From positions 114,476-178,475 of the forward strand of contig QPGO01000108.1 in NCBI GenBank assembly GCA_008632985.1: 64,000 nucleotides of DNA. Direction: 5' to 3'. This document shows, one piece after another, positions 1 through 64,000 of this stretch (positions within the stretch are counted from its first letter, which is position 1; each line of letters begins with the position of its first letter). Source of the stretch: Psammoneis japonica. Its lineage: Eukaryota. A program made the position numbers and the translations under genes. The notes below the pieces were generated by a model that worked only from the letters and a program-made list of their open reading frames with translations, had not been told where the DNA came from and made no database searches.

Positions 1-2450
1 TCAGTTGGAGGAACCTGCAATGATTGTGTGGCACAACAATTTTGTCCTTGTGACATGTTGACTGTGGCATGACCCTCCCAATGGAGCACATGGATGGAGC
101 AGTCAGACAAGTCCTCAGCTTGCAAGACCTGGTGCTTGTCCTGTTGTTGCTCTTTTTGGATGTGCCCAAAGCTGACAGACAGTGATGCCATCTGTGTCAT
201 GCCCACATTGAAAGCTTCACGCAACAGATGACAATCTGGCATCTCAACAACTTCTGGATGACACTCAAAGGCAAGCTGGGCACCAGTCAAAGTTGGCTCA
301 ATGCATCAGTGACTGGGTCATGTTGTCCCTTGATGTGCCACAATTCAGGACTGCATTCTTTGCACATCAACCTCCAGTGCAAGATTTTTATGATCATCAC
401 ATGCAACCACATGTTGACCAAGGAGAATTGTGCAAAATCCTTTCAATGTCTTTACAATGGCAAGCAGTTCTTTCTCCATTGTTGCATGGGTAACCGCACA
501 CTGTTGAGCTTTCTGCTGTGGAGAGTGGAACTGACTGGTTTGTCATTTTTGATGTGGCTGCTCCAAGTTGACATTTAGAGGCATTGGCACAAATCTCAAA
601 AGTTTTGTTGAAGTCTGGTGGATGTGCCAATGAGACATCCTTGGACAATGCTTGTTTGGCAGTTTCAAATGCTTTGTCTTCAACAGATGTCCAACTCCAG
701 CTCCAACTCCAGTTGACAGTCTTGCTTGCAAGTCTTGCAGTGGGCACCTAAATTTCAGAATGTCTGAGCCAAGTGTTGTGGTGGCAGTTCACCACACCTG
801 TGAATGAGCAGAGTTCACACTTGTTTGCAGGCTTTGCAATGTGTTTGAATCCCAGTCAACCAAATGGCCCACATCTTCCAACTGGGTCTGACAGAAGTGA
901 GACTTTGTTGTGTCAACTTTCAGCTCTGCTTTCTTGACTTGTGATGAGACTTCTTCAGTTTTGTTGGGGCATCTTCATGGGTGCCTTTGTCATCATGAGA
1001 AGGTCATCTAAGTGCACTTGCATGAATGACAGATCCTCTGATGAGGTTGACATTTTCTCCTGAAATGTGTCTGGTGAGCTGCACAGTCCCACGGCCAATG
1101 CCTGCATCTCACACTTTCCTCATGGGAAAACAAACATGCAGAGAGCTTCTCACTGTCACAAGCCAAAATGGATGTGACAACAACCCACATTTCCACATGA
1201 AGCCATCAAGCTTTGGCAGCATGTCTTGGATGTGAGGGATGGGAAAAGGCACTTGCTTTGTCCTTCTTTTGCATGAGTGTGATGGCATGGCAGATTTTCA
1301 TTCACACCTTTATCCAATGAATTGAAGCTGCAAGGCCACCCAGTGTCATGCTGGCCTTCTCCTCAGATGTCCACCATGGACTCATCTGTGGAGTCACTGA
1401 TGATGTGTGGATCATGGAAGTGATTGAGCTCCTCCTTGCACACTTCTTCTTTGCATTGGAGATGGGGGGTTTTCTGATTTTTCTTGACAATGGAGTTTGA
1501 CCTTTCCTTGTCTTGAGGTTTCCAACTGAACTTGTCAGTGCCACCACTTTTGTGTGATGTCTCAAATGTGCCTCACATGGTGCTTGAGCACTTGGCAATT
1601 TTGCACTTGGCAATTGTCAGTCATGCGGCCACAGTCAACCCCATGGAGCACACATGGCTTCTGGGCTTTCTTCTGATTCATGACCAGAATTGTCTGTTCT
1701 GCGGCCCTGCTTGTGTGGAACCTCAGCACATTGGTCTTGGATGCCTTCCACATCCTCAACCTGCATGATTTGAGTTTGGCCATGGCATGTGTCAGTGGGT
1801 CAGCAAAGTGCAGCGGCACTGCATGCTTCTGCCATGTTTGGCACATGGGCAAGTTGTGCAGCTCATCATTGGGCAATGACTCTGGCATCACGTCTCCACT
1901 GTCCATCACAGGCAGAAACTGAGGGATGCAGCCATCAATCTCAATTGCTCTCACAACACACTTGTGGGTCTTGACATCAGCCAACTTGCCATGAAACACT
2001 GCAAACAACATTTCTGCAACAGGAGTGCCACCCTGCCTGGGAAGATGCTTTGCATGACATTTGCCATGCACTCCTTGAAGGTGATGAAAGTCTCAATGTT
2101 TTTGACCATCAGCAGCATTCTTGAATGTTGTCAGGGCATTGCCCTCAAGAAGCCTGTGCAAAAATGAAAACTTTGTCACTCCTGCAGCGACATTTTGTCC
2201 CTGGAACACACGCTCAGCATTCTTCTCAAAGATCAACCACCATTCCCCACACATTCCCACAGAAATGTGTGGCAAACTTGGCTCACATGTGGAGCTGTCC
2301 TGATCCATGGGATCACAGCACAGCTTGTGCATCTGGCACTTGCCCTCCGAAGCTCCTTCTTTTCAGAGCACGAGTGGAGTTGGCGGTTGAACCCACTTCT
2401 TCATGGTTGGTTTTGCAGTTGTTGGTCCTGCCAACAGGTCACAGTCTTGG
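1..2450 (-). mobile_element. Degenerate Ty3/Gypsy LTR retrotransposon internal region (gag, RT, RNase H)
   Basis: Minus strand: gag-like WLIFEKNAERVFQGQN..RLLEGNAL (2093-2332); RT 'GKCEMQALAVGLCSSPDTFQEKM' and V-H-L-D-D-L-L (YLDD read as HLDD, 1014-1003); RNase H 'LAHP..DFNKTFEICANASKCQLGA' (consensus LAYPDF..FEIYTDASKYQLGA). Many frameshifts and stops; LTRs not delimited. Confidence 0.85.
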
Positions 2451-3209
2451 TTCTCTTAGATTTGCAACCTTGCACACCATGCAGCAGCAACATTGCTGTG
2501 CTCCATGTGCCCAACAGGTGATGAAAATGCAGGTGTGTCACAAAAGTGCTGCTGTGAAAATTGTGAGCCCAGTGGGGTTGTGCAAGCAGGAAATTTTGTC
2601 AAGCTCCTGTTTGTTCAGATTTTGTGTCACATCAAAATTGTTGCTGCTGTTTTCTTTGTGGATCATGCAAATCAGGCTGTCATGCATCTTCCACAAGTGA
2701 TGTCATTGTGACAGGCTGCACTGCCATTGGGGGGCAGACACAATGTGCCAGTGCCATGCACATGGATCATGATGCTCTGGGCATTCCTCTGAAATCACCT
2801 GAGTCAAAGAAAAGCCATGTCCTCTTTAGATCATGCTTCCCAGGTGTGCCTGAGCAGTGCCACATTGCTGCGCACCAGAGGCCAGTGCACAGCCTCACCC
2901 TGCTGGCCAGCGGGTGCATGCTGCACCACAGACATCAGGTTTGTCAGCATGTCTCAGCAGGGGAGCTCCCGTGCACTGTTTGTGCCCATGAAGCATGGCT
3001 TGGGCCATCTTCCTCACTGTCAGGTGTGCCACACTTCTCTGTGGAAGGTGCTGCTGCTTCCTCATGCTGAAGCCTCGTCATGCTGGTTTTGAGTGTTGCC
3101 CCACTCCTGGGGGCTCAAGTGTTTCTAGAAGCTCCATTGTTAAAGAATTGAAACCAAAAACTGAAGAGTTTCTTGTTTCTTCAACTCACGTGCACTGATT
3201 GGCTCTTGC

Positions 3210-4445
3210 TTGAAGAAAAAATGGATTGAAGCAAAGGAACACCTTCAAATGCACCCACAAGCAATGAATGAGATCACAACTTTGTTTGATGGTGCATCTG
3301 TTCTTCACATTCTTGCCTGTCAATTCAAACATGTCATTAAATTGAAACAAGATGATGTCTGTGATGATCATGAAGATGAAACGGAAGAAGGGGCCATGAT
3401 TTCCCGCAAAACATGTGACTTTGTGCAGTCATCATTTGACACAGCTTTCAATGGCGATGATTTAGATTCTTCTGTGAAACAGGCACTTGCATGATCAATG
3501 TTGTTTTGCCATGACACAAATGGAAATGTGCCACTGCAGAACCATGTTTGCTGCAACATGACTGCAGCAAATCCAGCACTTGTAAAGATTCTTCTTGATT
3601 TGGCTCAAATGATCTCTCCAACAACTCTGTGCAAATTGGTCACTGCCAAAAGTGACTCAGGTGTGACAGTGTTGCATTTTGTGGCCGCGGGGAGGTGCCA
3701 GCACCAGATTTTGGAGCTTCCAATGGCTTGTTGCAGTGATGCCCCATCAGAGGATCCTGCTTTGATTCCAGATGAAGATGGCAAATCTATTCTGCACAGG
3801 GTGAGTGTTGTTGTTCAATCCCCAAGGCATTGGAAGCTGCTGTTGGGACATGGTGCTGAAGGACTTGTGCATCAACATGATGGGTGTTTGTTTCCAATTG
3901 ATGTGATGTTTCAAGAGGCTGATGATTTTGAGAGACCACAAGAGTCCATCTGTGAAATCATTGATCTCATGTTGCATGCTCACTTTGGAAAACTCGAAGC
4001 AGCATCAGAAGACTGGTTTCCACTTCATGCTTTGGCACAAGCACTCTTTTGTCGTCTGCACATGTTGGAGGTTCTCCTTGAAATGTCTGACCAGAGCAAT
4101 CAGCTTTTGACCTTCAATCATCAAGGCATGTTGCCAATTCATGCAGCAGAAGCAGCACAGCCCATGCCAAAGTTGCTGCTGAGAGTCAACCAAACTCCAC
4201 TTGACCAGCTTGAAATCATCCGATCGAGTCAATCTTGTCATTGTTTGGAAAAGATCCCCAGTGAAAAAATTGTCAACCCAATGATGCCAAAGATTCTTCT
4301 CAAAACATCTGGCAGGAGCAACCAGCTCTTGACCTGCAACCATCAAGGCATGTTGCCACTTGTTTTTTTCCACTGAGAGTCAACTGAGCTCCACTTGGAC
4401 AGCTTGAGCTTTGCCCAATCAAGTCAATCTTGTCATTGTTTGGAG
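3210..4445 (+). pseudogene. Hypermutated ankyrin-repeat-like gene remnant with an internal duplication
   Basis: Motifs DTNGNVPL, SDSGVTVLHFVA, DEDGKSILH, FNHQGMLPIHAA; the segment at about 4075-4250 is repeated at about 4295-4445; in-frame stop at 3492; TA/CG depleted. Confidence 0.55.
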
Positions 4446-5639
4446 TGGAGACAGCAGAAAGAGGCAAACACAATTTGATTCTTTTGGTGCAAGAGCTCAT
4501 CCTGCTCAGGCTTTGGCTCATCCAGCAATGGCTGGTCATTGTCTTGCACTTCACCATGCCATTGTGAATTGGGTTGCAGTGTGCATTGTCAAGCAGAAGA
4601 AATTGTGCACATTCACAGGCCGGTTGCTTGTCAATCGTGCAACAATCCTCGTGGATGCATGTGAAGGTCAGATCAATCACACAGAATTGTTTGGAAGTCT
4701 AAAATTGCAGGTGCAATTGACAGATGATGTTGTCACACACAAGATGTCAATCATGTTGACTTCATCCGGACAATCTGTTGTCATGACCAGATTCTCCGAC
4801 AGGCCTTTGCTCTGTGGGAGCAGCAGCACAAATGCATCATCAGGCCATTGAGAGCTTGTTTGGAGAAACCCAAAATGGCAGAGTGAAATCCATTCTCTCA
4901 ATTTCCACTTTTCATGATTTGTTCTGCTTTCATTTGCACTCATTCTTCGAGCACAGTGCAGGGTCACGTGTGGGAAGAGCAGCAAGACAACTGCAGAAGG
5001 CTGTGCTGGGTTCAGCTGCTGCTCTTGATCCCCAAAAAGACAAGATTGTCTCCATTCTTGCTGGCTGTGTCAGCTCCCAACCCCCCCAGGCTTTGACAGG
5101 ATGTCCAATGGCAGGCTGGATGCAACACTCGAGTTGGCCTGCATTTGTCCGGAGTTGCTTCGACCTCCCTGGAGCACCCAAGCATTTTTCTCCCTGGTGA
5201 GCCAGCTGACTCAGTGACTGAGAAGGCTGCAGATGAATGTCATGTGTGTAGAGAAAACATGTAAACCCAAAATGTTGTCACATGCATTTTGGGCACTGCT
5301 GTGGAGAGATTGCAGCAAGCAAATTTCAAATTTGACCTGCACACATTGCAGATCGGCCGAGCACAAGCGCCCAATCATCAGCAGAGTCGTGGAAGTCATT
5401 CGTGTTGTTCTCCGGGCTGTAATGATTTGTGACCCTTTATTTAACAGAATGACCTGAATGATGACTTGGCTGTCGTTGCGGGTCACAACATCGCGATTCT
5501 GAATTTCTGCGGGCGTTGATCGCGAGACCAAGACAGAGAGGAATAGACGCACATTGAACGCAACACGACACTCTGCCCCAACCTCTCGCCATTCTATACT
5601 TTCTATTGACGTTTGTCTTGAGGAAGAAGAACCGCCACG

Positions 5640-8600
5640 ATGGATGATCCATTCGGTCCTCCGATAACTTCTACGAATGAGTTCGACGCCCCGATTATGG
5701 ACGATCCACTAAGTCCACCTCCGACAATGACACCAATGCCTACGGAAGATGACGACTTTGACGTAAGGCAAAAAGTTATCAGACGTCGCAAGATATTCGC
5801 AGCGGTGCTTGTGGTGACAATTTTGGTCGTTGGGTGTATTTTGATACTGCTTCAGACCGAGAGTCGGTTCTCGTCGTCCTCTAGTCCAACAGCTACAGTT
5901 GTGCATCATTCTGCATATGAGAAAGTCTCGCGTACTGAAGTGTCTGCAGTGCAAGCAGATTTAGTTGTCTACAAGCACAAAAAGACTCAAGCCCAACTGA
6001 TCACCCTTGTCCCAGTAGACAAGACGCAAGATTCTGTTTTTGGTGTCTCTTTTCGTACCTTGCCAGACTCGAGTACCGGTGTTGCACACGTCTTGGAGCA
6101 TTCCGTTCTTTCAGGTTCCGAGAAATACCCATCAAAAGACCCGTTTAATGCACTCCGAAGGGGCTCTCTTCAGACATTTTTAAATGCTTTCACCTACGCC
6201 GACAGGACCGTGTTTGCGGTTGCATCTCGCAACTTTGCAGATTACCGTAATCTAATGAGTGTGTACCTGGACGCCGTTTTTAAGCCTCGTGCAATGACAC
6301 CAGAAGGCGCTTGGATCTTGCGTCAGGAAGGTTGGCGTGTCGACGAGAATGACGATGACGAACTTGAATTCAATGGTGTGGTGTTGAGTGGTGAGTTTAC
6401 TTCTCTACAGGAGGTGCACAATATTGATCTGTTGACTCGCTAACTTCACCGTATGATCAACGTAATACCACAGAAATGAAAGGGGCTTACTCTGACCCTG
6501 AAGAGCTTTTGGAGCAATACTCTCAGACTGCTCTCTTTCCAGATACTCCTTATCAACATGATTCGGGTGGAAAGCCATCAGAAATTCCCACTTTGACTCG
6601 CGAGGACTTTGAAGCCTTTTATAGAAAGTTTTATCATCCGACGAATGCGCAGTTATTCGTCTATGGCTCCACCAGGGATGTAAGAGAGTGCATGAACCAA
6701 GCTAATGAATACCTCCAGGAGCATGAAGCTAGACCCGACATTCGAGAAAGCAGCACTGTCCCTTGGCAAGCAAAAAGTTTCGAGGAACCAAGGACAGTGC
6801 AAAAGCCTTACCCTAGCAGTGACAACGGAGATTACAAGGTACAAATCACGTGGTTGGTGAATGACGCAGTAATGGACCCAATGATGGAGACGGCATGGAA
6901 TGTATTAGATTCACTCCTTTTGGGATCGCCCACATCTGCTCTACAGAAACCTCTCATCACGTCTAACCTTGGAGATTACGTCATTGACGACGGGTTCGAT
7001 TCGACATTACAGCAGGCAACTTTTGCGGTGGGACTGGAAGGCTTAGAGAATGAAGAAGACATGGCTACCGTTGAGAGCATCATTATGGATAGTCTTAAAG
7101 AAGTTGCTGATAATGGCTTCTCGCCACAAGACGTATCCAGTGCCATGAACACTATTGAATTTGATGTGAGTACCGTTGCAGGATTGATGATATCGCAGCT
7201 ACCATATCTGACTTTCAACTCTTCTTTTTGTGTCAGATTCGTGAACTAGACAGCGAGAACGGTCCAAGAGGGATTGACCTGTTGCTTGAAGGGCTCTCAA
7301 AGTGGAACTATGATTTGGATCCGAAGTCGGCACTTCAGTACGATGATGCGTTTCAAGAATTGAAAGATATCGTCTCGGAGTCGGGATCAAAGTTTTTTGA
7401 ACAAATGGTAGCATCATTGTTGGAAAACAATCACCGAGTTGTGCTGCAGCTCGCGCCTAGTACGAACTTGGCACATAAAACGGAAGTGGTACGTACTAGC
7501 TGGTCTTTTTTGATGGCATTGAAGATGTATTTTTTCCGCCAGACAGACTATTGTTAACGGCTGCCTGTATGCTTGAAAACATTAGGATGAAGCGGAACAA
7601 CTAGAATCATTGAGCAACTCCAATGAGTTTGAACAATTGATAATCGAGTACAACGATATGAAACTGGTGCAATCTAGAGAAGATCCACCGGCCGTGTTGG
7701 AAGCCATACCGACCTTGTCGCTGGAGGACCTTGATCCATTCGGAGAAGAACTCCCAATCAAGGTCGAGAAAAACTTCCAAGGATCGGGGGTGACGGTATT
7801 GAAACATGAGGTGGCGAGTAGCTTCGGAATCGCCTATATTGACTTTGGACTTGATATATCCGAGCTTGACTTTGATGACATTCATCTGTTACCTCTCTTG
7901 TCTCAACTGATACTCGAGGCTGGAAAGGACGTGCCAAATGGAGATCTTCACCTTGCACGTGAAATTGGAATGTATACAGGTGGCATTGATGTTGACCACT
8001 TGATTGTTCCGGTCCGACCGGCCGGCTTAGACGACGATAACTTCCATGCTCTGGACGGTTCTCATTTGGCAACAAAGATATTCTTTGCAGGATCGTGTAC
8101 GACGGAAAACGCTGAGAAGCTACTTTCCCTTTATCGAGAGATGTTGCTAGAAGGTACGCTTGATGTGAAGCCCAAGGCGGTGTCCATTTTAAAGGAGATG
8201 ATATCCGACATGGAGTACTCTGTCGGCGCAGACGGCAATAGTGTGGCGAACACTCGACTCAAGGCAAGGTATGGCGTTCTTGGTTTGATGGACGAGGAGC
8301 TTTCAGGGGTTTCAACCCTCAAGAGCCTAAAGGCCGACTTGCATACTGCAAAAAGTAGTTGGAGCAGTCTTCTGGAAAGACTCGAACGGATGAAGGCGAC
8401 AATCGTTGCCGGACACCGGGATGGAATGATACTCAATCTCACCGGTGACAAAAACGTTCTAAATTCTATTGAAGATGCTGTGACAGTCTTCCTTGACAAG
8501 AATCTCCCGCCCCCGACGAATAACCCTGGGTTTGGGGATTTCTCCAAGGTGGAGCATCCATGGGTGACGAAGGCTCAACAACGTATGCTGCCTATCATTA

Positions 8601-9223
8601 ACGAGGCCTTTGTCATTCCAACACAGGTTTCGTACGTGGCGCAGGGAGGTGTACTATATCAACCAGGCGAAGAGATCGATGGATCCGCGGCTGTGATTGC
8701 TAAGTACCTCTCAACGGGTTACTTGTATGAACAGCTTCGACTAAAGCGCGGGGCGTACGGTGCACGATCTCGCCTTGATGTTCGAGCGGGTCTGTTCTCG
8801 ATGGTAACTTATCGCGATCCCAATCTGGTTTCAACTCTTGAAGTTTTCGATGGTGCTTCTGCTTCCTTGACAGCGGACGCGGTGCTTGGGCGACGAAGTA
8901 TGAGCAAACTTCCTCCAAAGGCGGCTGAAGCCGTGATTGGGACGATTGGTAGCCTAGATGGCAGCGCACCACAAAACTCCGAAATTGGCTTAACGTCGCT
9001 GCAACAATGGCTTCGTGGGGAAAGTCCCAAGCTGCGGCAAAATTGGCGCAATCAAATCCTTCGCACGAACTGGGCTGACTTTGAGGACTTTGCAAATCGT
9101 TTATCTTCTTGGAAAAACGCCACAATCGCTGTCGTGACCTCTCAAAAGGAGTACAAGGATGCCATGTCGAGTGGTATCAACCTGAAGCGCCACTTACCCC
9201 TTCAGGATAGCACAACTTTGTAG
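5640..9223 (+). CDS. Presequence protease-like M16C metallopeptidase (PreP/Cym1 family), 4 exons
   Basis: Inverted zinc motif HVLEH, plus KYPSKDPF and FLNAFTY.DRT. GT-AG introns 6391-6473, 7166-7236 and 7489-7585 restore GVVLSEMKG and IEFDIRE. C-terminal half has LR..RGAYG and YRDPN. Confidence 0.93.
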
Positions 9224-9755
9224 GAACAGCATGTGGGCGGTCTTCATGTTCAATGCCATTACTCTGTAATATGCTTTCATAATCTATTCTGTTGTATGTA
9301 ACTGTGTCATAAATGATCCTCCGGTGTCTTGGGAACTCATTACGCCTCACGCCTCACCGTTGTCTAGTCGAGCCACAAGCGCCAAGGCTACTTTTCATGC
9401 ACGACATACTTTCCACTGCTACTGGAGAGCATGCACTGAATGCGACCAATTTGCGTCTCTACCAGTGCTAAATAGGGAAATTGGTGTGAGACGTGCTCTA
9501 GCTAGACGCGTATCCAGTATTTCGCTCATACAATTCTCAAGAGATTCCTGCTTGACCTGGAAGACGCTTTCGTTTAATGGCGGAGGGTGCGAGATGGAAG
9601 ACACGCACAGATGAAGTTCTGCAGCATCCCGTCTCTCTACTAGAACCTTTGGGCGCTGACTAATCGTTGCTTTGCTAGCTAAATTGAGTTATTCCCGAAA
9701 ACATCGCAGAATCTACATACCTACCTTCGACGTTGCTGTGATGCCTTCTTTTACA

Positions 9756-10398
9756 TTACTCTTGAGCAATGCTATATTTGAGCAACCAAGTGTTATTCCG
9801 AGTTAGCCCACACCTGTGCTCCAGGAACCGCAGAAAATCATCATCTACCATCTCAAGTAGCTCAGCAAAAGTCTCTCCAAAGAAACAATACTTTCTCACT
9901 CGGTTCGCAAAGTGAAGGAACTCATCACCCATTGTCCTCAAGCAGCTATGCGAGTCTTTTAGAGACTTTTCTTTTGTTGTATAGACAGATGCTGCTGTGG
10001 CTTTGAGCTTCTTGTCGTCCACATCCGAAGAAGGAGACAAATCTCGCTGCTTCTGTTGTTTCGAGGCGGCAGACTGCCGTTTCTTCCCTTGCGCCATTCT
10101 TTTTCCTCCTCGGGGTGTCCACAAAATTCTCTGTTTCAGCCGCCCGCTTTTCTGATGTCAATGTAGATTCTCACTTTCTCTTCTTGTGTTTCTTGGACGA
10201 ATGAAACTCATCATGCTTCACATCACCCGCGTCGTGGGAAGAACGTCGTTCAGAGGTTTCGACCTTTACCACAGTGTTGCCAACCTGAAGCATCACGTAG
10301 CCCTTCCGATAAGCTCGTCCTTGTAGGATTTCTGTTTTGTGTACAACGACGGTAGCCAGCCGACTGAACACAAACATAGTGCCTACTGTGCAATCCAT
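9756..10398 (-). other. Possible hypothetical gene or fragment (two short basic ORFs)
   Basis: ORFs 10171-10398 and 9756-10124 are Lys/Arg-rich and have normal TA content; no recognisable motif. Confidence 0.2.
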
Positions 10399-11168
10399 TC
10401 AGAAAGCGCCTGTACAGCTTCTTTGTTTCTAGTTGGAACACTGTGTCCACCGGGGTGCTTTACAGTGGAGACGTCGAAACCGGCCTTTTGCAACGCGGAT
10501 AGAACCTGTTTGGCACTAGAGGGCGGATTGATATTGTCAGCCTCGCCCATTACAAACGCGACTCGGGTAGGACAAGGTGTGGACAGTGTCAAAAGTTGCT
10601 TTGTGTAGGGGTTCGGCCATGCAACGCCGTTCAGAATGTAACCAAGCTCTGGGTGGTTCGAGATCCGATTCAACGCCAACAAGGCAGAAATCAAAATTGC
10701 TCCTTGGGAGTGAGCAAGAACAACATGTGGTTCTTCCTCTTGGAGAGCCTTCATCACCATGTTCTCACTAGTTTCAAACCCGATATACTTGTCAGCGTTA
10801 AACGAGCGTTCTCCCGGGTTCATTGTCCACCACGCATATCCCGATCCTTTGGAGTATGGTGCTGTAAGTGATGTAATTTTCACCTCAATCCCATGTTGCT
10901 GATGAATGCTAACTTGCAAGGGAGCTAATCTTTCTGTAAACTCTGGACCACTTCCTTCGCTCCCATGCAGCGCCAACAGCTTCAATGTCCTAGTAGTCGA
11001 GCCACTACTAGCGGCAGACGATTGATGGTTTGCCATGTTGCATGCGGTGAGAGAAACGAATGAGGCTCGATGCTGCTGACTTCCAAGAAACTGCCACGAG
11101 AACCCAGCTGCTGTCCTGTTCAACACAAGCGCAAGTACCATCAACAAGCAGAGACCACAAGCGCTCAT
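10383..11168 (-). CDS. Serine hydrolase, FSH1/OVCA2 family, with signal peptide
   Basis: LALHGSEG, YAWW, nucleophile motif AHSQGA, GEADNI (Asp) and HPGGHSVP (His); hydrophobic leader ending in AAG-F. Confidence 0.9.
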   Translation of the reverse strand: MSACGLCLLMVLALVLNRTAAGFSWQFLGSQQHRASFVSLTACNMANHQSSAASSGSTTRTLKLLALHGSEGSGPEFTERLAPLQVSIHQQHGIEVKITSLTAPYSKGSGYAWWTMNPGERSFNADKYIGFETSENMVMKALQEEEPHVVLAHSQGAILISALLALNRISNHPELGYILNGVAWPNPYTKQLLTLSTPCPTRVAFVMGEADNINPPSSAKQVLSALQKAGFDVSTVKHPGGHSVPTRNKEAVQALSEWIAQ

Positions 11169-11364
11169 TGCGTCGGCCAACGACAGTGGTGTCCACACAA
11201 ACAGTGAGTGGCAGACGATGCGCCATTGCGACGTGTGGCGTTCGTCGCGCGCGCGCGCGTCGCGTCGTTGTGGGCTGGGACAGGCGCCCAAACGTGAAAA
11301 AATTTTATGATGCTGTAGATGAAACAAGCACCCCCCTGGCCCTCTGTGCGGTGGCTAGCCCTGG

Positions 11365-11900
11365 TAGACCAGGAAAGATTGGTCCACTGCACTGCCCAAC
11401 CTTTGCAGCGACACCTCTGCTGTTCATCAGGAGCTGACAAATGACGCAAGTGGCTGTCCAGCAGTTCCTCTCGGCCAGCCAACGTCTGTCACCAGCTGCT
11501 GGCAAGGCATGCAAAAAGAGACGAGGGGTGCAGCCAGGAGAGGAGCTTGACAAAGTCTGGCCATGCATGCTGAGGGCCAACTCAGGGAAACCATTTGGAG
11601 GTGCAAACATGGTGTTTGCAGGTGATCTCAGACAACCAGAGCTGGTTGGGCATGGAGTGCATCAAAACAGCGCACAAAGAGAGGCGTGCACCTGAGTCCT
11701 TCCAAGAGGAGCGGGGGGCAAGTTGCCACGTGCACGACATCAAAAGAACATGCTCACACAGATTCAAGGCTGACACAGTGCAGGGTCAAGAACCTCCAGA
11801 ACACTTTGGAGATGCAAAGTGAGTCTTGAGGACACTGATTCAATTGACGAAAGAGTTGTCAAATGTGCTCACAGCAGCTTGCTCCAGATGCTGAAAACAA
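11365..11900 (+). mobile_element. PIF1-like (possibly Helitron-type) helicase remnant, copy 1
   Basis: GKPFGGANMVFAGDLRQ resembles PFGG.x.VF.GDF.QL, followed by HRFK.D; degenerate; duplicated at about 19195-19640. Confidence 0.6.
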
Positions 11901-14900
11901 TCCACCACAAAGCTGGTGAGCTCAATTGAACTTGTTGCAGTTGCACCACACACAATTGCGCACTTGCCTCCCTTCCCATTGGGCTTTGGCATGCTCTGCC
12001 TTGTCATGTGCATTGACTCATGGTCTGGTTTGTTTCTCATTGATGTCTCTCAAGAAGTGAGAAAGTGAGTGTTTTTGCCACAGTGATGCACTGCCCTTCA
12101 TTGTGCCGTGCTCTGTGCATTTGCACATTTGAGCCTGTCCACCTTGTGCCACATCCAACAGTCAGGTGCATCCCACCCATCATTTTAAAAACTTGGCATG
12201 CCCTGTGATTGGTCCAAATTTTTTGCAGACTGCGCTTGCTTGTCAATTCAAACACTGTGTCTGTCATCTGCACCAGCATGCAAATCTGCCTTTCTGCCAT
12301 GCATCATGCTTCCATGTCCTGATGATGCCTTTTCTCTGTGTGAGATCCATCTGTGCTTCATCCCAGCAACGCTTTGACAACTTTCCCAATTGACTCCATT
12401 GGCCTCCAGACTGTGGCAGCCCCTGCAACGCCAGGGCCTTGTCTGGCTGGGCATTTGGGTTTGCGATGCAAGCTCCCAACTTGTTCCAGTTGTCCTTGTT
12501 TGGAGATGCCATCCTTTGAGTGCCAAAACCTGACCGCCTTGCCCAGGTCAGCCATCATGTGTCATCCCAGCCACAAAAATTCTGCAACACATGCCTGGAG
12601 TGCTGCCTTCTGTGATCCAACCAGCAGCTTTCTTCATTTGGTTGTCCACCTCCTTCAACACCCTTTTCTGGTTGGAATCTGCACACTGCATTCATTGGTT
12701 GTAAATTCTGGTGGTGCTCTCTGCAACACTCTTGCCCACATTTCCTCCACAATGTCTCTCTCTGACTTTGGGTTGTCCACTGTCAATTCATGCCATGGCA
12801 AACTCCGTCCACTGTCACTCCACCAACTCTGCCCTCATCTTCACTCCCAAGTTTGCTGCTGTTGTCTTCACTGTCAGCATTGCTCAGCCAAATTTTTGGT
12901 CCATCCACCACATTCATGCACTCATGACAAAACAGCAATTCTTCCATGTTGTCATGGATGCATTGCTCAAATGCCACACCAACATTCTCCATTCCCCTCC
13001 ATTTGCTGGGAACCAACTCAGGAACATGGGCGTGGGCAATGGGCAATCCAAGACAGGGACCGGGCACAGAAGATGGGGCAGACTGGGACCAACAAATGCT
13101 CGTTGGTTGCTGAGGCTTTCTGGGAGTGAAGCGGAAGTGCAAGAATTGGATGAATGTGACATGGACAACATTGTGTGAGCAGGAGGCAAAACTTGACTCA
13201 GGACAGAAGAGATGGTGCAAGGGAGACCAGGAGTCAAAAATTGACAGGATGCATTGGATGCTGTGGTTGGAAGATGGGGCTGTTGTGCTGAAATGGAAGA
13301 AGGGGATCTGCCCCCATCAAGGCAGGTGATGCACTAGAAACAACCAGGGAAGCAACACTTGGCTGGGTCACAGAGCACAGGGTTCCACCCAGTGCACCAT
13401 TGCCAACCACATGTGAACCGGGGTTGCCAACATTGTCAGCGCAGATGAGGGGAAAGCCCAGAAAGGCATCACCCAGGCAAGTGGCATGGGCTGTGGAATG
13501 AACCCCATTGGTGCAATCAGCTGCACCTGCGCCAAAAGTGAGGACCATGGGATGAACCCTGGAAGCACAGTCTCCTGCTCCAATGGAGGAACCAAGTGCA
13601 TTGCCAACATTGCATTTGGGGCAGTTAGAGTCATTGCGTGCATCATCATTTGAGGGCAACTGCAATGAGGAAGCTGTGCTCCCAACCAAGGTGGGGGGCA
13701 TGGGATGGACCCTGGCAGCATCCTCAGTCAGCAGCTGTTGCACCTCCAGACAACCGCTGGCTGCACCCCCCAACAAAATGAGCGGCCATGGGAGGAACCC
13801 TGGTGGCCACGTGATTGTTGCATGCACCAAGACCTGCACCCCCACCAATGTGGGGGCCATTGGATGAACCCTGGCAGAATCATCAATGGGAACGACCACT
13901 CCAAAATGACCTCCAGGTGCACCGCTGACAAATGCAGGGGACATGGCAGTGGCCTCCACAAAGGGCATGATTGGGGGAGCAACACATTGGGGCTGACAAA
14001 TGTGCCAATTGGGGAGGAAATGTTGCAATGGACCTGTTGAGTGCACTCTGATGCTGCCTCTTGGTCAAATGAACATGAGAGGAGCCTCTGTGCACAGTTG
14101 ATTTGCTCTGTGGAAATGAGGGCCCACCCATTGTGCATCAGCAGCATTGGACAATGCTCAGCCAGCAAACAGCAGGTTGATGAACTCAAAACCAACAGGA
14201 AGCAAAATGCCAGAAAACATGGAGAAATTTGGACAACAGAAAGGAAATTTCAGAATGTGGAAACTGCTCTGAAGGACAAGAACAAACAGGGACAGAGGTG
14301 CATCAACAGCACATTGTTGCACTTCAAATGTTGGCTGCCAAGGGCTGAGAAGAGAGAAGGTGGCTGTTGCAACAATGAAAAATTGCAGAAAAAGAGACAA
14401 CAGAAAATTAAAATTTTGTGGCATGTGCAGTTTGCAAGACACACACAAGTTGAAATTTTTGATGCTGTCACAGGAGGCCAGAGCAGCACATGAAATGAAG
14501 ACAAGATGAGGGTGCAACAACACTTGCTGTCAGTGAAAAAGAGTCTGCATGCATGAGTTGGGAGGCCAAATGCAGAAATGGAAACAACGGGGTGGTGTGG
14601 GACTGTTCACAGAGGAAAAGTCAAGTTGAAATCGGGACATCTGCACCTGACACTGCAGCTCCTCCTGCAGTGTCATCACAGGTCCCACAGGAGGCACAAA
14701 GGGTGCCATCACAACAATGGAGATTGGCCAAATTGCACTGAGGTTGGCATTCATTAAATGCAGGAAATCCACCAGAGCCATGCAGGACTTGCACTGCCCC
14801 CCCTCTGATGCCTTTTTCCAGACTGACTTGTGGGGTTCAGGTTGTGCATCAAAAAACAACTTTGGCTCAGGCGCTTGTTTCCAAACAACAAATTGTTTTG

Positions 14901-14959
14901 CTTTGGCAGATGCTGGCAACTCTGGCATCATTGTGACTGAAAAATGAAGTGCATGGCAT

Positions 14960-15245
14960 TGTCAACTGTCTCTTGTTTTTGCTTGTGTTCAGCTTGTGAC
15001 CACTTCACTCGTGTCGCTCAATTTTGTGAGGTGCTGCATTTCACAGCACTTCCGCTGAATCTCGAAAACAGAATGATTGATGAAAAAAAGCAATGACAGC
15101 ACATTGAACATTGTTGGTTGTCTCTTGTTTTTGCTTGTGTTCGGCTTGTGACTGCTTTTGCTTGTGTCGCTCGATTTTGTGAGGTGCCACGTTTCACAGC
15201 GCTTCCACCGAATCTCCATCCAAAACACAAAATGAATGATGAAAG
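14960..15245. repeat. Tandem duplication, period about 152 bp
   Basis: TGTCTCTTGTTTTTGCTTGTGTTC begins at 14967 and again at 15119; the copies differ mainly at CA/TG/CG dinucleotides. Confidence 0.9.
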
Positions 15246-15501
15246 GCAGTGGAGTGAACCAATGAATGTAAAAGGATGTCCAGCCTTTTTTATGATGTAA
15301 TTTCGAAAAAGAAGGTCAGATTTTGCGTTGGCGGGATTGGTCGGGATTGAGGATTGAGGAGAAACAAACAAGAAGCAAGCATTGGACAAGATCAAGCATG
15401 AATCGCATCATCAAGTCACATCTCATTGACGAGAAACCCTTGTGGATTATCAAGTCAAAGAGGAAAAAGGGAAAACAAAAATGCTGCAAGGACCGTCAAG
15501 A

Positions 15502-17497
15502 ATGATGATTCTTGGGACAAACAAGCGATTTGTTGCTGCGGTGCTTTCGGCATTCGTTGCCATCACATCTGCACGAGCAGAGAAAGCTGCAAAGCCCAAT
15601 TTTGTCGTCATTGTGACGGATGATCAGGGTGTTGATGACTGCGGTTTCCGACAGCCGCCTCTAGAAACACCGAACATGGACAAAATGATGAAGGAAGGCG
15701 TTCAGTTTACCAGATTTTACACAGGATCCTCTGCGGCAAGCTCCATCTTTGTCAAAGTTAGCACAACCACCCAATCGGTGATGCTAGTTTCCATCGCATG
15801 CCGGTGCACTGCTGATGTTGCTCATCTTTGCCCCTGATTTGTTGTCTCTCTCAGCACCAACTCGATCTCAACCAATGACAGGAAGGAACTTTTTTCGCAC
15901 TGGGACAGCTTCAGTGGGATTTGGTGGAGATGCACCACACCTTGATGAGTGCTTGGTGGGTCAAGCCCTGCAAGATGCCGGCTGCGTCACTGGTGTGGTT
16001 GGAAAATGGAATCTCGGCACTTCAGATGCTGAGCTGCCGCATCGCCGAGGTTTCAGCGAGACGTGGGAAGTCACAGGCTTAGAAGTCCGCACCAACGGCA
16101 AATGCGATCATTTCAATGCCCCGTTTGCTCACAACGGAGAACACCAGGGCATTCTTGAGGGCTGGCAGGTGGAGCGTGTTACGGAGAAAGCGCTGGACTT
16201 CATCCAGGAAAACAAGGACGACCCCTTCTTCCTCTACATTCCTTGCTCCCAACCACATGAACCTTGGCCATGCCCGAAGGAATTGCAACAGAAGCACATG
16301 GACAAAGGCATCAGTGAATCACATGCCATGTTCCTTGGGATGATGGAGCAAATTGACACTCAGGTGGGACGCGTTCTCAACACAGTGGAGACACATGGCC
16401 TCTCTGATGACACGATTGTGATGTTTTTCGGCGACAATGGTCCCACTCCAAAGACTGGGCTTCTCCAGCAGAAGAAAAAGGACGGAAAGTTCTTTCTGAC
16501 AGGTGGGCGGTACGAAATGATCAAGGAGGAGTGGGATGCCCGAAACCCGACGGGTTTGAGATCCAAGAAGGCTGCCGGATGGGAAAATGCTGTGCGAAAC
16601 CGTCTCGGAGTCTGCTGCCCGGCGAGATTCAACGCCAAAGTGGTCAAAGATGAGATGACCGTTGTTCACGACATTTGTCCCACGCTGCTAAACTTGGCAG
16701 GGCACTTCGATGCCCACACGTCACGAGAAGATTGTTTGCCTTTTGATGGGAGAAGCTTTGGGAGCTTGCTTGTTGACGACGATGCTGAGTGGCCGAAAGA
16801 ACGTGGACACCTCATGGGACAACCCGGAACGCCGCACGCTGAGGAAAGCAAAGATGGATGGCACTGTCGTTTCACGAAGAAGCGCTCTCTGCCTGTTGAC
16901 AGCCGGAGCACAGCATTTCTTTTGGGTTGCTGGGTTGTCGTCAATGACGAAGGGGTTTGGGGGCTGTTCGATCTTTCCAAGGACCCCAAACAATTGGTGG
17001 ATCTCAAGGAGACCCGGCCTCGAAAATTCCGGATCATGCGGAAAGCCCATTTTGCAGCGTTGTCAAGAATTCGTGAAGACCCGCATGCATGGTCTGATCC
17101 GGTCCAGGTCGTTGGCTTTCCCGACATTGAGAAACCACATCTGGAAATGTACTGCGCCTTCCGATACAAAGGGGTCAACAAAGTGTCTTGGTTCTGCACT
17201 TTCTTCCGTGAGCTCGGAGCCGTCCAGGAATCGAAAATCAGGGCACTCAAGTCCGCCAAGTACAACGTCGAGCTTCGCGCACTGGGCGTGCCACCAGGAA
17301 CAAAAATTGAGTTTCGTGTCGGTCGCCGGACACGGACAGTATCTCTCAACGAGGGTGAAAAGATGCACAAGCTAGGGCGATTCAAGTTCAAGAAAGGAGA
17401 GGATGCCATCGGAATGACAGTACTCGAATCTGACGACTTGGACCTCCTTCGACGTATGAAAGTTTACAGTTTGCTACTTACGAAAGTGAGCGATTGA
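15502..17497 (+). pseudogene. Arylsulfatase-family gene, probably being inactivated
   Basis: Signal peptide, KPNFVVIVTDDQG, TPNMD, (C)APTR..MTGR, GKWNLG, PFFLY..PH, DTIVMFFGDNG. The putative intron 15736-15854 has a GC donor and needs one extra base near 15729 to give the catalytic CAPTR. Many expected Tyr residues read Cys or His. Confidence 0.85.
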
Positions 17498-17814
17498 CGG
17501 AGACATCGTCCTCTATCGAAACCGAGGTCTAGATGTTCCCAACATTTTTGATTTTCTCCGCGACTGTAGCTAGAGAACAAAATCTTATTCAGTATGTTTC
17601 AATAGACTTACTAGAGAGATAGATTATGATATATTTGGCTACTGTTTATCGGATGCAGTCTTTAGCAGCAGGACAAAAGCTAGTATGCCCGTGCCCGCCA
17701 CAACGCTCATCCACTTCTCGTCTTGCTTTTTGCGGGCTTTTTTCATCTCTTCGATCGGCGATCGCTTTTGGTTCTGTTGCTGTTTTGGCTTTTCCTGACT
17801 ACCCAACTCCAAGG

Positions 17815-18450
17815 TTACCGCCCATCCTCCATGTGTTCCACGTTTGAAAAAAGACGCTTTGATGCCCGGCGTGATAAGTTGGTGATGGTGCCATAGGGCC
17901 CTACATGCTTCAACGACCGTGACAAGGTCTGCGTGGCATTCTCTTGGTCATCATTGGTAGACAGTAACTCAAAAAAGGCATTCCGACAGTTCTCCTGGAC
18001 ATCGTGGGCCTTCCAATCTTCTTCAGCTTGATCCTTCATAACAACGTACTCGTTAAAGATTCGTTCAAAGTAGGATATCAGCCGAGGATAATCTTGGAGA
18101 ATCGAAATCAAATGAATGTTTCCGAGTGCATCCGCCAAGTGCAACCACAGCATGGCATCCACAATGGTTGGTTTGGATGACGATACGAGAAAGTCTTTGG
18201 ACAGGCATTTTCAAGACGCTGTAGCATTCCCGAGCGATTTCTATTGCTTGATTGACGTAAAGTGCGTTGGAGCGTCGCCGTGCCAGAGTGGCTTCAGTCC
18301 TGGCTTGTAGGGGGGCCAAAAACCAACAGGAACCAAAATCACCGCGGCTGGCTTGCAAACAGTGGGGACGATAGACTTGACGCCACGTGTGGTCATCCCG
18401 AAAGTGGAGAGTATCCAGAACGACGCTTAATTTCGTGACAATCAAATTCT
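17815..18450 (-). pseudogene. Metaxin/GST-C-like gene fragment, frameshifted and 5'-truncated
   Basis: TKL..VLDTLHF.D..W.QVYRP, then AIEIARECYSVL, then in a different frame KPTIVDAMLWLHLA..LQDYPRLISYFERI, which resembles metaxin C-terminal motifs. Confidence 0.55.
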
Positions 18451-18453
18451 GGA

Positions 18454-18998
18454 CATGCAACGCCGTTCAGAATGTAACCAAGTTCTGTTCGAGATCCGAT
18501 TCAACGCCAGCAAGGCAGAAATCAAAATTGCTCCTTGGGAATGAGCAAGAACAACATGTGGTTCTTCCTCTTGGAGAGCCTTCATCACCATGTTCTCACT
18601 AGTTTCAAACCCGATATACTTGTCAGCGTTAAACGAGCGTTCTCCCGGGTTCATTGTCCACCACGCATATCCCGATCCTTTGGAGTATGGTGCTGTAAGT
18701 GATGTAATTTTCAGCTCAATCCCATGTTGCTGGTAAAGGCTCTTTTTCAAGGGAACTAATCTTTCTGTAAACTCTCGACCGTTTCCTTCGCTCCCGTGCA
18801 ACGCCAACAGCTTCAATGTCCTGGTACTCGAGCCACTACAAGCGTCAGACGATTGTTGGTTTGCCATGTTGCATGCGGTGAGAGAAACGAATGAGACTCG
18901 ATGCTGCTGACTTCCAAGAAACTGCCACGAGAACCCAGCTACTGTCCTATTCAACACAAGCGCAAGTACCATCAACAAGCAGAGACCACAAGTGCTCA
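18454..18998 (-). pseudogene. Truncated duplicate of the FSH1 serine hydrolase
   Basis: Nearly identical to 10618-11168, but has a 5-nt deletion near 18486, and homology ends at about 18454, removing the catalytic Asp and His. Confidence 0.9.
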
Positions 18999-19194
18999 TT
19001 GCGCCGGCCAACGACAGTGGTGTCCCACACAACCATAGTGGCAGACGATACTTCGTCTACTCAAGCTTGCCTTGTTGGCTCGTGTTAGTGAGTTAGTGCG
19101 TGAGTGCGGTGTGCGCAGTCGTGGCGTCTGTCCACCGACCCGAATTCTCTATTGTGTCTGTACTTCGACTTGCGCCATCCGACGTGGCGTTCTT

Positions 19195-19800
19195 GAGACC
19201 AGGAACGATTGGTCCACTGTCCAACCTTTGCAGCGACACCTCTGCTGTTCATCACGAGCTGACAAATGACACAAGTGGCTGTCCAGCAGTTCCTCTCAGA
19301 GCCAATGTCTGTCAGCCATTGACAAGAAGATGCAAAAAGAGAAAGGTGCAGCCAGAGGAGCTTGACGAAGTCTGGCCGTGCACTCTGAGGGCCAACTCAG
19401 GGAAACCATTTGGAGGTGCAAACATGGTGTTTGCAGGTGATCTCAGATGACCAGAGCTGGTTGGGCATGGAATGCATCACCAACACACAAAGAGAAGCGT
19501 GCACTGAGTCCTTCCAAGAGGAGCGGGCAGGGTCAACCTCCAGAACACTTTGCAGATGGCAAAGTGAGTCTTGAGGACACTGACTCAATTGATGAAAGAG
19601 TCATTGTCAAATGCACTCACAGCAGCTTGCTCCAGATGCTGAACATGCCAAGGTGCCCTGCTCATGGAAACCAAGACAGTGATTCTGTCAATGCTGCTCT
19701 CCTGTTTGAAAGGGCGACAAGTTGTGCGAAGGACATGAAAAAGTGGTTGGCTCTGCAGGTGCACTCAGCAACAACTTGCACAAGTCTGGGCAGCACAGAC
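19195..19800 (+). mobile_element. PIF1-like helicase remnant, copy 2
   Basis: GKPFGGANMVFAGDLR* and N.D.DSVNAALLFE; aligns to 11365-11900. Confidence 0.6.
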
Positions 19801-19819
19801 CTTTTTTTCAACCCGCAGG

Positions 19820-21160
19820 GTGCTCCAACCTCCTGAATGACTGGCTTGAGACATGCAAAACTAGCCTCACCCCGATGGAACGCAAGCATCTGAAACATTG
19901 TCTTGAAACCAACAAAGACCCGTTCCCCGTCTTCCACCTTGCTCTAAAGGTGCACAAGCCCCCTCCGCTCCAATCCCAACCGATCGTCTCTGCCAGCGGT
20001 GGCCTGCTCTATGGCTTGGGCATCTGGGTGGATGACAAGCTCCAGAAAGTTGCCCGCCGCCAACGATCACATTTCAAGAGCTCCCTGGACCTGAAACAAG
20101 CTCTTGTCCAAATGGAAATGCCGTCGCATTGCCTCCTCTTCACATCCGACACCGAGGCCTGCTGCTCCAACACACCTGCCAGAAAAGCACTTCGATTGAT
20201 TGCCTCCCACCTCTGACGTCATGAACATGAACATGATGACGTGCCAATGGATGCCCTCATCAAAGCCCTCCGAATTGTGATGGAAAACAATGTGTTCACC
20301 TTCGGAGACACCACTTGGCACCAGCGCAACGGAACCGCCATGGGCACACCACCCGCCCCTCCATGCGCCACCTTGTGCTGCGCACTCCATGAAGACATGC
20401 TCCTGGAGGAGTTTAGCTCCCAGCTTCTTCATCACACAAATGATTTGTCGATGACGTCTTCAGCATTTGGCACATCACTGACACTGCCACTGATGCCGCC
20501 ACCTGGGAAGCATTTGCCTCCAGACTGAATGACTTCGACATCACATGGATCACGAGCCCACAAAGCCACCAAGTTAACTTCATGGACCTGACGATCTCGC
20601 TCCAAGGCCCCCACATCCACACCACCCTCTACGAAAAAGAAATGAATCTGTGCATGTGCATCCCACCTCACTCAGCTCACCCGCCTGGAGCACTCACCGG
20701 CCTCATTGTGGGTGTGCTCCACCACTTTAAAAACCTGTGCTCCAACACCGCCGACGCAAAAGCAAAAGTGAGCCTGATCCACCTTTGACTGCAAGCCCAG
20801 GGTTGCAAACCCAGCAAACTACAACCGCTCTTCCGAAAAGCACATGACCTCATCTTTGGCAATGCTGACAGAACAACAGAAGAGCCCCAGTCAAACCCAA
20901 TCTTCCTGCACCTTCCTTGCCACCCAAACAACCCACCATCCAGTGAACTGCAGAAATTGTGGAAAGGTGCAATGGCCAACCCTCCCCACTCAGAACCTCT
21001 CTCAAACCTCCAAAATCATGCCTGACAACGCATCAGCCTCAACTGCATGGTTGTTTGTTGCAGTCGCTCCTGCAATCTTAGAAATCTCCTTTCCTGCCGC
21101 ACACTCCGAGCCTCCCATGGCCCCCCAGTTTCGTCCCATCGGATTGCAAACATGGAGGCC

Positions 21161-21163
<3 letters not shown>
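19820..21163 (+). mobile_element. Penelope-like retroelement, 5'-truncated RT copy
   Basis: LKVHKPP, RNGTAMGTPPAPP(Y)AT, FVDD, NFMDLTI, TTLYEK, IPPHSAHPPG, FLHLP(Y)HP and terminal C(Y)SR..NL.NLLS; ends in (GA)n; no GIY-YIG seen. Confidence 0.85.
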
Positions 21164-21197
<34 letters not shown>

Positions 21198-21282
21198 AAC
21201 TTGACTTGAATTGAGTCGATTTAATCAACCCATCTGTCCTTCTTCGGATCTTTTTAACGCAACAATGCCCACCGCACGTTGA

Positions 21283-21352
21283 CAACAACAGCCGGCCGCT
21301 GATGAAGCCACTGCAAAAGTCTCACTCTCCTGATTTTGGCCAACATTGTTGT
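21283..21352 (+). ncRNA. Type I hammerhead ribozyme motif (degenerate)
   Basis: GGCCG-CTGATGA at 21299; CGAAA has decayed to CAAAA; stems I and III are recognisable. Confidence 0.6.
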
Positions 21353-21960
21353 GCCTGCCATTGCTGAAATAGTTGGACAAATGTCCGATTGAGCAGCTCT
21401 GCCTCAGCTGCTTGTGTTGTCATTGTTTGTCACATTTGACGGAAAATTGGCTTCACCAATTTTGATCATTCATTCGAGAGAGAGAGAGATGGGTTTTCAG
21501 CCAAAAGGAGAACAGATCCAGTTTTGCACAAGGGTGTGCAGGGTGTGGAGTTGTGGTGCCTCACAGCATTGACATGCTTGTGGTGGTGAAAGTGGAGCTC
21601 ATGCAGCTGTTGTGAAAAAAGCCACATGCTGGGGCCAGGAGAAGAATGACCTTTGCCACCAGCACGCCTTTGGGCAGCACTGCTGCTTTTGCTCCTGCTG
21701 TGAATGCAACACAGAGGAGGGGGACCACACCCCCCATTGCAGACCCAATGGTCAAACCCAAGTCAACCTCATTTGTGAGACATTTGCCAAACATCCCATG
21801 GTGGGCATGACCACAGAGATGAGAGAGAGAGAGAGAGAGAGAGGAAGCATGCAAGAGAGACAGCGCGTGGTGAACTGACTTGAAAAACAATTGATCTAAT
21901 CAACTTGCCTGTCCTCCACCACCACTTGGATCTTTTTAATGCAACAACCTCAACCACATT

Positions 21961-22008
21961 AACAACAACAGCCAGCCACTGATGAAGCCATCGCGAAAGT
22001 CTCACTCC
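21961..22008 (+). ncRNA. Hammerhead motif with intact core, 3'-truncated
   Basis: CTGATGA-AGCCATCGC-GAAA-GTC at 21979-22001; the 3' strands of stems III and I are missing. Confidence 0.55.
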
Positions 22009-22095
22009 ATGCATTGGCTTGGAACGCAATGAACTGACCCACTTGCCTGTCCTCCACCACTCGGATCTTTTTAAAGCAACAACCTCAACCACATG

Positions 22096-22166
22096 AACAA
22101 CAACATCTGGCTGCTGATGAAGCCACCGTGAAAGTCTCACTCCTGACTTTGGCCAACGTTGTTGTG
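22096..22166 (+). ncRNA. Type I hammerhead ribozyme motif
   Basis: CTGATGA (22114)..GAAA-GTC-tcactcct-GAC-TT-TGGCC-aac-GTTGTTGT; both core boxes are present. Confidence 0.7.
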
Positions 22167-23062
22167 CCTGCCATTTGTCAAAACAGTTGGGCAAATGTCC
22201 GAACTGGCAGCTCTGCCTTTTTGAATGACCTGCCATTGAGCAAATTACAAAAACTCAGGAAAATGGACTGTGTCTCATCCTCCCTGCTTGCAACCACTTG
22301 CCAACCTTTGCAATCATGCTTGACAATGCATTGGCCTTGACTGCCTGATCACATGCTGCAGTTGCTCGCGCAACCTTGGCAACCTTCTTTCACATCGCAA
22401 CCTCCACATCTCCAATGGCCTCCCTGTTTTGTCCTGCCAGATTGCAAACAGGGGGGCCACCAAGAGAGAGAGAGAGAGAGAGAGACAGCACAGTGACTTG
22501 AACTCAAATTGAACCAGTTGATTCAAACCGCCTGTCCCTTGCCCCTTGGATTGTTTCAGCACAACAGCTCAGCTGCTTTTTCACAAAGCACATGGCCTCA
22601 TCTTTGGCAACACTGCAAGAGCACCAGAACCCCAAGACAACCCTCCAATCTTTCTGCATGCACCATTTCACCCAAATGATCCACCACCCAGCAAATTGCA
22701 AAAACTTTGGAAGGGAACCACAGCCCGCCCAGCCTGATCACCACCACTCTCCCAGCTCTGCAATCATGCCCACCAGCACATTGGACTTGACCGCATGATT
22801 GTCTGCTGCAGTTGATCATGCAACCTTGGCAACCTCTTGTCATGCCGCAACCTTCTCATCTCACCCCCCCCCCCCCCAGTTTCGTCCTGCCGGGTTGCAA
22901 ACAGGGAGGCCACTGATTGTTTGTTCGTTCGTTCGTTCGTTCGAGAGAGAGAGAGAGAGACAGTGTGTGGTGAACTGATTTGAACAAACAATCAATGCAG
23001 TCAACTCGCCCATCCCCCCCCACCACTCGGATCTTTCTAATGCAACAACCTCAACCACACAA

Positions 23063-23135
23063 ACAACAACAGCAGCCGGCCGCTGATGAAGCCACCACAA
23101 AAGTCCCACTCCTGACTTTGGCCAACGTTGTTGTG
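23063..23135 (+). ncRNA. Type I hammerhead ribozyme motif (degenerate)
   Basis: CTGATGA at 23083; GAAA box decayed; stems retained. Confidence 0.6.
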
Positions 23136-23402
23136 CCTGCTGTTTGCTGCAACAGTTGGATGAATGTCCAAACTGGTGGCTCCCACCTTGGCTGCTTGCA
23201 CTCTTGTTGGTCAAATTTGATGGAATTTTGTTTGTTCATTTGTTCATTTGTTCATTTGTTTGTTTGTTTGTTTGTTTGTTTGAGAGAGAGAGAGAGAGAG
23301 AGAGAGAGCACAGTGACTTGAATTCAAATTGAATGAGTCAATTCAAACTGCCTGTCCCTTGCCCCTTAGATTGTTTCAACACAACAGCTCACCACACATT
23401 GG

Positions 23403-23472
23403 CAACAGCAGCCGGCCGCTGATGAAGCCACTGCAAAAGTCTCACTCCTGACTTCAGCCAACACTGTTGTGC
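23403..23472 (+). ncRNA. Type I hammerhead ribozyme motif (degenerate)
   Basis: CTGATGA at 23419; GAAA box decayed. Confidence 0.6.
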
Positions 23473-23565
23473 CTGCTGTTCATCTAAATGGTTGGATGAC
23501 TGTCCAAATGGTGGCTCTGCCTTGGCTGCTTTATCTTGATGGAAAATTGGCTTTGCCAATTTGTT

Positions 23566-23600
<35 letters not shown>

Positions 23601-23716
23601 GCATGCAAGAGAGACAGCGTGTGGTGAACTGACTTGAAAAAACAATCAATCCAATCAACTCACCTGTCCTCCACCACCACTTGGATCTTTTCAATGCAAC
23701 AACCTCAACCACGTTA

Positions 23717-23786
23717 ACAACAACAGCCAGCCGCTGATGAGGCCACTGCAAAAGTCTCACTCCTGACTTTGGCCAATGTTGTTGTG
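23717..23786 (+). ncRNA. Type I hammerhead ribozyme motif (degenerate), immediately 5' of the long PLE
   Basis: CTGATGA at 23734; GAAA box decayed; stems retained. Confidence 0.6.
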
Positions 23787-23922
23787 CCTGCCATTTGTTG
23801 AAATGGTTGGACAAATGTCCGAATTGGCAGCTCTGCCTTGGCTGCTGTTGTCATCTGTTTGTCACATTTGATGGAGAATCAGCTGTGCCAATTCTGTTTG
23901 TTTGTAAAAGAGAGAGAGAGAG

Positions 23923-26900
23923 TTGAAAGACAACAATGGACACTGTGACCAAGAGACCAGCATCCCCAAACGTGCACGTTTTGATTCAACTGCAGTGAGT
24001 TCTGCCCAGCAGCAGCCAAGGACACCCCTTGCCACTGCTGCCCAATGCATCAGGGACCATGTCGCATTGCTCCAACCCAAGACAGCCACCATCCTTGAGA
24101 GGCTTGTGCTGCAACACCTTCAACTGCAAGCCAGGGCCCATGACAAGGCCTTTCACATCAAAAGGATGACTCATGACAAGGAGTTTGTCCCCTGCTCAGC
24201 CAGAATCAATTTCAAACTTCAAATGTTGAAAGCAGCTGAACAGAGCCAGGAGTTTGCAGCTCTGCAGGAGGAAACAAACAACCTTGTCAAAAACACCCAA
24301 AAAAATGCCTTCAAAAAGCATGTCATCACTGCCACCAAGATTGAATGCAAAGTCCTTTGAGAAGAAATCATGGAGTTCTGCACAAAAGCCATCTGACTCT
24401 CAACAGAAAGCTTCACCATGGCAGACAGTGTCGCCAAGCCTGTTGACACTGCAGCAGTCACTCCACTTGACTGCTGCCATGTGAGTCCCTGCTCAAGTGT
24501 GTCAAAGTCCATCACAATCTAAGACTGGCCAGCATGCAAGAAGAAAATGGCACCGGGGATTCTCCATTTCCAACACAGCTGCAAGCAACAGCACAAGCAC
24601 CAACACTCACCGCAGCCCAGCAACAAGCCAAAAGCCAACTTGACAAAATCTTTCAAGCTCTGGAGCGCATCTTTTTCTCTCCTTGGGACATCTGCTTGGA
24701 AGCAAAAAAAAAACCATGACATCAGTCTCCCATTCAAAAAGATGGACAAGGAGCACTTCAAGTTGGAAGCAATGGAAAACACCAACTTGGAAATTGACGG
24801 AGAACCTGCAGTCAATCCTGCCACCCTGAAAGAACTCGTTTGCAAGGAGACAGAGAAAAATGCAAAAAAGCTGACTCAGCAGGTCAACTTGCTCTCGCAG
24901 CATGTCAAATCAATGAAACAACAGTCATCAAACAAACAGAGGAGGGGCCCAACCACCAACGCCGGCACCTCATCACAAAAAGAAAAAGGCAAAGGTGCCT
25001 CATTGGGTTGCTCAAGGAAACAAAACGCCCTCCACGCGACCGCAGAGCCAATGATGCTGACAAAGACACCGCTGGTGCCAACAAAAACAATCGCTGCCAC
25101 ACCAAATCAAAACAGCCATCAAAAAAGAAGCAGCAGTGCTCCAACACCAACTGGAACAGGAGCCAGAGACAATGTCAGCACAAATCTACCAAATGCATGG
25201 ATTTGTTGCTGATCTCTCCAAATTGCTCTCACACATCGCCTTCCTGCACCTTGGTGACATGCCTGCTTGGTGCTGCTTTGGCAGACCGTCACACCTCCTC
25301 TCCTTTCACAACTGCACATCTGTGTTCAAATCACCAAAGAACTTCAAATCACTCCTTGGTCTCAGCCTCAAGTTCATCCCTGCACCTCACTTCGCTGACA
25401 GTGGCAAGTCACTCAAGTTCCAAGACCACATGCTTGGACATTTCAAGCTGGACCTGGACAAACGCGACTGCTTTGCAAATGCACCAATCAACAACAATGA
25501 AGACTGCTGCAACCCAAGAATGCATCTCCGACCCAACTGGATGCCACCCTCTTGGAATGAAGCCAAAATTGTTGAGTGCCGCTGCGTGAATTTCAAAACA
25601 AAACTCATGCAGCTTTTTGCCAAACGCCATGGTAAAACCAACCTCCTGCCCCGCCAATGCCACGCCCTCACCCATTTGCACAAACAAGATGACTTTGTGA
25701 TTGCCCAATGTGAAAAGAACCCGGGCCCTGCCATTGTTGAAAAAACCAAACACATCAAAATGGCATGCTGCGATCACCTCAACAATGCAGCCGCGTGCCA
25801 CCATCTTAGCAACTCCAAAGCCACCGTGTGCAAATGCCGCATCAAAAAGCTTCTTGCTGACTGGCTCAGAACACACAAAGCCAATCTAACCCCAATGGAA
25901 TGTGAGCATCTCAAACATCACATTGAGACAAATGAAACCCCACCCCCTGTCTTCTGCCTCACTTTGAAGGTGCACAAGCCTCCACCACTTAAATCGCAAC
26001 CCATCGTCTGTGCAAGCGGCAGCTTGCTGCATGGCTTGGGCATCTGGGCAGACACTGAACTATAAAAAGTCATGCATGAGCAACCACCACACTTTAAAAG
26101 CTTGTTGGACCTCAAAAATGAATTGGCCCAAATGGCGGTGCCACCGGACTGCCTCCTCTTCACTTCTGATGCTGAGCCCTGCTGCTCAAACATCCCAACA
26201 AGCAAAGCACTTCAAGCAATTGCAGCCTTCCTGCAATGACATGAGAGTGAATTCCAAGATGTCCCAACAAAGGCCCTCATCAGAGCCCTCCACATTGCAA
26301 TGAAACACAACGTCTTTGCCTTTGGAGACACTGCATGGCTTCAACAAAATGGCGCTGCAATGGGCACACCACCTGACTCCTGGAGGAGTCAGGCGCCAAC
26401 CTTCTCTTCTGCAAGAGATTCGTTGACAATGCATTTGGCATTTGGAAAATCACTGAGCCTGCCACCGACACCGCATGTTGGAGAGCATTTGCACCCAAAA
26501 TGCATGACTGCGACATTGATTGGGTCACGAGCTCCAGACCACACACCACAAACTTCATGGACTTCACTGTCACACTCCAGGGCTCTCGCCTGCACACCAC
26601 CACTCTCCACAAGAAAGCAATGAATCCATGTCCACACATTCCACCACACTCAGCCCATCTGCCTGGAGTGCTTGCTGGCCCAATTGTGTGAATGCTCTTC
26701 TGCTTCAAGAACCTTTGCTCCGATCCAACCAGTGCCAAAGCAAAAATGAAACTTCTTGATCTTTGCCTGCTTGCCCGAGGCTGCAAGCCCAGCAAGCTTC
26801 AACCCATCTTTCAAAAAGCACACGACCACTTTTTTGGAAATGCGATGACTGCAGAAGCGCCCCCATCCAGCCCCCCCATCCAGCCCCCCCATCTTCCTCC

Positions 26901-27160
26901 ATGTCCCACATCACCCACATGACCCACCATTGAGTGAATTGCAGAAGGCCTGGAAAGGAACAATGGCTTCTTCCCCTTGCTCCCAACCACTTGCCAACAT
27001 TCAAAATCACAACCAACAACGCATCGGCTTGGAACACATGACAGCTTGTCCCAGCTGATCATGCAACCTTGGCAACCTCCTCTTGCATCCCATTCTTTGC
27101 ACACCTCTGCTGCCCCCCCAGCTTCATCCCACCGGATTGCAAACAGGGAGGCCACCAAGA
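23923..27160 (+). mobile_element. Penelope-like retroelement, near full length: helical N-terminal/ORF1 region plus RT, no endonuclease detected
   Basis: ORF1-like DKEFVP(R)SARINFKL; RT region LLGLSLKFIP, (D)KN(L)GPAIV, LKVHKPP, NGAAMGTPP, KRFVD, NFMDFTV, IPPHSAH; same 3' end GGATTGCAAACAGGGAGGCCAC followed by (GA)n. Confidence 0.88.
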
Positions 27161-27182
27161 GTTTTGTTCGTTCATTCATTCA

Positions 27183-27214
<32 letters not shown>

Positions 27215-28208
27215 CAAGCAGTGAAGGCCTGTTCCAGCTCCAGGTGCTCCGCGTGGGTTCGATCCCATCATTGGCCCATTTTTGGGTTCAGCGCAAATGA
27301 CTTTTTCAAAATCCGTTTTTTGCCAAATCGAAGGGCAAGCCACCGAATCGAAAAATTTGCGACATTGCAAAATTTGCGACAAATTCCGAATCCCCGCACA
27401 ATCATCGCGCGGCGAGTCGAGAAACGACCCTTGTCACCCTCCAAGATCGTCTTTGCGACGCGGCCAACATCCTCTGGTGCAATTCAAGGTGCAGGCGTTC
27501 TTTCTACTTCGATTAAGAAAAGATATGATGCACGAGAAATGACAAGAAATCCTTATTTTCAAAGGAAATTGCCTTCTCGTGACAGCAACTCATGCCGACG
27601 CATCGCAAGATTTCAACAAAAAATGACCTTTTTGGATGATTACACCGCCTTTCCTCACAAACAAAACGTCACATAGCTCGTCATAATGATGACAATCTGA
27701 TTGGTTTGTTGTTTCATGTCACTTGCAGACCTTCGGTTGTCGAAACAGCATCATTTGCTCATTTGAAGCGAAAAATGAAGCACTCAGAGACCTCGCACGT
27801 GCTTTCATCGTGAAAAAATTCAAGCCATTTGTTTTTATAAATTAATTTGCGATTCGCAAATTTTGCGTTTCAGCAGCAAGTGTACACTTTGCATGTGTTT
27901 TCGGGTGTACACTCACCTTTCGATTTTCGAAATGATCAAAAATGAAGGACTCAATTGTGCCAAATGTGATTTTCGGCTGGTGTCCCATTCTACGTGAAAA
28001 ATGCTCGTGATCACTCACTTTTTCATTTGTCGGAGCTCGTGTTTTTGGTCTTCTTCAACTCAACTGACGTCCGAACATGCCTCATTTCTGCAGACACAAT
28101 GCAGTTAATTTGATTGAGCACGCCAAAAAAATGTGTCCTCTCGACTTGCCATCCGTCTCATCCACCAGCCCTCTCGATGCACACTTTCAATCAAATTTCC
28201 AGTGCATC

Positions 28209-31200
28209 ATGGGCAACAAAAGGAAGAAGCAAAATGGAGTTGGCCGTCGACACAAGTCAGGGACTGGCAACAGCAAAAACAAGAAGCCTTGTCATGAACT
28301 TGAAACACACTCCACGGTCTCCAACCATGTCGTTGCTGCAGCTGAAGCAGCTGCAGCTGCTCCCTTCAATCCGAACAACCCGAACTCTGCTGCCTCCGTC
28401 ACTCCCTCCGTTGCTCCCACCGACCTGGCTGCTTTCAACCCAAACCCCTCCACAGAACACCTCACTCATTGTCCAGTGTCATCCTTGCCAAGACCGCCTG
28501 GCCCCTCCCAAATGCACACTGCAGGAGCGGCCACCACTCCCTCCAACCCTGACTCTGACAATGCAGCCGTCACTCCCTCCGTTGCTCCCACCAACCTGGC
28601 TGCTTTCAACCCGAACACCTCCAAGGAACACCCCACTCATTGTCCAGGGTCATCCTTGCCAAGACAGCCAGGCCCCTCCCAAATGCACACTGCAGGAGCG
28701 GCCGCCACTCCCTCCAACCCCAACTCTGACAATGCCGCCGTCACTCCCTCTGTCGCTTCGGCCAACCGAACTGCTGTCAACCTCACCGCCTCCCAAGGTT
28801 GCCCCACTTTTAATCCTCATGCATTCGAAGCAACCCACAAAGATCCCCAACAGGCACTTTGTCATGCAGCGGTCAAAGTGAGAGAAGGAGTGTTGTCTTG
28901 CGCCGCCACTCAAGAACAACAAATCTGTGCGTTTGTGCATGCTTTGCATTTTCCCGAAATGGCCCCATTTCTTCAGGCTTGTAATTTGACATTGCTGAAA
29001 ACAAATGCTGCGGCCTTGCAAATTGCCAAGCAGTTGGGCAAAATGTGGGCACGTGCCAACGACACCAGCAATGGTCAACACCTCGCTGACGACAAAAAAT
29101 CGTTTGTCCGTGCTCTTGCAACTGGAATCTCCGGTTCACCAGAAAAATCTGCCGAAGAGGAAAAGTTGTCTTCCCATGACTGCGCCAAGGCACTTGGCCT
29201 GAAACGGAGCACTGTTTGTCGCCAAATGAAGAAGGGAAAGATTGCCAGAGAGGCATTGCTTTCAAACACTGACGATGTCATGTGGTCTTCAGTGCAACCC
29301 CGTCGGCGTCCTCACAAAGTTTCCCCTGAGATCCGAAAGGCATTTGTGCACTGGTTGTCAAATCATCCCAACATGGTGCAGTCTCCCAACACACGAGACA
29401 TGATTCTCATTAAAGATGAAGATGGAAACAAGAAACGAGTGAACAAATGGCTGCACAATGTGTCCATGCGCAAGTGTCTGTTGGCGGATTCGAACATGCA
29501 CGTGATGCCAATGGCAAGACCCTCATCAGTGACATGATGTTTCGATTTTTGATTCCCAAGCAGTGTCGAAAAATGAACGCAAGTCAACGCAGCATGTGTC
29601 AATGCAGCGATTGCACCAATGCCAATTTTCTACAAGATGCATTGAACAGGTTTCGAAGGAAGCTTTCAAAAGAGATGGAGGTGGAGCAAAATTGGTTGAA
29701 GCTTGCGAGTGAGGATCCTGAGAACTTGGAGAACTGTGACAGTGCCCTTGGCAAATTGGAGGAAACAATGCGTGTCTGTCAAGAGGAAGCGTTTGGCCCC
29801 AACGGCCATCACCTTCATCCTAAAGCCCAAGATGCAGTTGCAACCATCATTTGTGGCAACGTCAATGGTCAGGATCATCCTCATTGGAAATGCATTTTGG
29901 GTGAATGCGAGCATTGCCCATCCCATCCAACTCCATTGTTGGGACAGAATGAAAGTCCCGGTGCACCCCAAGTTTTGTTTCAACGTCACTTGACTGTAAA
30001 AAGTTGTTCCAAGCATGGTGTGTGCATGGAAGCATGTCCTGTTTGTGAGGCAGATCCAGATGGGAACAAGGGTGCAAAGGTGAAATGCAGGACCTTGTTG
30101 ACAAGGTTCCGAAAACCAGTCGGTGTCTTTACAAAAGAGCACTGCATTCCAAGTTTAGAGAAGCTCCGCTGCCACCTTCCCCATGTGGTCATTCTTGGGA
30201 AAAATCATTGCATGGAAATGCGTTGCAAAGCATTTGAGTCAACACCCAACAGCCTGTTCACATCTCATGACCACTCCGAGAGTGTCAGAAGGCAGAGTTC
30301 AACAACCAAGTTCAGGGTGACCATTGTGGCAACAACCGAACATTGTCAATCGAAGGAAGAGTTTGCGATGCAATGGTTGACAAAGGGCTTCAGAAAACAC
30401 ATCATGCGCATCTCTCTGACTCTTCCAAGCAAGATGCCACCACCACCAATGCTCGCTTGGAAAAGTTTGTCACCTGGTTAAAAAACCGCAACCTGTGTGA
30501 GGCGCGGCTTGTGATTTGGGATCACACTGATGGTTGTGCCAAACAACACCGATGTGCTTTGGCGCTGTGCTTGTTGTCTGTCTTTGCGCACAAACACAAC
30601 ATTGTGTTTGACCGTGCCATTGGAGCACCTGGACATGGCAAAGGAGAGGTTGATGGCATTGGAGCCTGCATCAAATCACTCATGCATCGAGAAATGCAGT
30701 CCACAACTGTTGCAGGAGTCAATGACAAGGATGGGAAAATTGGACCTGAAGCTTTGGTCATGGATGACAACAGTGTTGTAGCTGCACACAGTCATGCAAA
30801 GGAATGTCACAAAACAGTCACAAAGAACAAGAGTGCTTTCGGCACAGTTGGTTGCAGAAAACATGCCAAGAGGGAATCCCTTTGAAAGTCAATGGAAAGG
30901 GTGCATTGTCTGCAGGAAGCTGACAAAGTTCTTGGCTCTTCAATCAAAGTCAAGTTGACTGGATTGGTGCAAGTGCACATGCACCATTGTGGCATTGGAG
31001 CCTTGTGCCATTTCCGATTTGAACCTCTTTTCCCCATTGGCTGGGCTGCGATGCGAAGAATTCCTTGTGCTTGTGAAGCCTGCCTGGATCAGCTGAAACG
31101 GCCTTGGGTTAAAAATGTCAAGCCAACAGAGCAGCCACGACATGCAGGTGGCAACCGAGCTTGCAAACTGTGGCCCATCTTTGAGGGACTGAACGATTGG

Positions 31201-31800
31201 CAAGTGTGTCAGGTGATTCAAACAGATGAGAGTGACGCCGACGAGGTGCAGCTGGTTCACAAATCTGTGTTGGACTTCCTGACTGAGGAAATGGCCAAGG
31301 AAATTGTTCCAAACAGCTGTGCCGCATTGTCTTGTGAATCTGAGGAGGGGCTCCATCTGCTGCAATGGGATGAACTCCCCCACAAAGCACAGGAGGACGA
31401 GGTTTGGAAAGAGTTTGACCCACCCATGACTGTTGAGGCCGGTGAATGGGTTTGCAAGGGAGTGCATCTTAACCCTGTTCCACGGGCCAGAGGATGGCAC
31501 ACTCCCAGTGATGCTGAGGAATGCAAGACAAGAGTGTTGCTCAAGCAAATTGCAGTTGGCAGCATTGAGCTTGATGAACCATCAGCCAATCTGGAGCTGC
31601 CAAGTGCATGCATGAAGGAACTCTGGATGCCATCTGACAGTGGGAGGCAATGGATTGTTTTGAGGACTGTTCAGACGAGGTGGAGGAACAAGACATCGAA
31701 ACTGGTGAGTGGGGGGGAGAGAATGACGACATGGAAGACACTGTGGATGATGATGAGAGCACGGCAGGGGACAGTGACAGCAACAATTCGGACAAATAAA
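28209..31800 (+). pseudogene. Sola2-like DDE transposase, hypermutated and frameshifted
   Basis: C.C.DC, KCILGECEHC, D(Y)SE, LSD..KQD, WDHTDGCAKQ(Y)R and APGHGKGEVDGIG match the DG..QY and GHGKG..DG motifs of Sola2-type transposases; RRIPCAC..C follows downstream. Confidence 0.75.
28396..28755 (+). repeat. 171-bp (57-codon) tandem repeat in the transposase N-terminus
   Basis: CCGTCACTCCCTC at 28396, 28567 and 28738. Confidence 0.9.
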
Positions 31801-34800
31801 ATGGCAATGTCATGCAACTAGATTGACCATCCAACACAAAAGCTTTCCTTTTTGCACGCAACTTCTGCTGCACCACCCTGGGAAGTTCGAACTGGTGCAC
31901 CATGAACACTTGTTGCAGACGCTTTTTCGCCACACATTTCACCTCATGTTCCTCGTTCCCAAGACACCAATTGAAACACTTGATGTCCTTTGCTGGCAAT
32001 GCAAAAGGGTGGTTGGAATCAAAGATCCATCCATGGTGCAAGGCAATGCAGTGGTTGTTCACAAGATGGCACAAAGTTGTGAAGTCATCATTGCAGGTCG
32101 TCACGTCAAATTCACCACCTGCTGCAAGGGAAATTGTTCGATCCACACTGCCGCAAAACTTCATGTTTGAGTTCTCAGGCGGGAATTTTTCTTTCAAACG
32201 ACCGTTCAACATGTTCTTTGCAAACAACATGCGCTTGTTGTCAGTGTCAGCACAGTTGGCAGATGTTTGAATGTGAGAAGCAATGCAGTCTCTCATTTCC
32301 ACGTCACCAGCACAATCAAGAACACTGGCCAGGGAGGAAAAAACGCAAGTGTTGTTTTGTCCTTGCTGCAGGAATTTCATGGGTGGACCGCTCGTCGGCA
32401 AGTTGCTGTTCGATGGCATCAACATGTTTCCTTCCGGCAAGGAGCAACAACCATCCGATGGCTTCAATTCTTTCAAATCTTTCCACACATCTGGAAACCG
32501 AAACTTAAAATTGCACTCAGCCCAATCCAGGGCCACATGCATGGGACGGTTCCCCTCCAAGCTGCAGCCAATGAAATCAGCTCCCCGCCCAACAGGTGGA
32601 AGTTTTTGAATCTCCGCTTCAGCCAATCTCTTCAGTTTGGCAATCTGTGGTGGGTTGCAAATTGATTCCACCTTGTTCTTAATCTCGTCCCTGCATTTTC
32701 AATTGAGTTGCTGGGGAATGTTTGGTTTGTGTTTGGCACGTGCAATGAGGCCCGCACACATGTTCATGGGATGGCCGTTCATTTCATCGTGTCGCAAGTC
32801 AAACCATGGTTCCCACAACATGACGCCCTTGTTTTTCCCTTCAAAGCAACCAAACAAGTGAGGAACATCTCCTTCGGAATCACCAGGACGCTGACGCCTG
32901 CTGTTCCATTTGCTTGGATCAATCCAAGTGAGTTTTTTAACCTGCAACATCACTTGAGCGTCTTTGCACTCACACTCATGTTGATCCCTTTCTTGTTGGT
33001 GTTGCTGCGCTTTGGTCAGCCGATGCCATGAAGTGTCTCCTTTTGGCCTTGGTTTTGGGACAGAGCTGCGAAGGCCAATGAGATCCTCATCCTCATGCAC
33101 TCCAGGGATTTCTTTCAAAAGCTGATGTGAGCGTCTGCAAAAAGCCCCCCCCCACCATCTCCCACTTCTCTTCTGCAGCCGGGGCTTTCTTCCTCTTGTC
33201 TCTTGCAGCCTTGGCTTTCTCCCTCTTCTCTTGGGCAGTCTTGGATTTCTCCCTCTTCTCTTCTGCAGCTGCAGAAACTTCTTCCTTGTGTTCATCGTCC
33301 TCCTCATCCTCAGTTTCCTCTGGATCTTGCTCCTCCTGGATTTCATCTTGCACACCGTCATCTTCCTCCTCTTCCTCCTCTTCCTCAGTTGACTGATCCA
33401 TCGCCCCATCTTCCTCCTCTTCCTCAGCCGATTGATCCATGGCCCCATCTTCCTCCTCCTGGTTTTTGTCTCGCAGTTGCAACCTTGCAGTGCCAGCCTC
33501 GGCCTTTTGCAGGTCGTCCGTCTCTTCAGTGCCCTCCTTCCCCTCTTCCTCTTCCTCCTCCTCCACCTCTTCCTTCAACCCTGCATCACGGGCACCAGCA
33601 TGATGCATGTGGCGATGGCAATGAATCCTTCTGCAAAACTTGCACCATACAAGTCCAGGAGCTGCCTTGCACCAATCAGCAAGGTGAGCAAGCGGCTCTT
33701 TGAAACAATCCTTCCTGCTTGGTCTGGCAGGGAAGTGAACTTCAACCATCTGTTTGTCTTCGGTGACGGCCTCCACTAACTTGGAGTGTCATTGCGGCTT
33801 GAAAGGCTTGCACCGCTGGTCCAGCGGACAAGCGGTGCCTCTGCATTCACCATCAGAGGTGATCCGCAATGCATGGTTGCACCACCAACCTACAATGATG
33901 TCAAACAAGGCCTCGGATGGCAGTCTGTCATCGGGGTCGAATGGCCCAAATGAGAAAATCCTCCGGCAGCCACTCCTGCAACTCATGAGCACTTTGTGTG
34001 GTGCGTTGGTGGAAGTTCGGGAATGCAGGGATCTTCCTGCATGTCATCATCTGACTGTTCAAGCTTCTCCCTTTTACAATGCTCGTCATGAAAAACACAA
34101 TCGTCGCTGTGATCCACAATGGGCTTCTTCAACTTCTCACAGCTGATGCATGGTTTTCGACGCAGCTTTTCGTCCACCTGCTTCCTCTGAGCGATTTCAT
34201 TTGGAACAGAGCGATGGTTGCAGATTGAACCCCAGTGCTGTTTTGCAGGTAGAACGGGACATCTTGTTTCACATTTGAACTTGACGTCCAACCCCTTCAA
34301 AGCCAACATTTCAAAATTGTTCTTCACCCCCTTTGGAGACTTAATTCGCCACCAACTTTGAAACACGACCTCGCCAAAAGGCAGCCACGCATGTGTCTTT
34401 AAATCTTTGGTCGACTTTTCATCATCGCACGTTTCTAGGTTTTGAATGTTGACCAAAGATGCCAAGTGGAATCGGTGCTTGGCAATGCACGAATGATCAG
34501 CAATGCATCCTCCTTCAACAAGCAGTTCCTCCCAAAAGTCTTCATCCTTGCGGATCTCTGTTGCAACGTTCTGATGCTCGGCGCTGGAATGAGGCAATGC
34601 CAAAACAATTGCAGAGCTCATTGGAGCAATCCTCTCCTTTGCACACAGGGCAACAGTGTTGCCTTGATCATTCATCATGAGATCATCCCAGTCCCAGTGC
34701 TTGCAGACGTTCGCCAGATCAGAACGATCACTCATGGTGTCCGTGATGTCCTCAAAACCCATCACTCCCATGTGATGAGACTTCAAAGTCTTCTGACAAT

Positions 34801-35518
34801 GAAGACATGCATCAAGTCCAATCAAAAAAGGACATGCACCTCAACTCGATGGTGTGATCGATTGACTCTCATCGCCCGCCCCAACTGACACAACCGGAGA
34901 CTCTGTCACAAGGGCGCAATCAACAAGCAGGCCAATGTTTGTCTTGACACGGTGCATCAAAACAGCAGCAACATTTTGCTTGTCCTTCATGGCGTCCCTC
35001 ATCAACATTCCTGATGGCACCACAACCAACATCAAGAGGTGCTGGTTCTTGTCCTTGATGTGTTGTTGGTTCAGTTGCGGTCGATTCTCGGAGTTAAATT
35101 TTTCACAAAACCAATCGACAACAGTGTTGCGGAATGTGTTCCGTGTTTTGGCACTGTTGAACCCATCCAAACCATTCTTGTGATGAAGAACATGAAAGAG
35201 AGGGCTCATCTTCTTTGTTCCACGATCTTCTGTGGTCAAGATGCTCAAATCTACAAGACCTTGAGGGCACTCAAGGGGATCAACTGCATCTTGGAGAGGC
35301 ACAGTGTGCCAAGTTTTGGCTTTGCCCTGCGGTGGGTGATGTTCCGCGAGTGCCTTGACGCAACGCTGGATGCAAAAGGAAACCTTCAACATGCTGGAAG
35401 AGTCATTGTTAGCTTGAGGAGAACTGCCGCCAATGGGGCGCTGCTGGGAGGCTGCTTTGGCCAACGTGTCCATGGCAAATGCACTGCTTTTGCACTTCTG
35501 TTTGTGTGACAAATGCAC
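31800..35518 (-). pseudogene. Accessory/cargo ORF(s) of the transposon: acidic repeat region and papain-like peptidase-type domain
   Basis: Long minus-strand ORF segments (34841-35518, 33983-34825, 33093-33776, 31541-32671); QQGQNNTCVFSSLAS and NHCIAL..GWIFDSN give a Q/C/H/D pattern; Glu-rich EEEDGAMDQS repeats. Confidence 0.5.
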
Positions 35519-35745
35519 TCCAGAGAGGGGGGCAACGTCAGTTGCCGTGAAAGTGACGTGGATGAACAGAGGCAGCCTCTAAGGCAGTTCCAGATGCTGA
35601 AAAGTGTCAAACAGCAAGCTGCACTCCCGCTTGCATGACAAATGCACTCCAGAGAGGGGGCCAACGTCAGTTGCCGCGAAAGTGATGCGGATGAACAGAG
35701 GCAGCCTCTGAGGCAGTTCCAGATGCTGAAAAGTGCAAACAGCAA
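35507..35745. repeat. 129-bp tandem duplication
   Basis: TGACAAATGCACTCCAGAGAGGGGG at 35507 and 35636. Confidence 0.9.
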
Positions 35746-36829
35746 GCGTCACAGTGAAAAAAAACCAAGACAAGTTTGTTCCAGTGGAAACTGTCACTCT
35801 GAGAACACTCGGGCGAATGCTTGAGTTTTGTAGAAATTCTGAAGGCCCTGGTGCAAAACAACCATAAAACAACACGTGAGAAGCAACCAGAAAAATGCAC
35901 GCACGTGGTGACGCGTAAAAAAAAGCACAACAGAACGACTTGCCAAATTTGAAACAAGAGAGCACAAAGAGATGGTGTCATCCGCAACAACAGCAACTCT
36001 TTAGAGCTGCAATTGCATTGCGACAACAATGATGTGACTTTGAAATGAAAGGAACAGGCGGTTCCATGCAACCGCAAGGGCAAAGAGGGGGTTGCGGAGT
36101 GGTGACAGCGGTGTGCTGCGTTGTGGCTGGTGTGTGTTGGGCGGACGGCACGTGTTCATAGAAGTCAGTGTTGTTCTGCGCATCGCCAGAAAAACATTAA
36201 ATGCCAACTGACACGATTCTTCCTGTGACGCATCATGCACCTCAGTTGTTGCACATGAGCACTGGTGTCACAAATGTGTTGCGTCATTGAAACAATCAAT
36301 GTTTGCACAAAGCCAAAAAGTGCGAGCTCTGCTGGGTGGAGACAAAAATGTCTGGTGCTGAAAACTGTGCAGAAAATCTAGCGTGATGAAAAGCGGAGCA
36401 CCTGGAGCTGGAACAGGCCTGAACTGACTTGAAAAAACAATCAATCTAATCTCAACTTGCCTGGCCCGGGGTTGCAAACCCAGCAAACTACAACTGCTCT
36501 TCCAAAAAGCACATGACCTCATCTTTGGCAATGCTGACAGAACAACAGAAGAGCCCCAGTCAAACCCAATCTTCCTGCATCTTCCTCACCACCCAAACGA
36601 CCCGCCATCCAGTGAACTGCAGAAATTGTGGAAAGGTGCAATGGCCAACCCTCCCCACTCACAACCTCTCTCAAACCTTTGAAATCACACCCGACAACGC
36701 ATCGGCCTCAACCGCATGATTGTTTGTTGCAGCTGCTCCTGCAATCTTGGAAATCTCCTTTCCTGCCATGTGCTCCGAGTCTCCCATGGCCCCCCAGTTT
36801 CATCCTGTTGGATTGCAAACATGGAGGCC

Positions 36830-36872
<43 letters not shown>

Positions 36873-36956
36873 AAGTTGACTTGAATTGAGTTGATCCAAT
36901 CAACCCGTCTGTCCTTTTTCGGATCTTTTTAACGCAACAACGCCCGCCGCACGTCA

Positions 36957-37028
36957 ACAACAACAGCCGGCCGCTGATGAAGCCACCGCAAAAGTCTCAT
37001 TCTCCTGACTTCGGCCAATGTTGTTGTG
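36957..37028 (+). ncRNA. Type I hammerhead ribozyme motif with perfect stem I (GGCCG/CGGCC)
   Basis: GGCCG-CTGATGA (36974)-AGCCACCGC-AAAA-GTC..GAC-TT-CGGCC; only G12 is lost (CG->CA). Confidence 0.68.
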
Positions 37029-37267
37029 CCTGCTGTCACTGAAATGGTTGGACAAACATCCAATTGAGCAGCTCCACCTCAGCTGCTTGTGTCGCCATTG
37101 TCACATTTGACAGAAAATTGGCTTTGCCAATTGTGGCTGTTCATTCGAGAGAGAGAGAGAGAGAGAGCAAGCAGTGAACTGACTTGAAAAAACAATCAAT
37201 CTAATCTCAACTTGCCTGTCCTCCACCACCACATGGATCTTTTCAATGCAACAACCTCAACCACATC

Positions 37268-37338
37268 AACAACAACAGCCAGCTGCTGATGAAGCCACCA
37301 CAAAAGTCTCACTCCTGACTTTGGCCAACATTGTTGTG
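37268..37338 (+). ncRNA. Type I hammerhead ribozyme motif (degenerate)
   Basis: CTGATGA at 37286; GAAA box decayed. Confidence 0.55.
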
Positions 37339-39193
37339 CCTGCTGTTTGTCAAAACAGTTGGACAAATGTTCGCACTGGTGGCTCCACCTTGGCTGCTGT
37401 CATCATCTGTTTGTCACATTGTTTGATGGAGAATCGGCTGCACTGATTCTGTTCATTTGTTCAAGAGAGAGAGGAAGCATGCACCACATTTCTGAAAGCA
37501 AGCCAAGTGCCTTTTGTGACAGCCAATGCTGCCACAGGGCACAAGCAACAAGGGGCCAGAGCAGTGTCTGCCATCTGTTTGTCCACAGCTGGAGCCACAT
37601 CCAAAGCTGGGTGTGTGCAAGACTGTCCAGAGTTGAGGCCGCCAGGGGGATGTCTCAGCCTTTGCAAGAACAATGCCTGCTGCTAAAAAAAGAGATCACA
37701 GCAGGCCCTTTTTTGTGTCAGAAGGACACAAGGCCCTTGCCTGGTTGATGAGAGGGCAAAGAGTGGCGTGCTTCTCTGTGGAAGACTGCAGAGAGGTGCC
37801 AGGCTGGAAACAAGATTGGCTTGGAGTGATGCTGCACAGTCATGCTCTAGCTTGTCCAGGTGGGGGCCCAAATTGCTGGACTGCTGAGCTTTGCATTTTT
37901 TGACAACCCAGTGCAAAAAGCATGCACACCTCTGTGCAAAGCTTTGAGTCATTTTGCACCAGTTTGCAGTGCAACTCAACAACATTTTTTGCCCTGCTGT
38001 GTTCTCTGACATCTGCAGAGGAGAGTGCAGCCATGCACACAAAGTTTCCAAAACTTCAAGCATGGAGAGGTGCTAAAGTCTGAAGTTGTGCCACAAAAGT
38101 GGCTGTCAATTTCCACTGCAGAAGGCAAATGCATTCATTGCCTGGTGTGTTGTGAGCTGGAGAGCTTTGTGCAGAGTTCAGTGTGAGGGTGTGGTGTGAA
38201 GCAAAGCTGAAAAACTCCTCTTTTTTCCAAAAAATGTGAAATTTTCCATTCACCCAACACATCAACAGCAAGCAGCAGTTCTCAGAAATTGGCCAAATGT
38301 CTGAGCTTTGTGAGCTCAGCTTGTGACTGCAAGCAGGCAAGACATGACAACACAGCCAAATCAACAACAGCAGCAGTTTGCTCATTTGTGGCTTTGTCAT
38401 GTGTTGCCATGTGAGGCAGCTTTTGATGGCCTCTTCCCACACCCATTGTGTCTCCACTTGTGGCCACGACAACAAGGCAATGAGAAAACAAACACACCGC
38501 GCATCAGCAGCCACATGGCTTGTCAATGTCATTTGTGAAGAAGCTTGGACAAACCTGGAAGACTGCTGCAAAGCTGTGCACAACAGGAGCTTGTGACATG
38601 ACAACATGTGCTGCGTTCACAACCATTCTGTGCTCAAGCCTGTGACTTTTGGGTGTCGTTGATGCCTTTGCTTGACAGAATGACACTTTCAAGACAATCT
38701 GTTGTGCAAGCTCCCTCAATCACACTGTCCAGTCTTGAGCCACCATCTCCTTCTCAATCCTGGCTTGAGTGCCCCTTCTGCCAGCCCTTGCTCCAGTCTG
38801 GCCACCGCAAAAGAAGAGAAGAAGCTTCTGCATCAAGGGCACCAACGAGCTGCTTGCGAGCCTGTCATGACCACCTGCTGAGTCACAGTGGAGCACACAT
38901 CATTCCCTTTGCTCTGTTGAGGACCACCATGGCTCCTCATCCCTTGGAAGCTTCGCCCACCAACTTCTCTTCAGCCAGCTCTCTGCTCTCTTCTTTAATG
39001 AGCCGTCTGCCAGTCCCTTCGTGTGTACGGTAACCAAAATGCCTTGCCAGCAGCAACGCAGCGGCACGGGGCGCGCACAAACCAAGACCATTGCGAACTC
39101 CGAACTGCGAACCCCATCATACCGGCATCTTGGATCTCTCTGTGTTCGCATCCCCCCAAAACAACAAAACAATCCATTCCATCCCTGCTGACT

Positions 39194-40185
39194 ATGAAGC
39201 TCCCCTCGTCTTTAATCTTCTTGCTGGCTCTTGTCGCCGCGTCCTCCACAAACGCTCATCCTAGCTTTGTGGTTAGCCATCGCGCCAAGACAACGCTCCC
39301 GCCGTCGACAACGGCAAAGGCTCTTTCGGTCCGCGGTGGCGCAAGCATTGACAAGGATGCCGTAGCCACCTACGCCGAAACCTTCATTGGAATCTATTCT
39401 GGATTGTCGGCTCTGGCTCCCAAAAAAGTTGCTTCCCTCTACAAGATCCAGTCCACTCCCATCCTTGACTTTATTGGTGTCAACGATGCGACATGCACTG
39501 TAGGTTACAATCTTTGCACGCATCTTGCGATATGTGCTTCTCAGTCTCTCACTCTTTCTATACACTCCCATCAAAAAAGTACATGGGCTCCATCATGTGG
39601 TTCCTCCTGGCCAAGAAGGACATGAGCGTCCCCAAAGCGATTGCCATTGGATGCGCCCCCCTCTTCTTGAGAAGCCTTCAGTCACTCTTGAACGATAAGC
39701 CCAAAGAGTACAATTACTCTTCCGTCGCCGACTATGTGAACCTGGCCATCCCTTCGGTGATTGCCTTTGGCGCATGGAAGGACACGAGCTGGGCGGATCT
39801 TCCTTGTAAAGTCATGGCCGGATGGGCATTGCTCAATGGAATTCTTCTCTTTTTCACTCCCGAATTCTTTGGCAAGGTCTATGGTACACCCAAGTATGAG
39901 ACTGTGCACTACGCCTACCGCCGCATGTATGGCCTGGATTTGTGCTCTCTGGCGCTCTTTCTCTGGTTGGTCCTCTTGGAAGTGGATACGAATCAGGCAC
40001 TTGGGTATGCCTGGTTGGCGGAAATGGCTGGCATGGCCTCCATGACGTTCATTACCAAGGATTTTCCCAACGTTGGTTGTGATTATGCCTCACTCGTGCC
40101 CTGGGTTGTTCTCTGTGGCTTGGTGAGCGGAGCTCTCTTGCTTCCTGGCGGAGAAACAACTGTTACTTCGGACGCTACCGTGTAA
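39194..40185 (+). CDS. Multi-pass membrane protein of unknown function with signal peptide and RGG leader, 2 exons
   Basis: MKLPSSLIFLLALVAASS..LSVRGG; intron 39500-39579 (GTAGGT..AAG) joins the frames; several hydrophobic helices; the two halves resemble each other (LAPKKVASLY vs FTPEFFGKVY). Confidence 0.8.
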
Positions 40186-41102
40186 GGCCAAGTACGGTGG
40201 TTAGAGCTAAAGATAACGACCATGGCAGGCCTACCTTGTGGCTATGCGCTGTAGCAGGTTTTAATAATAATGCAAAAGTCACTGTAGATGCTGCTTCATA
40301 CCCGACTTTGTACTTGGTGTTCAGAGAACAAAGCACGGCCGTGTGTTCACTGCTGTTAGAAACTGAGGGCCATTTCCAACAATAAAGCGCTAATTGCTGG
40401 TTTTAGTGTATGATTGTCATGGATGGTGGAAATCTCAATACCCGACGCGACTTGAATTCCGTACTTTGGTCATTTCTGGGTTGCAAAACCGCAATGGTGA
40501 ACATCGTACGTTTACAGTACTGTGAGTTCTAGAACGACTTGCGATGAGGTGTATGAATGCATTCGGCAGCTGGCTTGTATTGACGATCGAATCGATGCCT
40601 ACCTCCTCAAAACCCCGACAACACGGCATGATCTGACAAATTCGATTAGGCGCATGTGTGCCTCTCAACTTGAAATGTTTGTCACGTGCTTTGTTCACTT
40701 GCAACCGTGTACTTCAGCTTTGGCATCTCATAGTTCAGACCACCTTTACACGAATCTTTTAACAACCCGTTTTTGTGTCTATGACCAACTAGCTAGAAAA
40801 CGCTGGCTTCTTCTGGCAAAAAATGTCTTCTGAAATTGAAAATTCAAAATGGCGCTATCCTCTCCCACCGCGAACCAACCAGTGGGTTCGCTGCGCGAAA
40901 TCGCGCTGTGCATGACGCAAGTGGTCTGGGCGCGCCAAAAACGACCCGAGATGGACGCGGGTGAAAATGTAAGCAAATGACGAGACATCTAAAAAACGTC
41001 ACATCAGTCGATGCAGCAACGTTTGCTTGACGCAATGCACACTTTACTTTAGAAGTTCACTTAATTCTTTGATGCCAATCGGAAACGACAGGCCCTTTTT
41101 AA

Positions 41103-41610
41103 CCCTTCAACCACCACGGAGCAAATCTCCACGGGCGGAGATTTGCTCTGCTCAAGGAATTGTGAGGTGTCATGCATTCATGCAATGATGCAATGAACAT
41201 GTTATAAAAATGTCACATCATGTACAATCTACGTAAAACACACCACAGGCATTTTCAATTTGCTTGTTGCGAGCAAATCTCCACACCGGCGGAGATTTGC
41301 TCCAAGGGTGTGGCATTCACTGCTCTGTTGTGACAGCAACACATCACAAATTTCATTGTCAAAGGTTAAGATTTAGTTCCTCTCTGTTCATGGATGAAGC
41401 ATGCAAAAAACCCAGTGTCAAAAGTCGACATTGAACTTTCTAAATTGCAGAAATGGCCCCCCAGAGAGCGCTCGGCGAATGCGCACTCCAAAACAAAATC
41501 GCGCAGATCCTTTGTCACTCACATCTGAAAGTGTTGTGTTCATTGCATTTGTGACACAAGTGAGCAAATCTCCACCCATGGAGATTTGCTCAAGTCTGGT
41601 GGTTGAAGGG
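41103..41610. mobile_element. piggyBac-like MITE with three internal palindromes
   Basis: TTAA|CCCTTCAACCACC at 41103-41115 with inverse GGTGGTTGAAGGG at 41598-41610; GAGCAAATCTCC-N6/8-GGAGATTTGCTC at 41119, 41271 and 41562; the right flank is CCAA, not TTAA. Confidence 0.7.
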
Positions 41611-44600
41611 CCAAAAGACATTTTCAGCACCGAAAATGTGTCACTGGGCCCAAAATTTCAAAACCTCGTTTTGCTCTGCTCGATCGCCAGGCGAGACAAG
41701 TGTGAGATTTCATGGGCAGCATCACTCCCTCCAAGAGGTGACAGCAAGTTGCAGATGTTCTTGTCATTTTTCACACTTTTTGCACTTGGCAGCAGCTGCA
41801 TTTCTGCACAACAATGCCCCGTGCCCGACAACAACAAGGAACATGTTCTTGCGAGAGTTTTTGGAGCTGACAAGTGTTTTTTGGGGTCAAGTTGCAAAAT
41901 GAGCAATTGCACAATGTGGCACTCATCTGTTGTGTGCATGAATTTTTCTGACAGCACCACTTTGACATTCCACCAGATGCTCCAAAGAGCTCTGGTGTGC
42001 GCTGATGAGCGCCTCCCTGAAAAAGGTGAGAGCGGGGCAAACTTTTGAGGACAAAAAGCACTGTTTTGTGCTCACACCATTGCCAGGTCAACCACAACAT
42101 CCATCTGTTACATGCCCCTTGTTTCTTTCTGATGCCATGTCACCGTTGTTTGTTTTTTGCATCAGATGAGGCCCCAAAGAGTTCTGGCATGGTGCCAGAA
42201 GACAAGTGCCCCCCCCCCCCAAACAAGGTCAAAGCAGAGCAAACTTTTGAAAGTGGCAAGTGTTGTTTTGAGCTGGTGCCATGTCATTCAGTGTCAAATG
42301 CCCCAAAGAGCTCTGGTGTGCATTGGGAGATGAGCACCCCCTTGCTGAGGTGAAAGCTGAGCTCCCTGCAACTGAGGTGAAAGTTGAGGCAGCATTGCTT
42401 CCAGAGGACAATGTGACTGAAGATGATGCCAATGTGGAGCAGTGTGGCCATGGCTCCAATCCATGTGTGACCATTGAGTGCTGTGGCTGCATTGTTGGCC
42501 TTGGCAAAAGAAGCATGAGTCTGTGTTGGGCAAGACCAACAAAGAAATTGGGCTCAAGTTGTGCCAGGAGGCCACCAGATTTGTTCATGGCTGCCTGGGA
42601 AAAGGAGATCATGAGTGCCTTCCTCTGCACATTGCAGGTGCAATTCATGTGAGGTTTCCTGATGTCACCCGCATGTGCTTCAAACCCAAGCAGACTTTTG
42701 TCCATGCACACATGAGACAGCCTTCAATTCAGCAGCATGCATTGCTTTTAAACTCCACCAAAAGTTCTTGGACAGGCACCAGAGTGTGAAATGCATGAAG
42801 ATGGAACAGCGTGCGTGTGTGCATCACACAGCAGACAATTTGTCCACACACTTCAACCTCTGGCATGACACCTCGCCACATGTTTGCAGCACTGTGTGAG
42901 CTCTAGAAAGACTTGCTGCAAGGTGCATGACTGAGTGCATTCAGCAGCTTGCTTGTGTTGATGGTCAGCTCTCAAGATGACACCCTCACCCACAAAAGCA
43001 TGGCATGACATTTTTTGACAATTTTGACCAGGAGGCTGCATGTTGGGCCTCTCAAGGGGGGCCATCCCAGTGTTTGTCCTAAAATTGCCATGGCAGTTGA
43101 ACAAAGTTTTTTGTGATGTTTGTTTTGATTGCAAAAATCACTCTTGTTCACACCCAATCATGCACAAAAATGAGAACATCAGGCACAGGGCCCACGATTG
43201 AAGCACGACAATCATCAACGTTTCTGTGGGGGGTCCACAAGGACCTTTGGCGTGCACAAGGAACACAAAACAAACAAGAGTTTGTGGATGCCCCCCCCCC
43301 CCTCTGTGTCACAGGCTTCTGGTTTGCTGTTTCCACCACAGTGAAGCATGGCAAAGTTCAAGAAAATCATGCGAGTCAGCCACAAGCCATTGGGCCAAAA
43401 AATGCCCCCCTCAACTCAATGTTTTTGAGGGGCACACTGGCCACTTGCAAACATGTGCTTTGGCTTTCACACCTCATCTTTCAGACTGCCCTCACACAAG
43501 TCTCATTGACAAGCTGTGACCCCTTGCAGCCATGACCAACTCAGGTTGTTGGGCACCTCTGCGGTGGCAGCAGGGCACCAAAACTTTTTGCTGCTCTGGT
43601 GTGGCAGCATTGGGGGAGCTGGTGGAGGTGCTTCAACTGTTTTGCTTTTTTGACATGAACAGTGTCTCTGCTGCTTCATGTGCTGTGTGGCCTCTTTGAG
43701 GAGCCAACAAAGCTGCCAATGACATGGGTGGGACCTCACAAATGCCCCCCCCGGGGCACCAAGTCCTCATTGTCATTTGGTGAAATTCTTGCCAGCATTG
43801 GATCTAAAATGCACAGTCAAGGCTGCCACTGCATTGACATGACTGCAACCTCCAGCAGCTTTGTTGGCTTCAAGGACAAATGCTGAGCCTCAGAAAGCTG
43901 CAAAAAGGGCAGCAGTCTAAAAGTCAAAAGTGAAAAGAATTGCTTGAAAAGGCTTCAAAATTGCACCAATTGTGGTGCCAATTCCAGGCAATCTGCCAGC
44001 AATCAAGGGCCTGCCAATGTTGTGCAGCGCAGAGCACACACACTGTGTCTCAGCTCAAGGTTTCGTGTTGGGAGCCATGTGAGCATGGGAAGTGGTGTTG
44101 TGATGCCGACACAACTGAAAAAACAGCCTGCCTGTCAATGCAGAAAAACCTGCACAAAATGAGAAAACTCCCCCCCCCCCCAGCTGATGGCCATTTCAAC
44201 AGAAAAGCAAAAGTGGCCAGCAGCTGCAACAAACTCAGTCTGGCTGTGGTCATGGGGAAAAATTGTCCCACAAATTTGGGGCCCTTTTGAACAACCAAGT
44301 TTGGTTTGGGCTGCTCAGAGATTGTTGGGAGACTTGGCAAGAAATGCATTGTTTAATCAAAGGGGCACCATCATGATGAGAAATTTGCACTGTGCCCTCC
44401 CTGTCTCCTCTCTGACTGGATTTTGACTGTTTTTGAGGTGAGCATTTGCCCTGACTGCTGCAGGCTGAGGGCACACAAAATCATCAAATTGTTGACGAGA
44501 TTTGCACACACACACACAGTTCGGTGATCATCTCACAAGATTTTTGGTGTGACCATGGGTGCAATCTTTAAAAAACATTTGTGGCTGCTTGCTTGGGAGG

Positions 44601-45000
44601 AGACTCTGCAAACTTCACAAAAAATGTGTTGCTTGCTGCGGACATCAGAGAGAGAGAGAGAGAAAAAGAGAGAGCAGGAGTTTTGGCGATGATGGCAGCA
44701 CATCTGCTGACTTGCACCACCCAGGTGGACCAGGTGCCCAGCAAAATGCTGATTTGTTCATGAGGCCAGCTCCACACACTGCACACTGTGCCAGCAGTGT
44801 CAGAAGGAGTGGTGCATGCCACAAGCAAGAGAAGCGCCGCGCTGGCAGCGCGTCGTGTGTGATCTCCAAACACTGGGTGCACACAGCACATGGAAATGAA
44901 AAGGGCACCCATAGAGCCACAGGGCAAGCTCAGCCCATTCAATCAAAAGGTGTTGCAACATGTGATGTGCCGAAAGGAAGGTGTGTGCTCATGTGCGTTG
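41611..45000. repeat. Hypermutated (TA/CG-depleted) repeat-derived sequence, unclassified; includes a P2X7-ballast-like domain remnant at about 42430-42695
   Basis: Composition; TNKEIGLKLCQEATRFVHGCLGKG..LPLHI..AIHVRFPD reverts to (Y)..(Y)G(Y)LGKG.R..LP..I...FP. Confidence 0.55.
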
Positions 45001-45318
45001 CTTCTCTGCACTTCCACGACACCTTGCGATGAAAGTGCGCATGTTATGTGGGCGCTTGTATGGTGAGACGGTAGAATTCAACGCGAGTGACGTTTGCCGC
45101 GTCAGTCGATCGTTCAATCTCAAAAATCAAAAATCTGGAATCTTTGACACACGACAGACACACGACGATTGATTCATTCATTCGCATCGTGTTCTGATGT
45201 GCTTTTGATGCTGAGTGATCTCCTCATTCTGTTGTCGCTGCTAGTAGTAGAGGTACAAGTCAGCGCCACTGTGTTCAGAGGCGTATTTGCTGTTAAAAAA
45301 AATCGAGGAGCTTCAAAA

Positions 45319-46688
45319 ATGAGTGGTAAAGTCAATGTTCTCATGGTTGGTACAGGCGAGTACACCACGGGTTATGTCGGAGGGACGGCGGCGGACAGCG
45401 ACAAGGGTGCGGGTGTCGTCGCCTTGACCATGTTTGACCTTCGTAGGAGAGAAAAGGTGGACCGCGTCGGTATGTGCGGGGTAAACGTGAGTTATTCGTT
45501 TGTAGTTCTTTCCTATGTCCATGTCAGGAGGCGTGCAATCTCTCAACACATCTTTCGGTTGAAACTGCCACCATACTCTAACTCGTACTTCAGGGCAAAA
45601 AGTTCCCTGGTATTCGCAATCACATGCAGAAGAACATTGGCGACGTTTACGCCGATATGGATCTAACGTGCGATACATTTCCTGGCGACGATGAAGTTAA
45701 ACCTAACGCATTTCTTGATGCTGCCGCTTCGTTTCAACCGGGAGACGTCGCTGTGATCTTCACCCCCGACGATACGCACTTTAAGATTGCCATGGCCTGT
45801 GTGGAGCGTGGTATGCACGTTATGGTGACGAAACCAATTGTTCAAACGTTGGAGTCTCATCAGGAACTTGCTCGGGCAGCCAGGGAAAAGGGCGTATTGG
45901 TTGCGGTGGAAGTTCACAAGCGTTTGGATCCGTTTTACGCAGACGCTCGAGACAGAGCCAGGTCGACACTGGGAAACTTCCAATACATGTATGCCTACAT
46001 GTCTCAGCCAAAGCATCAACTCGAAACGTTCAAGGCGTGGGCAGGAAAGTCGTCTGATATTTCGTACTACCTCAATTCTCACCATGTCGATTTGAGTGAA
46101 TGGACCTTGGCAGGCATTGCACGTCCCATTCGCGTCACTGCGACTGGATCCACAGGTGTAGCAAAGGCTCGAGACATGGACACGGAGGACTCCATCACCT
46201 TGACTGTGCAATGGGAGAATTTTAGCGACAGGTCTCTTGGTTGTGCTGTCTATACTTCGTCATGGGTGGCTCCCAAGAGTGATGTGCATTCCCAGCAACG
46301 ATTCTTCTATATGGGAACAAAGGGCGAGATCAATGTTGACCAGGCACACCGTGGATGCACCCTTGCCACGGATGATGCTCCGTTTGCCTCGGTGAATCCC
46401 CTCTTTATGAAGTACACCCCTACCAACGGCAAATTCTCAGGACAGAGCGCCTATGGAGTCAAGAGCTTTGAAAACTTTATTGACGCCTGTCGCGCAATCA
46501 ACGCTGGAGCCGCAACAGCTGATGATTACAATGACGGTTCTCTTGCTACCGTTCACACAACCATGCAAGGAACAGCTATTTTGGAAGCTGGAAGAAGGAG
46601 TTTGGATAGTGATGGACGTCCCATGGATATTTTGTATGAGGAAGAGAACGGAGAGCATCCTGTTGGAATCTTGCCACATGCGTTCTGA
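45319..46688 (+). CDS. Gfo/Idh/MocA-family NAD(P)-dependent oxidoreductase (galacturonate reductase-like), 2 exons
   Basis: [41 protein letters not shown]; intron 45487-45593. Confidence 0.92.
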
Positions 46689-47586
46689 GTCCTCGTCACT
46701 TGCAGTGATTGACTTACCCCGCAATGGAAATAAGGTCAAATTTTATGGATCCATATTCTAGTACTTATAGGTTAGACTACTGAATGTATGGCTTTCTTTT
46801 TGACCAGAGACAGCATGAAGAACGAAGCCTCAGGTCGGCAGTAAGAATAACCTACTGCATCTCTGAATCAAAAGAGAGAAAAAATGTTGCCGTAGTTGTT
46901 AGTATTGTCAGACATATATCTCTCTTGTTCCGTGACAGCTTGGCGTTCTCATCGCAAATGCAACTTCTTTCCCATTTTCTTTTTTTGATCTTCGCTTTTT
47001 GTTCCTCGCCGGCCGATCGGTCATCGATTTTGTTCCTCGTTCTCGCTTCGTTCTTCACGTTCTCTGCGCGGCTGCCCATCAAATCATGGTGGAATGAGGA
47101 ATTCTTTGACTGTCCAATGTAATCGTAAAATAGAACTTAGTACAAAAGCTGTGCAGGATCCAACCAGTCATGAATTTCGGAGAAATTCGCCAACCAATAG
47201 AAATTCCTTCTTATATTATCCCTCATTCTCCTAAAGCAATCATAAATGAACTTCAACTAGGGAGTGTACCTAGTATTAAAGGCTCATGTAAGTAGAATTT
47301 TACGTTGAGATTGTACGAGATCCGTTGACACCCGCCAAAAGCAAGATCAACGAAGTGCCAGAGTTTTGTTTTCTGTACTGATTCCTACGTAGCCTTTACG
47401 GTACCAAAATAACGCTCGTGTGACACCGTAAAGATGTCTCCAACCGCCAATCTCATTATTTCATTTTCTCATTTCTCTTGACACTCGACGCCAAACAAGC
47501 AGCCACAAACCATACCATAACGCTGCTCCATCTTATAATGAGCTACTACGGTCAATTGTCATAGCAGTTTCAGATACACCAGCATC

Positions 47587-48345
47587 ATGACGAATCCCCC
47601 TTTTTCTCCACCTCGGCGAGTAATTTTTCCATCGCTACATACTCGCCATCTCAGAGTACCTCCGATGGAAGGCCCTCAAAATCCATCACCAGCTGACAAC
47701 GCCTTGTCAGAATCAAATGAACCTCAACAGCAACACGATTCATCCGTTGAATCTTCAGTGAGTAAGAATCTTGAATCACCAGCTTTGCCAGATTCAGAGA
47801 ACACATCATGTTGTTGTCATGATACCCACAAGGCACCTCTACCGTCTGCACTTCGCTCCTCCTCCAAGCCCAACCACACCAAACACGTTGTCTGGTCTGA
47901 TTGCAGCGATAATAAGGAGGAAGAGGATTCTTTGCCGAGGCTCGCTTCCATTCGAGAAGATGAGAGCACTGACAGTGAGTTTTCCGAGGACTCATCCATG
48001 ACAACCGAGTCGCGCGTAAAGTTTGATCCTCGGGTTTGGGTTTGTGAGTTTGAACGTGATCCGCAAGAGAGCGAGAAAACATTTTTCTCCGCCGCGAAAA
48101 TGGAACGCTTCAAGAAACAAGCTCTTTTCGAATATACTTTCACGCTGTACGACAGGAGCAGTTCATCGCCACGGGGACGGGCAGAGTTGTTCGAAGAAAA
48201 GTTCAGATTCCTACGAGAGCGCTCTTTACAAATCCGGCGCTTGCCATGTACGATGAGGACGAAGCTGCCCCCGAAGAAGTGACGAAAAAGGGGTACGAGG
48301 AAACGCCTTGCTTTCCGCAATTGGTAAAGTTTGGGAGCTTGTAAG
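47587..48345 (+). pseudogene. Hypothetical protein, apparently frameshifted and truncated
   Basis: Ser/acidic N-terminus with RVKFDPRVWVCEF; a more protein-like continuation (FIATGTGRVV..ALFTNPAL) lies in another frame after about 48130-48160. Confidence 0.45.
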
Positions 48346-48975
48346 CATCAAAGGCATTTCCTAAAATAGATTTTTATACAGGATTACATCGCGAAGTCAC
48401 ACCTACCTGATGCACCTATTACCTGGTCCACCTATTACATGGTGCACCTAGGGCTATACTGTAGGTAGAGGTAGGGCCTACCGGTAGTGCCAAACAAACG
48501 CTTCTCATCTTAGTTGGGAGGAGGAGCTTAATAACCGTGATATAGGGCTAGTGCCTACTAGAGGAGAACCGAGGAGCCAGGCAGGACAGTTGGGTGACGT
48601 CGATTGTTCCCACAACCTTACCAGCAAGTTTGAATGGGTACAGCTTGCTACCGTATGCGTATGTAACAATGACTCGTAACGGGAGCTCACCTTTTGCACA
48701 AGCAACACTCTTTTACTTTAGGCAAAACTTGTTAAGGCCCAGAAGTGAAGGGATCTTGGCAATCACGAATCGTTCTCGGCAATTGGCACTGGCTGTCACG
48801 GCTATTGTCCTTTTTTGTCGCAGTTGCAGATAGCGTTAAGCTCTTGATCATTGACTGCCTCCTCGTGGACCGTATGTGACGTCCCGACATTGGACCTACC
48901 GACAGTAATCGGCTACGCAGTCGAAGATACCTAAGTCTACAAGTGGAGAACACTGTAAGCTTCAAGCACTTGCAT

Positions 48976-49836
48976 CTATACAGACGGCTTGGGAAGCGAC
49001 AAGAGTTTGTGTTTCATGCTACCACGAACACCCAACCATACTCCGAAACCAATCGAACCCAACAAAGGAATCCATGAGTAGACGGCAATCTGAAAGGTGC
49101 GCTTCAGTTTCTTCAAAGCCTTGGTGTCATTGACCTTGACATCAGGAAATTCAACACCCTCTGGAATATCAATACACAAGAAGTCACAGAGTGGTTTCCA
49201 TCCCTGCTTGACATTAAACACAAGCAATTGCTCTGTCGCAACATGGTCAATCACGTGCTGATTGTGCCGTGTGTACTGTGTAGCAAGCCATCCCTCTGGC
49301 TTGTTGCGCCACCCATGGGTCAGTTCTCCCCTTTTCAACCCTAAATGTGTCGTTCCCATGAATTGGCGAACACATTGTAAGTCTTGAAAGAGCGGTATCC
49401 AACCGAAAAAGGATGGAAATGTTATTGAAAATCCCTGCTCCGTAATCACCATGGTGTCAAATAAGGTCTTCCAGCTCGCTTCAAACGCATCGGGAGAATC
49501 ACGAACCGTCAGCACAACCTTGGCGTTGGGATACTTTGCTAATATATCCTGATACACATCACTTGTTGGATTCTCAAGAGTGGCATTGTATCCGTCACTG
49601 ACAATCTTGTTGAGAACATTATCCACTTGCGCTTCACCGCGAGAATGCCGAGCCCACAAATTGGCGTGTGAAAAGTCGACGTAGTGATAGGGCTTGTATC
49701 CAAGAATTGACAGTGCTTCCGTTAGACTAAGGGTCCCAGTACGACCCATACCCGCGCATATCACTTGAATGCCAGTCGGCGCTGTGCCGTCGGTCTCATA
49801 ATCATTGGCCATTGTCATGGTTGCTTTTGTGTTCAT
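48976..49836 (-). CDS. Sulfotransferase-like P-loop protein (Sulfotransfer_4 type) with C-terminal TM helix
   Basis: VICAGMGRTGTLSL..AL..LGY..YH, YPNAKVVLTVRD, LLVFNVKQGWKPLCDFL, FP.VN. Confidence 0.9.
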   Translation of the reverse strand: MNTKATMTMANDYETDGTAPTGIQVICAGMGRTGTLSLTEALSILGYKPYHYVDFSHANLWARHSRGEAQVDNVLNKIVSDGYNATLENPTSDVYQDILAKYPNAKVVLTVRDSPDAFEASWKTLFDTMVITEQGFSITFPSFFGWIPLFQDLQCVRQFMGTTHLGLKRGELTHGWRNKPEGWLATQYTRHNQHVIDHVATEQLLVFNVKQGWKPLCDFLCIDIPEGVEFPDVKVNDTKALKKLKRTFQIAVYSWIPLLGSIGFGVWLGVRGSMKHKLLSLPKPSV

Positions 49837-50065
49837 TTTTTTTGTGCATGGAAAAATGCGAGTTTTTTCGAGCAATAAAAAAAGACCCGTGAAACGCTGC
49901 TTGGAGGTTGCGCGGTTGGGGCATAGGCTCTTGAGCCTATGGTTGGGGGGAGTTAGGCTACAACATCGAGACACTCTACTAGCTAGTAGAGTAAATATCG
50001 TTAATTTTAAACCGCATTATCAACAAGTTACACCTGAATAGCCCACGGCAATGCCAAACAAACGT

Positions 50066-53000
50066 TTACCTGTAGTTGGGTGGAGGAGGCATCCCCGCTT
50101 GTCTCGGTGGCGGCGGATGATGACCGTGACCTGGTGCCGGAGGAGGCCCAGGCGGAGGTGGCGCACCATAGCCACCCGGTGCAGGTGGCGGTGGAGCGCC
50201 GTATCCGCCGCCTGGAGGCGGGGGGCCAGCAGGAGGAGGAGCACCATGACCAGGTGCAGGAGGCGGAGGAGCATTGTATTGACCATGTCTCGGGGGTGCA
50301 CTGTGTGGCGCCGGAGGCGGGGCGCTCTGCCCAGGAGGAGGAGGGCCAGGTGGCGGAGGGCCTCCACCACCGTAAGCACCAGGAGGAGGAGGACCACCGG
50401 GCGGCGGCGCAGCATGCCCACCGGGTGGAGGTGGCATACCTCGTGCTGCAGGTGCTGGTGGCGGAGGGCCTGCACCACCGTAAGCACCAGGAGGACCACC
50501 GGGCGGCGGCGCACCGTGTCCACCCGGTGGAGGTGGCATACCCCGTGCTGCAGGTGGTGGCATTCCTTGTCCAGCCATGCCAGGTGGCCCTTGTGGTGCC
50601 GACACAGCAGGATTATTAACAAAATCCATAAATTCGGTGTAATTGTAGGTACCGCCCTGGAATGACGCTCTGTCTTCAACCATGTGCCAGAAGAAACGAG
50701 CCTCTGTATGTGCGTCGCCTTCTCGAACAATCGTAACCTTCGCAGCGATTTCAAATGGATCCGCCTCATCTTGGCGTAGTGCCTCGATAATGGCACCGAG
50801 ACGGGAGGCAAAGTCATCGCCTGTAGTGCTCAAGGTCACCTGTGATCAACACACGAGTTTTCAAACCAGAAGTGAGAACGAGTCGACGAAGCACAGCGAT
50901 AGAGTGGCGCAAAAGCAGTACAAAAGCGTACCTGATTCATATCCACATTTTCAAGCGAGTCAATGCCAAACAAAGCCGTCAGAAGCGTCGGATGAGCGGA
51001 CCGCCCAACCCAAAGCTGCATTTCCACCCCATTGTCTAGCAGGAAAATCCCATCGCTTGTAAGTTGATCGACACTGAGGCCTTTTACCTCAGGCAACAGA
51101 ATGCGATCACGTCCAGCAACCCCGTCATCGCCTTGGCCGTCATCTCCCGGTGTTTCTTCCGAGGGGCGTCCGACCGCGTCATCCATGTCATGAATGGAAA
51201 AGAGGCGCGGATAAATAAAACGCGTCGAGTCTGTAACCCACATGTTTGTGAGTAAATGCCGCGCCTGAACTCGCTCGTCGGGGTGCACGTCGGTGCCTCC
51301 ACGAAACGCTACATTCTTCATCATTGCAAGAGTGTAAAGCGGGAGGAGCTTAAGATTTTCTGGCATTTCCTCCTTGCTTTCTTCGCCGCCTTGCTGACCT
51401 CCGGGAGGAGGTGGGGCGGCATATCCAGAGACCGTTCGCTTATCCCCAGCTTTCGAGGATCGCACCATGTCGACACAAGTTTGTTGAATTCGCATGCGGG
51501 CGCTGTCCATGTTTGTTTTAATCGTAGCTTCGAGAGCCTGCTTGGCAAGCAAACTGCAAAGTGCTTCTGTATCGACAGTGCTAAACAACTCAGTGGACCT
51601 TGAACATATCGGAAGAGCCTGCGTCATGACGCGAATTCGACGCTCGCCCTCGCTGCTTGTGTAAAGCAATGCCGCCTGGATTGTAACCACGGAAGCGTTA
51701 AGATTTTGCTCATCGTGCACCAAGTCAAAACCAAAGACGGAATCCGAGTTGCAGTTGGGCAGAGCTAACAAGTCAGTGCCTCTGATGAAAAAGTTGCCAT
51801 AAAAGTTGGTAATGCGCATACCCTTGGTGCAACGGATACGCATCACAGCCTCGAAAGCTGTGTGCTGCGTCAAACGCTTTGTAAGCTCACTTTCAAAGCG
51901 GGGACCGTCTCGTGTGGGATTGAAACTCACGTACGAGTGCAGTTTGCCGGCCGTGTACTTGGGAAGATCGCCAAGAGCAGCCAGATCCATATACTGGTAC
52001 GGAAACAGAAACATGTCAACACTAATCTGTTGACGGCTGAACTCAACGGCGGTGTCCTTGTACCAATTGATGGCGGGGCGTAGTAGCTTGACCTCATTCG
52101 GAGTACCCATAATTTGAGGATTCTCTCTTGGCCTCAACGAGCCATCATTCATGTTGGGCATCAAGGATTGAAACACGCACATTTTACCACCAACCTGCTT
52201 GAGAACCGTAAATGCCGCCTTCAACGCCGGTCCCAGACATGACTGATTCGGGACTGGATTCTTCGCAAACATTTCAGGAAGGTTATCCAAAAATGCTTCC
52301 ACGACATTGCGCGAGTCCTTCAGATTCACAAGCAAGTGATCGGGTGCGGGCACAAAGAGCTCCTTCAAATCGGCAACCACCATCATCTTGGGATTGGTAA
52401 GGTCCGGCGCCAGATTGTAGTAGTGAACCGAGTTGTCATACGTGATGAATCCGATCTTGGTCCGCGTCCTACCCGGAAGGTTGTCTAGACTTGTCTTGAT
52501 GGCGTTGGCCGCGGACTGAAGCATGCCGCTACGCACCGCCTGTTGACTGACATCGAGCACGAAGAAGTACGAAGGTTCTTGGGGAGGACGGACCATGTAC
52601 TCTGCAGGAGCAATGAATTCCACGACCGCCTTATGGAGCTCTGGGCGCTGCATCTTGTCCCTGCGCACACCTTTCTCATCCAAATGACAAAAGAAAGCGG
52701 ATGGGACATCGTTTAGCTGAGCGCAGATATTACACCGCCATCTGCGCCCATTGTCAAGCCAAGACACAAACGGATTGATATACGTGCGACACCTTTTGCA
52801 ACGAATGATTCCAGCATTCCCCGGTTGGATCGTGTCGGTTTCTTCGCCGGGTAGGTCGGGAGCGAGCGGACGAAGGACAGCACCGAGTGGGACTTTGGAA
52901 GACACTGCCAAGGACGATGAGTTTGGAATCTTCCCAGCCGTCAAGCGGAAGAATCGATCGGGTATCTGTATAGAAAAGTCAACATTCTCCTGAAATACGG

Positions 53001-53883
53001 GCTGGGCCTGTCCAGGCATGGTTCCAGCTGCCGGGCCAGGCGCGGCACGATTCATCTGTCCCTGCTGCGGACCAGCCTGATAAAACTGGGCCGAGGCCGG
53101 TTTCGGCTTTCCCTGCTGAAACTCTAAAAACCCAGACTGTTTCGGCTGCTGCGGCGGCTGTGGTGCCGCTGGAGGAGGCTGAAACTGCTGGGGTTGCATC
53201 GCTGGAGGAGGAGGTTGTTGAAACTGTTGCACATTATTGGCAGGCGGAGGAGGAACTCCAGGCGGCGGCTGAAACTGCGCCGACTGCGATGGTGCAGGTG
53301 GGGGAGGCGCTCCACCTCCAGGCGGCTGAAACTGCGCCGGCTGAGATGGGGCAGGTGGAGGAGGCGCTCCACCTCCAGGCGGCTGAAACATAGCTGGAGG
53401 GGCTCCAGGAGCCATTGGCTGAGGAGGAGCAGCCGCACTGCAAGGTAAGAAAAAAGCGAAGAAGAAAATGTGAGAAGAAACAGCTCAAATTATTATCGTG
53501 ACCGGGAGTGAATAAGTAAATAAACGAATTTCCCTATTCCAGTGTCATAAGATACGAATGCAGCGGCGAACTACTCACAATGGCGCTGGTGCCGGCGCTG
53601 GTGGAGGAGGCCCCGGCGGCGGAGGCGGTCCTCCCGTTTGCATCGACATGGCTCCCATCTGTGTGGTGATTTGATTCATCCCGGGTCCCGGCGGCGGAGG
53701 CGCATGATAACCTCCAGAGCCCGGCGGAGTCGGACCAGATCCTGGCGGCGGAGGAAAACCACCTGCACTACCACTTCCGGCTGCGGGAGCGGGAGGAGGA
53801 GGGAATTGTCCTGCCGGTGGCGGAGGAGCTCCACCGGGAGGAGGTGGAAAACGAGATTGCGGTTGTCCGGGGTAGCCGCTCAT
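50066..53883 (-). CDS. SEC24: COPII coat subunit Sec24, 3 exons
   Basis: Zn finger RCKRCRTYINPF..WRCNIC, EYMVRPP, FFVLDVS, FEAVMRIRC, QAALLYT..GERRIRV, gelsolin repeat; introns 53438-53578 and 50840-50931. Confidence 0.96.
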
Positions 53884-54401
53884 TGTCTTTTTGTGTCGGC
53901 AATGGCGACCGCAACGGGATGAAAGCCGGCGAACCACGTGGATGGATCTTATGCAATGACTTTTGCGTAGAATTGTACGTATTCCTTACGAGAGCGCGCA
54001 AAGATTATGTGCGCGCGATTTCGACCCTCCCATCAGGGCGAAGGAAGGACGCCGCGCGCATCAGCCTTGCTTGTCGCGCGTGCCGCTTTTTCGCTCGATC
54101 CTCGATCTTCTGCATGGAATTCAAAATGGCGGTTGATGGGAATTGTGGAATAATTCTTTGGACTGTGGACATAAAACTTCATCGTACTGGAGAACACAAA
54201 CCTGAAGATTGATGGAACTATCAGGCCCGTGGCTTGACGTGTCTATTCACATGTTTTTGCTTTTGACGTACAAACACAGAAATGCTTGCATGCATGCTTG
54301 CATGCGTGTCTGACAAAGGACCCACGACTCGAATGAAAGGCACGTTGCATTCGCCGAGTGACATTATTCTTTTCCCTCTAGCCGCTTCCGGAGAAAATTC
54401 A

Positions 54402-55247
54402 ATGAAGTTGCTCAGTGGTCTCAAGGCTCTGCGTCTGGCAAACGGCCAGGTGCTCAACGATGCGTATGTCGTTGAAGATTTTGTAGAGGATCAACTTGGA
54501 TTGGATTCTAGGAAAATTTGGGACGACCTATTGGCCATTGACAAGGAACCCGTGTTGTCCGACCAGTCATGTCACTTTCCAGAGATAGAACACTTGCCCT
54601 TCAAGGCTCGTCTCATTCCAGGAACCCATCATGCACTCAAGTATCGAGGCAACGCGGCTACTCGGGACAAGACATGGTTTCAGACCAACATTGAGGACGG
54701 CTACCTCAAATACTGGTACACGGGCTGGCAGCACATGATTTCCGCGGCACAGTGCGACGTTACGGCAATGCCCAGGTCGACCCAGGATCTCATGGATGGC
54801 ATCAATAATCTACTTCCAGAGGACGAAAAAATGAACCATGGTATCTTTACAAAGTACAAGGATGGAAACGATTGCATCGGTGCGCATTCGGACAAGTTGC
54901 AATCCTTTGCCGACAAGAGCTGGTTTATTGTGATCAAGCTGGGAGCTTCTAGGTACTTTGAGTTTACAGATCTTGATGGAGTTAGAATCTATCACGAAAA
55001 ACTCAAAGCTGGTACAGCCGTTATCGTCAAGAGCGACACGGCAAACACATTCACAAAACATGCGGTTCCTCCCATGAAAGGGCTGACAGAAGCATCCGGT
55101 AGCATTGTCTTTCGACGCATCAGTCAAGTGGTCCCCTGGAGTGAACAACTGGATAATGTGAAAAAGGCTCGACGAGAAAAACTAAAGAAGCGAAAAGAGA
55201 AGGAGGAAGAGGAGCAAGAAAAGGCTAGTAAGCGCCAACGGGTTTGA
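54402..55247 (+). CDS. AlkB-like 2OG-Fe(II) dioxygenase
   Basis: Y.DGNDCIGAHSD (HxD), LGASR.F.F, KHAVP, SIVFR; basic C-terminal NLS-like tail. Start codon uncertain. Confidence 0.85.
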   Translation: MKLLSGLKALRLANGQVLNDAYVVEDFVEDQLGLDSRKIWDDLLAIDKEPVLSDQSCHFPEIEHLPFKARLIPGTHHALKYRGNAATRDKTWFQTNIEDGYLKYWYTGWQHMISAAQCDVTAMPRSTQDLMDGINNLLPEDEKMNHGIFTKYKDGNDCIGAHSDKLQSFADKSWFIVIKLGASRYFEFTDLDGVRIYHEKLKAGTAVIVKSDTANTFTKHAVPPMKGLTEASGSIVFRRISQVVPWSEQLDNVKKARREKLKKRKEKEEEEQEKASKRQRV

Positions 55248-56706
55248 TTCGCTTCCACTCTATTCACAGAAAGCGTTTTTGAAATTCTCTAGACTGTTTG
55301 TAACCTGATTGATGAAACACGTAGCAAAATGATCTGGTAAGGTAGATAGATACCTGTAGAGCTCTTTCTCCGCATGAGGTCATTCTTTCGTAGGCAACTA
55401 TTCGATGCACGAAACGAAGGATAGAGTAGGCTCGAACAAGCTACTTGCAGAGAGAGGTTCGGCCAGAGGGAATTGGGATTTGTGAAATGTGACTCGGCAA
55501 ATACGGCATTGGACGAATCAACAAATAACGATGAAGAGTATATTCATGGCTGACAGATGTGATCTCAACAACCAATGCTCCTAAGATTTGAACAGTGAGT
55601 GAAGGACGCGGAAAAAAGAGACGATGAATAAACTTATCAAACCCCTGTTACTTAAAAAAGATAGTTCGGTCTCATGAGTAGACCTAGCAAGAGTAAGGAG
55701 AGTGATGCAACGAAAGCTTTACGATGAACATCTCGTGATTTCTTCAAAAAGTCCGATGATTATGTGGCCAAGGCTACCGATTTTCCGCTAGCTTGAGACC
55801 ACTGTACAGCGAAAAAAAGGAAAAGAATCAATGCAGATTAGTCGTCCTCGTGTATCATGACAGGTTGTACTGTACGTCTAGCGCCTCACAATCATTTCTA
55901 TGCGAGTGAATACTCACTTTCTCAAGTTTCTCGAGCATTGCTTCTGGTGGCACCGTCCCATCGGTTTTCACAACTACTTTCTTGGCTTCCACATCTGTCT
56001 GGACTTCATTTACTCCTGTTACGCAAGGGTATCAAACAAATTGGATTAGGTTCTTCTCTCAAACAGACAGGTCCGCATCCCATTTCACGTCGTGGCTCTT
56101 TGCTTGCGGAGCGAGCATGCTAAAGAACACAGCAGCCATCACACCTACCATCCATTTTTCCGAGTATCCTTTTGACGGCCGAGGCACATCCTTCACTGTT
56201 GAAATTCAGAGAGACAAATCGTGTGAGAAAAAAGGAAAAAGTTCCGGCACTCGCACATCACAAAAAAGATCGCACATACCATGTCATTCCAACATCGAAT
56301 CTAACTTCACTCATGCTTACAAATCAAAACACACGTTTCTTTTGTACACTCCTGTTACAATGCGAGTGATAGACGTCAATCCGATGCACCAATACCTAAC
56401 AAAATCTTGAATCTTGACAAAGACCGATAGATCGACTCTGACAACACTTTGCTCGAAGCCCGGGGGGGCAGGCCTCTCCCCCCCCTCAGCAGGGGTGAGA
56501 AAATGGACGCAACGCATCATGAGCCTTTCTTTGCGGGCAATCGCGCCTCCCCCCCAAGAAAGAGCACAGCATTTACTATTTCAGTACTAGAAAATACGTA
56601 CATTTCTACGTGATCACTTCACGCCAAATTATCACTTCACAGATGAGATGGAGATGGAGATCAGACTGGCTCAGAGATAGAAATTTTTCATGACAATGAT
56701 AATGTA

Positions 56707-57942
56707 ATGGTACGGTGTCTCGTCCTTTCCATGTTCAAAGCATTTTCGTGTTTTGCGTTATCTACGTTCCTTGCAAAGACTACCGAAACGTTCAAGCTTG
56801 CAGATTTACAATTCTTGGAAGCATCGTTGCAACTTCGGTGCAATCGTCTTTTGCTAGATGCAACGACTGGTAGCAACCTGCTAGAGATTGATTCCGACAT
56901 GTTTAGCAAAAAACTTCCATCAAGTATCGAGCGTTTCGATTGGGTTGGAGAGATTTTAGTGCGTGGCGATAATGCTAGAGACCTTCTTGAAAATCTTCGC
57001 TCAGCAGTTGGCATCGACCTCGGCATTCAAGATGGATGGATTTTGGACTATGAACGAATGAAGGACTGCTTGTCAGATGATACGATTACTGCCAAAAATC
57101 AGTACACATCGAAGACTCTTCTCTGCTCCCTTTCACAACTTTTCCCAAGTTGTCCCGCATTAGACCCAACAGAAGCCACGGAAAGGTTGCTAGTGGTTGA
57201 CACTGGAAAACGATTGTTCCTTACACGCATAATATATGAATCGAAAAAGGCTCCGTCCAAAACGTCTTCTGAGTCTTTCAATAAGATATGGGCCCGTCGC
57301 CCTTTTCAATATAGCTCCGCAATAAACCCTACGGTTGCAGCGATCGCCATTGACATTCTCTTGCATTTGGTAAACAAACGAGATGATGGCAGCAACCCGA
57401 CGCTTTCTCTCTTGGACCCAACTTGCGGTAGCGGCACCTTTCTGGCTTTGGCGCTGTCTCGAGGACTACAAGCACACGGTTGGGATATCAACTCGCACTG
57501 TGTTGAAGGTTCGTTGCGCAATGTGCAGCATGTCTTTGGCAGTGAAAGCCTCGACGGTCGATGCAGAATTGAAAAGCGCGACGCAACAACAGAGTTCCAG
57601 CGTAGTGGTCGGCTACCCCATGACTGCGTTGTCGCAAACCTTCCTTGGGGACAAAACACAATCAGTTATGTCAATGAAAATGAGCAGATCCTTCAGTGCT
57701 TGGCGTTATCACTCCGTTCTGGGACACCTTGTGCCTTTGTCAGCAAGGATGACGAAGTTGAGTCACACTTGAGGCGCCTTGGGTTCAACATTCTTGGGAC
57801 AGCAAGGGTTCCACAAGAAAACTACAAGGTCCCAAAAGGCAAAAAGGTGAAAGAGAAAAGCAAAAACACAAGCTCAAATACAATCAATGTGAATAAAGGA
57901 AGCAAGAACTGTGTTATAACCGTGGCTCTTTCGCCACTTTAA
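56707..57942 (+). CDS. SAM-dependent methyltransferase (RNA methylase UPF0020/Trm11-like)
   Basis: RPF..SSAINP..A, LLDPTCGSGTFL, GWDIN, VANLPWG. Confidence 0.85.
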   Translation: MVRCLVLSMFKAFSCFALSTFLAKTTETFKLADLQFLEASLQLRCNRLLLDATTGSNLLEIDSDMFSKKLPSSIERFDWVGEILVRGDNARDLLENLRSAVGIDLGIQDGWILDYERMKDCLSDDTITAKNQYTSKTLLCSLSQLFPSCPALDPTEATERLLVVDTGKRLFLTRIIYESKKAPSKTSSESFNKIWARRPFQYSSAINPTVAAIAIDILLHLVNKRDDGSNPTLSLLDPTCGSGTFLALALSRGLQAHGWDINSHCVEGSLRNVQHVFGSESLDGRCRIEKRDATTEFQRSGRLPHDCVVANLPWGQNTISYVNENEQILQCLALSLRSGTPCAFVSKDDEVESHLRRLGFNILGTARVPQENYKVPKGKKVKEKSKNTSSNTINVNKGSKNCVITVALSPL

Positions 57943-58058
57943 TCTTTTTGCAATTCGTTCTTGGCATGCTGTAAATCATTTTGTAGGAGGTAGAATCATG
58001 TCTACATTTTCCAACCATTCTGGTGATATGATGAATTGAAGAAAGAAGCGATGCAAAA

Positions 58059-58205
58059 AGACTTGGAAGACCCAGGTCAACGCATCTACATACGTCAACC
58101 TAGGTCTTCCAAGTCTCTATCCACTCGAACCCGGGCCAGGTCTCTCGCTTGCGTCTACAGTGCACTCTAGAGGCGGGGCCCCAGGAGCCTGGCCCGGGTT
58201 CGAGT
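58059..58205. repeat. Two adjacent inverted repeats (hairpins)
   Basis: AGACTTGGAAGACC..GGTCTTCCAAGTCT (58059-58116) and ACTCGAACCCGGGCCAGG..CCTGGCCCGGGTTCGAGT (58123-58205). Confidence 0.9.
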
Positions 58206-58768
58206 AGATGACAGTGTTGATAGTTTTAAAACATATAAAGCCTGACAAGCTAGCATCCTTCTCCCGAAAACCTGAAATCCCTCGAACCAAGCGTGTCTCA
58301 TCCGTGTCGAGTGAGTATGGCAGATACTCAATTTCTTATATCAATGATCTATCAGTCGCTGCTTTGTTCTATGGTGGGCTTCGTATTTCAGCGTTTTGTT
58401 CCGAATAATCTTTTTGTGATAGGGAGGGGGGGGGGGGGTTAAGTTGTGAGCCCAACCGTACAGTAGTGGTTGCACGAGGGATATGCCTGTGGGTAACATG
58501 CACTTGCGCGCAACTTGCTTCTGTGCGAGCAAGTACATTGAAGCTGAAGGTGACAGGAGATGGTACATGTTGTAGGATTCAATGTTCTCAAGCCGAAGCG
58601 AAGATGAAGTTAGCTCACGACAAGGCAGAACCATAGCATCACGACGAGTAAAGGGGTAGAGATTATGGAATCGATGACAACAGAGGAACAGCTCGTTGAC
58701 GTTAAGGAAGACCTGAAGTATGCTACATTGTTCAAAGTTATGGCTGTGTGGCCATCAATAGAAGGTTC

Positions 58769-59877
58769 TCAATAAGGGAGGAGTTGCTTTGGCTCATCCC
58801 ACTCGAGAACGCCCGCAACATCACCAGAACGAAGCCATTCCCATCGCTCCCAAAGGATGGCGTCGGGCCCACCAAACATGCATTCCATTCTATCTGGTGT
58901 GAATCGAAATGCCTTGCATCAAGACGGAGATAAAGTGTCAGATGGTTTGGTGGCAGGTCATGCAGCACGCACAATCATACCGTAGACTGACTTACCTGAA
59001 TACTTTCGTCCATCTCCTCGTTTGAGATGTCTCCATTTTCCAGCTCGATTCGGACCTTTTGAGTCACCTCTGTGAAATGGCTCTTTCTTGCTAGGAGAAG
59101 CCGATGCTTACATAATTGATCAACAGGGGAAAAAGTTAGAGTTCCGTTTGCTAGAAAAGGTAGACGTGAATCGAATGTGCGCCTTTCGCAGCATTGAAGA
59201 CTTACATCAGACACTCCATCGCCCCTGTAGCCTTTTTCTCGCTCTTCTTTTTCCAGTCGTGTTGTAGCAATCATTCCACTTAGCGTGTAATGAGGGACCT
59301 TATCTAGGATTTCCGACAGCGAGAGTGCTTCACATTGGCCTTCCGCTCGCCACTGCTGTGCTTTTTCTCCAACCTGATAGTGGCCTTTTAGGTACAAAAA
59401 CGAGACGGGAGATCCGTCATTTTCATCAAGGGCGTTGGCCAAGCTACCTTTACTCTTGGTGACAAAGTCAACCCCATCAGGAGCAATGCGTTGCAACCCG
59501 ACTGTCCGCAGATCAGGCGGCTGGATCGCAGTGATGTGAACATTCGTCGAAACATGAGATCAAATCCGGAGTAATACAAACACAAAAAAGCACAGTATTC
59601 ATACCGTATTTTCTTCCTTTGAACCAACAGCAAGCGAGAATACCCAATGAACACCTGGACGACGAAAGCCCTTATCATCACACAGGTTGCGATCGATCGA
59701 TTCTTTCTTCATGACGGCAAGCGGATCCGCTCCCGGAGATGCATGCCTCGCCAAACCTCGCTTTTGACCATAACAAAGCTTCTTTGCAACGGGGACTTGT
59801 CGTCTTGATGCTCGAGCTAGAACATTGCTTACAAGCATCCTTGGCATAACGCGACGGGAGGATAACAACAACATCAT
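58769..59877 (-). CDS. Pyridoxamine 5'-phosphate oxidase-like FMN-binding protein with mitochondrial-type leader, multi-exon
   Basis: PDLRTVGLQRI..GVDFVT, QWRAEG, and last exon AFRFTPDRMECMLGG..ERWEW..W..LLPY*; intron 58913-58995; two further introns are inferred near 59530-59605 and 59120-59215, boundaries not fixed. Confidence 0.65.
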
Positions 59878-60326
59878 GGTGATGGTTTCGAAGTTAGAAT
59901 GACAAGAATCCAGAAAAAATACGCACGGACGATCTTTTGACGCGCGTTTCTGCGCTCTGCGCGCTCGTCGATGACCGGGCTTATTCCCGCCCGATTGACG
60001 ATGCCCGATTCATGGACTTGCAGTGTTCGCAAGTGACAGGCTCTGGAGTAGAAGTACTGTAGCTAGTTTCTCTTAGCCTATGAAACTTGCGCTGTTCGAT
60101 GCAGCAGCTATCGACAGCTATTTTGATTTTCTTGTTTACGTCTCCTTTGACCAAAGCTTCGCCACAATGTAGAGACGTTTGAAAGCAAATTTGAGGTGAC
60201 GAGCTAGGAGGAAAGTGCATCCCAAGCAATAAGGTTCATTCATTGAACACTCTAGTAGATGTTGCGAGAAGAAATATAAAAGAGATGGAAGACAAATACA
60301 AGCTAAAACCCATTCTTTTTAAGTCA

Positions 60327-61010
60327 TTAATGCTTCTTTTGGCATTTTGGATTGCTACTCTTTCTCCATCGTTCATCCAAGCTCTTAATGTCGCACGGAT
60401 ACAGTGGCTTTCCCAGTTTTGTGTTGACTATATTGTGTTGTTCACATAACCACGTACACAATTCTTTTCGTGAAGATGTTCTGTCATTCAAGCAACAACA
60501 AAAAGAGTTAGAAAATACAAAATGACAATTCATGCAAGAACGAAAAAACCGACTCACGGAACGGGCTTTTTTTGCAGATTGTCTTGAAAGTCCGTTGCAC
60601 ACCAGGGACAAGGATAGAATCGTGCAAAGGAGCTGAAAAAGTACTTCATGAGCTTCTGATCGTCCTGACTGGGTTCATCGGGATACCATGCCGCCTAAAA
60701 ATGTGGACGATTTTGGCGTTGAGAGCAAAAGAATCGAGAATCCAAAACTTTTTTTTTAAATCAACAATCGTACCATATTGTGAAGCAAGGTCCAAGATGC
60801 TTTTCCAAGCTCTGAACTCGTTGGAGGACATTGTACCTTTTTGGTTGCTTCCTTTGTACCGTCGTCAGTTTGCTGCACACGAGCCATGGCGGCCGAAAGA
60901 GCGGTCACCGTGTCGTCGCATGCGGGACGATCGCAATCGTCCATGAGATTCGAGTAGCCTTTTGGCAAGGCCGATGGATTCTTCGACTTTTGATCATCCG
61001 ATTTCGCCAT
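60327..61010 (-). CDS. ERV1: Erv1/ALR FAD-linked sulfhydryl oxidase, 3 exons
   Basis: CPP...ELG..SW.LLH.MAAWYP, YPCPWCA, WLCEQHN.VN.KLGKP..C; introns 60695-60773 and 60481-60557. Confidence 0.93.
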
Positions 61011-61572
61011 TATGGGCGGAGAACGATTAATGTTGCAGATGTTTAGTTTGTAGTTTGAAAAGAGAGGTCTTCGACTATTGCAGATTTTTCTTTGAAACAG
61101 GAAATGAAGCGCCTCGCAAATCAAAATGCTTTTCTTGTGGCGCCAAACCATTCGCGCAAAATTCGCGCGAAAACGCTTCCCCTTCTCGCTTACTTATCTC
61201 GCGTTGATTCCGCGTTCAAACTTCCAACGTGTTGAAAGTGTGTGGAGTGTAAATGCCACCTTGAACCTATCGTGGCTGCTGTGAGTTGCGACAATAATGA
61301 GGCACTTAAGAATGGATCGTTGTCCTGGTAGAACGATTGAGCAGTCAAAAGAGAGTTTTTATAAAAGTGCCGGTAGGGTGGTAGCCTGCCGTGGGATTGC
61401 GTTTCGTTGTGTAGTGGGCTCGAGCTATATCCCAGACACCCTTGCACCTGTTGTCGGCTGCGGAAATACGGCCGAAGCAATCGCGACATAAGGAACCCAT
61501 GCATGCATTGTTGCTTTACCAATGAAGACTGACTTTGTTGGATCATACCATACCAGCGTGTCGTACTTGATT

Positions 61573-62889
61573 TTAACCTTGATCGTTTCGTTTCGGTTCA
61601 GATGCGCACCATGCGAAGCCGATCTGGTTCAGTCTTTCAATGCGATCCTTCGGGAGGAACTCCTTTCTAGACCTTTGAACGTGGATCCAAGACCCTAATT
61701 TGGGATCATCCGTGCATATGCTAGGAACCAAACAATGTCCGAATTTGGCCTTGAACGCGCAAAGCCGCTGGAACATGGAGTTCCAAGTTCGGTCGTGAAC
61801 ATTCCATACGAAGCCAATGTCGTTCAATCGCTGCAATCGTTCTTGCCCCATTTCTTCTCTATCTCTGTTTCTTTGAGTATCGACCCATCTACCTGTGTTG
61901 TAAATCGAGAGAAAAGAAGGTAGTGGTGTCATATAAGAGTAGCCGAGAAGCAGGTTTGAGAAGTCCGTCAGCTTATTGCAACTGATGTGAAAAAAATCTG
62001 GTGCAATATAGCACAGACTCCTCTTACCTAATTTTGGGTCTTCCTTATACTTCCGTGGGACCATGCAGTGCCCGTGCCTTTGCTTAAACGCTTCAAGACG
62101 ACGAAACATGATATTCCACGTTTCGTTGTAGGTCGAGTTCCAATTGATCCCGATGCTCTCAAGTCGACGGACACGTTCTGGGCTGAGTTTTCCTTGTCTC
62201 TTCAACTTCTTTTGGTTTCGAATCCAACGACCCAGTTTTGGGAAGTCCCGTTCCTTTAGAAGGCAGCTGCCTCCATTCCTGCGACGGTACATATCCAATT
62301 CATCAAACATGGATTCCCAAGAAGGAGGTGGCCGTGCTGGTTGTTCTTCTTCGTGATCTCGGCGACGATTGTTGGAGGGCGGGATGGTGGTGTCATCATG
62401 AGTGCTACCACTTAAAACAACTTCAGTGCTATAATGAAGGGGCGGTGTCAAAGAAGAGGACCCAACAACAGCAGCGTATGGTGCTGCTGTTCTTCTGGCT
62501 TGTTGGGGAATTACTATGCCGCTGGCGCCTCCTACTGCAGAACCAGATATGGCGGCTTCCGTAGCAGCTGCTGCCAGCATCATCGTGTTTCTTCTTTGAT
62601 GGTCACTTATATGTTGCAACCTCGCTTCTAGTAGTAGTCTTTCGACTACCGATGTGGCTGCCATTGGGTAAGCTGGCAGCATGTTGGGTGGGGCGCCAAC
62701 AAGAAAGCCTAAAACGCCTGTGTTGTAAAGATGTGCAGGCACACTACTAGTCGTTCTTACCAGTTGCCAAGGAGGATAAGGGACTATCGATTGTGGCACT
62801 AGATTATACTCTGGAACTGATTGGCTCAAATCAGGAACATTATTTGTCTGTTGTTGCGATGAACGGCGACGGGGTTGTTGGGATGCCAT
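61573..62889 (-). CDS. Helicase-associated (HA) repeat protein
   Basis: Three W..MF..L..F/Y....G.C.VP....PKLG.W...QR/K......R..RL..IGF.W repeats; in-frame intron 61893-62027. Confidence 0.9.
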   Translation of the reverse strand: MASQQPRRRSSQQQTNNVPDLSQSVPEYNLVPQSIVPYPPWQLVRTTSSVPAHLYNTGVLGFLVGAPPNMLPAYPMAATSVVERLLLEARLQHISDHQRRNTMMLAAAATEAAISGSAVGGASGIVIPQQARRTAAPYAAVVGSSSLTPPLHYSTEVVLSGSTHDDTTIPPSNNRRRDHEEEQPARPPPSWESMFDELDMYRRRNGGSCLLKERDFPKLGRWIRNQKKLKRQGKLSPERVRRLESIGINWNSTYNETWNIMFRRLEAFKQRHGHCMVPRKYKEDPKLGKRSLCYIAPDFFHISCNKLTDFSNLLLGYSYMTPLPSFLSIYNTGRWVDTQRNRDREEMGQERLQRLNDIGFVWNVHDRTWNSMFQRLCAFKAKFGHCLVPSICTDDPKLGSWIHVQRSRKEFLPKDRIERLNQIGFAWCASEPKRNDQG

Positions 62890-63379
62890 GCTGAAGCGAA
62901 AAAATAAGAATGGATGATGAATAATAAATCCGCGTCGACGCACCCGAAGGAAGCACGTCAGAATTCGGCAGGTTTTCACGTTCAGTGTGGCAATAGAGGC
63001 ATTAATTTACTTATGGATAATGCATTACCATTTGATTTAACGACTGAACTATTACTAAAACGGTTGCAACTCGTAAAACTTCATTGAATATACATACGCT
63101 TATGTTAATTATCAACCCCATAAAATGTCTCTAGGCTTTTCATCAGTCAAAACATCTAATCTACCGCCCCACGGTAGTAAGTGTCGTACCAGTGAGGCTG
63201 TTGGCACCTGTCGTAATCGTAGTTTTCGGAATAAATGGGCATGCTACAAGGCATTCGTGAATGACGCTTATTGTCATAGTAAGCGGTCCCACGTTTCTTC
63301 AGGGGCAGTTGCTCTCTTCCACACTGCACTGAATCGAGTGCTGTCAAACCGTGACGGTTACATGTACGCGACTGGCGAC

Positions 63380-64000
63380 TGCGACACTGCGACCTGCTGT
63401 GCTGCATGCGAGCGAGCACATGTGCACGACTTTCGTGGAGGCACATTGTGACTTTATTTGGGGGTTTTGGGCCATGTGAGAACGTTGCCATGTTGGGGTG
63501 CAGCTCAACACAATGAGAGTTCCTTTGTTGCCAGACTTTTGGTTGCTTTTGGTCTCTTGAAAAAAAAATGGAGAACCAGCTCCAGACGTCCTCTGGCCCT
63601 GTCTCGGTTGGGGCTCCATCATCAGAGCCAAATTTGGAGGGTTCTCCACCTGGCTGACCGGCAAGCTGGGGTTTGAGAAAAGGCAGCACACACATTTGTT
63701 TGTGACAAATCAGTCAGATTTGTTGCAAATTGCCCCATTTCATCATGAATTGGTGTGATCTGACAACCTGAGTTTGCCAACAACAAATGCCTGGGGTTGC
63801 AAGCCAACGCATTGTCTGCCCAGCCAGCACAGCGTGAAATGCAGCTGCCAGCTTTTGCACTCACAAAATGTTCAATTTGATGGCAGTGGAGTGTTGCCAT
63901 GGAGTTTCACATCAAGGGGGGTCATCCCTGCACCCACCCTAGAATTGCCGTGGCATTTGAATGAGGACATTTGCGGCACTTGTTTTTGAGTGCAAAAGTT
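63380..64000. repeat. Start of another hypermutated repeat domain; possible Harbinger-type transposase fragment
   Basis: TA nearly absent after about 63370; AFGLLKKKWR..RPL at about 63545-63600 resembles the DDE_Tnp_4 motif. Confidence 0.45.

Follow-up and report, generated by a model that had tools for sequence, protein, structure and literature searches.

In fungal RIP, C is changed to T at CpA, which creates TpA; the process requires duplicated sequence and mutates both copies. In mutation-accumulation lines of Bigelowiella natans, de novo TpA to TpG/CpA changes were reported in integrated viral DNA (Mettrop et al., bioRxiv 10.64898/2026.01.13.699255, 2026 preprint). In that preprint these changes were almost exclusively A to G or T to C, at TpA only and on both strands, clusters with long-term TpA depletion and a gain of CpA and TpG were enriched in RT and DDE domains, and a DNA adenine deaminase was proposed. 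An earlier note on the locus studied here, made from the sequence alone, had known of no established description of such a process, a statement that the preprint overturns. TpA to TpG/CpA hypermutation has so far been reported once, in this unrelated alga; a report of TA-erasing hypermutation in a diatom was not found in the literature.

TA depletion across the window

The locus is a 64,000-nucleotide stretch of a diatom nuclear genome (the window), in which TA-poor blocks were located by per-kb dinucleotide tables and segmentation. Segmentation placed these at 1/604-5288, 11457-15298, 15859-17190, 19237-20670, 21230-27404, 28034-35852, 36349-38970, 41385-44922 and 63431-64000. The features referred to below are as follows.

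1-5288: block 1, TA-poor and CpG-poor, a degraded Ty3/Gypsy element that continues past the left end of the window
250-1500, minus strand: Gypsy RT-RNase H remnant (RT_RNaseH_2 match, E 2.8e-8)
5595-11354: control host genes PreP (plus strand) and FSH1 hydrolase (minus strand), with Pfam matches and expressed
10615-11895 (copy 1) and 18451-19643 (copy 2): segmental duplication that crosses the gene/TA-poor boundary
11457-15298: block 2, TA-poor and CpG-poor, an element of no assigned family, 8 TA in 3,842 bp
15299-17150, plus strand: TA-poor, CpG-normal sulfatase gene copy (Sulfatase Pfam match, E 3e-27)
19237-38970: composite TA-poor domain of ~19.7 kb, with degraded elements nested in one another and repeat units carrying (GA)n tails
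20444-20785, plus strand: RT-like ORF piece with FVDD, NLCMCIPPHSAHPPG
41385-44922: TA-poor and CpG-poor block, 10 TA in 3,538 bp
44923-63430: control host genes encoding GFO/IDH/MocA, sulfotransferase, Sec24, 2OG oxygenase, methyltransferase and HA-domain proteins (Pfam)
63431-64000: left part of another TA-poor block, which continues past the right end of the window, 2 TA in 570 bp

The TA-poor DNA contained 106 TA per 31,968 bp, where 1,250 were expected at the local genic rate, compared with 1,087 per 27,800 bp of normal DNA (0.33% versus 3.91%; Fisher p = 6e-241). The CG frequency was 1.96% against 5.49% and CA and TG each stood at 10.65% against 7.28%, so that TA and CG together were down by 7.1 points and CA and TG up by 6.7 points; base composition was the same in both kinds of DNA. 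About 92% of the expected TA was missing from the blocks and was recovered as CA/TG. The five sharply bounded domains described in the earlier note were confirmed, with edges resolved to ~100-200 bp, and the short gaps within 19.2-39.0 kb were likewise TA-poor (obs/exp 0.13-0.25). The domain given there as 11.3-15.3 kb was indeed TA-poor but did not end at 15.3 kb, as it extended to ~17,150 across the sulfatase gene copy. The transition into the rightmost block was at ~63300-63400.

Block 1 had a TA obs/exp of 0.01-0.08, a CG obs/exp of 0.04-0.19 and a CA/TG obs/exp of 1.6-2.1, with 14 TA within 604-5288 and a right edge at ~5300-5400. The composite domain, in which (GA)n arrays were found, showed TA obs/exp values of 0.02-0.17 per kb while those of CpG varied from 0.1 to 1.0. 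Across all of the TA-poor blocks CpG loss was uneven (CG obs/exp 0.04-1.0) whereas TA loss was uniform; TA loss is therefore separate from CpG loss, and it has gone further than CpG decay of the ordinary kind. The control DNA between 5595 and 11354 had TA and CG obs/exp values of 0.57 and 0.92, PreP having three GT..AG introns and spliced contigs from X2 (RNA contigs of the same sample) lying over this region. The corresponding values between 44923 and 63430 were 0.59 and 0.95, and the Sec24 encoded there shared 63-76% identity with diatom proteins.

A Pfam scan of 235 ORFs of at least 70 aa from the TA-poor blocks returned one that passed the curated cut-off (RT_RNaseH_2, 400-747, minus strand), and the labels 'PLE' and 'Sola' applied earlier to other elements were not confirmed by it. 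ORFs of the block at 41385-44922 gave no Pfam match and no recognisable family. Block 2 yielded a weak PIF1-helicase-like fragment (11438-11692, plus strand, E 5.5e-4, below the Pfam cut-off), and its left flank has a duplicate at 19196-19643. In the segmental duplication the gene part (~600 bp, 95% identity) had ordinary TA in both copies, and the TA-poor part (93% identity) carried three CA<->TG double mismatches. The process spares this expressed 600-bp gene duplicate, and the proposal that it is repeat-targeted in the sense of RIP is not supported here. A paralogue pair inside the composite domain (20795-21489 and 36464-37160, 701 bp) had 14 CA<->TG doubles, and 64 of its 67 differences over 691 aligned bp were transitions.

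X1, a set of independent k-mer (31-mer) contigs probably from the same sample as the assembly, had a word depth of ~50-70 and covered every one of 30 bins, whether in genes or in blocks. The 135 contigs placed on the window comprised 77 with at least 99% identity to it and 58 with 95-99%. Block 1 was covered by X1 contigs with ~1% differences, among which were CA<->TG doubles at 2818/2819 and 3290/3291; 11 of the 32 differences listed were CG<->TG/CA differences segregating between the window and X1. The CA<->TG doubles, both between paralogues and between the window and X1, show that element copies decay independently.

Polarity in element remnants and in a sulfatase gene copy

The Gypsy remnant contained 12 TGA and two other stops, and its translation had 0.2% Y, 7.4% C and 5.0% H. 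Alignment with the intact relative P0168 showed that, at 12 aligned Tyr columns, the remnant had Y once, C three times, H three times and other residues five times; the YIDD of P0168 aligned with HLDD of the window. The peptide motifs quoted in the earlier note were present, namely HLDD (1003-1014) and ICANASKC (571-594) on the minus strand and PPCATLCC (20358-20381) and NLCMC (20645-20659) on the plus strand. For the RT-like piece, a threshold of E<=1e-3 gave 1,276 relatives, of which those of full length matched no family in Pfam; another copy of the element, itself diverged, was found at 25858-27161. The family consensus was NLYLYIPPHSAHPPG, with the second Tyr present in 140 of 150 relatives, and the window piece had Cys at both consensus Tyr positions (NLYLY to NLCMC).

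The sulfatase copy has its ATG at 15481, the end of its ORF at 17497 and an intron at ~15736-15854 with the donor GCAAG. The stretch 15299-17150 had a TA obs/exp of ~0.1 and a CG obs/exp of ~0.75, CpG decay being absent from this hypermutated copy, and ordinary TA resumed from ~17150, within the gene. Tyr was kept at 3 of 17 conserved Tyr columns (C 7, H 6, N 1), whereas conserved residues other than Tyr were kept in 206 of 270 cases (p = 1.5e-6); further changes were CTA to CCA (twice), ATA to ATG and t|ACC to t|GCC (twice). Between 15854 and 17149, 46 TA were missing (5 observed, 51 expected). The effect of the preceding base on the Cys or His outcome was suggestive only (p = 0.10). This non-TE copy adjoins a TE and was affected together with its intron and splice donor, which shows that hypermutation can reach ~1.9 kb out of the TE into the adjoining gene copy.

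A spliced sulfatase transcript (X2 record 12) aligned without gaps to 15854-17569 and differed at 54 places, whose assignment to former TA sites is based on counts. X2 as a whole gave 77 differences, of which 61 were window-C/read-T (27) or window-G/read-A (34). The expressed sulfatase version, allele or paralogue, remains unmutated, which again gives no support to repeat targeting of the RIP kind. As judged from these comparisons, the direction of change is TA to TG/CA.

Misreading of modified TA in TE DNA as CA/TG, the true sequence being TA, would equally predict T/A in the transcript where the assembly has C/G. Such a sequencing or assembly artefact is nevertheless very improbable. Symmetric modification would give both TG and CA reads at each site and would shatter 31-mer contigs, whereas X1 contigs of 561-1,491 nt lay within the TA-poor blocks at full depth and in ~99% agreement with the window, with one fixed outcome per site. 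Because these contigs reproduce the TA-poor sequence, an assembly artefact is unlikely. In addition, the window sulfatase lacks one base that is found in the transcript, the same graded signature was present in unrelated metagenome assemblies (below), and the B. natans changes are reported to have arisen as heritable mutations.

Avoidance of short words is known in phages, and the elements might natively avoid TA, for example under a TA-cutting nuclease or TA-targeting insertions, with no hypermutation. This seems exceedingly unlikely, since function was destroyed: the catalytic Tyr of YxDD was lost, conserved Tyr of the sulfatase was lost at 14 of 17 columns and the ORFs were full of TGA stops. 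Intact relatives had normal TA (P0168, and the environmental copy L004 at 0.87), and unrelated sequence classes were alike, the common factor being the domain edges and not element identity.

Target motif and strand symmetry in a related Gypsy family

A directional spectrum was built from 43 aligned environmental-contig copies of one Gypsy family related to that of the window. Changes were polarised by the majority state of 19 copies with TA obs/exp >=0.65; the copies share ancestry and the counts are therefore non-independent. TA obs/exp was graded from 0.87 to 0.04 among the copies, showing the same signature in environmental assemblies other than that of the window. At one extreme, copy L004 (0.87) kept 64 of 67 TA; at the other, L019 retained 1 of 34 (16 TG, 17 CA, 0 CG) with 19 of 613 non-TA sites changed (~3%). 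TA loss correlated moderately with the divergence at other sites (rho 0.47) and with loss of CpG (rho 0.46), which makes age a partial confounder.

In the six lowest-TA copies the A>G rate per strand-site was 0.367 at TA, compared with 0.063 at AA, 0.056 at CA and 0.046 at GA, which is a TA-specific excess. By 3' base it was 0.503 for TAC, 0.494 for TAT, 0.237 for TAG and 0.270 for TAA. The share of TG among the outcomes was 0.67 at YTAY and 0.32 at RTAR (p = 4e-8). The target motif is 5'-TAY, with sensitivity in the order RTAY > YTAY = RTAR > YTAR, and on each strand the 3' neighbour of the adenine governs how readily that adenine is hit. The surviving TAs of the window obey the same context rule, being present at 0.6% of the normal frequency for RTAY, 5.3% for YTAY/RTAR and 29.7% for YTAR.

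Pol eta makes A to G changes at WA motifs, and Pol-eta-like error-prone repair synthesis at methylated or damaged heterochromatin was among the candidates of the earlier note. The spectrum disfavours it, and we regard it as highly unlikely: WA covers AA, yet the rate at AA was close to those at CA and GA, and AA/TT was undepleted in the window blocks (8.02% versus 7.74% in normal DNA). Strand-coordinated clustering was also absent from the environmental copies, in which TG and CA outcomes were interspersed along the element (runs-test z -0.5 to +1.8), and near-saturation with the ~3% collateral change of L019 is hard to achieve by patch synthesis.

Both strands were equally affected, with 333 TG and 303 CA outcomes overall and both kinds within every environmental copy. 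This bears on RNA-level A-to-I hyperediting by an ADAR-like enzyme, fixed through reverse transcription and reinsertion of retroelement transcripts. Many of the targets are retroelements, and ADAR is stated in the B. natans preprint to prefer a 5' U (bioRxiv 10.64898/2026.01.13.699255). RNA hyperediting, however, predicts sense-strand changes only, whereas strand symmetry was also seen in the sulfatase (Cys 7, His 6) and in the transcript comparison (C>T 27, G>A 34). A non-retro gene copy was hit, intron and splice donor included, and entire domains were affected, including intergenic DNA and DNA without a recognised family; hyperediting is accordingly given almost no credence.

Proposed mechanism and comparison with known systems

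The polarity tests, strand symmetry, CpG independence and the directional spectrum of the related Gypsy copies support the earlier claim of a second, near-saturating A:T to G:C process at TpA on both strands of repeat DNA, apart from 5mC decay. We are highly confident that the process is real, TA-specific and DNA-level. Taken as a whole, the data are probably best read as silent TE chromatin domains hypermutated at the DNA level by chromatin-confined adenine deamination. Adenine in duplex DNA would be converted to hypoxanthine by a deaminase that reads sequence and may be of the TadA/ADAT2 kind; this enzymatic chemistry is favoured tentatively, at a little short of an even chance. Recruitment of the enzyme may depend on the silent state of the chromatin and not on homology pairing, which we judge about evenly balanced. 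Mobile or foreign DNA would thereby be irreversibly inactivated, through erasure of Tyr codons, including the catalytic Tyr of YxDD, and of splice donors such as GTAAG.

In the sequence, A to G on one strand is indistinguishable from T to C on the other, and a change of T to C at RTA exactly mirrors one of A to G at TAY on the opposite strand. The same TA-specific process could thus act through thymine if T in 5'-R-T-A of silent DNA were marked by a dioxygenase of the TET/JBP type, or by another modifier, and the modified T (5hmU/5fU-type) then mispaired with G to give T to C. In some protists DNA is marked by hydroxylation of thymine, and 5-formyluracil is mutagenic towards A:T to G:C. We nevertheless consider the thymine route unlikely, as the sole experimental precedent proposes adenine deamination (without proof) and the likeness of TAY to the YAC context described for TadA-type enzymes favours the adenine route.

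With respect to adenine deamination, tRNA deaminases read U33-A34. The substrate of the natural TadA/ADAT2 members is tRNA, whereas the derived DNA adenine base editors are engineered proteins that Cas guides to ssDNA; we know of no natural member of this type that acts on duplex DNA and is targeted by chromatin. The adenine-to-inosine change made by these enzymes is read as A to G, and the 'YAC' context edited on DNA by a TadA-8e variant (PMC13109818) resembles the 5'-T-A-Y of the window. APOBEC/ADAR editing of retroelements in animals shares with the window a context-dependent hypermutation of mobile elements that is fixed in the genome, and is deaminase-driven. APOBEC/ADAR modify a single strand of an RNA or cDNA intermediate, with strand-asymmetric G to A or A to G changes, whereas the outcomes in the window were strand-symmetric, domain-wide and included non-retro DNA.

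Diatom TEs are CpG-methylated, and 5mC CpG decay, which likewise gives TG/CA, is at work in the window blocks too (CG obs/exp as low as 0.04), but it cannot remove TA. Like RIP, the window process is a transition hypermutation specific to one dinucleotide; it disables mobile DNA, forms sharp compositional domains and can leak into neighbouring genes. It differs in direction, as RIP makes TpA and the window process removes TA, and in that RIP hits both copies whereas the 600-bp duplicate (95% identity) was untouched and the expressed sulfatase version was unmutated.

The chlorarachniophyte B. natans belongs to Rhizaria and the window to a diatom. The main B. natans targets were an NCLDV and a virophage insert, which still have TpA contents of 3.3% and 9.2%, compared with 0.33% TA in the TE domains of the window; the terms 'flanking' and 'trinucleotide' did not occur in the text of the preprint, whereas the flanking-base rule TAY > TAR was resolved here. 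Real-time occurrence is demonstrated in B. natans, and the window signature is read from sequence. In the window, in contrast to B. natans, a host gene copy adjacent to a TE was hit and CpG decay was separable. Both systems affect both strands, target TpA and are restricted to regions of foreign or mobile DNA.

TA depletion across the window

Per-kb tables over the whole window revealed TA observed/expected ratios of 0.01–0.17 in five blocks and 0.45–0.9 elsewhere, with the genes that served as a control at 0.53–0.59. Segmentation and 100-bp bins placed the edges of the blocks to ~100–200 bp and, together with the per-kb tables, confirmed the TA-poor, CA/TG-rich domains with ordinary genes between them that the earlier note had described. 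The blocks and the features named with them are as follows:

1–5288: TA-poor block, with a Gypsy remnant at 250–1500(−)
11457–~17150: TA-poor block, made up of a transposable element (TE) block (11457–15298) and a sulfatase gene copy at 15299–17150(+), reading on to 17497
19237–38970: TA-poor block, with a reverse transcriptase (RT)-like piece at 20444–20785
41385–44922: TA-poor block
63431–64000: TA-poor block
50836–53484(−): Sec24 gene, intron-poor
54267–55247(+): host gene for an AlkB-type 2OG-Fe(II) oxygenase (PF13532 match just under the cut-off)
56647–57942(+): host gene for an RMKL/UPF0020-type methyltransferase, near the AlkB-type gene

Dinucleotides in the TA-poor blocks and in normal DNA of the window
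Measure; blocks (31,968 bp); normal DNA (27,800 bp)
TA count; 106 (1,250 expected); 1,087
TA frequency; 0.33%; 3.91%
CG frequency; 1.96%; 5.49%
CA and TG frequency, each; 10.65%; 7.28%

The shortfall of TA in the blocks relative to normal DNA had a Fisher p of 6e-241. TA and CG together dropped by 7.1 points against a rise of 6.7 points in CA and TG, so that the books balanced, and base composition was unmoved. The drop in TA (3.58 points) equalled that in CG (3.53 points). The CpG observed/expected ratio differed among the blocks (0.04 to 1.0) but TA depletion was uniform, which indicates that two processes were at work. Decay of CpG driven by 5mC was rejected as the sole cause, as the loss of TA equalled that of CG and the sulfatase copy had a TA ratio of ~0.1 with CG at ~0.75; the earlier claim that 5mC deamination cannot explain the loss of TA therefore held.

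The blocks contained 108 TAA and 65 TAG triplets compared to 1,576 TGA, and all six reading frames appear open because TAA and TAG are nearly gone. As both these stops and Tyr codons have been removed, hypermutated TEs resemble long unknown ORFs and escape family models. The consequence for annotation was that only one of 235 block ORFs of at least 70 aa (a list of 238 less three host-gene ORFs) was above the Pfam cut-off; none of the 20 long block ORFs searched first had passed it. A weak PIF1 fragment, below the cut-off, hints at a Helitron-like element in place of the Sola element named in the earlier note. The Gypsy and RT remnants sat inside TA-poor blocks, and one exception to confinement to mobile DNA was the TE-adjoining sulfatase gene copy. 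A 7.8 kb TA-poor stretch (28034–35852) had an intermediate CpG ratio (0.3–0.66), long open frames in both orientations and, within it, tandem repeats of 171 bp, 129 bp and 30–39 bp; its ORFs matched no Pfam family, and it may be a TE, a viral insert or something else.

Between the blocks, Sec24 showed 63–76% identity to diatom proteins, the matches named including Fistulifera, Seminavis, Nitzschia, Epithemia and Discostella, and the host is thus a diatom. In agreement with this, Pfam additionally identified a PreP protease, two FSH1 hydrolases, a Sulfotransfer_4 protein and a protein with four HA domains. The AlkB-type oxygenase and the methyltransferase have nucleic-acid-modifying folds, with no link to hypermutation. 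A 2.4-kb island between two TA-poor blocks (38970–41385; TA 0.55, CpG 0.85) held overlapping ORFs at 39002–39625 and 39469–40185 that had no Pfam match, and may be a host gene shielded from the TA process.

Two coded sequencing runs of the same sample, X1 (DNA) and X2, were compared with the window as k-mer contigs. X2, labelled 'DNA?', was considered cDNA-like because it had three GT..AG joints in PreP; it gave no cover over 668–4002 and 11340–15341, from which silence of the TEs does not follow. In X1, 0.79 of the sampled window words were present, and its contigs covered 30 of 30 bins of window 1–20000 at a word depth of ~50–70, in genes and blocks equally. Pieces of 561–1,491 nt within the blocks reproduced the TA-poor sequence with ~1% difference. 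These long contigs argue against a modification misread on both strands, as this would give TG and CA reads at each site, from which contigs of this kind could not have been assembled. Assembly artefact and native composition were both rejected as the source of the TA depletion, and the finding is real. The differences between window and X1 contigs included TA↔TG/CA and TG↔CA, which, with the nearly pure TA-type divergence of the sulfatase copy, is indirect evidence that such changes may arise de novo at a high rate in living lineages. Among those listed for the block at 1–5288, 11 of 32 were CpG-type and TA-type differences occurred at five sites, including two TG↔CA doubles. As both types were present, both decays are still segregating.

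Direction, strand symmetry and target motif

The element at 1–5288 gave an RT_RNaseH_2 match (E 2.8e-8), and its database relative P0168 carried RVT_1, RT_RNaseH and Integrase_H2C2. With RT followed by RNase H, and integrase in the relative, the element can be placed by its predicted domains among the Ty3/Gypsy LTR retrotransposons. The remnant at 250–1500(−) encoded 0.2% Tyr, 7.4% Cys and 5.0% His, compared to 3.9%, 1.4% and 2.1% in the intact P0168, and at 12 aligned Tyr columns of P0168 it had Tyr at one, Cys at three, His at three and other residues at five. Two of three database relatives of the remnant were themselves Tyr-poor, and DNA of the family was therefore fetched from metagenome contigs. 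This gave 80 environmental loci, of which three had a TA observed/expected ratio below 0.2 in the matched part, nine were at 0.2–0.4 and 68 were at 0.4 or above. Identity to the Gypsy protein P0167 was at least 69% in all 12 depleted loci, and depletion was absent from the loci at or below 62%.

An alignment was made of 43 copies (identity at least 73%, plus L034 and L036 at 69%), excluding L009, L010 and L025, which had insertions. From copy to copy the TA ratio ran from 0.87 to 0.04 with GC going up from 43% to 50%. To polarise the changes, the majority state among the 19 copies whose TA ratio was at least 0.65 served as the reference.

A>G changes per strand-site in environmental Gypsy copies, by dinucleotide
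Copies; TA; AA; CA; GA
6 lowest-TA copies; 0.367; 0.063; 0.056; 0.046
18 middle copies; 0.239; 0.039; 0.039; 0.036

This directional spectrum, which had been suggested as a check, revealed a TA-specific excess of A>G (0.367 vs 0.046–0.063). The copy L019 kept one of 34 TA, the 33 lost having become TG (16) or CA (17) and never CG, while 19 of 613 other sites were changed. TA remained at 10 of 45 sites in L016, where 3.2% of the other sites had changed, and at 64 of 67 in L004. For C>T at CpG the figures were 0.099 (high-TA group), 0.108 (middle group) and 0.148 (low-TA group). In the environmental contig L034 (1–6549) the TA ratio was 0.43–0.70 in the first 1.5 kb and 0.03–0.25 over the Gypsy copy that follows, a step which suggests a domain boundary like those of the window in another host. 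Four distant relatives (L058, L060, L064 and L069; 51–60% identity) had CpG ratios of 0.00–0.14 with normal TA (0.58–0.88); this is pure CpG decay with TA intact, and the two processes are thus found apart from one another in different hosts.

Across the environmental family TA had become TG 333 times and CA 303 times. Both outcomes occurred within every copy, and the hits showed no clustering along the copies (runs-test z −0.5 to +1.8). The spectrum and these totals, with Cys at seven and His at six conserved-Tyr columns of the sulfatase copy, bore out the claim of A:T→G:C change at TA on both strands. The base 3′ of the A influenced the rate, which was 0.503 at TAC and 0.494 at TAT vs 0.237 at TAG and 0.270 at TAA.

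Loss of TA by flanking context in environmental Gypsy copies
Context; TA lost; TG share of losses
RTAY; 85%; 0.43
YTAY; 59%; 0.67
RTAR; 62%; 0.32
YTAR; 29%; 0.49

The TG share differed between YTAY and RTAR (p = 4e-8), which indicates that the A on each strand is judged by its own 3′ neighbour. TA survived in the window at 0.6% of its normal frequency in RTAY, 5.3% in YTAY and RTAR and 29.7% in YTAR (TTAA 52%), the same order of contexts as in the environmental family. By these comparisons the target motif reads as 5′-TAY on either strand. Strand symmetry, lack of clustering and the flanking rule argue for many independent hits on duplex DNA and against editing of one strand of RNA or cDNA. 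ADAR-type hyperediting is limited to A→G on the transcribed strand, in retro-copied sequence; such editing fixed by retrotransposition was rejected, since outcomes were strand-symmetric in every copy and the changes extended to the intron of a gene copy and its splice donor. The Pol-eta-like candidate of the earlier note did not survive the spectrum either. Pol-eta mutagenesis follows a WA motif (W = A/T) in which both AA and TA are hot, whereas only TA was hot here, with AA (0.063) near CA and GA.

The RT-like piece at 20444–20785 had NLCMC where the consensus of its relatives was NLYLY, the second Tyr of which was present in 140 of the best 150 relatives. Cys or His occupied at least 50% of the four consensus-Tyr columns in two of the best 150, a number of columns too small to say much. 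The relatives (P0175, P0185, P0191, P0195 and P0219 among them) came to 1,276 representatives (E ≤ 1e-3); those of full length were listed at 648–704 aa, and the family carries the motifs YIDD and NLYLYIPPHSAHPPG. Five full-length relatives matched no Pfam family at E ≤ 1e-3 and P0175 matched no PDB chain; the family appears to comprise RT-like mobile-element proteins absent from the libraries. Penelope-like elements (PLEs) combine a PLE-type RT with a GIY-YIG endonuclease; in the piece only YxDD-type motifs were seen. Perfect (GA)n/(AG)n runs of 13–18 units (21164–21193, 23282–23308, 23568–23597, 27183–27214 and 36833–36868) marked the ends of repeat units of ~330–700 bp. Both RT-element copies terminated at one, and the runs resemble the simple-repeat 3′ tails that a non-LTR or PLE-like family would carry.

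Alignment of a 701-bp paralogue pair in the window showed that 64 of 67 differences were transitions. CA in one paralogue aligned with TG in the other at 14 sites in this pair and at 33 in the diverged RT-element pair; paralogous TE copies, by this comparison, decay independently. Within-window paralogues cannot separate a TA from a CG origin of such doubles, and polarity was taken from protein homology and the environmental family.

The sulfatase copy and the extent of the domain

The sulfatase copy, with intact CpG, is the cleanest case for direction. It was compared with 27 homologues at 46–55% identity, a Tyr column being one with Tyr in at least 80% of them. At 17 such columns the copy had Tyr at three, Cys (TGY) at seven, His (CAY) at six and Asn at one. 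At other conserved columns the residue was kept in 206 of 270 (W 10/10, H 6/6, F 11/13), and the excess loss of Tyr had p = 1.5e-6. Further replacements obeyed the TA rule (CTA→CCA twice, ATA→ATG, and t|ACC→t|GCC twice), exon 1 had DDCGF in place of DDYGF and the intron donor was GCAAG. The transcript read SSCAPTRS across the exon junction and the window copy was one base short at the Cys codon. A sulfatase lacking ~30 N-terminal residues and with its active-site Cys replaced by Ser was rejected as read-through of the intron, on the intron sequence and the RNA joint.

An X2 contig of 2,067 nt matched 15854–17569 with 54 differences and no gaps. Over all X2 contigs, 61 of 77 differences had window C for read T (27) or window G for read A (34). 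From 15854–17149 of the sulfatase 46 TA were missing, and by counts the divergence from the transcript was of nearly pure TA type. The transcript contig indicates an expressed version free of the mutations, of which the window copy is the hypermutated and probably dead counterpart. X1 depth over the sulfatase (52–55) equalled that of the flanks (~57), from which the two versions might be alleles rather than paralogues, contig depth being too weak to carry this claim.

The depleted domain ran from 11457 through the CpG-poor element and the sulfatase copy to ~17150, where it ended inside the gene although homology to the transcript continued to 17569. The two FSH1 copies (~600 bp, 95% identical) adjoined TA-poor DNA, and both had normal TA and transcript-contig cover. 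We infer that spreading within a chromatin domain fits better than RIP-style sensing of homology. Of the repeat-targeted process in the earlier note, confinement to blocks of mobile DNA stood, but a RIP-like trigger by duplication was not borne out, given the FSH1 duplicates and the unmutated expressed sulfatase. The FSH1 genes belong to a tandem segmental duplication ~7.8 kb apart (10615–11895 and 18451–19643) that also takes in the beginning of the TA-poor DNA next to them. In X1 a contig joined 11205 to 19087, within the two 95%-identical duplicates, with 30 letters only on one side; this joint may reflect a k-mer chimera and not a haplotype without the segment.

Significance and comparison with known systems

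Hardly any natural case of targeted A:T→G:C hypermutation of DNA is known. The literature search found one description of a TpA→TpG/CpA process, from a rhizarian alga, and no diatom report. The window adds a second eukaryotic phylum, in a nearly saturated state, to a hypermutation described only months earlier; new here are the target motif, the strand behaviour, the independence from CpG decay and the collateral hits on the gene copy next to a TE. The near saturation of the diatom transposons together with graded environmental TE copies suggests a widespread defence rather than a curiosity. It is possible, though we think it rather unlikely, that diatoms, chlorarachniophytes and perhaps much of SAR share an old, dedicated defence enzyme, a duplex-DNA adenine deaminase acting at 5′-T-A-Y and recruited to silent or foreign chromatin. 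Such an enzyme would permanently disarm transposons and integrated viruses through erasure of TA, which would also take Tyr codons, TAA/TAG stops, TATA-like signals and GTAAG splice donors. If true, it would mirror fungal RIP and be the natural equivalent of the adenine base editors made by engineering.

The 5′-TAY motif, the unclustered strand symmetry (which points to duplex DNA), the independence from CpG decay and a TE-adjoining gene copy caught mid-process, with its unmutated expressed counterpart at hand, allow a search for the enzyme and in vitro assays to be designed directly. An adenine deaminase that acts on duplex DNA in nature, if found, would be of interest to base-editing technology. 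The TA process may also shape the composition of diatom genomes and the birth and death of TE-adjacent genes.

The TadA/ADAT2-family deaminase fold has the signature HxE...PCxxC. The diatom TAY motif resembles the 'YAC' preferred by a TadA-derived DNA editor in the available part of that report (PMC13109818), a lead from motif likeness and not a test. The available part of the 2026 preprint on the rhizarian alga Bigelowiella natans describes de novo TpA→TpG/CpA change in an integrated NCLDV and a virophage, at ~6e-7 per site and generation. RT and DDE domains are enriched in its TpA-depleted clusters, and an ADAT2-like enzyme is proposed as a candidate. The preprint supersedes the earlier statement that no established description was known; its main text, as available, makes no mention of diatoms, stramenopiles or flanking context (bioRxiv 10.64898/2026.01.13.699255). 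As far as that account goes, the window shares with the Bigelowiella type the near restriction to A→G/T→C (61/77 differences from the transcript, 64/67 between paralogues and 33/34 TA in L019), a T before the mutated A on either strand (0.367 vs 0.046–0.063), long-term TpA depletion with CpA and TpG enrichment in clusters, and confinement to foreign or mobile DNA, the diatom exception being the sulfatase copy beside a TE.

The direction is opposite to that of fungal RIP, as had been proposed, with TA lost and CA/TG gained in the sulfatase, the window frequencies and the spectrum. Fungal RIP changes C to T at CpA, creating TpA at the expense of CpA/TpG; it is set off by duplication and both copies are mutated. 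Here, in contrast, the FSH1 duplicates were normal in TA and the expressed sulfatase version was unmutated.

Follow-up and report, generated by a model that had tools for sequence, protein, structure and literature searches.

Probable overrun of TpA-directed hypermutation into one copy of a sulfatase gene in the diatom Psammoneis japonica

In a 64,000-nucleotide stretch of Psammoneis japonica DNA, which we call the window, a sulfatase gene lies against a repeat-like block in which the dinucleotide TA is nearly absent, and the scarcity of TA continues into the gene. This raises the question of whether a mutational process directed at TA has spread from the block into a host gene, and whether such a process is separate from the decay of CpG. 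An initial annotation of the sequence had proposed that hypermutation leaked into the gene as a gradient of about 2 kb, uncoupled from CpG decay. We consider it quite probable that a TpA hypermutation domain overran about 1.6 kb into one copy of the sulfatase gene, making it a dead allele, and that CpG decay is a separate process.

TA and CG across the window

TA-poor and CG-poor segments were delimited with a two-state HMM on TA positions and an HMM on CG positions. The following features, without strand unless one is given, frame the locus.

10615..11900, copy A of a segmental duplication, which includes a portion of an FSH1 hydrolase gene together with the margin of the TA-poor DNA (repeat families D6, D13, and D18, 94-96% identity; alignment)
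18447..19770, copy B of the segmental duplication (same repeat families and alignment)
11010..17149, TA-poor domain that spans the repeat-like block and the greater part of the sulfatase gene (HMM; TA o/e 0.03-0.16)
11523..15009, CG-poor core, the "adjacent repeat" (HMM on CG; TA o/e 0.03, CG o/e 0.14, TG/CA about 1.8-1.9)
15532..17138, converted tract, with TG/CA where TA is indicated by the other version of the gene (to 16104) and by the Tyr codons of homologues (to 17138)
17150..17497, plus strand, 3′ end of the gene, left unmutated (TA o/e 0.47; Tyr retained at 17261, a conserved site)
19162..38995, second, larger TA-poor domain with mobile-element-like ORFs (HMM)

The window contains five TA-poor segments with sharp edges, in which TG and CA are raised according to the dinucleotide table. 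Nearly all CG-poor bases (21,968 of 21,976) lie inside these segments; a further 13,663 bases are poor in TA but not in CG. The second domain, for instance, holds three CG-poor cores (21298-27249, 30614-32098, and 37013-39003). Since every CG-poor block sits within a larger TA-poor block, TA loss extends further or proceeds faster than CpG decay. The signature of the latter (CG o/e of 0.12-0.16 with an excess of TG/CA) is confined to the cores. Both strands are about equally affected, with 645 TG and 635 CA in 11010-17149.

Within the second TA-poor domain, the ORFs at 25061-26062 and 29420-30478, compared with P0241/P0242 and P0244, respectively, are retroelement-like or mobile-element-like and show the same replacement of Tyr by Cys or His that we describe below for the sulfatase; these relatives, together with P0243, P0245, P0252, and P0253, match no Pfam family. 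Among the 96 ORFs of at least 110 aa from the TA-poor blocks, one real Pfam match was found, an RT_RNaseH_2 remnant at 400-747 on the minus strand, the others being three weak, chance-like matches. No Pfam or transposon domain was found in the ORFs of at least 110 aa of 11523-15009, so that the label of "repeat" for this block rests on composition. Copies A and B of the segmental duplication flank the sulfatase gene and retain TA sites, and the 46 clean differences between them are of mixed kinds and uninformative on the process.

Within the gene, TA occurs exactly five times in 15855-17140 (at 16080, 16180, 16235, 16511, and 16689), in agreement with the approximate number first noted, where 70.4 would be expected from base composition and 38.5 from the pooled TA o/e (0.547) of ten control ORFs in the window (Poisson P = 1.5e-11). 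CG was also said to remain abundant there, and its o/e of 0.76 indeed falls within the range of the control ORFs (0.74-1.06). The proposed gradient, in contrast, did not appear: in 200-nt bins of TA, CG, TG, and CA, the TA o/e stays at about 0.1 over 15000-17140 and rises abruptly between 17138 and 17150, and conversions are patchy inside the tract. The first TA-type difference is at 15532, the last Tyr>His column is at 17138, and TA resumes at 17150, becoming dense from 17421; together with the conserved Tyr at 17261, this matches the return of TA and Tyr that had been noted past about 17145. On its left, the tract joins the TA-free block without a break. Thus, of the suggested spread of about 2 kb from the adjacent repeat, the continuity stands, over about 1.6 kb, and the gradient does not.

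The sulfatase gene and its second version

Three contig sets, X1, X2, and X3, were compared with the window, and no X3 contig aligned to it. Their library types are unrecorded (they are labelled "DNA?", which is a guess). All three come from one sample and one study and are possibly the source of the assembly, for which reasons they are not independent support. The gene is built as follows.

15481..15735, plus strand, exon 1, with the signal peptide and the start of PF00884 (Pfam PF00884 positions 1-46, tblastn with P0001, alignment)
15730..15731, plus strand, point at which the window copy has lost 1 nt (X1 contig with an extra C behind 15730; X2 spliced contig with CTGC at the joint)
15736..15854, plus strand, intron, with the AG acceptor at 15853-15854 (sequence; X1 contig with C>T at 15737; X2 spliced contig)
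15855..17497, plus strand, exon 2 including the stop codon, with the remainder of PF00884 and a C-terminal domain (ORF, Pfam, homologues)

The match to the PF00884 sulfatase domain is strong (E = 3e-27), exon 2 shares 47-57% identity with 27 homologues across 99% of its length, and the C-terminal domain is common to metagenomic homologues. The start ATG is at 15481, not 15482. The window copy carries several lesions. Its splice donor reads GCAAG at 15736-15740, as had been pointed out, and the other version has the expected GTAAG, with T at 15737; the intron is also mutated at 15753. As written, exons 1 and 2 are out of register, since the absence of one base at 15730/15731 shifts the catalytic Cys codon out of the reading frame. 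The C-x-P-x-R motif therefore has no in-frame Cys in the window copy, in which the splicing of the other version meets a stop, while the other version reads G-S-S-C-A-P-T-R in frame across the splice joint of the X2 contig. We also considered a 52-nt frame-keeping intron (15736-15787) and rejected it, as it would replace the catalytic Cys with Ser and insert 22 residues, and as the joint seen in the spliced contig is a different one. The 1-nt deletion falls outside the TA type and could have arisen independently.

The comparison with the other haplotype that had been recommended was run on the X1 and X2 contigs, and a second version was found that bears TA and a GT donor. Of 167 rows of version differences, 40 were listed, all at or before 16104, and among these at least 21 fall in 15525-16104: 16 with TA in the other version where the window has TG or CA (TA stands in the other version at 15641, 15951, 15984, and 16104, for example), 2 with CG against CA, 2 with A/G outside TA, and 1 transversion. 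The predominance of TA-type over CG-type changes (16 against 2 of 21) bears out the claim that TA loss is uncoupled from CG loss. Across the X2 contigs as a whole, 64 of 78 differing places have C or G in the window and T or A in the contig (36 G>A, 28 C>T). Some patches of TA in the window copy were left unconverted (none of the 3 sites in 15642-15729, nor the single site in 15764-15950, was converted). One contig of the other type (X2 contig 9) joins 15731 to 15854, skipping 15732-15853, and is thus a spliced form. The converted tract arose after the two versions diverged.

We infer that the window copy and the second version probably represent the two haplotypes of one locus. An unlikely alternative is that the sulfatase itself was duplicated, with a paralogue elsewhere, and that homology triggered a RIP-like mutation over the shared length, with no spread from the neighbouring block. 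The second version is, after all, present in the same sample, a 1.3-kb segmental duplication brackets the gene, and the tract begins about 50 nt past the ATG and stops inside the gene, as a limit of homology might dictate. However, there is no listed difference in 15117-15525, even though a contig of the other type begins at 15385, and downstream both forms run on with about 1% divergence plus small indels, as haplotypes would. The allele-specific depths, moreover, are about 27 and 29, and their sum equals the depth of the shared stretches. Fungal RIP usually strikes both copies, but here the other version is unmutated, and the bracketing duplicates have kept their TA sites. Finally, hypermutation in the chlorarachniophyte Bigelowiella natans affects a region that is present in single copy (bioRxiv 10.64898/2026.01.13.699255).

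Considerably less probable than a duplication is an artefact, in which a base modification at TA (e.g., inosine, 6mA, or 5hmU) in silenced chromatin was read as G or C. This idea gains something from the unrecorded library types of the runs and from X2, which, judging from its size, its genic-only cover, and the spliced contig, appears to be a transcriptome, and which contains the gene in the TA version alone, although contigs cannot show absence. Against it, window-type words occur in run X1 (share 0.81) alongside those of the other type, with comparable depths and in contigs that agree in phase, and the transversion, the 1-nt deletion, and the downstream indels travel with the same version. 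Whole protein-coding mobile-element ORFs are also affected across 20 kb.

Homologues and target context

The homologues extend the comparison over the rest of the tract. In exon 2, before 17145, there are 17 columns in which Tyr is the majority residue among the 27 homologues, and the window has Cys or His in 13 of them (7 Cys, 6 His), as against 1 of 459 homologue cells (Fisher P = 4e-21); in exon 1, DDYG of the homologues is DDCG in the window. All of the peptides first quoted as altered are present in the translation, and the expectation of Tyr at these sites agrees with the homologues, which are mostly Tyr and almost never Cys or His. For IPCSQPH, KHMD, and HDICPT, this reading comes from the homologues and not from the second version, since the listed version differences end at 16104, and the tract beyond that point likewise rests on homologues of 47-57% identity. 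The proposed change of Leu to Pro in SQPMTGR was not supported, as the site is covered by contigs of the other type and yet yields no listed difference, so that both versions seem to carry Pro. In the 188 columns before 17145 that are at least 90% conserved, the window deviates at 40, and a single TA>TG/CA change accounts for 15 of these deviations and CG decay for none, which is a second indication that the two losses are uncoupled. The suspected collateral damage to a host gene is therefore visible as TA>TG/CA changes both against the homologues and against the second version.

We give almost no weight to ordinary divergence or selection, whether in a fast or relaxed paralogue or through codon usage or selection against UA in mRNA. 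TA is admittedly scarce in all genes of the window (o/e 0.47-0.65), but in the sulfatase tract its o/e is 0.07, about 8 times below the controls, while the 3′ end of the same gene reaches 0.47. The intron and donor are altered as well, and the replacement of Tyr by Cys or His in 13 of 17 near-invariant columns is unlike neutral or adaptive protein change.

The spectrum also contains some information on the target. An additive model of TA survival against the 3′ neighbour, in which the TA contexts of normal, mostly coding, DNA stand in for the ancestral state, gave T 2.1, C 1.8, G 0.9, and A 0.3 (r = 0.945), and a pyrimidine lies 3′ of the changed A in 12 of the 16 listed converted sites in the gene. 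These observations point to T-A-pyrimidine (5′-T-A-Y-3′) as the target. APOBEC editing was rejected, as the changes are A>G and not C>T in a TC/CC context. Since every change can be written as A>G on one of the two strands, RNA-level A-to-I hyperediting, with an edited transcript copied back into the genome, might also come to mind, but this has hardly any chance of being correct: the intron is present and itself mutated (15737 and 15753), the strands contribute about equally (7 Cys and 6 His; 36 G>A and 28 C>T), the TA-poor domain crosses non-genic DNA, and, to our knowledge, ADARs are found only in animals.

Proposed process and relation to known systems

The overrun of a TpA hypermutation domain into one allele, which is the explanation that we favour, could have come about as follows. 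The window is diatom nuclear DNA with large, presumably silenced domains derived from repeats or mobile elements, in which nearly every TpA has become TpG or CpA through A>G on either strand, with one event per site. On the window haplotype, the domain would have grown about 1.6 kb (15532-17138) past its older edge into the single-copy sulfatase gene, changing about 70-90% of its TA sites, turning 14 conserved Tyr into Cys or His, and converting the GT donor into GC. Because of the Tyr losses, the GC donor, and the 1-nt deletion at the catalytic Cys codon, the window copy would be a dead allele; the other version keeps its TA sites, GT donor, and Cys codon and occurs in spliced form. The decay of CpG to TpG/CpA would be a second, slower or narrower process restricted to the cores of TA-free domains, probably through the deamination of methylated C. 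Of this picture, the signature with its direction and boundaries, the existence of the second version, and the nesting of CG loss are direct observations. The TA changes themselves suggest an enzyme that deaminates adenine in DNA at 5′-T-A-Y-3′ and is aimed by silent chromatin.

The closest parallel is B. natans, for which Mettrop et al. (bioRxiv 10.64898/2026.01.13.699255) described a hypermutation that is specific to TpA and affects the integrated DNA of giant viruses and virophages, with TpA>TpG/CpA changes arising de novo in mutation-accumulation lines. The two cases share changes that are almost only A>G/T>C, all at TpA and giving TpG or CpA by strand; domains that span tens of kb of foreign, silent DNA, with TpA-poor, CpA- and TpG-rich clusters; and, apparently, independence of copy number. 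Judged from the sequence, the TpA signature, the both-strand spectrum, and the confinement to domains seen here match the B. natans type, the silence of the domains being itself assumed. Relative to the accessible portion of the preprint, our case differs in that the host is a diatom (Stramenopiles) and not a rhizarian, in that erasure is near saturation (TA o/e 0.03-0.07, compared with a Rho of 0.45 in the B. natans NCLDV region), and in the nested CpG decay, the extension into a host gene, seen in a single version, and the readable 3′-neighbour preference. Within the limited library searched, we found no report of TpA hypermutation in diatoms.

Fungal RIP, as in Neurospora and Leptosphaeria maculans, likewise introduces dinucleotide-specific transitions in repeats, on both strands, and its overrun can inactivate unique genes; leakage into adjacent single-copy genes is documented for L. 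maculans effector genes by Rouxel et al. (2011, PMC3105345). Nevertheless, RIP changes C>T at CpA and thereby makes TpA, whereas the changes here are A>G at TpA and leave a TA o/e of 0.03-0.11 in affected DNA. RIP also needs duplicated DNA and a premeiotic stage; here, the gene does have a second version, but the flanks and depths of that version are allele-like, and the bracketing duplicates keep TA. In diatoms, transposable elements are CpG-methylated via DNMT5a (Hoguin et al. 2023, PMC9998398). The cores of the TA-poor domains, with a CG o/e of 0.12-0.16 and an excess of TG/CA, resemble 5mC decay, but TA loss is not explained by it, and in the sulfatase tract such decay is still at its very onset (2 of the 21 differences listed).

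With regard to the enzyme, the tRNA A34 deaminases (TadA and ADAT2/ADAT3) and the DNA adenine base editors derived from them target the A directly after U33, RNA being the natural substrate, and the bacterial TadA target is U-A-C-G. A 5′-U-A-3′ target fits the T-A-Y target indicated here, and ADAT2 was put forward as a candidate enzyme in B. natans (bioRxiv 10.64898/2026.01.13.699255).

A TpA-directed hypermutation, so far reported in one 2026 preprint only, would thus have a second lineage, and one that belongs to major marine primary producers. The mutated and intact versions form a natural before/after pair, from which the direction, spectrum, T-A-Y preference, and tract length can be read without experiment, and this helps to focus the search for the enzyme. 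The fact that CpG decay is strictly nested within TA loss puts the two processes in order and could serve to date the silencing of mobile elements. There are also consequences for annotation: TA-free DNA is full of long false ORFs because it is without TAA or TAG stops, and this, together with the concealment of transposons from domain searches by TA loss, misleads annotation. The host gene lost on one haplotype would illustrate the cost of such a defence. More tentatively, and with somewhat less than an even chance of being right, diatoms may possess a chromatin-guided T-A-Y DNA adenine deaminase derived from the tRNA A34 deaminases, a RIP-like defence shared with Rhizaria and possibly old in SAR, which creeps haplotype by haplotype into genes. 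Diatoms show strong allelic divergence and one-allele expression. If this proposal is true, reversible silencing would be turned into irreversible gene death, and the process may feed both of these features of diatom genomes.

The sulfatase gene and its intact counterpart

The sulfatase gene (PF00884) adjoins a block at 11523-15009 in which no domain match was found, and has the following parts.

Structure of the sulfatase gene (basis in brackets)
15481, +: start ATG (sequence, ORF)
15481-15735, +: exon 1 (PF00884 match)
15736, +: GCAAG donor of the window copy (sequence)
15853-15854, +: AG acceptor (sequence)
15855-17497, +: exon 2, including the stop (ORF, PF00884 match)

Its 27 closest homologues (P0001-P0027) are single-ORF proteins from marine metagenomes, 47-57% identical to it over 99% of the length. 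The next named relatives are bacterial arylsulfatases (~30% identity), and horizontal transfer of the family into diatoms may have taken place.

The initial annotation suspected that Tyr codons had been damaged in this gene, and the alignment agrees. At the 17 columns of exon 2 before 17145 in which at least 70% of the 27 relatives carry Tyr, the window has Cys in seven, His in six, Tyr in two, and Asn and Arg in one each, whereas the relatives have Cys in 1 of 459 cells and His in none of the 459 (Fisher P = 4e-21). The window codons at all 13 Cys or His columns are TGY or CAY, a single transition from TAY. The DDCG of exon 1, likewise taken for a damaged Tyr motif, corresponds to a near-invariant DDYG. 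Before 17145, the window deviates at 40 of the 188 columns that are at least 90% conserved; a single TA-to-TG/CA change accounts for 15 of these and CG-to-TG/CA for none, and Tyr content is 0.5%, where the relatives average 4.7%.

Three runs of one sample in a single study contain the stretch or share its sample, and contigs compared over 13000-19500 contain a second version of the gene. The differences listed (40 of 167) all lie at or before 16104. Among the 21 in 15525-16104, 16 are TA in the other version and TG or CA in the window, including the Tyr codons at 15641, 15951, 15984, and 16104; the rest are two CG sites that read CA in the window, two A/G differences outside TA, and one transversion. 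At 15737, another of the 16, the other version has T and thus a GTAAG donor, in support of the suspicion that GCAAG is a mutated donor. The proposed Leu-to-Pro hit (SQPMTGR) was not borne out, as 15872 is absent from the listed differences despite cover by other-type contigs, so that Pro seems to be present in both versions. A contig of the first set (X1) has an extra C behind 15730; without this base, exon 1 of the window copy meets exon 2 out of frame and reaches a stop.

The second contig set (X2; 64,000 contigs, 30 Mb) leaves 13000-15385 uncovered, covers genic parts, and includes a spliced contig, and from these features it looks like a transcriptome (its run label reads "DNA?"). In X2 overall, 64 of 78 differing places have G or C in the window and A or T in the contigs. 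Its contig 9 (2067 nt), of other-type sequence, connects 15731 with 15854 through CTGC; the intron 15736-15854 is thus missing from it, and it encodes the formylglycine motif in frame (G-S-S-C-A-P-T-R). The neighbouring gene occurs in X2 in both forms (17829-17938) and the sulfatase in the intact form only; this is no more than a hint that the window allele is silent, since absence cannot be proved from contigs.

X1 depths at allele-specific places are about 27 and 29 and add up to that of shared stretches, and downstream the two forms diverge by about 1% with small indels. These depths and flanks fit, short of proof, two haplotypes of a diploid. No listed difference falls between 15117 and 15525 (the other-type contig begins at 15385), which fits a TA-poor upstream region common to both haplotypes and a loss of TA from 15532 onward in the window haplotype only.

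Extent of TA loss and its relation to CG loss

Exactly five TA remain in 15855-17140 (16080, 16180, 16235, 16511, and 16689), as had been roughly counted, where 38.5 are predicted from the pooled observed/expected ratio (o/e) of 0.547 in ten control ORFs of the window (Poisson P = 1.5e-11); CG o/e there is 0.76. The proposed gradient was not found: TA o/e is about 0.1 throughout 15000-17140. Converted Tyr codons end at 17138, the next TA is at 17150, and TA o/e is 0.47 in the final 354 nt of the gene. Among listed differences, conversion is patchy: complete in 15532-15641 (eight sites, no TA remaining), 0/3 in 15642-15729, 2/3 in 15730-15763, 0/1 in 15764-15950, and 6/7 in 15951-16104. This might reflect chromatin structure. 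The versions are identical in 15642-15729 and 15764-15950, where TA survives at 15662, 15708, 15718, and 15785.

Normal DNA of the window (5501-11000 and 45001-63500) has a TA o/e of 0.6 and a CG o/e of 0.92-0.95, while the large blocks have 0.03-0.07 and 0.12-0.5, respectively, with TG and CA at 1.4-2.0.

Segments called by a two-state HMM
TA-poor: 1-5419, 11010-17149, 19162-38995, 41442-45044, 63366-64000
CG-poor: 1-5353, 11523-15009, 21298-27249, 30614-32098, 37013-39003, 41693-44834, 63435-64000
TA-poor, CG-normal: 11010-11522, 15010-17149, 19162-21297, 27250-30613, 32099-37012, and small margins

TA-poor DNA contains 21,968 of the 21,976 CG-poor bases (8 are CG-poor alone), and 13,663 bases are TA-poor only. 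CG loss thus always lies within TA loss, and several margins, the sulfatase tract among them, are TA-poor but normal in CG. Going by the listed differences, 15525-16104 has lost 16 of its 22 TA sites and 2 of about 30 CG sites. TA loss is therefore either far more rapid than CpG decay, or it extends beyond CpG methylation; the initial annotation had proposed a loss faster than, or independent of, that of CG. The decay in the CG-poor cores is consistent with methylated C being deaminated; PMC9998398 describes CpG methylation of mobile elements in diatoms.

Other features of the window
25061-26062, +: retroelement-like ORF; its two matching proteins extend into a reverse-transcriptase-like motif
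29420-30478, +: hypermutated ORF of a family of ~1100-1350-residue proteins (258 relatives in the representative library)
28068-29534 and 30886-31818: ORFs neighbouring the latter
400-747, -: RT_RNaseH_2 remnant (Pfam)

The first ORF has Cys or His at Tyr positions of its two relatives and Pro for Leu in the conserved C-D-K-N-L-G-P-A motif; the relatives carry the precomputed domain PF28514, which the local Pfam copy does not detect. The second, whose family contains no Pfam domain, has His or Cys for Tyr in at least six aligned places and is probably an undescribed mobile-element protein. In TA-poor segments such as 28068-35578, both strands carry numerous long, overlapping ORFs, as TA-free DNA lacks TAA and TAG stops, and gene finders would over-call there. 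Within a 489-codon ORF in TA-poor but CG-normal DNA, three 171-nt tandem units (28391-28808; 71-92% identity) encode a Ser/Pro/Thr/Ala-rich repeat. The large TA-poor domain also houses (GA)n-bearing dispersed repeats (D1-D5, D7, D8, D11, D14, and D15; 61-99% identical) at 20795-23921 and 36464-37476, and the + strand is strongly C-rich at 20-29 kb (GC skew down to -0.31). A segmental duplication (10615-11900 and 18447-19770; 94-96% identity, 7.8 kb apart) flanks the sulfatase on both sides; it contains a partial FSH1 serine-hydrolase gene as well as the edge of TA-poor DNA. Because the long ORF of copy A (10386-11354) extends across the start of that DNA at 11010, this gene may have been hit in part as well. 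Other genes fit a diatom: Sec24 is 69-72% identical to that of the diatoms Seminavis, Thalassiosira, Fistulifera, and Nitzschia (78% to the best match among unnamed proteins), and long ORFs encode a Sulfotransfer_4 protein and one with four helicase-associated domains, families typical of diatoms.

Site preference and possible chemistry

These data show a regional, near-saturating, TpA-specific transition process that makes one change per site on either strand, acts on DNA, including the intron and non-genic DNA, and entered a host gene on one version. The 143 TA sites surviving in TA-poor DNA are not random: relative to normal density, 52% of TTAA and about 30% of CTAA/TTAG survive, against less than 2% of ATAT, ATAC, and GTAT. 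An additive model in which the 3′ neighbour of each of the two adenines in a TA pair determines how fast that adenine is lost (T 2.1, C 1.8, G 0.9, A 0.3; r = 0.945) points to T-A-Y as the preferred target, assuming normal, mostly coding DNA as the baseline for TA context. Among listed differences, the changed A has a 3′ pyrimidine at 12 of 16 converted gene sites.

We tentatively infer that adenine would be enzymatically deaminated to inosine at 5′-T-A-Y-3′ in silent chromatin, a possible reading to which we give somewhat less than even weight. tRNA A34 deaminases act on A after U33, and the target of the bacterial enzyme is U-A-C-G. An ADAT2 homologue has been proposed for Bigelowiella natans in a preprint (bioRxiv 10.64898/2026.01.13.699255). 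The survival pattern and the fitted rates would also agree with a modified T favoured behind a 5′ purine, and the site preference therefore cannot decide between chemistries. Alternatives to deamination of adenine are error-prone repair at TA and mispairing of a modified thymine with G.

Relation to known genome defence systems

The diatom tract has the same signature as the hypermutation that affects TpA in integrated viral DNA of B. natans and that, according to that preprint, arose de novo in mutation-accumulation lines. Like fungal RIP, which is described in PMC3105345 as leaking into adjacent single-copy genes, the process reaches a host gene; unlike RIP, which makes TpA, it destroys TpA and thus fails RIP's defining chemistry. 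We found no published report of TpA hypermutation in diatoms in the literature searched. The initial interpretation, a graded TA hypermutation leaking about 2 kb from the repeat, is supported overall with six of its seven hits, but without the gradient and the Leu-to-Pro change. The sulfatase case belongs to a type of genome defence that was described only very recently, and its natural pair of mutated and intact versions makes both the spectrum and the cost of that defence directly visible.

Follow-up and report, generated by a model that had tools for sequence, protein, structure and literature searches.

Introduction

How can one ancestral codon of a repeated element end as Cys in one copy and as His in another? 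This question is raised by a stretch of DNA from the diatom Psammoneis japonica (GCA_008632985.1, contig QPGO01000108.1, positions 114,476-178,475, forward strand; 64,000 nt, hereafter the window). The first-pass annotation had noticed such pairs among copies of a reverse-transcriptase element and attributed them to independent hits on either strand of ancestral TpA steps. The textbook case of deliberate repeat mutation is RIP, which has been thought a fungal speciality and which acts on cytosine.

Results

TpA is lost from sharply bounded blocks

Two-state segmentation on TpA counts, together with counts per 500 bp, placed 34,650 of the 64,000 bases in six TpA-depleted blocks (Table 1). These hold 127 TpA (observed/expected, o/e, 0.04-0.06), whereas the 29,350 bp of normal sequence hold 1,129 (o/e 0.53-0.59 in the large normal blocks), and the block edges are sharp to within 50-bp bins. 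TpG and CpA are raised in all six blocks: per kb, TAY falls from 21.1 in normal to 0.84 in depleted DNA, TGY rises from 37.3 to 56.6 and CAY from 33.7 to 51.0. Both the TpA deficit and the codon pattern described below are far above chance expectation.

Table 1. Features of the window; positions are counted from its first base.
Feature	Position	Strand	Details
Block 1	1..5400	n/a	18 TpA, o/e 0.05; CpG o/e 0.13
Block 2	11401..17250	n/a	22 TpA, o/e 0.06; CpG o/e 0.39
Sulfatase-like gene, hypermutated version	15481..17497	+	Pfam PF00884, E=3.2e-27; 27-homologue alignment
Block 3	19201..27500	n/a	32 TpA, o/e 0.06
Copy A, reverse-transcriptase element	19838..21489	+	self-BLAST, translation, phmmer, homologue columns
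Copy B, reverse-transcriptase element	25858..27213	+	self-BLAST, homologue columns, DNA alignment
TA-normal insertion	27335..27876	n/a	about 540 bp, high-copy; normal TpA and CpG inside depleted DNA
Block 4	28001..38950	n/a	44 TpA, o/e 0.06; CpG o/e 0.44
Copy C, 3' part of reverse-transcriptase element	36464..37160	+	self-BLAST; 89% identical to copy A
Block 5	41451..45000	n/a	9 TpA, o/e 0.04; CpG o/e 0.20
Block 6	63401..64000	n/a	2 TpA; cut by the window end

The loss is confined to a single step. GC content is similar in the depleted blocks (0.47-0.50) and the large normal blocks (0.48-0.49), the AT dinucleotide is undepleted (o/e 0.72-1.08 in 2-kb windows inside blocks), and AA and TT both have an o/e of 1.21 window-wide. 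One might invoke selection or codon preference against TA in the elements, or GC-biased gene conversion, as TpA is mildly low in normal DNA too. However, this idea sits badly with the unchanged GC and AT, with the equal effect on dead, frame-shifted copies and non-coding DNA, with the normal TpA of the element's relatives elsewhere, and with the destruction of conserved Tyr residues in the catalytic fold of a host enzyme, and we give it a negligible chance.

Three public read runs (X1, X2 and X3) come from one sample and one study; they are possibly the source of the assembly and are not independent of it. X1 behaves like accurate short reads, judging by k-mer depth, and X2 is probably cDNA, judging by a 122-bp skip described below; no X3 contig aligned to the window. 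Block 2 consists of unclassified, now roughly single-copy DNA (X1 depth ~53-89 over 11000-15000) followed by a host sulfatase-like gene, of which it takes in the 5' four fifths (~1.7 kb). Block 3 contains retroelement copies A and B along with fragments of tandem or nested repeats; over 19671-24339 the X1 depths add up to 400-900. Block 4 is a high-copy element (X1 summed depth ~2,000 over 28342-30999) with long open frames that lack any Tyr and gave no Pfam match, even at E up to 10; its frame at 30271-30885 resembles DUF7869 proteins (Atlas score 0.95, 22/30 matches), which we take as a lead only.

The process is not triggered by repetition alone, since a duplicated hydrolase gene, 94% identical over ~600 bp, is unmutated. 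Nor is all sequence within depleted DNA affected. A 500-bp island at 27501-28000 has a TpA o/e of 0.28 and a GC content of 0.39, and the TA-normal insertion has joints in X1 that run from 27334/27335/27339 to 27876/27879/27920 at a depth of 4,000-5,000, while other X1 copies are without it. Rfam and ARAGORN found no RNA family or tRNA anywhere in the window, this TA-normal island included.

Retroelement copies carry alternative outcomes of ancestral Tyr and Leu codons

A phmmer search with copy A gave 1,600 matches, and 150 homologues were aligned; the consensus has the reverse-transcriptase-like motifs D..MYTNI, GTAMG and RYIDD. Penelope-like elements carry a PLE-clade reverse transcriptase and usually a C-terminal GIY-YIG endonuclease. 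The first-pass annotation labelled the element a PLE, and it may be PLE-like, a likeness taken from motifs only; its homologues stop soon after the matched region and leave no space for a GIY-YIG domain. Pfam returned no family for the retroelement pieces or for 7 homologues (6 full-length, 623-761 aa) at E up to 10, and a profile of 38 homologues matched no PDB chain. The family is not natively TA-poor, since all 80 of 80 metagenomic relatives have a TpA o/e of at least 0.45 (median 0.69).

Read directly, the codons that had drawn attention to this locus are as reported. In the FLHLP_HP motif, copy A reads TGC (20918-20920) where copy C reads CAC (36587-36589). Ahead of K-R-F-V-D, copy A has CAC (20433-20435) and copy B has TGC (26410-26412), a pairing that the DNA alignment backs, with a 2-base indel in copy A just after the codon. 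(The position 20435 given previously is the final base of this copy A codon.) Similarly, N-L-Y-L-Y-I is written AAT CCA TGT CCA CAC ATT in copy B (26623-26640, with the changed codons at 26626-26637) and AAT CTG TGC ATG TGC ATC in copy A (20645-20662, with the changed codons at 20648-20659).

Over 691 aligned bases, copies A and C show 67 differences, of which 64 are transitions, some of them CpG-type. Fourteen dinucleotide columns set TG against CA and 21 set CG against TG or CA. A two-rate estimate from these counts indicates that ~6 of the 14 TG/CA columns could derive from CpG, so that the DNA comparison of A with C does not settle ancestry by itself and the protein columns decide. These columns point to Tyr or Leu. 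The FLHLP_HP column holds Y in 95, F in 40 and W in 3 of 144 homologues, the column before K-R-[Y/F]-I-D-D holds Y in 103 of 122, the first Tyr column of N-L-Y-L-Y-I holds Y in 90 and H in 53 of 150 and the second holds Y in 142, and its Leu columns hold L in 130 of 150 each. Arg, which the first-pass annotation had named as the residue that would overturn a Tyr ancestry, lies outside the three commonest residues at every named column, and the proposal survives that test.

The caveat raised alongside that proposal, that a CGC codon could yield the same Cys/His pair, is genuine but applies elsewhere. An Arg origin is found at 20723 (CAC, copy A) and 26701 (TGC, copy B), another conserved Arg column reads TGA/TGC/TGC and a third CAG/CGA/CGG. 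As to the expectation that TG/CA-polymorphic columns map to ancestral TA, 5 such columns within codons have TA-compatible consensus residues (L, L, Y, V, Y) and 1 is a conserved Arg, the others being 1 local misalignment and 2 unconserved columns. The hits may have come after insertion, as proposed; what the copies show is that the changes postdate their divergence.

A host gene with an intron is altered in the same way

The sulfatase-like gene has a start codon near 15481, an intron at ~15732-15853 and an open frame at 15788-17497; the intron is placed by an X2 contig that skips 15732-15853 (122 bp). Twenty columns in which at least 16 of the 27 homologues have Tyr were taken as conserved, and here the gene has Cys at 7, His at 6, Tyr at 3 and another residue at 4. 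By contrast, Arg is retained at 16 of the 20 columns where it is conserved, in 14 cases as CGN, and Cys, His, Gln, Trp or stop has replaced it at none of the 20 (Fisher p=1.3e-5 for Tyr loss against Arg retention). The last altered Tyr lies at 17138 and the first retained Tyr after it at 17261.

These data bear directly on the idea that the Cys/His pairs arose solely from methylated-CpG decay of Arg CGC codons, with no TpA-specific process. CpG is low in all blocks (o/e 0.13-0.44 in depleted DNA), and the 21 CG-against-TG/CA columns and the conserved Arg columns above fit such decay. However, Tyr or Leu predominates at the three named sites, CpG decay is unable to remove TpA (o/e 0.05), 13 Tyr residues of the sulfatase-like gene are altered with none of the CpG-type replacements at its conserved Arg, and counterpart contigs have TA at 7 of 7 listed sites (see below). 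As the sole cause, CpG decay is refuted, its chance of accounting for the pairs being minimal; it is retained as an additional process that acts more slowly on this DNA.

Reads hold a TA-bearing counterpart of the gene

In X1, a second version of the gene accounts for a depth of 26.6 of 55.9 over 15525-15613, and this version is common to X2; depth is the sole basis on which the two versions could be called alleles or paralogues. Over this interval, 7 of the 7 listed C>T or G>A differences restore TA; across the read comparison as a whole, a further 294 differences lie outside the list. The 13 aligned X2 contigs differ from the window by C>T 28, G>A 36, A>G 4, T>C 2 and others 8 times, and 68 of these 78 differences sit in the single contig that covers the sulfatase-like gene. 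The two versions align over 2,063 bases; among their 68 differences, 54 or more are of TA type and no more than 14 are of any other kind. The TA-bearing counterpart polarises the change as TA to TG/CA. The mutated version had no match among the aligned X2 contigs, which is no evidence of its silence.

A modified base in repeats could in principle make a base-caller read TA as TG or CA, as methylated motifs are a source of systematic errors (A-to-G and C-to-T) in some long-read data, and certain YR sites in repeats do differ between the window and X1 contigs. Such a sequencing or assembly artefact is made less likely by the TA version of the gene in contigs from the public runs. Moreover, contigs at k-mer depth 57-75 are identical to the TA-free stretches 19418-19899, 21438-21809, 24250-24641 and 25351-25996 and show 1 difference in 26143-26668. 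Of the two versions at 15525-15613, one has TA and the other is a fixed mosaic of TG and CA, whereas strand-dependent miscalls would give TG and CA forms, and the survival of TpA follows its neighbours in an orderly way (see below). We regard an artefact as highly improbable.

Both strands are hit, and the neighbouring base sets survival

In the five blocks other than block 3, TG and CA are nearly balanced (653:613, 610:610, 1085:1145, 405:403 and 69:62), and block 3 alone is skewed (741:960). Both outcomes occur within single copies, and this near-equality in 5 of 6 blocks upholds the proposal of independent hits on either strand of the DNA. The same proposal had excluded RNA editing and codon preference, and here the intron-bearing host gene, altered alike, and the TA-bearing counterpart in the sample agree with it.

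One could still suppose that an ADAR-like enzyme hyperedited double-stranded retroelement RNA from A to I and that the edited copies entered the genome once reverse-transcribed and integrated; a 5' U is preferred by ADAR and ADAT enzymes, and the consensus motifs indicate that the element encodes a reverse transcriptase. However, TG and CA arise within single copies in near-equal counts, and copies differ by outcome at the same site. The skew of block 3 contradicts A-to-G editing of sense RNA, because the excess is of CA on the sense strand. Moreover, a host gene that retains its intron carries the same changes, and blocks without a recognisable retroelement, as well as a probable DNA-transposon-like element, are depleted as strongly. 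Editing limited to the sense strand of retrocopies is ruled out by the two-strand hits and the intron-bearing gene, and hyperediting in general seems very unlikely.

TpA survival, with normal DNA of the window substituting for the ancestral composition, depends on context. It is highest in TTAA (0.50), CTAA (0.34), CTAG (0.13) and GTAA (0.105) and lowest in CTAC (0.056), ATAA (0.05), ATAG (0.046), GTAC (0.017), ATAC (0.011) and ATAT (0 of 68), and these values are reproduced by the product of two per-strand terms. In addition, His outcomes are commoner after a preceding A (6/8 against 4/17, p=0.028). A tetranucleotide flux test agreed moderately (r=0.54), with ATAC/GTAT contrary to the model, and is not main evidence. 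Avoidance of TA or TTAA integration sites was also considered and is rejected, as TTAA is the best survivor.

Discussion

The pattern is probably due to in-place hypermutation of TpA to TpG or CpA, acting at the DNA level and on both strands of repeat or silenced DNA in this diatom. The data establish the signature, its direction and two-strand character, its sharp regional limits, its context rule and its reach beyond retroelements. The targets would be DNA that the cell handles as repeat or silenced, namely transposon blocks and, once, the stretch of a host gene next to one. The palindromic 5'-TA-3' step would have its A:T pairs converted to G:C, with a hit on the top strand giving TG and a hit on the bottom strand giving CA. 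The strands would be hit independently, at a rate set by the adenine's 3' neighbour (T > C > G >> A), and because the rate follows this base, ATAT and GTAC would vanish and TTAA persist. The process would have run near saturation, with ~90% of expected TpA lost. It would never create stop codons, turning Tyr into Cys or His and rewriting TA-ending codons for Leu, Ile and Val. Ordinary decay of CpG to TpG/CpA would act on the same blocks, separately and more slowly, and since it acts alongside, Tyr and Arg codons can both end as a Cys/His pair. As for the chemistry, an enzyme that deaminates adenine to hypoxanthine within 5'-TA appears most likely, perhaps guided by chromatin or small RNA.

The same phenomenon could have another chemistry, in which a TET/JBP-type dioxygenase oxidises the thymine of transposon TpA to 5-hydroxymethyl- or 5-formyl-uracil and mispairing with G leads to T-to-C changes, read as TA-to-CA or TA-to-TG according to strand. 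5-Formyluracil does mispair with G, whereas 5hmU pairs with A and is weakly mutagenic. TpA being palindromic, a hit on A and a hit on T look identical in sequence alone, and the context rule is equally a 5'-neighbour rule for T (A > G > C >> T). In dinoflagellates, 5hmU marks and silences transposable elements, and in Crypthecodinium it preferentially takes the place of thymine in TA and TC, according to the portion of that work available to us (PMC11572971). However, TC is undepleted here (o/e 1.04 window-wide), and we consider thymine oxidation unlikely.

TpA hypermutation has practical consequences for how such blocks are read. Because only TGA stops remain, the blocks contain long spurious open frames, and their proteins lack Tyr and are missed by Pfam. 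Transposon ages estimated from divergence would be badly wrong there. If our reading is right, a large share of the genome has been shaped by this process in an ecologically dominant algal group, and its trace can be read from any assembly as TpA-free blocks. Moreover, the third-base preference and the pairs of mutated and unmutated genes would allow rates and enzyme candidates to be tested.

RIP, known from ascomycete fungi, converts CpA/TpG to TpA, yields AT-rich DNA and creates stop codons. The diatom process resembles it as a dinucleotide-specific, defence-like transition hypermutation of repeats that acts on both strands, with sharp limits and an occasional leak into adjoining genes. In contrast, TpA is here lost and CpA and TpG gained, GC hardly shifts and stop codons are impossible, so that fungal RIP itself was set aside; and while RIP depends on duplication, a 94%-identical 600-bp gene duplicate is untouched here. 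The likeness to methylated-CpG decay is that a palindromic YR step becomes TpG or CpA according to the strand hit, and both processes are found in the same blocks; unlike the TpA process, CpG decay acts on C and is slower here.

The restriction of selfish elements by deaminases is an established principle. ADAR/ADAT enzymes, APOBEC enzymes and engineered TadA adenine base editors offer the same net change, A read as G, and they prefer a 5' U or T. However, these systems work on RNA or single-stranded cDNA and leave one-strand signatures, whereas two strands are hit here, and the 3' G that ADAR prefers is at odds with the order seen in the diatom (T, C > G >> A). To our knowledge, no natural deaminase has been established for region-wise editing of adenine in chromosomal DNA.

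The closest precedent is the chlorarachniophyte Bigelowiella natans, an unrelated host and the one in which this mirror image of RIP has been reported before, where mutation-accumulation lines were used to measure de novo TpA-to-TpG/CpA hypermutation of integrated viral DNA and TpA-poor coding sequences were enriched for reverse-transcriptase and DDE domains (Mettrop et al. 2026, bioRxiv 10.64898/2026.01.13.699255, as far as the sections accessible to us go). We found no report of TpA loss in diatom repeats in the open-access and bioRxiv literature searched, and P. japonica is best read as a further case of this very recently described kind of hypermutation, whose near-saturated signature in a diatom would mean that the process is not an oddity of one species. 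As in the accessible sections on B. natans, the changes are almost exclusively A:T-to-G:C transitions (13 of 20 Tyr columns; C>T 28 and G>A 36 of 78; 64 of 67 between copies A and C, in part CpG-type). They are confined to TpA, with other A/T steps spared and all 7 of the 7 listed polarised sites being TA, and yield both TpG and CpA, as Cys 7 and His 6 in one gene and the differing outcomes at one site between copies attest. In both species the changes cluster regionally and target foreign or selfish DNA, here six sharp blocks with a reverse-transcriptase element and high-copy repeats, with long-term loss of TpA and gain of CpA and TpG.

The two cases also differ, to judge from the same sections. 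The host is here a diatom (Stramenopila) and there a chlorarachniophyte (Rhizaria), and the targets are transposon blocks and one version of a host gene here and giant-virus and virophage inserts there. Homologues of Sec24 agree with a diatom host, among them those of Seminavis robusta (71%), Nitzschia inconspicua (69%) and Fistulifera solaris (68%), with an unnamed best match at 77%. Depletion is near saturation in the diatom (o/e 0.04-0.06), compared with a Rho of 0.45 for the NCLDV region of B. natans. The third-base rule, by which TAA is spared and TAT and TAC are hit, goes unreported in the Results and Discussion of that preprint, and the B. natans mutations were seen de novo, whereas ours are deduced from copies, homologues and a counterpart contig. 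It is tempting to speculate, as a possibility that we hold only tentatively, that diatoms and chlorarachniophytes, and perhaps SAR as a whole, have in common an enzyme, guided by chromatin or RNA, for editing adenine at 5'-TA-[T/C] in double-stranded chromosomal DNA. Such an enzyme would be a natural, regional 'adenine base editor' for genome defence, which would disable transposons without stop codons and could silence and scramble one host allele beside a transposon while leaving the other allele intact.

Results

The discordant codons singled out by the first-pass annotation are one visible part of a window-wide, near-saturating hypermutation of diatom repeat DNA, in which TpA is converted to TpG or CpA. 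TpA has an observed/expected ratio (o/e) of 0.30 over the window and is unevenly distributed, and a two-state segmentation on TpA counts yielded six depleted blocks. Combined, these hold 127 TpA in 34,650 bp (o/e 0.04-0.06), and the remaining 29,350 bp hold 1,129, with an o/e of 0.53-0.59 in four large normal blocks; a 500-bp island at 27501-28000 stands at 0.28. At normal density the blocks should contain about 1,330 TpA, so roughly nine in ten have been lost. TpG and CpA are raised there, CpG is lowered to a variable degree (o/e 0.13-0.44), and GC content is alike within and outside the blocks. From normal DNA to blocks, the frequency per kb falls from 21.1 to 0.84 for TAY, from 8.7 to 1.9 for TAA and from 8.6 to 0.9 for TAG, and rises from 37.3 to 56.6 for TGY, from 33.7 to 51.0 for CAY and from 19.4 to 24.2 for TGA. 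The scarcity of TAY, TAA and TAG accounts for the numerous long open frames without Tyr that the blocks contain.

Features of the window (positions in the window; X1 is a sequencing run whose contigs were compared with it)
Feature	Position	Setting or method	Description
Depleted block 1	1-5400	segmentation on TpA counts	
Depleted block 2	11401-17250	segmentation on TpA counts	
Depleted block 3	19201-27500	segmentation on TpA counts	
Depleted block 4	28001-38950	segmentation on TpA counts	
Depleted block 5	41451-45000	segmentation on TpA counts	
Depleted block 6	63401-64000	segmentation on TpA counts	
Copy A	19838-21489	self-BLAST	
Copy B	25858-27213	self-BLAST	
Copy C	36464-37160	self-BLAST	
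Sulfatase frame	15788-17497	within block 2	Pfam PF00884, E=3.2e-27
Segmental duplication with FSH1-like serine hydrolase gene	10615-11895 and 18451-19643		94% identical, mixed substitutions
High-copy insertion, ~540 bp	27335-27876		X1 summed depth 4,000-5,000
Large high-copy element	28001-37000		X1 summed depth ~2,000 over 28342-30999 (part compared)
Long open frame	61573-63006		repeated 'W...MF..L..FK...GHC.VP' units; normal DNA

The codons lie in copies A, B and C of a reverse-transcriptase element, tentatively labelled a PLE from the likeness of its motifs, for which neither Pfam nor PDB gave a match. Self-BLAST puts identity at 89% between A and C (701 columns) and at 67% between A and B (1,364 columns). 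The observation is confirmed: the F-L-H-L-P-x-H-P site reads TGC in copy A (20918-20920) and CAC in copy C (36587-36589); the codon preceding K-R-F-V-D reads CAC in A (20433-20435) and TGC in B (26410-26412), a pairing backed by the DNA alignment; and the N-L-Y-L-Y-I stretch reads AAT CCA TGT CCA CAC ATT in B (26623-26640), its counterpart in A being AAT CTG TGC ATG TGC ATC (20645-20662). GA/TC microsatellites recur 3' of each copy and repeat fragment (21150-21210, 22430-22480, 23290-23340, 27150-27215 and 36850-36900) and perhaps belong to the tail of the element.

These codons had been interpreted as independent hits on ancestral Tyr, and this interpretation is supported. Copy A, translated with X at two TGA codons, retrieved 1,600 relatives at E ≤0.001, and the best 150 of these were aligned with the three copies. 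The F-L-H-L-P-x-H-P column has Y in 95, F in 40 and W in 3 among 144 homologues, and the column preceding K-R-[Y/F]-I-D-D has Y in 103 of 122; across all 150, the N-L-Y-L-Y-I columns read N 125, L 130, Y 90 or H 53, L 130, Y 142, and I 84 or L 64. Arg lies outside the three commonest residues in each named column, so the condition that was to refute this interpretation, Arg in intact homologues, fails; the named sites are Tyr or Leu columns. The annotation's caveat that CGC could give the same pair, which falls away at the named sites, applies at another, where CAC at 20723 (A) faces TGC at 26701 (B) in a column with R in 134 of the 150; a second Arg column reads TGA in A and TGC in both B and C, and a third CAG in A, CGA in B and CGG in C. 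TG/CA-discordant in-codon columns mapped to TA-compatible consensus residues in five cases (Leu, Leu, Tyr, Val and Tyr) and to Arg in one, the other TG-versus-CA discordances between copies being one local misalignment and two unconserved columns. At the DNA level, the A/C dinucleotide columns comprise 14 TG/CA, 21 CG-versus-TG/CA, 3 TA-versus-TG/CA, 9 CG/CG and 2 TA/TA; a simple two-rate estimate from these counts gives a CpG origin to about six of the 14, and this table on its own could not decide the ancestry of TG/CA columns.

Tyr content has a median of 4.05% in the homologues, and copies A, B and C retain 1/201, 0/208 and 0/85 residues. In 80 of 80 metagenomic relatives TpA o/e is at least 0.45 (median 0.69), although mutated relatives would be missed because the search patterns demanded a Tyr; by this comparison, the family is not natively TA-poor. 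One protein relative among the 150, P0266, has 0.9% Y, 5.1% C and 7.1% H, and looks like another TpA-hypermutated copy.

The direction of change can be read in the sulfatase gene, whose frame we aligned with 27 homologues of 47-56% identity. Twenty columns carry Tyr in 16 or more of these homologues; the window reads Cys (TGY) at 7 of them, His (CAY) at 6, Tyr at 3 and other residues at 4, whereas 20 equally conserved Arg columns kept Arg in 16 cases (14 as CGN) and gave no Cys, His, Gln, Trp or stop (Fisher's exact test, p=1.3e-5). Since Tyr was lost while Arg was kept, these Cys and His codons derive from TAY and not from CGY; TpA loss in this gene is nearly complete, with CpG decay hardly begun. 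The changed Tyr codons end at 17138 and the following conserved one, at 17261, is intact, in keeping with a block boundary at 17250. The sulfatase frame remains open, and no new stop is ever made because a TA-to-TG/CA change can turn TAA only into TGA.

A TA-bearing counterpart was found when contigs of runs X1 and X2 were compared with positions 11000-30999. Three runs belong to one sample and study, possibly the source of the assembly; their library types are unrecorded, and X2 looks like cDNA, to judge from the splicing that we infer for 15732-15853. In TA-free repeat DNA, X1 contigs at k-mer depth 57-75 show no difference from the window at 19418-19899, 21438-21809, 24250-24641 and 25351-25996, and another shows one over 26143-26668. 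Over 15525-15613, X1 contains a second version (depth 26.6 of 55.9) that is also present in X2; among the differences listed there (the whole comparison has 294 more), all seven C>T or G>A convert a window TG or CA into TA, and one A>G converts CA to CG. An X2 contig of 2,067 bases, with 68 differences from the window, spans the sulfatase gene without 15732-15853, read as a spliced intron because the homologues are ungapped across this point. The 13 aligned X2 contigs carry 78 differences (C>T 28, G>A 36, A>G 4, T>C 2, others 8); since the remaining classes make up 14 in all, at least 54 of the 68 in the gene contig are of the TA-restoring kind. With both forms in one sample, the organism has unmutated and heavily mutated versions of the gene, and their about equal X1 depth, taken by itself, suggests two alleles. 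In the mutated version the start of the intron (at about 15732-15740) apparently reads GC instead of GT, four contig letters being unaligned at the junction; this could be a TA-to-CA change in a GTA donor.

Hits fell on either strand, as had been proposed: the 7 Cys versus 6 His of the sulfatase are unclustered (8 runs along the gene, 7.5 expected by chance), and raw TG and CA totals are close to parity in every block except block 3. There CA (960) outnumbers TG (741) on the sense strand, the opposite of the trace expected from editing of sense RNA. The process works on DNA in place, as the annotation had held against RNA editing, and affects an intron-bearing host gene and non-coding DNA. Depletion extends to sequence that today has about one copy at 90% identity (X1 depth of 53-89 across 11000-15000), and includes the large high-copy element, which has many long open frames without Tyr on both strands. 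One of these, 30271-30885, had no Pfam match and resembles DUF7869 proteins (Atlas score 0.95), which we take as a lead only.

Neighbouring bases influence survival. TpA survival relative to normal DNA runs from 0.50 in TTAA through 0.34 (CTAA/TTAG), 0.13 (CTAG), 0.105 (GTAA/TTAC), 0.056 (CTAC/GTAG), 0.05 (ATAA/TTAT), 0.046 (ATAG/CTAT), 0.017 (GTAC) and 0.011 (ATAC/GTAT) to 0 of 68 in ATAT. By the base 3' of the adenine, per-strand survival is 0.71 for A, 0.36 for G, 0.13 for C and 0.07 for T, and the product of two independent per-strand terms matches the mixed contexts within about a factor of two. Consistent with these terms, His (bottom-strand) outcomes occur in 6 of 8 cases with a preceding A versus 4 of 17 in the other cases (p=0.028). 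Agreement with a coarser tetranucleotide flux test is only partial (r=0.54), with ATAC/GTAT contrary.

Repetition alone does not trigger the process. The hydrolase duplicates retain TpA as far as their shared repeat flank, and the normal/depleted edge is sharp in each copy; the TA-free flank is 87-90% identical between copies, most differences there being TG/CA or CG/TG swaps. The ~540-bp insertion has normal TpA and CpG amid depleted DNA, is missing from other X1 copies, which join across, and yielded no Rfam family and no tRNA; an X2 contig spans 27342-27617 within it. Such a composition would suit a young insertion, and the sequence may be a small element that is young or expressed. The repeated units of the 61573-63006 frame, which is on the minus strand, may be helicase-associated (HA) domains, a frequent domain type in diatoms.

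Discussion

Our preferred chemistry is adenine deamination: an enzyme would deaminate adenine within 5'-TA on either strand, and the resulting hypoxanthine would then be read as G. Because TpA is palindromic, the context rule is equally readable as a 5'-neighbour rule for thymine, and sequence cannot separate deamination from a rival chemistry in which a TET/JBP-type enzyme would oxidise the thymine of TpA. In dinoflagellates, 5hmU is described as a transposon mark with a preference for TA and TC (PMC11572971); TC, however, is undepleted here (o/e 1.04).

The process differs from RIP in direction and consequence, and is separate from the CpG decay that yet accompanies it in the window. We found no report of TpA hypermutation of this kind in diatoms in the limited literature set searched; it has been described once before, very recently, in another lineage. 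The closest match is this 2026 preprint on Bigelowiella natans, where, in the available part, two regions of integrated viral DNA gained 231 de novo mutations, of which 230 are A>G or T>C, all at TpA, at a rate about 1000-fold over background, reverse-transcriptase and DDE domains are over-represented in a subset of TpA-poor coding sequences, and an ADAT2-like enzyme is proposed as a candidate (10.64898/2026.01.13.699255). The window comes from a different organism: its Sec24 shares 65-77% identity with the 120 relatives listed, among which all the organisms named are diatoms (Seminavis, Nitzschia, Fistulifera, Epithemia, Discostella and Pseudo-nitzschia, with two further names truncated at 'Thal...'). 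Relative to that part of the preprint, the neighbour-base rule, the near-saturation, and the co-occurrence of a host gene's mutated and unmutated versions within a single sample are new.

Follow-up and report, generated by a model that had tools for sequence, protein, structure and literature searches.

The question raised by this locus is whether a short motif that recurs eight times represents a self-cleaving ribozyme and, if so, to which element it belongs. An original prediction had read it as a type I hammerhead in tandem modules of a Penelope-like array. The heptamer CTGATGA does occur at 21299, 21979, 22114, 23083, 23419, 23734, 36974 and 37286, always on the + strand of the window (the whole stretch of 64,000 nucleotides that was analysed). 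By itself the heptamer is not enriched, with 25 matches in the 64-kb window versus 18.1 expected, and at least 25 in 6 of 100 shuffles. The eight sites share one repeated motif of about 57-76 nt, with a mean column identity of 86%; seven are complete hammerhead copies, so that the predicted number includes a truncated one. They are reported below with their scores against R1, a covariance model whose eight source sequences are metagenome relatives from outside the window.

21289..21346, + strand: copy at 21299, complete; A in place of G12; stem III weakened (GATT for GACT); 12.4 bits, filters off.
21969..22024, + strand: copy at 21979; CGAAAG kept; ends in loop 3 near 22008, without the 3' strands of stems III and I, and fused to another module fragment; 16.6 bits.
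22104..22159, + strand: copy at 22114; the only complete one with an intact CUGAUGA...GAAA core; descriptor match; stems held with the help of G-U pairs; predicted cut between 22149 and 22150; 20.1 bits, E 0.0022 (whole window searched).
23073..23128, + strand: copy at 23083; A in place of G12; stem II broken (CCAC); 15.5 bits.
23409..23464, + strand: copy at 23419; A in place of G12; a single C-A mismatch in stem I; 13.7 bits.
23724..23779, + strand: copy at 23734; A in place of G12; extra A changed to G; 10.6 bits. At position 23741 twelve contigs have A where this copy has G, so other genomic copies keep the extra A.
36964..37021, + strand: copy at 36974; perfect stem I (GGCCG/CGGCC); A in place of G12; predicted cut between 37011 and 37012; 19.1 bits.
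37276..37331, + strand: copy at 37286; A in place of G12; stem II broken; partial match at 37282-37325, 9.5 bits.

The consensus proposed originally describes the stems, the 2-bp stem II and the CUU triplet correctly, but it is a CpG-corrected reconstruction and not the majority sequence, which reads GCAAAAG at the GAAA box; GAAA is kept only at 21979 (GCGAAAG) and 22114 (GTGAAAG), the other six copies having A at the G12 position. Changes from CG to TG or CA account for 13 of the 23 variable columns, and the G12 column itself comprises one CG, one TG and six CA, which attributes the A of these six copies to CpG decay. The motifs of the window are relics, all of them old, worn-out copies of a real hammerhead. 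Since G12 is missing from six of the eight and another one is truncated, at most one copy (22104-22159) could cleave, and it is the sole predicted candidate for any remaining activity.

With default filters, R1 matched five of the eight copies and no other site in the 64 kb; with the filters off, all eight fell within its top nine matches between 19000 and 38500 (20.1 to 9.5 bits), the remaining one being a stray match of 10.5 bits. In 77 related loci the same model recovered 43 sites on the + strand and none on the opposite one, and a structural descriptor run on the window and these loci gave 31 matches, every one of them on the RT strand, versus 0-3 matches (mean 0.65, both strands pooled) in each of 20 dinucleotide shuffles. 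In the Infernal and descriptor searches, of the kind suggested in the original prediction, the model of the relatives finds the copies, the descriptor accepts only the one at 22114 within the window, and the Rfam hammerhead models have no match in the window, although they also miss 11 loci carrying intact relatives (E up to 1).

The stems covary among the relatives. Over 13 pairs in 33 distinct relatives, 90.2% of the cells are paired versus 58.8% after shuffling and 31-42% when the stem partners are slid, and 135 cells carry double changes versus 39.3, neither observed value being reached by any of 500 shuffles; these counts were taken on an alignment fitted to the model structure, which favours that structure. 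The pairs G10.1-C11.1 and A15.1-U16.1 are present in all 33 relatives, and pair 10.2-11.2 occurs in all four Watson-Crick types and is unpaired in none. G5, A9, the extra A and GAAA are invariant in the 33, C3, U4, A6 and G8 are kept in 29-31 of them (the remainder being gaps or single changes), and position 17 is U in 32 and C in one. Stems I and III were recovered by thermodynamic folding, which missed the 2-bp stem II and predicted competing hairpins over the core. On this pattern of conservation the motif is best described as a genuine type I hammerhead variant, in agreement with the prediction, with CUGAYGA, one extra A, a 2-bp stem II that is usually GAAA-capped, GAAA, a stem III of 4-7 bp and a predicted cut after N-U-U. 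The extra A, the 2-bp stem II and the U at position 17 are oddities common to the relatives; the last two are weak features for cleavage.

The element that carries the motif can be followed along the window.

19710..21163, + strand: RT copy 1, a 5'-truncated, decayed Penelope-like RT whose translations align to relatives of 637-672 aa.
21164..21193, + strand: (GA)15 directly 3' of RT copy 1, in the "long" microsatellite position (TRF and sequence).
21194..23909, + strand: upstream chain in which modules and fragments meet at (GA)n tracts (self-BLAST, sequence, TRF), with modules or pieces at 21194-21475, 21844-22018, 22041-22219, 22486-22571, 22961-23226, 23309-23559 and 23598-23909; RT 3' tails at 22293-22460 and 22585-22916; (GA)n at 21476-21489, 21815-21843, 22463-22485, 22943-22960, 23282-23308 and 23568-23597; and an unrelated 326-bp insert at 21490-21815.
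23910..23922, + strand: (GA)n in the "short" microsatellite position, 13 nt 5' of the ORF1 ATG.
23936..25200, + strand: ORF1 of full-length copy 2; ATG at 23936, frameshifted soon after the start.
25259..27183, + strand: RT ORF of copy 2; decayed, with stops at 26063 and 26237, a frameshift near 26395 and FVDN as motif C.
27184..27226, + strand: (GA)n that follows RT copy 2, and the initial ~12 nt of the module that resumes at 36420.
27227..36419, no strand assigned: TIR DNA transposon of 9.2 kb, inserted into the module and foreign to the retroelement; inverted arms at 27219-27252 and 36393-36426, with TGAA on either flank.
36420..37486, + strand: downstream chain (sequence and self-BLAST), with the continued module start (36420-36463), a 5'-truncated RT tail (36466-36832), (GA)18 (36833-36868), a module (36869-37146), (GA)n (37147-37168), a module (37169-37465), (GA)n (37466-37476) and a 10-nt module-start "tail" (37477-37486).

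Both RT genes are broken. Copy 1, which aligns to copy 2 from 19838 with ~71% nucleotide identity, has an intact motif C (FVDD) and the conserved C-terminal PPVSS just 5' of the (GA)n. The RT motifs are of the PLE type (the DKN-type box CDKNLGPA, motifs A to C and the thumb), and the six homologues of RT copy 2 (260-672 aa, E 7e-84 to 2e-42) all contain DUF8422, accompanied by HTH_animal in the three full-length ones (637-672 aa); the nearest Atlas clusters, mostly from rotifers and arthropods, carry the same two domains. ORF1 of copy 2 has no Pfam domain, and is 46% identical (E 7e-28) to the ORF1 of a related locus, L003, which begins 158 nt 3' of a hammerhead. No GIY-YIG endonuclease domain was detected in the 90 ORFs scanned, RT of copy 2 included, which places the element with the endonuclease-less kind and not with the canonical Penelope elements; the predicted Penelope-like affiliation stands with this amendment. 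By motifs and cluster matches, the host is assigned to Penelope-like, endonuclease-less elements of the Athena/Coprina type in a diatom-like genome.

In the window, one full-length copy and several truncated, decayed ones follow each other head to tail in a chain that runs entirely on the + strand, with (GA)n at the joints; near its upstream edge, at 19.7-19.8 kb, no (GA)n was found. Adjacent modules are only 77-83% identical and, according to self-BLAST, their subfamilies are interspersed, so simple tandem duplication does not account for the predicted tandem modules. The predicted cut site does not coincide with the start or end of any copy in the window. The module occurs in multiple copies in the DNA of this organism, with 470 contigs aligned over 2.9 kb and a summed contig depth of 2090-2940 in the hammerhead bins versus 57-69 in the unique insert.

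The motif does lie between (GA)n tracts, 3' of an RT and 5' of ORF1, and this placement is conserved among relatives. A repeat lies 19-60 nt 3' of the RT end in about 29 loci, and in 13 loci the same repeat unit flanks the hammerhead on both sides, L003 behaving likewise with an imperfect tract. The repeats (AG, AAC, GT, GTT or ATC) follow the RT tree, with nine changes versus a shuffled mean of 26.3 and none of 500 shuffles as low. In one locus, L009, a telomeric (CCTAAC)12 stands ~160 nt 3' of the hammerhead instead of a microsatellite. The element order would accordingly be ORF1, RT, long microsatellite, a non-coding module of ~270-300 nt and short microsatellite, with the hammerhead in mid-module as an apparently built-in part of the retroelement family; the (GA)n flanks are not incidental. 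This combination of one repeat after RT and another after the ribozyme was not found in the searchable literature.

Our reading, to which we assign a probability of roughly 0.78, is that an endonuclease-less Penelope-like family has a self-cleaving type I hammerhead built into it, of which the eight motifs are copies. In active elements the ribozyme would probably cut read-through or multimeric transcripts 3' of the NUU triplet, whereas the element-borne microsatellites probably replace the reverse-complement telomeric repeats of telomere-bound relatives; they might pair with a complementary DNA 3' end, priming reverse transcription without an endonuclease, which would also explain the pile-up of copies at repeats. 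The original observation is partly confirmed and its interpretation partly supported; the processing of tandem transcripts into monomers is a putative step. In the anole Poseidon, the one PLE with a biochemical test, hammerhead mutants leave in vitro insertion unaffected and no RNA-seq reads start or stop at the cut site (PMC11167929), so that a processing role is not established for any PLE.

The Poseidon mutants would fit a different function, in which the fold serves as a structural handle in the RNA 3' region (for RT binding or repeat presentation) and cleavage is incidental or absent. The copied unit is the whole module, on both sides of the predicted cut, and loop 3 carries CUC in 24 and CUCC in 13 of the 33 relatives, a feature unneeded for catalysis. 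A purely structural role, however, would not fix every catalytic position over 33 sequences, where G12, A13 and A14 are invariant along with G5 and A9, and where the A15.1-U16.1 pair and a non-G at position 17 are also kept; moreover, fungal PLE hammerheads of the same general kind are described as cleaving in vitro as monomers (PMC4209133). We consider such a handle improbable. Far less credible still is a chance resemblance of a conserved repeat stretch to a hammerhead: the unenriched heptamer, the six copies without GAAA and the silent Rfam models would agree with it, but it is effectively refuted by the shuffles, the relatives-only model and the covariation, and it is also at odds with the strand exclusivity of the matches and with the CpG-decay pattern at G12.

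A somewhat stronger competitor, although in our opinion an unlikely one, views the modules as separate non-autonomous retrozyme-like elements (hammerhead plus one microsatellite, ~315-340 nt) that parasitise the autonomous ORF1-RT element, being copied by the RT of that element, possibly through circular RNA, and homing to its microsatellite tail. Three modules in succession are 336 and 315 nt apart and another two 312 nt apart, modules are present without coding sequence, and their interspersed subfamilies suggest independent insertions; in the literature, hammerheads are also viewed as possible parasites of PLEs, of which animal retrozymes make use (PMC8557442, PMC7761336). The summed contig depth, up to 2090-3449 over modules versus 238-568 over RT tails, is a weak hint only, for a module forming the 3' end of the element would show the same gradient through ordinary 5' truncation. 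Rolling-circle copying of small circles would predict near-identical neighbours, unlike the divergent ones observed. In the 13 loci, which span deep RT divergence, exactly one module lies between RT and the next ORF1, with matched repeats, a pattern more in line with a single element than with a guest.

Hammerheads in protist endonuclease-less Penelope-like elements are already known: type I variants were described in the flanking repeats of endonuclease-deficient fungal and protist PLEs (Cervera & de la Pena 2014, PMC4209133), where a figure legend names the diatom Thalassiosira oceanica. Compared by description, those ribozymes share with ours the type, the RT strand, the repeat flanking an endonuclease-less PLE, odd-sized helices I and II, and a stable helix III, with which the ribozyme should work as a monomer; the accessible part of that paper does not mention microsatellites, and the copies in the window are decayed relics. 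Canonical endonuclease-bearing metazoan PLEs also have type I hammerheads, in the pseudo-LTRs of tandem copies, but their helix III is of 1-2 bp or absent, with a palindromic loop, and they are thought to be dimeric (PMC4209133), whereas the variant described here has a helix III of 4-7 bp and a minimal helix II. Metazoan non-LTR retrozymes, thought to be mobilised by PLEs, are likewise short non-coding type I hammerhead units arranged head to tail (PMC7229834, PMC7761336); those of the window differ in their 77-83% identity, mixed subfamilies, separating microsatellites and non-animal host. Copies of the endonuclease-bearing PLEs Neptune, Naiad ((TA)n) and Chlamys ((CA)n and (C)n) are microsatellite-bounded as in the window, a bias ascribed to the GIY-YIG endonuclease or to a zinc-finger linker, and most clades of this type are described as having no canonical hammerheads (PMC8557442); here the endonuclease is absent and the repeat occupies fixed positions inside the element.

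The closest parallel is with Athena/Terminon and Coprina, which share the lack of an endonuclease, a hammerhead close to the 3' end that is followed by a short repeat tract, and head-to-tail chains of 5'-truncated copies with short repeats between them (PMC6431247, PMC8557442). Their 3' end combines the hammerhead with adjacent reverse-complement telomeric repeats, exactly the arrangement of L009. In contrast, the array of the window has an interstitial position, flanked by ordinary genes on either side, and TTAGGG repeats are absent; the telomeric repeat gives way to a microsatellite in the window and in about 29 loci; this repeat stands 100-160 nt 3' of the ribozyme and not immediately after it; and a second, longer tract lies between RT and the ribozyme.

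All the retroelement pieces of the array lie on the + strand and its copies join one another at repeats. The array is arranged as follows, a module being a non-coding unit of ~270-300 nt with a hammerhead in its middle and (GA)n tracts at its borders.

Features of the array (window positions, strand, feature)
~19.7 kb-21163, + strand: 5'-truncated copy 1 of the reverse transcriptase (RT), then (GA)15 and a hammerhead module
to 23909, + strand: whole and partial modules and 3' ends of RT, strung together at (GA)n tracts
ORF1 from 23936, RT to 27183, + strand: short (GA)n, then the full-length decayed copy 2
after RT copy 2, + strand: (GA)n and the first ~12 nt of a module, which is interrupted by a transposon
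27227-36419: 9.2-kb transposon with terminal inverted repeats inside the module, TGAA on both flanks; the module resumes at 36420
from 36420, + strand: ~45 nt of the resumed module, a 5'-truncated RT tail with (GA)18 behind it, then two modules, the final (GA)n and a 10-nt module start

The DNA beyond the last 10-nt module start is unrelated, and ordinary genes flank the array on both sides. The other genes of the window (Sec24, PreP, a four-fold HA-domain protein and Sulfotransfer_4) occupy long uninterrupted ORFs. ORF length alone means little here, since the composition of the window (observed/expected ratios of 0.30 for TpA, 1.5 for TpG and 0.61 for CpG) leaves long stop-free frames in all six frames. 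Taken together, these genes and this composition appear diatom-like. As for telomeric repeats, no TTAGGG dimer was found in the window, even with one mismatch.

Two further elements were observed. The 9.2-kb transposon, which sits in the module after RT copy 2, has 27-bp perfect terminal inverted repeats (34-nt arms at 94%), a 171-bp tandem repeat at 28396-28782 and long ORFs on both strands without Pfam match, one of them with cysteine/histidine-rich stretches and a GHGKGEVDG motif. On the - strand, positions 400-747 encode an RT_RNaseH_2 domain fragment (E 2.8e-08), part of an LTR retrotransposon that has no connection with the Penelope-like element (PLE) array.

The original prediction of tandem modules stands as far as a head-to-tail chain with a hammerhead in the repeated flank is concerned; the modules are not, however, local duplicates. 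Indeed, neighbouring modules are 77-83% identical, whereas some distant ones reach 87-91%, and three types of module start are interspersed along the array, which argues that the units arrived by separate events. Local tandem duplication was thus rejected, neighbours not being each other's closest relatives. The short module starts that follow a (GA)n, of 10, ~59 and 86 nt, resemble the "tail" signature that Frangieh et al. explain, in a section of PMC11167929, by internal initiation of reverse transcription. Full tandem units, with hammerheads ~3.7 kb apart, occur in two of the related metagenome loci (L019 and L023). The chain also embeds, between two (GA)n tracts, a 326-bp stretch (21490-21815) unrelated to the element. 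Its depth in the DNA run is that of a single copy (57-69), as against thousands in the modules around it, and it may derive from a captured piece of the host genome.

The host element was recognised by reading three frames between the arrays, which disclosed a broken reverse transcriptase at ~25259-27183. The Pfam scan of the window ORFs had found no RT, since the gene is fragmented and the Pfam copy used does not match the family. With its read-through (X at two stops), six homologues were retrieved, three of them full-length at 637-672 aa, and a scan of metagenome contigs with these three gave the 77 loci used throughout. In these relatives ORF1 encodes ~400-470 aa with a basic tail and has no Pfam domain, while the RT protein measures 615-695 aa and ends ~20 residues past a conserved NLGN...PPVSS. 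The sequences display PLE-type RT features, that is, an N-terminal conserved region with a DKN box (CDKNLGPA in the relatives, CEKNPGPA in the window), RT motifs 1-7 and a thumb; the DKN-type box is typical of PLEs, and the diatom Phaeodactylum is known to have Coprina elements, according to part of PMC13159263. The RT homologues carry DUF8422, the full-length ones HTH_animal as well, and the same two families are found in the nearest Atlas clusters, mainly from rotifers and arthropods; with Pfam, the RT of L036 gave only a weak RVT_1 match (E 0.0087). Neither GIY-YIG nor another nuclease domain gave a Pfam match in the 90 ORFs of 23900-36800 or in the two reading frames (ORF1 and RT) of the relatives L003, L004 and L036, and a PDB profile search with the RT alignment gave no match. 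The predicted Penelope-like nature is thus borne out by the RT motifs, the DKN box and the families shared with the nearest Atlas clusters, and on these characters, together with the lack of a nuclease domain, we file the element as a putative endonuclease-deficient PLE of the Athena/Coprina type. Its RT family comprises at least 899 proteins at E up to 1e-5 (profile search, 8000 scored candidates); among the best 120 of the 899, nearly all have 615-695 aa and lie on contigs of ~2.2-5.7 kb, roughly 3-4 kb for the family as a whole, and nothing beyond "hypothetical protein" appears as a name among these 120 matches listed. This retroelement clade is abundant in environmental data and lacks annotation.

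Concerning the ribozyme, the eight CTGATGA sites that had been predicted are all present on the + strand (21299, 21979, 22114, 23083, 23419, 23734, 36974 and 37286). The heptamer as such is not enriched in the window (25 occurrences vs 18.1 expected, a count attained by 6 of 100 shuffles); what the eight sites share is one repeated motif of ~76 nt, with a mean column identity of 86% in the alignment. A structural descriptor required CTGANGA, 0-1 extra base, GAAA between a stem II (minimum 2 bp) and a stem III (minimum 3 bp, A15.1-U16.1 among them), any base but G at position 17, and 4 bp or more in stem I. It matched 31 times in 78 sequences (the 77 loci and the window), every time on the RT strand, with 30 matches in 24 loci and the 22114 copy as the sole window match; on 20 dinucleotide shuffles it gave 0-3 matches each, both strands summed. 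A covariance model (R1) was then seeded with an ungapped set of eight environmental motifs and no window sequence, in place of a MAFFT alignment of 25 hammerheads that was set aside because its 3' halves were misaligned. Across the 77 loci R1 gave 43 matches, every one of them on the + strand. In the window it recovered five of the eight copies and no other match under default filters, and all eight within the top nine matches of 19000-38500 with the filters off.

In 33 distinct relatives, 90.2% of the pair cells hold standard pairs, vs 58.8% in shuffled columns and 31-42% with the partners slid, and double-sided changes fill 135 cells vs 39.3 shuffled, values that none of 500 shuffles reaches; the counts rest on an alignment fitted to the R1 structure, which favours that structure, and the margin is large. 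The covariation looked for across the family is thus present. The G10.1-C11.1 and A15.1-U16.1 pairs occur in all 33 relatives, and the second stem II pair, unbroken throughout, takes all four Watson-Crick types. Each column of the CUGANGA and GAAA boxes keeps its base in 29-33 of the 33 relatives, with G5, A9 and GAAA (G12-A13-A14 plus A15.1) invariant, the departures from the 5' core box being single changes or gaps. Position 17 is U in 32 relatives and C in one. The family signature consists of this U, CUC in loop 3, a stem II of 2 bp, closed by a GAAA loop in 19 of the 33, and an extra A after CUGAYGA (33/33 model-fitted relatives; 26 of 29 distinct descriptor matches). The window motif carries this signature, its stem II hairpin GCCACCGC being found again in L004. 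The order of the strands (I, II hairpin, III hairpin, I) leaves helix I open. The predicted type I hammerhead agrees with both the core and the covarying stems of the relatives, and the constraints on its sequence match those of a catalytic hammerhead. Minimum-free-energy folding recovered stems I and III, the 2-bp stem II being absent. Loop 3 contains CUC in 24 and CUCC in 13 of the 33 distinct relatives; catalysis does not require CUC in this loop, which may thus be a protein or RNA contact. In the window, loop 3 at 22136-22143 carries CUC/CUCC as well (UCACUCCU).

A hammerhead search, suggested as a check of the original prediction, turned out negative with curated models: the Rfam hammerhead models gave no match in the window at gathering score, nor at E up to 10 on 21000-24000. 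The same models missed, at E up to 1, the intact relatives of 11 loci, so the failure lies with the models and the lack of a match is a property of the variant; the extra A and the 2-bp stem II fall outside the Rfam hammerhead models.

The window copies themselves are decayed. All eight retain CTGATGA as the 5' core box (C3-U4-G5-A6-N7-G8-A9), and seven are complete, the 21979 copy ending inside loop 3, where it is fused to another module fragment. The GAAA box survives in two (21979 and 22114), and in the other six A replaces G12 (AAAA). The missing G12 fits the CpG decay of an ancestral CGAAA: the G12-site column holds one CG, one TG and six CA, and 13 of the 23 variable columns of the motif show changes from CG to TG or CA. 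The consensus first proposed holds as a CpG-corrected form and not as the majority sequence, which in the window is CACCGCAAAAGTC. The comparison with contigs from one DNA run containing the region (40 of 268 difference rows listed) is in agreement with this: among the rows listed, the contigs give the undecayed or family state where single window copies differ, with C instead of the window T at 21312, restoring a CpG, and A instead of G at 23741, restoring the extra A. Aligned to the window, these contigs show that the hammerhead module family is multi-copy. Within the window, the stems are complete in the copies at 22114 and 36974, and the predicted non-G cleavage nucleotide is U at position 17 in all seven complete copies. 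The eight motifs are best regarded as relics of a real hammerhead variant, the association of which with PLEs is already known.

The surroundings of the hammerhead follow a regular plan. In ~29 of the 77 loci a microsatellite begins 19-60 nt past the RT end, with AAC, AG, GT, GTT, ATC or, in one case, AAAAC as its unit; the hammerhead lies 240-420 nt beyond this first repeat, vs 96 nt in the window. A second, shorter tract of the same unit follows 50-160 nt past the hammerhead, just before ORF1, in 13 loci and, as an imperfect tract, in L003. The window has the same layout, that is, a long (GA)n, 96 nt, the hammerhead, ~126-130 nt, a short (GA)n and ORF1, so that the placement between (GA)n tracts, after RT and before ORF1, had been described correctly and extends to these relatives. 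On the RT tree (55 labelled rows, L033 and L046 left out), repeat type changes 9 times, vs a mean of 26.3 and a minimum of 21 after shuffling, which shows that it is inherited with the lineage, though not its mode of action. The window RT belongs to a supported 11-row clade with AG, GT and GTT loci; in other clades the hammerhead is present and the repeat absent.

Two additional traits of the repeats were observed. At either repeat position, (GA)n comes after a short motif, (G)TTCGAGAGAG, which is doubled in many cases, or after TTCG/TTTG repeats; this holds for the window (22917-22960 and 27160-27214) and for (GA)n-type relatives (L003 at 3020-3070 and 3470-3505; L035 at 505-545). Moreover, the RT frame continues through the microsatellite in L036 (2260-3975, a poly-Asn tail from (AAC)n) and in L003 (1090-3342, an (Arg-Glu)n stretch from (GA)n); thus, the repeat may be partly coding.

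The ribozyme is in sense orientation, downstream of RT and ahead of the ORF1 that follows. In active elements it probably cuts read-through transcripts after NUU; the repeats would pair with complementary DNA ends and prime reverse transcription without an endonuclease, by analogy with what has been proposed for the telomeric repeats of relatives, and switching between two like repeats might generate module-only units. A simple processing of tandem transcripts into monomers, as initially envisaged, is weakened by three facts: no window copy begins or ends at the predicted cut site, whole modules are what gets copied, and in the only PLE studied in vitro insertion was unaffected by hammerhead mutants, according to part of PMC11167929. 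The ends of metagenome contigs were considered as ribozyme cut sites and rejected, as they fall in repeats or ~11-12 nt upstream of the core.

We tentatively propose, with a probability of roughly 0.3, that a large clade of endonuclease-less PLEs of aquatic protists, so far without annotation, swapped the telomere-complementary tract of telomere-bound relatives for lineage-specific microsatellites at fixed positions flanking the distinctive hammerhead, and that the ribozyme-plus-microsatellite module is an integration device. The telomerase-related RT would prime on broken or replicating microsatellites through pairing of RNA with DNA at tracts such as (GA)n, (CAA)n and (TG)n; alternatively, the RT itself might extend microsatellite tracts by slippage. 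If the module is indeed an integration device, an endonuclease-free element could colonise chromosome interiors and build arrays like that of the window.

Hammerheads are known in Penelope-like elements, and those that lack an endonuclease are believed to be restricted to the ends of chromosomes, since they need a free telomeric 3' end. The present data add a sharply defined hammerhead variant that is invisible to curated Rfam models and is missed by standard annotation for that reason, and an element that in many lineages carries heritable microsatellites where its relatives have telomeric repeats and that can lie inside a chromosome arm, as in the window. If the microsatellites are pairing sites, the integration of a retroelement without endonuclease at non-telomeric places would be accounted for, and culturable diatoms would offer a tractable test system for the role of the PLE hammerhead. 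Already in 2014, PLEs without endonuclease from fungi and protists, a diatom among them, were reported to carry type I hammerhead variants whose helix III is large (part of PMC4209133); in the supplement PDF of Cervera 2014 the words diatom, protist, Thalassiosira, Phaeodactylum and Phytophthora do not occur. No published mention of microsatellite-flanked endonuclease-less PLEs was found in a search of the literature on PLEs, hammerheads, diatoms and microsatellites, Gladyshev & Arkhipova 2007 and Arkhipova et al. 2017 being outside the scope of that search. The microsatellite architecture may thus be the new part.

Among the known systems, non-LTR retrozymes are built of non-coding units that measure 170-400 nt, stand in tandem and each bear a type I hammerhead. 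The window spacings of 336, 315 and 312 nt fit this; neighbours in the window are only 77-83% identical and belong to mixed subfamilies. Published telomere-bound PLEs have a hammerhead followed by reverse-complement telomeric repeats (sections of PMC6431247 and PMC8557442). L009 (4007-4304) has this arrangement, its hammerhead being followed ~160 nt on by a telomeric-type repeat, (CCTAAC)12, at the contig end, the only such case among the 77 loci. The window differs from Athena and Coprina, in which a telomeric location is accompanied by reverse-complement telomeric repeats next to the hammerhead, in having (GA)n in their place and ordinary genes on both sides.

Follow-up and report, generated by a model that had tools for sequence, protein, structure and literature searches.

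TpA-only transitions across transposon, repeat and adjoining DNA in a 64-kb window: a footprint compatible with a DNA adenine deaminase

Domain-wide hypermutation of TpA to TpG and CpA has been described in the integrated viral DNA of the chlorarachniophyte B. natans (Mettrop et al., 2026, preprint, bioRxiv 10.64898/2026.01.13.699255). The de novo A:T>G:C mutations reported there fall only on TpA, with a rate of ~6e-7 per site and generation, and regions with the long-term signature (low TpA, high CpA plus TpG) are enriched in transposon domains and in genes that lack annotation (Mettrop et al., 2026). The main text of the preprint has no mention of flanking context, trinucleotides or CpG (Mettrop et al., 2026). 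TpA hypermutation itself is already described; the analysis below adds a flank rule.

The locus studied here is a 64-kb stretch of DNA (the window) in which TpA-only transitions swept a transposon, repeats and adjoining DNA, nearly every TA having become TG or CA. As in B. natans, TpA alone is hit, the products are TpG and CpA and the affected domains are foreign or mobile DNA on the kilobase scale. However, depletion in the low-TA DNA of the window is near saturation, with a TA rho of 0.05 versus 0.45 for the B. natans viral region, and the window adds a rule for the +1 and +2 positions, two-strand additive kinetics and a separate CpG decay. The lineages also differ: among the best 120 relatives of the one protein considered, Sec24, all seven matches that carry an organism name are diatoms (63–70% identity), whereas the precedent is a chlorarachniophyte. 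From its sequence, the window looks like a second lineage with TpA hypermutation.

Two other systems invite comparison. Fungal RIP also ruins repeats by domain-wise, dinucleotide-specific transitions and can reach adjoining genes, but it is a mirror image, turning CpA/TpG into TpA where here TpA turns into TpG/CpA. Its C>T changes and TpA excess do not describe the window, whose affected domains are about 10-fold depleted of TpA and enriched in CpA/TpG. AID/APOBEC hypermutation of retroelements and viruses serves defence and leaves a footprint of deamination marked by a short motif in the flanks. Those enzymes act on C and give C>T, whereas in the window it is the A:T pair of TpA that is altered, and C>T at CpG is nearly without a flank motif.

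TA-depleted domains and their contents

Segmentation of the whole window by a hidden Markov model (HMM) on TA density gave five low-TA domains and normal DNA between them. The features that the analysis draws on are as follows (a dot marks features without a strand; domains by HMM).

1–5419 (.): low-TA domain 1; TA rho 0.05, CG rho 0.14, TG/CA rho 1.8–1.95
400–747 (−): retroelement RNase H fragment inside domain 1 (Pfam RT_RNaseH_2, E 2.8e-8)
11010–17149 (.): low-TA domain 2; 25 TA in 6,140 bp
15430–17497 (+): sulfatase gene remnant in two frames (15430–15834 and 15788–17497), from Pfam PF00884, homologues and alignments
19162–38995 (.): low-TA domain 3, a repeat mosaic that includes 28000–35800; 89 TA in 19,834 bp
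20795–23922 (+): repeat array, unit ~330 bp with (GA)n at its start; more copies at 36420–37475
27219–36426 (.): 9.2-kb DNA transposon with two convergent large genes; 34-nt TIRs at 27219–27252 and 36393–36426
27500–28000 (.): sub-terminal island in the transposon that keeps 13 TA, including two GTAC and an ATAT
28449–31821 (+): transposase-like gene whose family (~1,150 aa) is unclassified; frameshifted near 29476 and again near 30290, with a TGA at 30883
31541–35578 (−): the other large set of open frames in the transposon
41235–45241 (.): low-TA domain 4; 15 TA in 4,007 bp
63366–64000 (.): low-TA domain 5, ending at the window edge

The low-TA domains total 36,035 bp with 149 TA (TA rho 0.05–0.07), against 1,103 TA in 27,965 bp of normal DNA (TA rho ~0.54–0.60). 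Pooled, they have a TA rho of 0.06 and a TG and CA rho of 1.69, and TG/CA rho is raised to 1.5–1.95 across these 36 kb. They contain the TIR transposon, the RT fragment, satellite-like repeats and the bacterial-like sulfatase; the host genes for Sec24, PreP and a sulfotransferase lie in normal-TA DNA. The restriction to mobile or foreign DNA with sharp borders that marks B. natans-type hypermutation is thus found in the window. Non-transcribed spacers, satellites and the DNA transposon are every one affected, on both strands. A duplicated gene segment (93.7% identical) adjoins a low-TA domain yet is unmutated, which indicates that duplication per se is not the trigger seen here.

The sulfatase remnant records the process within one gene. 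The right boundary of domain 2 falls inside its reading frame, and the last 348 bp (17150–17497) retain normal TA. In the low-TA part, 14 of 18 conserved tyrosines are changed, eight to cysteine and six to histidine, and tyrosine retention (2/16) is far below that of other conserved residues (179/229, p 1.7e-7). Across low-TA DNA, 34 conserved tyrosine columns now hold 13 Cys (TGY), 15 His (CAY), three Tyr and three other residues; because 28 of the 34 are now Cys or His, the change ran from TpA to TpG/CpA. Furthermore, adjacent CA↔TG double differences occur 182 times between paralogous repeat copies and any other type at most 13 times. The ~330-bp repeat copies differ chiefly in this way.

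TA alone was lost. CA and GA are not depleted in the low-TA domains, nor is AA (rho 1.25 versus 1.16 in normal DNA), and the sulfatase kept 13 of 15 conserved Lys/Asn columns (Lys 5/6, Asn 8/9) with no A-to-G replacement. An earlier note on this DNA had argued for a TA-specific rather than a WA-specific agent, and these data bear it out, AA being untouched. CpG survival is 0.40 in the low-TA domains, and the flank rates span only 0.36–0.54. CpG loss is a separate, slower process that hardly depends on the flanks; its simplest account is the decay of 5mC in methylated repeats.

The interval 28000–35800 is the interior of the transposon, whose TIR arms are 94% complementary and whose copy number is ~30–75 by contig depth (2,000–5,000 versus ~65 for unique flanks). 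The 16 conserved tyrosine columns of the transposase-like gene hold nine His, five Cys and no Tyr. Its structural model (pLDDT 74) has no Foldseek match at E ≤ 0.001; in VIA-align the top rows are without exception integrases or transposases, but at Z ≤ 6.6, which is no more than suggestive of an RNase H-like fold. A search for relatives of the second open frame set detected none. The TA-less state is mostly common to the many copies, compared as contigs from one sequencing run. Among the 40 listed inter-copy differences, one is a TA in the window where other copies have TG, two (27691 and 29667) are TA in other copies and TG or CA in the window, and four rows, all from a single contig, pair up into two TG↔CA differences of adjacent bases. 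Judged by the TAs it keeps, the island at 27500–28000 either escaped the hypermutation or post-dates it.

Surviving TA sites and the flank rule

The interval 28000–35800 retains 30 TA in 7,801 bp: 12 TTAA, three CTAA, two TTAG and two CTAG (19 YTAR), 10 mixed sites (RTAR/YTAY) and a single RTAY, the ATAC at 33647–33650. The earlier note had reported, from counts by eye, that residual TA is mainly YTAR and that RTAY is almost absent apart from one ATAC near 33647; both observations hold, and they extend to the low-TA domains of the whole window. The 149 TA of the low-TA domains divide into 83 YTAR, 59 mixed and seven RTAY, compared with 203, 587 and 313 of the 1,103 in normal DNA (chi2 113, p 2e-25). 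YTAR makes up 10/18, 11/25, 51/89 and 10/15 of the sites in domains 1–4, with zero, two, four and one RTAY; domain 5 has only two TA, one YTAR and no RTAY. Survival stays non-uniform after correction for composition. A null that draws flanks from the low-TA domains' own dinucleotides is rejected (chi2 58, p 3e-9), as are nulls in which TAs arise anew from the TG/CA sites around them (chi2 106) or follow the NTAN usage of normal DNA (chi2 210). The survivors lie in TTAAA/TACAA-like contexts.

Four parameters suffice to describe all 10 NTAN classes (G 2.5, df 6, p 0.87). In this model the identity of N determines how fast each strand loses the A of its 5′-TAN-3′, and uniform loss is a far poorer description (LRT 147, p 1e-31). 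The rate-times-exposure values are 2.3 for T, 1.9 for C, 0.9 for G and 0.3 for A. With paralogous duplicates removed (138 sites), the LRT against uniform loss is 123 (p 2e-26), and the de-duplicated bootstrap intervals are 1.87–2.66 (T), 1.52–2.10 (C), 0.71–1.09 (G) and 0.17–0.52 (A), with P(T>C) of 0.94. An independent baseline, taken from 80 relatives of the transposon that come from metagenomes and are unmutated (12,786 TA sites), leaves the base order unchanged (LRT 147–150, fit p 0.92–0.96). Per-strand additive loss explains why TTAA, CTAA/TTAG and, less so, CTAG persist and RTAY is gone. Extended context matters as well: the +2 position adds chi2 61 and the +3 position chi2 16, an A at +2 cutting the rate ~3-fold and an A or T at +3 a further ~1.7-fold. 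Both the survival analysis and the product analysis below presuppose an ancestral tetramer usage similar to that of the baselines.

A>G on one strand is T>C on its partner, so that TAY with the A deaminated and RTA with the T altered leave one footprint, which sequence alone does not separate. For a mutated A, survivor counts are mathematically blind to the side of the preference (TAY or RTA), but the products are informative. Across the six non-palindromic classes, the TG-minus-CA asymmetry tracks the 3′-side prediction (r 0.97), with residual sums of squares of 41.6k for the 3′ side, 72.3k for a uniform process and 147.6k for the 5′ side. The combined Z is 4.88 (17 of 21 2-kb blocks positive, Wilcoxon p 0.002), and the baseline of 80 relatives gives r 0.88 and Z 5.04. 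This favours a preference 3′ of the mutated A, i.e., TAY. The strands are equally hit overall (TG:CA 350:350 in one transposon gene and 336:371 in the other). The 330-bp repeats show a weak trend, in copies that are non-independent (TG:CA 34:18 at sites predicted to be TG-prone and 20:21 at those predicted to be CA-prone), and the polymorphic site 27691 (ATAA>ATGA in copies) runs counter to the 3′-side prediction.

The earlier note had argued for TAY from the sulfatase. The codon contexts it cited (C|TGC, T|TGC and T|TGT) are present, but the eight Cys and six His do not discriminate between the sides. Nor do all tyrosine codons, at 13 Cys to 15 His, prove the rule alone: the 3′-side model gains nothing over no preference (logL −19.39 versus −19.41), expected Cys are 17.1 ± 2.5 against 13 observed, and the preceding base gives four Cys and 10 His after R and nine and five after Y (Fisher p 0.13). 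Tyrosine codons disfavour only the 5′-side model (logL −23.64). The proposed TAY preference therefore draws its support from the TG/CA asymmetry. It is refined to T ≥ C > G >> A; of the purines said to be spared at the 3′ position, A is protective (0.3) and G only intermediate (0.9).

Candidate agents

We propose, with a probability of roughly 0.6, that a TpA-specific transition process dependent on the 3′ base acted on one strand at a time, and that its agent is a sequence-reading enzyme, most likely a DNA adenine deaminase of the TadA/ADAT2 kind. The two strands of the TA step are hit independently, the A-to-G rate in 5′-T-A-N-3′ depends on N, and site survival is exp(−(r₊ + r₋)), where r₊ and r₋ are the rates for the 3′ base on the + and − strands. 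Such a polynucleotide adenine deaminase acting on DNA would be guided by some signal to silenced or foreign chromatin. The open frames and Pfam matches of the 64-kb window include no deaminase gene.

The footprint is compatible with a TadA/ADAT2-like deaminase. TadA and ADAT2-3 require a pyrimidine (U33) immediately 5′ of the A that they edit, comparable to the strict 5′ T here, and, like TadA-derived editors, they work on a single strand at a time. The natural TadA site is UACG. In the window C is fast (1.5–2.1), but T equals or exceeds it (1.9–2.7) and A at +2 is protective. TAT is lost at least as fast as TAC, which differs from the prediction for a tRNA-Arg(ACG)-type TadA site. A TadA-8e variant is reported to edit A in YAC (PMC13109818).

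Dinoflagellate 5-hydroxymethyluracil is reported to replace T preferentially in TpA and TpC, a precedent for chemistry on the thymine side, in which the T of 5′-R-T-A-3′ is modified to a G-mispairing base (T>C), for example by a TET/JBP-type dioxygenase making 5-hydroxymethyluracil. This route predicts an identical footprint read from the opposite strand, and the two strands are in fact equally hit. We nevertheless consider it unlikely: the window's only 2OG oxygenase (54267–55247) is a weak AlkB-like match (PF13532) below the Pfam cut-off, and the B. natans authors prefer deamination, though without proof (Mettrop et al., 2026). Still less probable is that local DNA structure or chromatin set the pattern, A-tracts shielding the TA step in place of base contacts by an enzyme. 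The added protection by an A at +2 and by an A or T at +3 and the TTAAA/TACAA-like surroundings of survivors would fit, but shielding would act on both strands alike and produce no product asymmetry, whereas the asymmetry has Z ~5 with two baselines, and TAT is the fastest context despite being A/T-rich.

Editing of repeat dsRNA by an ADAR-like enzyme, later written back into DNA, is very improbable. ADARs and fungal TAD2/3-type mRNA editors share A-to-I chemistry and a 5′ U preference with the proposed deaminase, repeats are usual ADAR targets (Discussion of bioRxiv 10.64898/2026.01.13.699255) and ADARs can deaminate dA in DNA/RNA hybrids (PMC5389660). However, the reported preferred triplets, UAG for ADAR and UAG/UAA for Fusarium (PMC4817773, PMC5389660), are the two slowest contexts here. 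The ADAR triplets TAG (94%) and AAG (81%) (PMC5389660) stand against a slow TAG and an untouched AA, and the UAG preference (PMC4817773) against fast TAT and TAC; the 3′ order in the window (TAG 0.9, TAC 1.9, TAT 2.3) contradicts this origin. The changes, moreover, extend on both strands to spacers that are not transcribed, to satellites and to a DNA transposon. We give equally little credence to error-prone synthesis of the Pol eta type during repeat repair. Pol eta has the motif WA and would yield A>G at TA, but WA covers AA, which is intact, as are 13 of the 15 conserved Lys/Asn columns, and TA depletion is near total (rho 0.05). It is just as hard to credit that no hypermutation took place, the elements being natively TA-poor, selected against TA, or carrying TAs regenerated from TG/CA. 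The TA-less state common to the transposon copies would agree, yet the 80 family relatives have a TA rho of 0.40–0.9 (median 0.63) and none is depleted. Conserved tyrosines turned to Cys/His in broken genes, a bacterial-like sulfatase in which the damage stops at a boundary within the frame and the rejected regeneration null (chi2 106) likewise contradict it.

A possible role in genome defence

TpA-directed DNA editing may constitute a genome defence that is the mirror image of fungal RIP. Tentatively, such a defence, known to date from a single chlorarachniophyte, may also operate in diatoms. The footprint matches no characterised A-to-I editor (ADAR, fungal TAD), and a DNA adenine deaminase that is new or re-purposed, or else a thymine modifier, may be shared across SAR algae. 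The TAY fingerprint of the surviving TAs could help to identify the mutating enzyme.

TA-poor domains and their contents

The window has a G+C content of 49% and an overall observed/expected ratio (rho) of 0.30 for TA, 1.51 for TG, 1.41 for CA and 0.61 for CG. A two-state HMM on TA density splits it into five TA-poor (LOW) domains, which have 149 TA in 36,035 bp (TA rho 0.05–0.07), and four normal domains, which have 1,103 TA in 27,965 bp (TA rho 0.54–0.60). TG and CA each have a rho of 1.69 in LOW DNA and CG one of 0.37, and base composition is the same in the two states (A+T, 50.8% LOW versus 51.6% normal). The domains and features are as follows.

1–5419, LOW domain 1
400–747 (−), retroelement RNase H domain fragment (PF17919, E 2.8e-8), in LOW domain 1
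10615–11895 and 18451–19643, tandem segmental duplication, offset about 7.8 kb
11010–17149, LOW domain 2
15430–17497 (+), sulfatase gene remnant
19162–38995, LOW domain
20795–23922 and 36420–37475, ~330-bp repeat family, units each beginning with a (GA)n run
27219–36426, 9.2-kb transposon
28.4–31.8 kb, transposase-like gene, with two frameshifts and a stop in the present copy; unclassified family, 727 matches
41235–45241, LOW domain
63366–64000, LOW domain

The normal domains carry host genes for a PreP-type M16 peptidase, an FSH1 hydrolase, a GFO/IDH/MocA oxidoreductase, a sulfotransferase, Sec24, a methyltransferase and an HA-domain protein. The best relatives of the Sec24 frame are 71–76% identical, and the seven organism-named matches among its best 120 are all diatoms (Thalassiosira, twice, Fistulifera, Seminavis, Nitzschia, Epithemia and Discostella). 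Normal DNA also contains a weak match, under the Pfam cut-off, to AlkB-like 2OG-Fe(II) oxygenases (54267–55247, +), and the HA protein (61573–63006, −) has four helicase-associated domains; no connection to hypermutation was found for either.

LOW domains hold repeats and broken genes. In Pfam scans of 8 + 30 + 98 frames, nothing in LOW DNA could be named apart from the sulfatase and a fragment of an RT RNase H, and ESM Atlas look-ups added no useful name or taxon. The position of the RNase H fragment within LOW domain 1 indicates that retroelements are affected besides the DNA transposon. Open frames of at least 100 aa are abundant in LOW DNA (e.g., 39 in the 10 kb at 27000–37000, in all six frames). 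With TAA and TAG nearly extinct, TGA is almost the sole remaining stop, and such spurious ORFs would misdirect gene callers.

The stretch at 28000–35800 is the interior of the 9.2-kb element, which is bounded by 34-nt inverted repeats (27219–27252 and 36393–36426) and has two large, convergent genes. Contig depth of 2,000–5,000 versus about 65 in unique flanks, in one public run, implies roughly 30–75 copies; the public runs listed with the window sequence comprise one DNA run (0.47 of words) and no RNA run. Full-length members of the transposase-like family have about 1,150 aa and normal Tyr content; ten of them matched no Pfam family, and the minus-strand gene (forms of 211–674 aa) had no relatives at E ≤ 1e-5. 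A model of the transposase-like protein's conserved core (pLDDT 74) has the order beta-beta-beta-alpha-beta-alpha-beta, and the structures closest to it are those of retroviral integrases and of the Mos1, IstA and Sleeping Beauty transposases; a Foldseek search against the PDB returned nothing at E ≤ 0.001. These neighbours score only Z 6.6 or below, and the element is a likely, though putative, DDE transposon.

The TA-less state is mostly common to the copies, later differences being mainly CpG transitions, and every conserved Tyr is gone from the present copy. The best-supported 40 of 283 variable places between copies include 18 CpG transitions and a handful with TA, too few TA events for polarisation. 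Thus, most TA loss is older than the spread of the copies, or they derive from one mutated master. A sub-terminal 500-bp island (27500–28000) still has 13 TA, among them GTAC and ATAT, which have otherwise died out. Contig depth peaks in this island (4,300–5,000), and it may have been inserted more recently or been protected.

Flanking bases and TA survival

Thirty TA remain at 28000–35800: 19 in YTAR (TTAA, 12; CTAA, 3; TTAG, 2; CTAG, 2), 10 in mixed contexts (RTAR or YTAY) and a single RTAY, the ATAC at 33647–33650 singled out in an earlier note on this sequence. LOW domains as a whole retain 83 YTAR, 59 mixed and 7 RTAY versus 203, 587 and 313 in normal domains (chi2 113, p 2e-25), and the skew is repeated in each of the four LOW domains with at least 15 TA (the fifth has only 2). 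Composition does not account for it: the null built from the LOW domains' own dinucleotide flanks fails (chi2 58), as do those of TAs regenerated out of the local TG/CA pool (chi2 106) and of normal-domain NTAN (chi2 210). De-duplication of paralogous copies leaves 138 sites and an LRT of 123, so inflation is slight.

We modelled the A of each strand's 5'-T-A-N-3' as lost at a rate r(N), so that survival of XTAZ is exp(-(r(Z)+r(comp X))). These four parameters fit the 10 tetramer classes (G 2.5, df 6, p 0.87), and uniform loss is rejected against the per-strand model (LRT 147, p 1e-31). The fitted rates rise from 0.30 for r(A) through 0.88 for r(G) and 1.85 for r(C) to 2.26 for r(T), with no overlap among the bootstrap intervals of A, G and the pyrimidines. 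In a logistic model, an A at +2 is protective by about 3-fold (chi2 61) and A/T at +3 also protects (chi2 16); survivor contexts of the TTAAA and TACAA type recur. The earlier observation that YTAR persists and RTAY is near-absent is therefore confirmed and becomes a quantitative rule, with a +1 order of T ≥ C > G >> A, a protective +2 A and strands hit independently.

Because the normal-domain baseline is open to doubt, we took 80 relatives of the transposon protein from marine metagenomes as a second one. None is TA-depleted (TA rho minimum 0.40, median 0.63), and their 12,786 TA sites left the rate order unchanged (fit p 0.92–0.96, LRT 147–150). A single-protein scan of metagenomes found no near relatives of the transposon, and a profile scan gave distant unmutated ones only, which suit a baseline and not nucleotide-level polarisation.

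Products and lost tyrosines

The earlier note had read the survivors as evidence for TAY. They do not decide between TAY and RTA: only the rates of both strands added together set survival, and the two rules give the same sum. The products do differ: preference for the 3' base (TAY) predicts an XTGZ share of r(Z)/(r(Z)+r(comp X)), and preference for the 5' base (RTA) its complement. Using TG- and CA-tetramer gains over baseline, with CpG-derived TG/CA allowed for, the residual sum of squares is 41.6k for the 3' rule, 72.3k for a uniform one and 147.6k for the 5' rule. Furthermore, the TG-minus-CA asymmetry of the six non-palindromic classes follows the 3'-rule prediction (r 0.97), with a combined directional Z of 4.88 and agreement in 17 of 21 2-kb blocks (Wilcoxon p 0.002). 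The metagenomic baseline gives r 0.88 and Z 5.04, and the transposon alone Z 2.79. The products thus favour TAY over RTA. Transcription-strand bias is rejected by TG:CA ratios near 1:1 in both transposon genes (350:350 and 336:371).

Conserved tyrosines show the direction of change. The sulfatase, whose relatives are 46–56% identical, has 18 conserved Tyr columns within LOW DNA, which now read Cys (TGY, 8), His (CAY, 6), Tyr (3) and Asn (1); its main frame keeps 2/16 Tyr versus 179/229 other conserved residues (p 1.7e-7). Among 16 conserved Tyr columns of the transposase-like gene are 9 His, 5 Cys and no Tyr. Sorted by the base before the codon, the 28 Tyr events give 4 Cys and 10 His after a purine and 9 and 5 after a pyrimidine (Fisher p 0.13). 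In this weak test of 28 events the 5' rule is clearly worse (logL -23.64), and the 3' rule (-19.39) is no better than none (-19.41).

Paralogous repeat copies show the adjacent double difference CA<->TG 182 times and any other type at most 13 times, as expected of independent hits on ancestral TA (or CG) after duplication. Copies of the 330-bp family, an array that Tandem Repeats Finder did not detect, differ mainly by such changes, which indicates hypermutation after amplification; their per-column TG:CA leans weakly in the predicted direction. The segmental duplication takes in the FSH1 hydrolase gene's 3' part together with the start of a LOW domain. Its LOW parts differ mainly by CpG transitions and have a common LOW state, so they yield no independent TA events. 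Its host part is 93.7% identical and unmutated although it adjoins LOW DNA, which supports targeting by position. Similarly, the sulfatase frame (15788–17497) has no TA at 16689–17150 and then 10 in its final 348 bp; with a LOW border near 17150 inside the frame, targeting follows position rather than gene or repeat identity. The sulfatase may have entered by horizontal transfer and been caught within a LOW domain. Its nearest relatives are metagenome proteins, some on Mb-sized contigs, its named relatives are bacterial (28–31%), and its catalytic Cys column is Ser.

Candidate agents and significance

The transitions are TpA-specific and domain-limited, affect both strands equally and depend strongly, strand by strand, on the downstream bases. 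The agent would be a sequence-reading enzyme. The earlier interpretation is partly supported: TA specificity and the TAY preference stand, and the enzymes proposed are candidates. Pol eta-type WA errors are ruled against by AA, which is untouched: AA/TT is not depleted (rho 1.25 LOW versus 1.16 normal), and the sulfatase retains 5/6 Lys and 8/9 Asn, so AA codons escape. ADAR and fungal TAD-type editing have UAG and UAG/UAA as their best reported triplets (PMC4817773, PMC5389660). These are the slowest contexts in LOW DNA, and the flank rule already counts against both specificities. A TadA/ADAT2-like deaminase is compatible with the footprint: its obligatory 5' U resembles the TA-only loss, and a TadA-8e variant is described as editing 'YAC' (PMC13109818), whereas the tRNA site would not predict the TAT ≥ TAC of LOW DNA. 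A thymine-modifying route may equally account for the pattern, since T>C at R-T-A of the opposite strand leaves a footprint identical in sequence to A>G at TAY.

CpG loss does not belong to this footprint. In LOW DNA a fraction of 0.40 of CpG survives, the flanks having almost no influence (rates 0.36–0.54), and CG rho varies between 0.04 and 1.17 across LOW kb windows in which TA rho is uniformly 0–0.18. It is a second, slower process, and because CG methylation in diatoms is reported to target mainly transposons (PMC9998398), 5mC decay is its simple reading. The AT>GC and GC>AT biases cancel, leaving G+C unchanged.

Such a process has a single earlier description, from a different lineage: full-text searches on TpA hypermutation and on Bigelowiella gave one paper, the preprint on Bigelowiella natans (Mettrop et al., bioRxiv 10.64898/2026.01.13.699255), and searches on diatoms found no report. 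Going by one protein, Sec24, the window probably does not come from B. natans. According to that preprint, 231/302 new mutations in mutation-accumulation lines fell in two integrated viral regions, where all but one were A:T>G:C at TpA, and the genome has 124 clusters of low-TpA/high-CpA+TpG windows enriched in transposon domains. As a candidate editor its authors put forward an ADAT2 homologue, and the preprint's main text makes no mention of flanking context, trinucleotides or CpG (bioRxiv 10.64898/2026.01.13.699255). What is new here is the flank rule, together with a host that is likely to be a diatom.

Any candidate editor can be tested directly, by biochemical means, against the flank rule. 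Hypermutated DNA can also be recognised and 'de-mutated' in annotation by its Tyr to Cys/His changes, its TGA-only stops and its spurious long ORFs in all frames. The process destroys transposons and horizontally acquired genes with base composition unaltered. If the diatom assignment holds, it is not confined to one alga, and major marine phytoplankton may use it widely as a defence.
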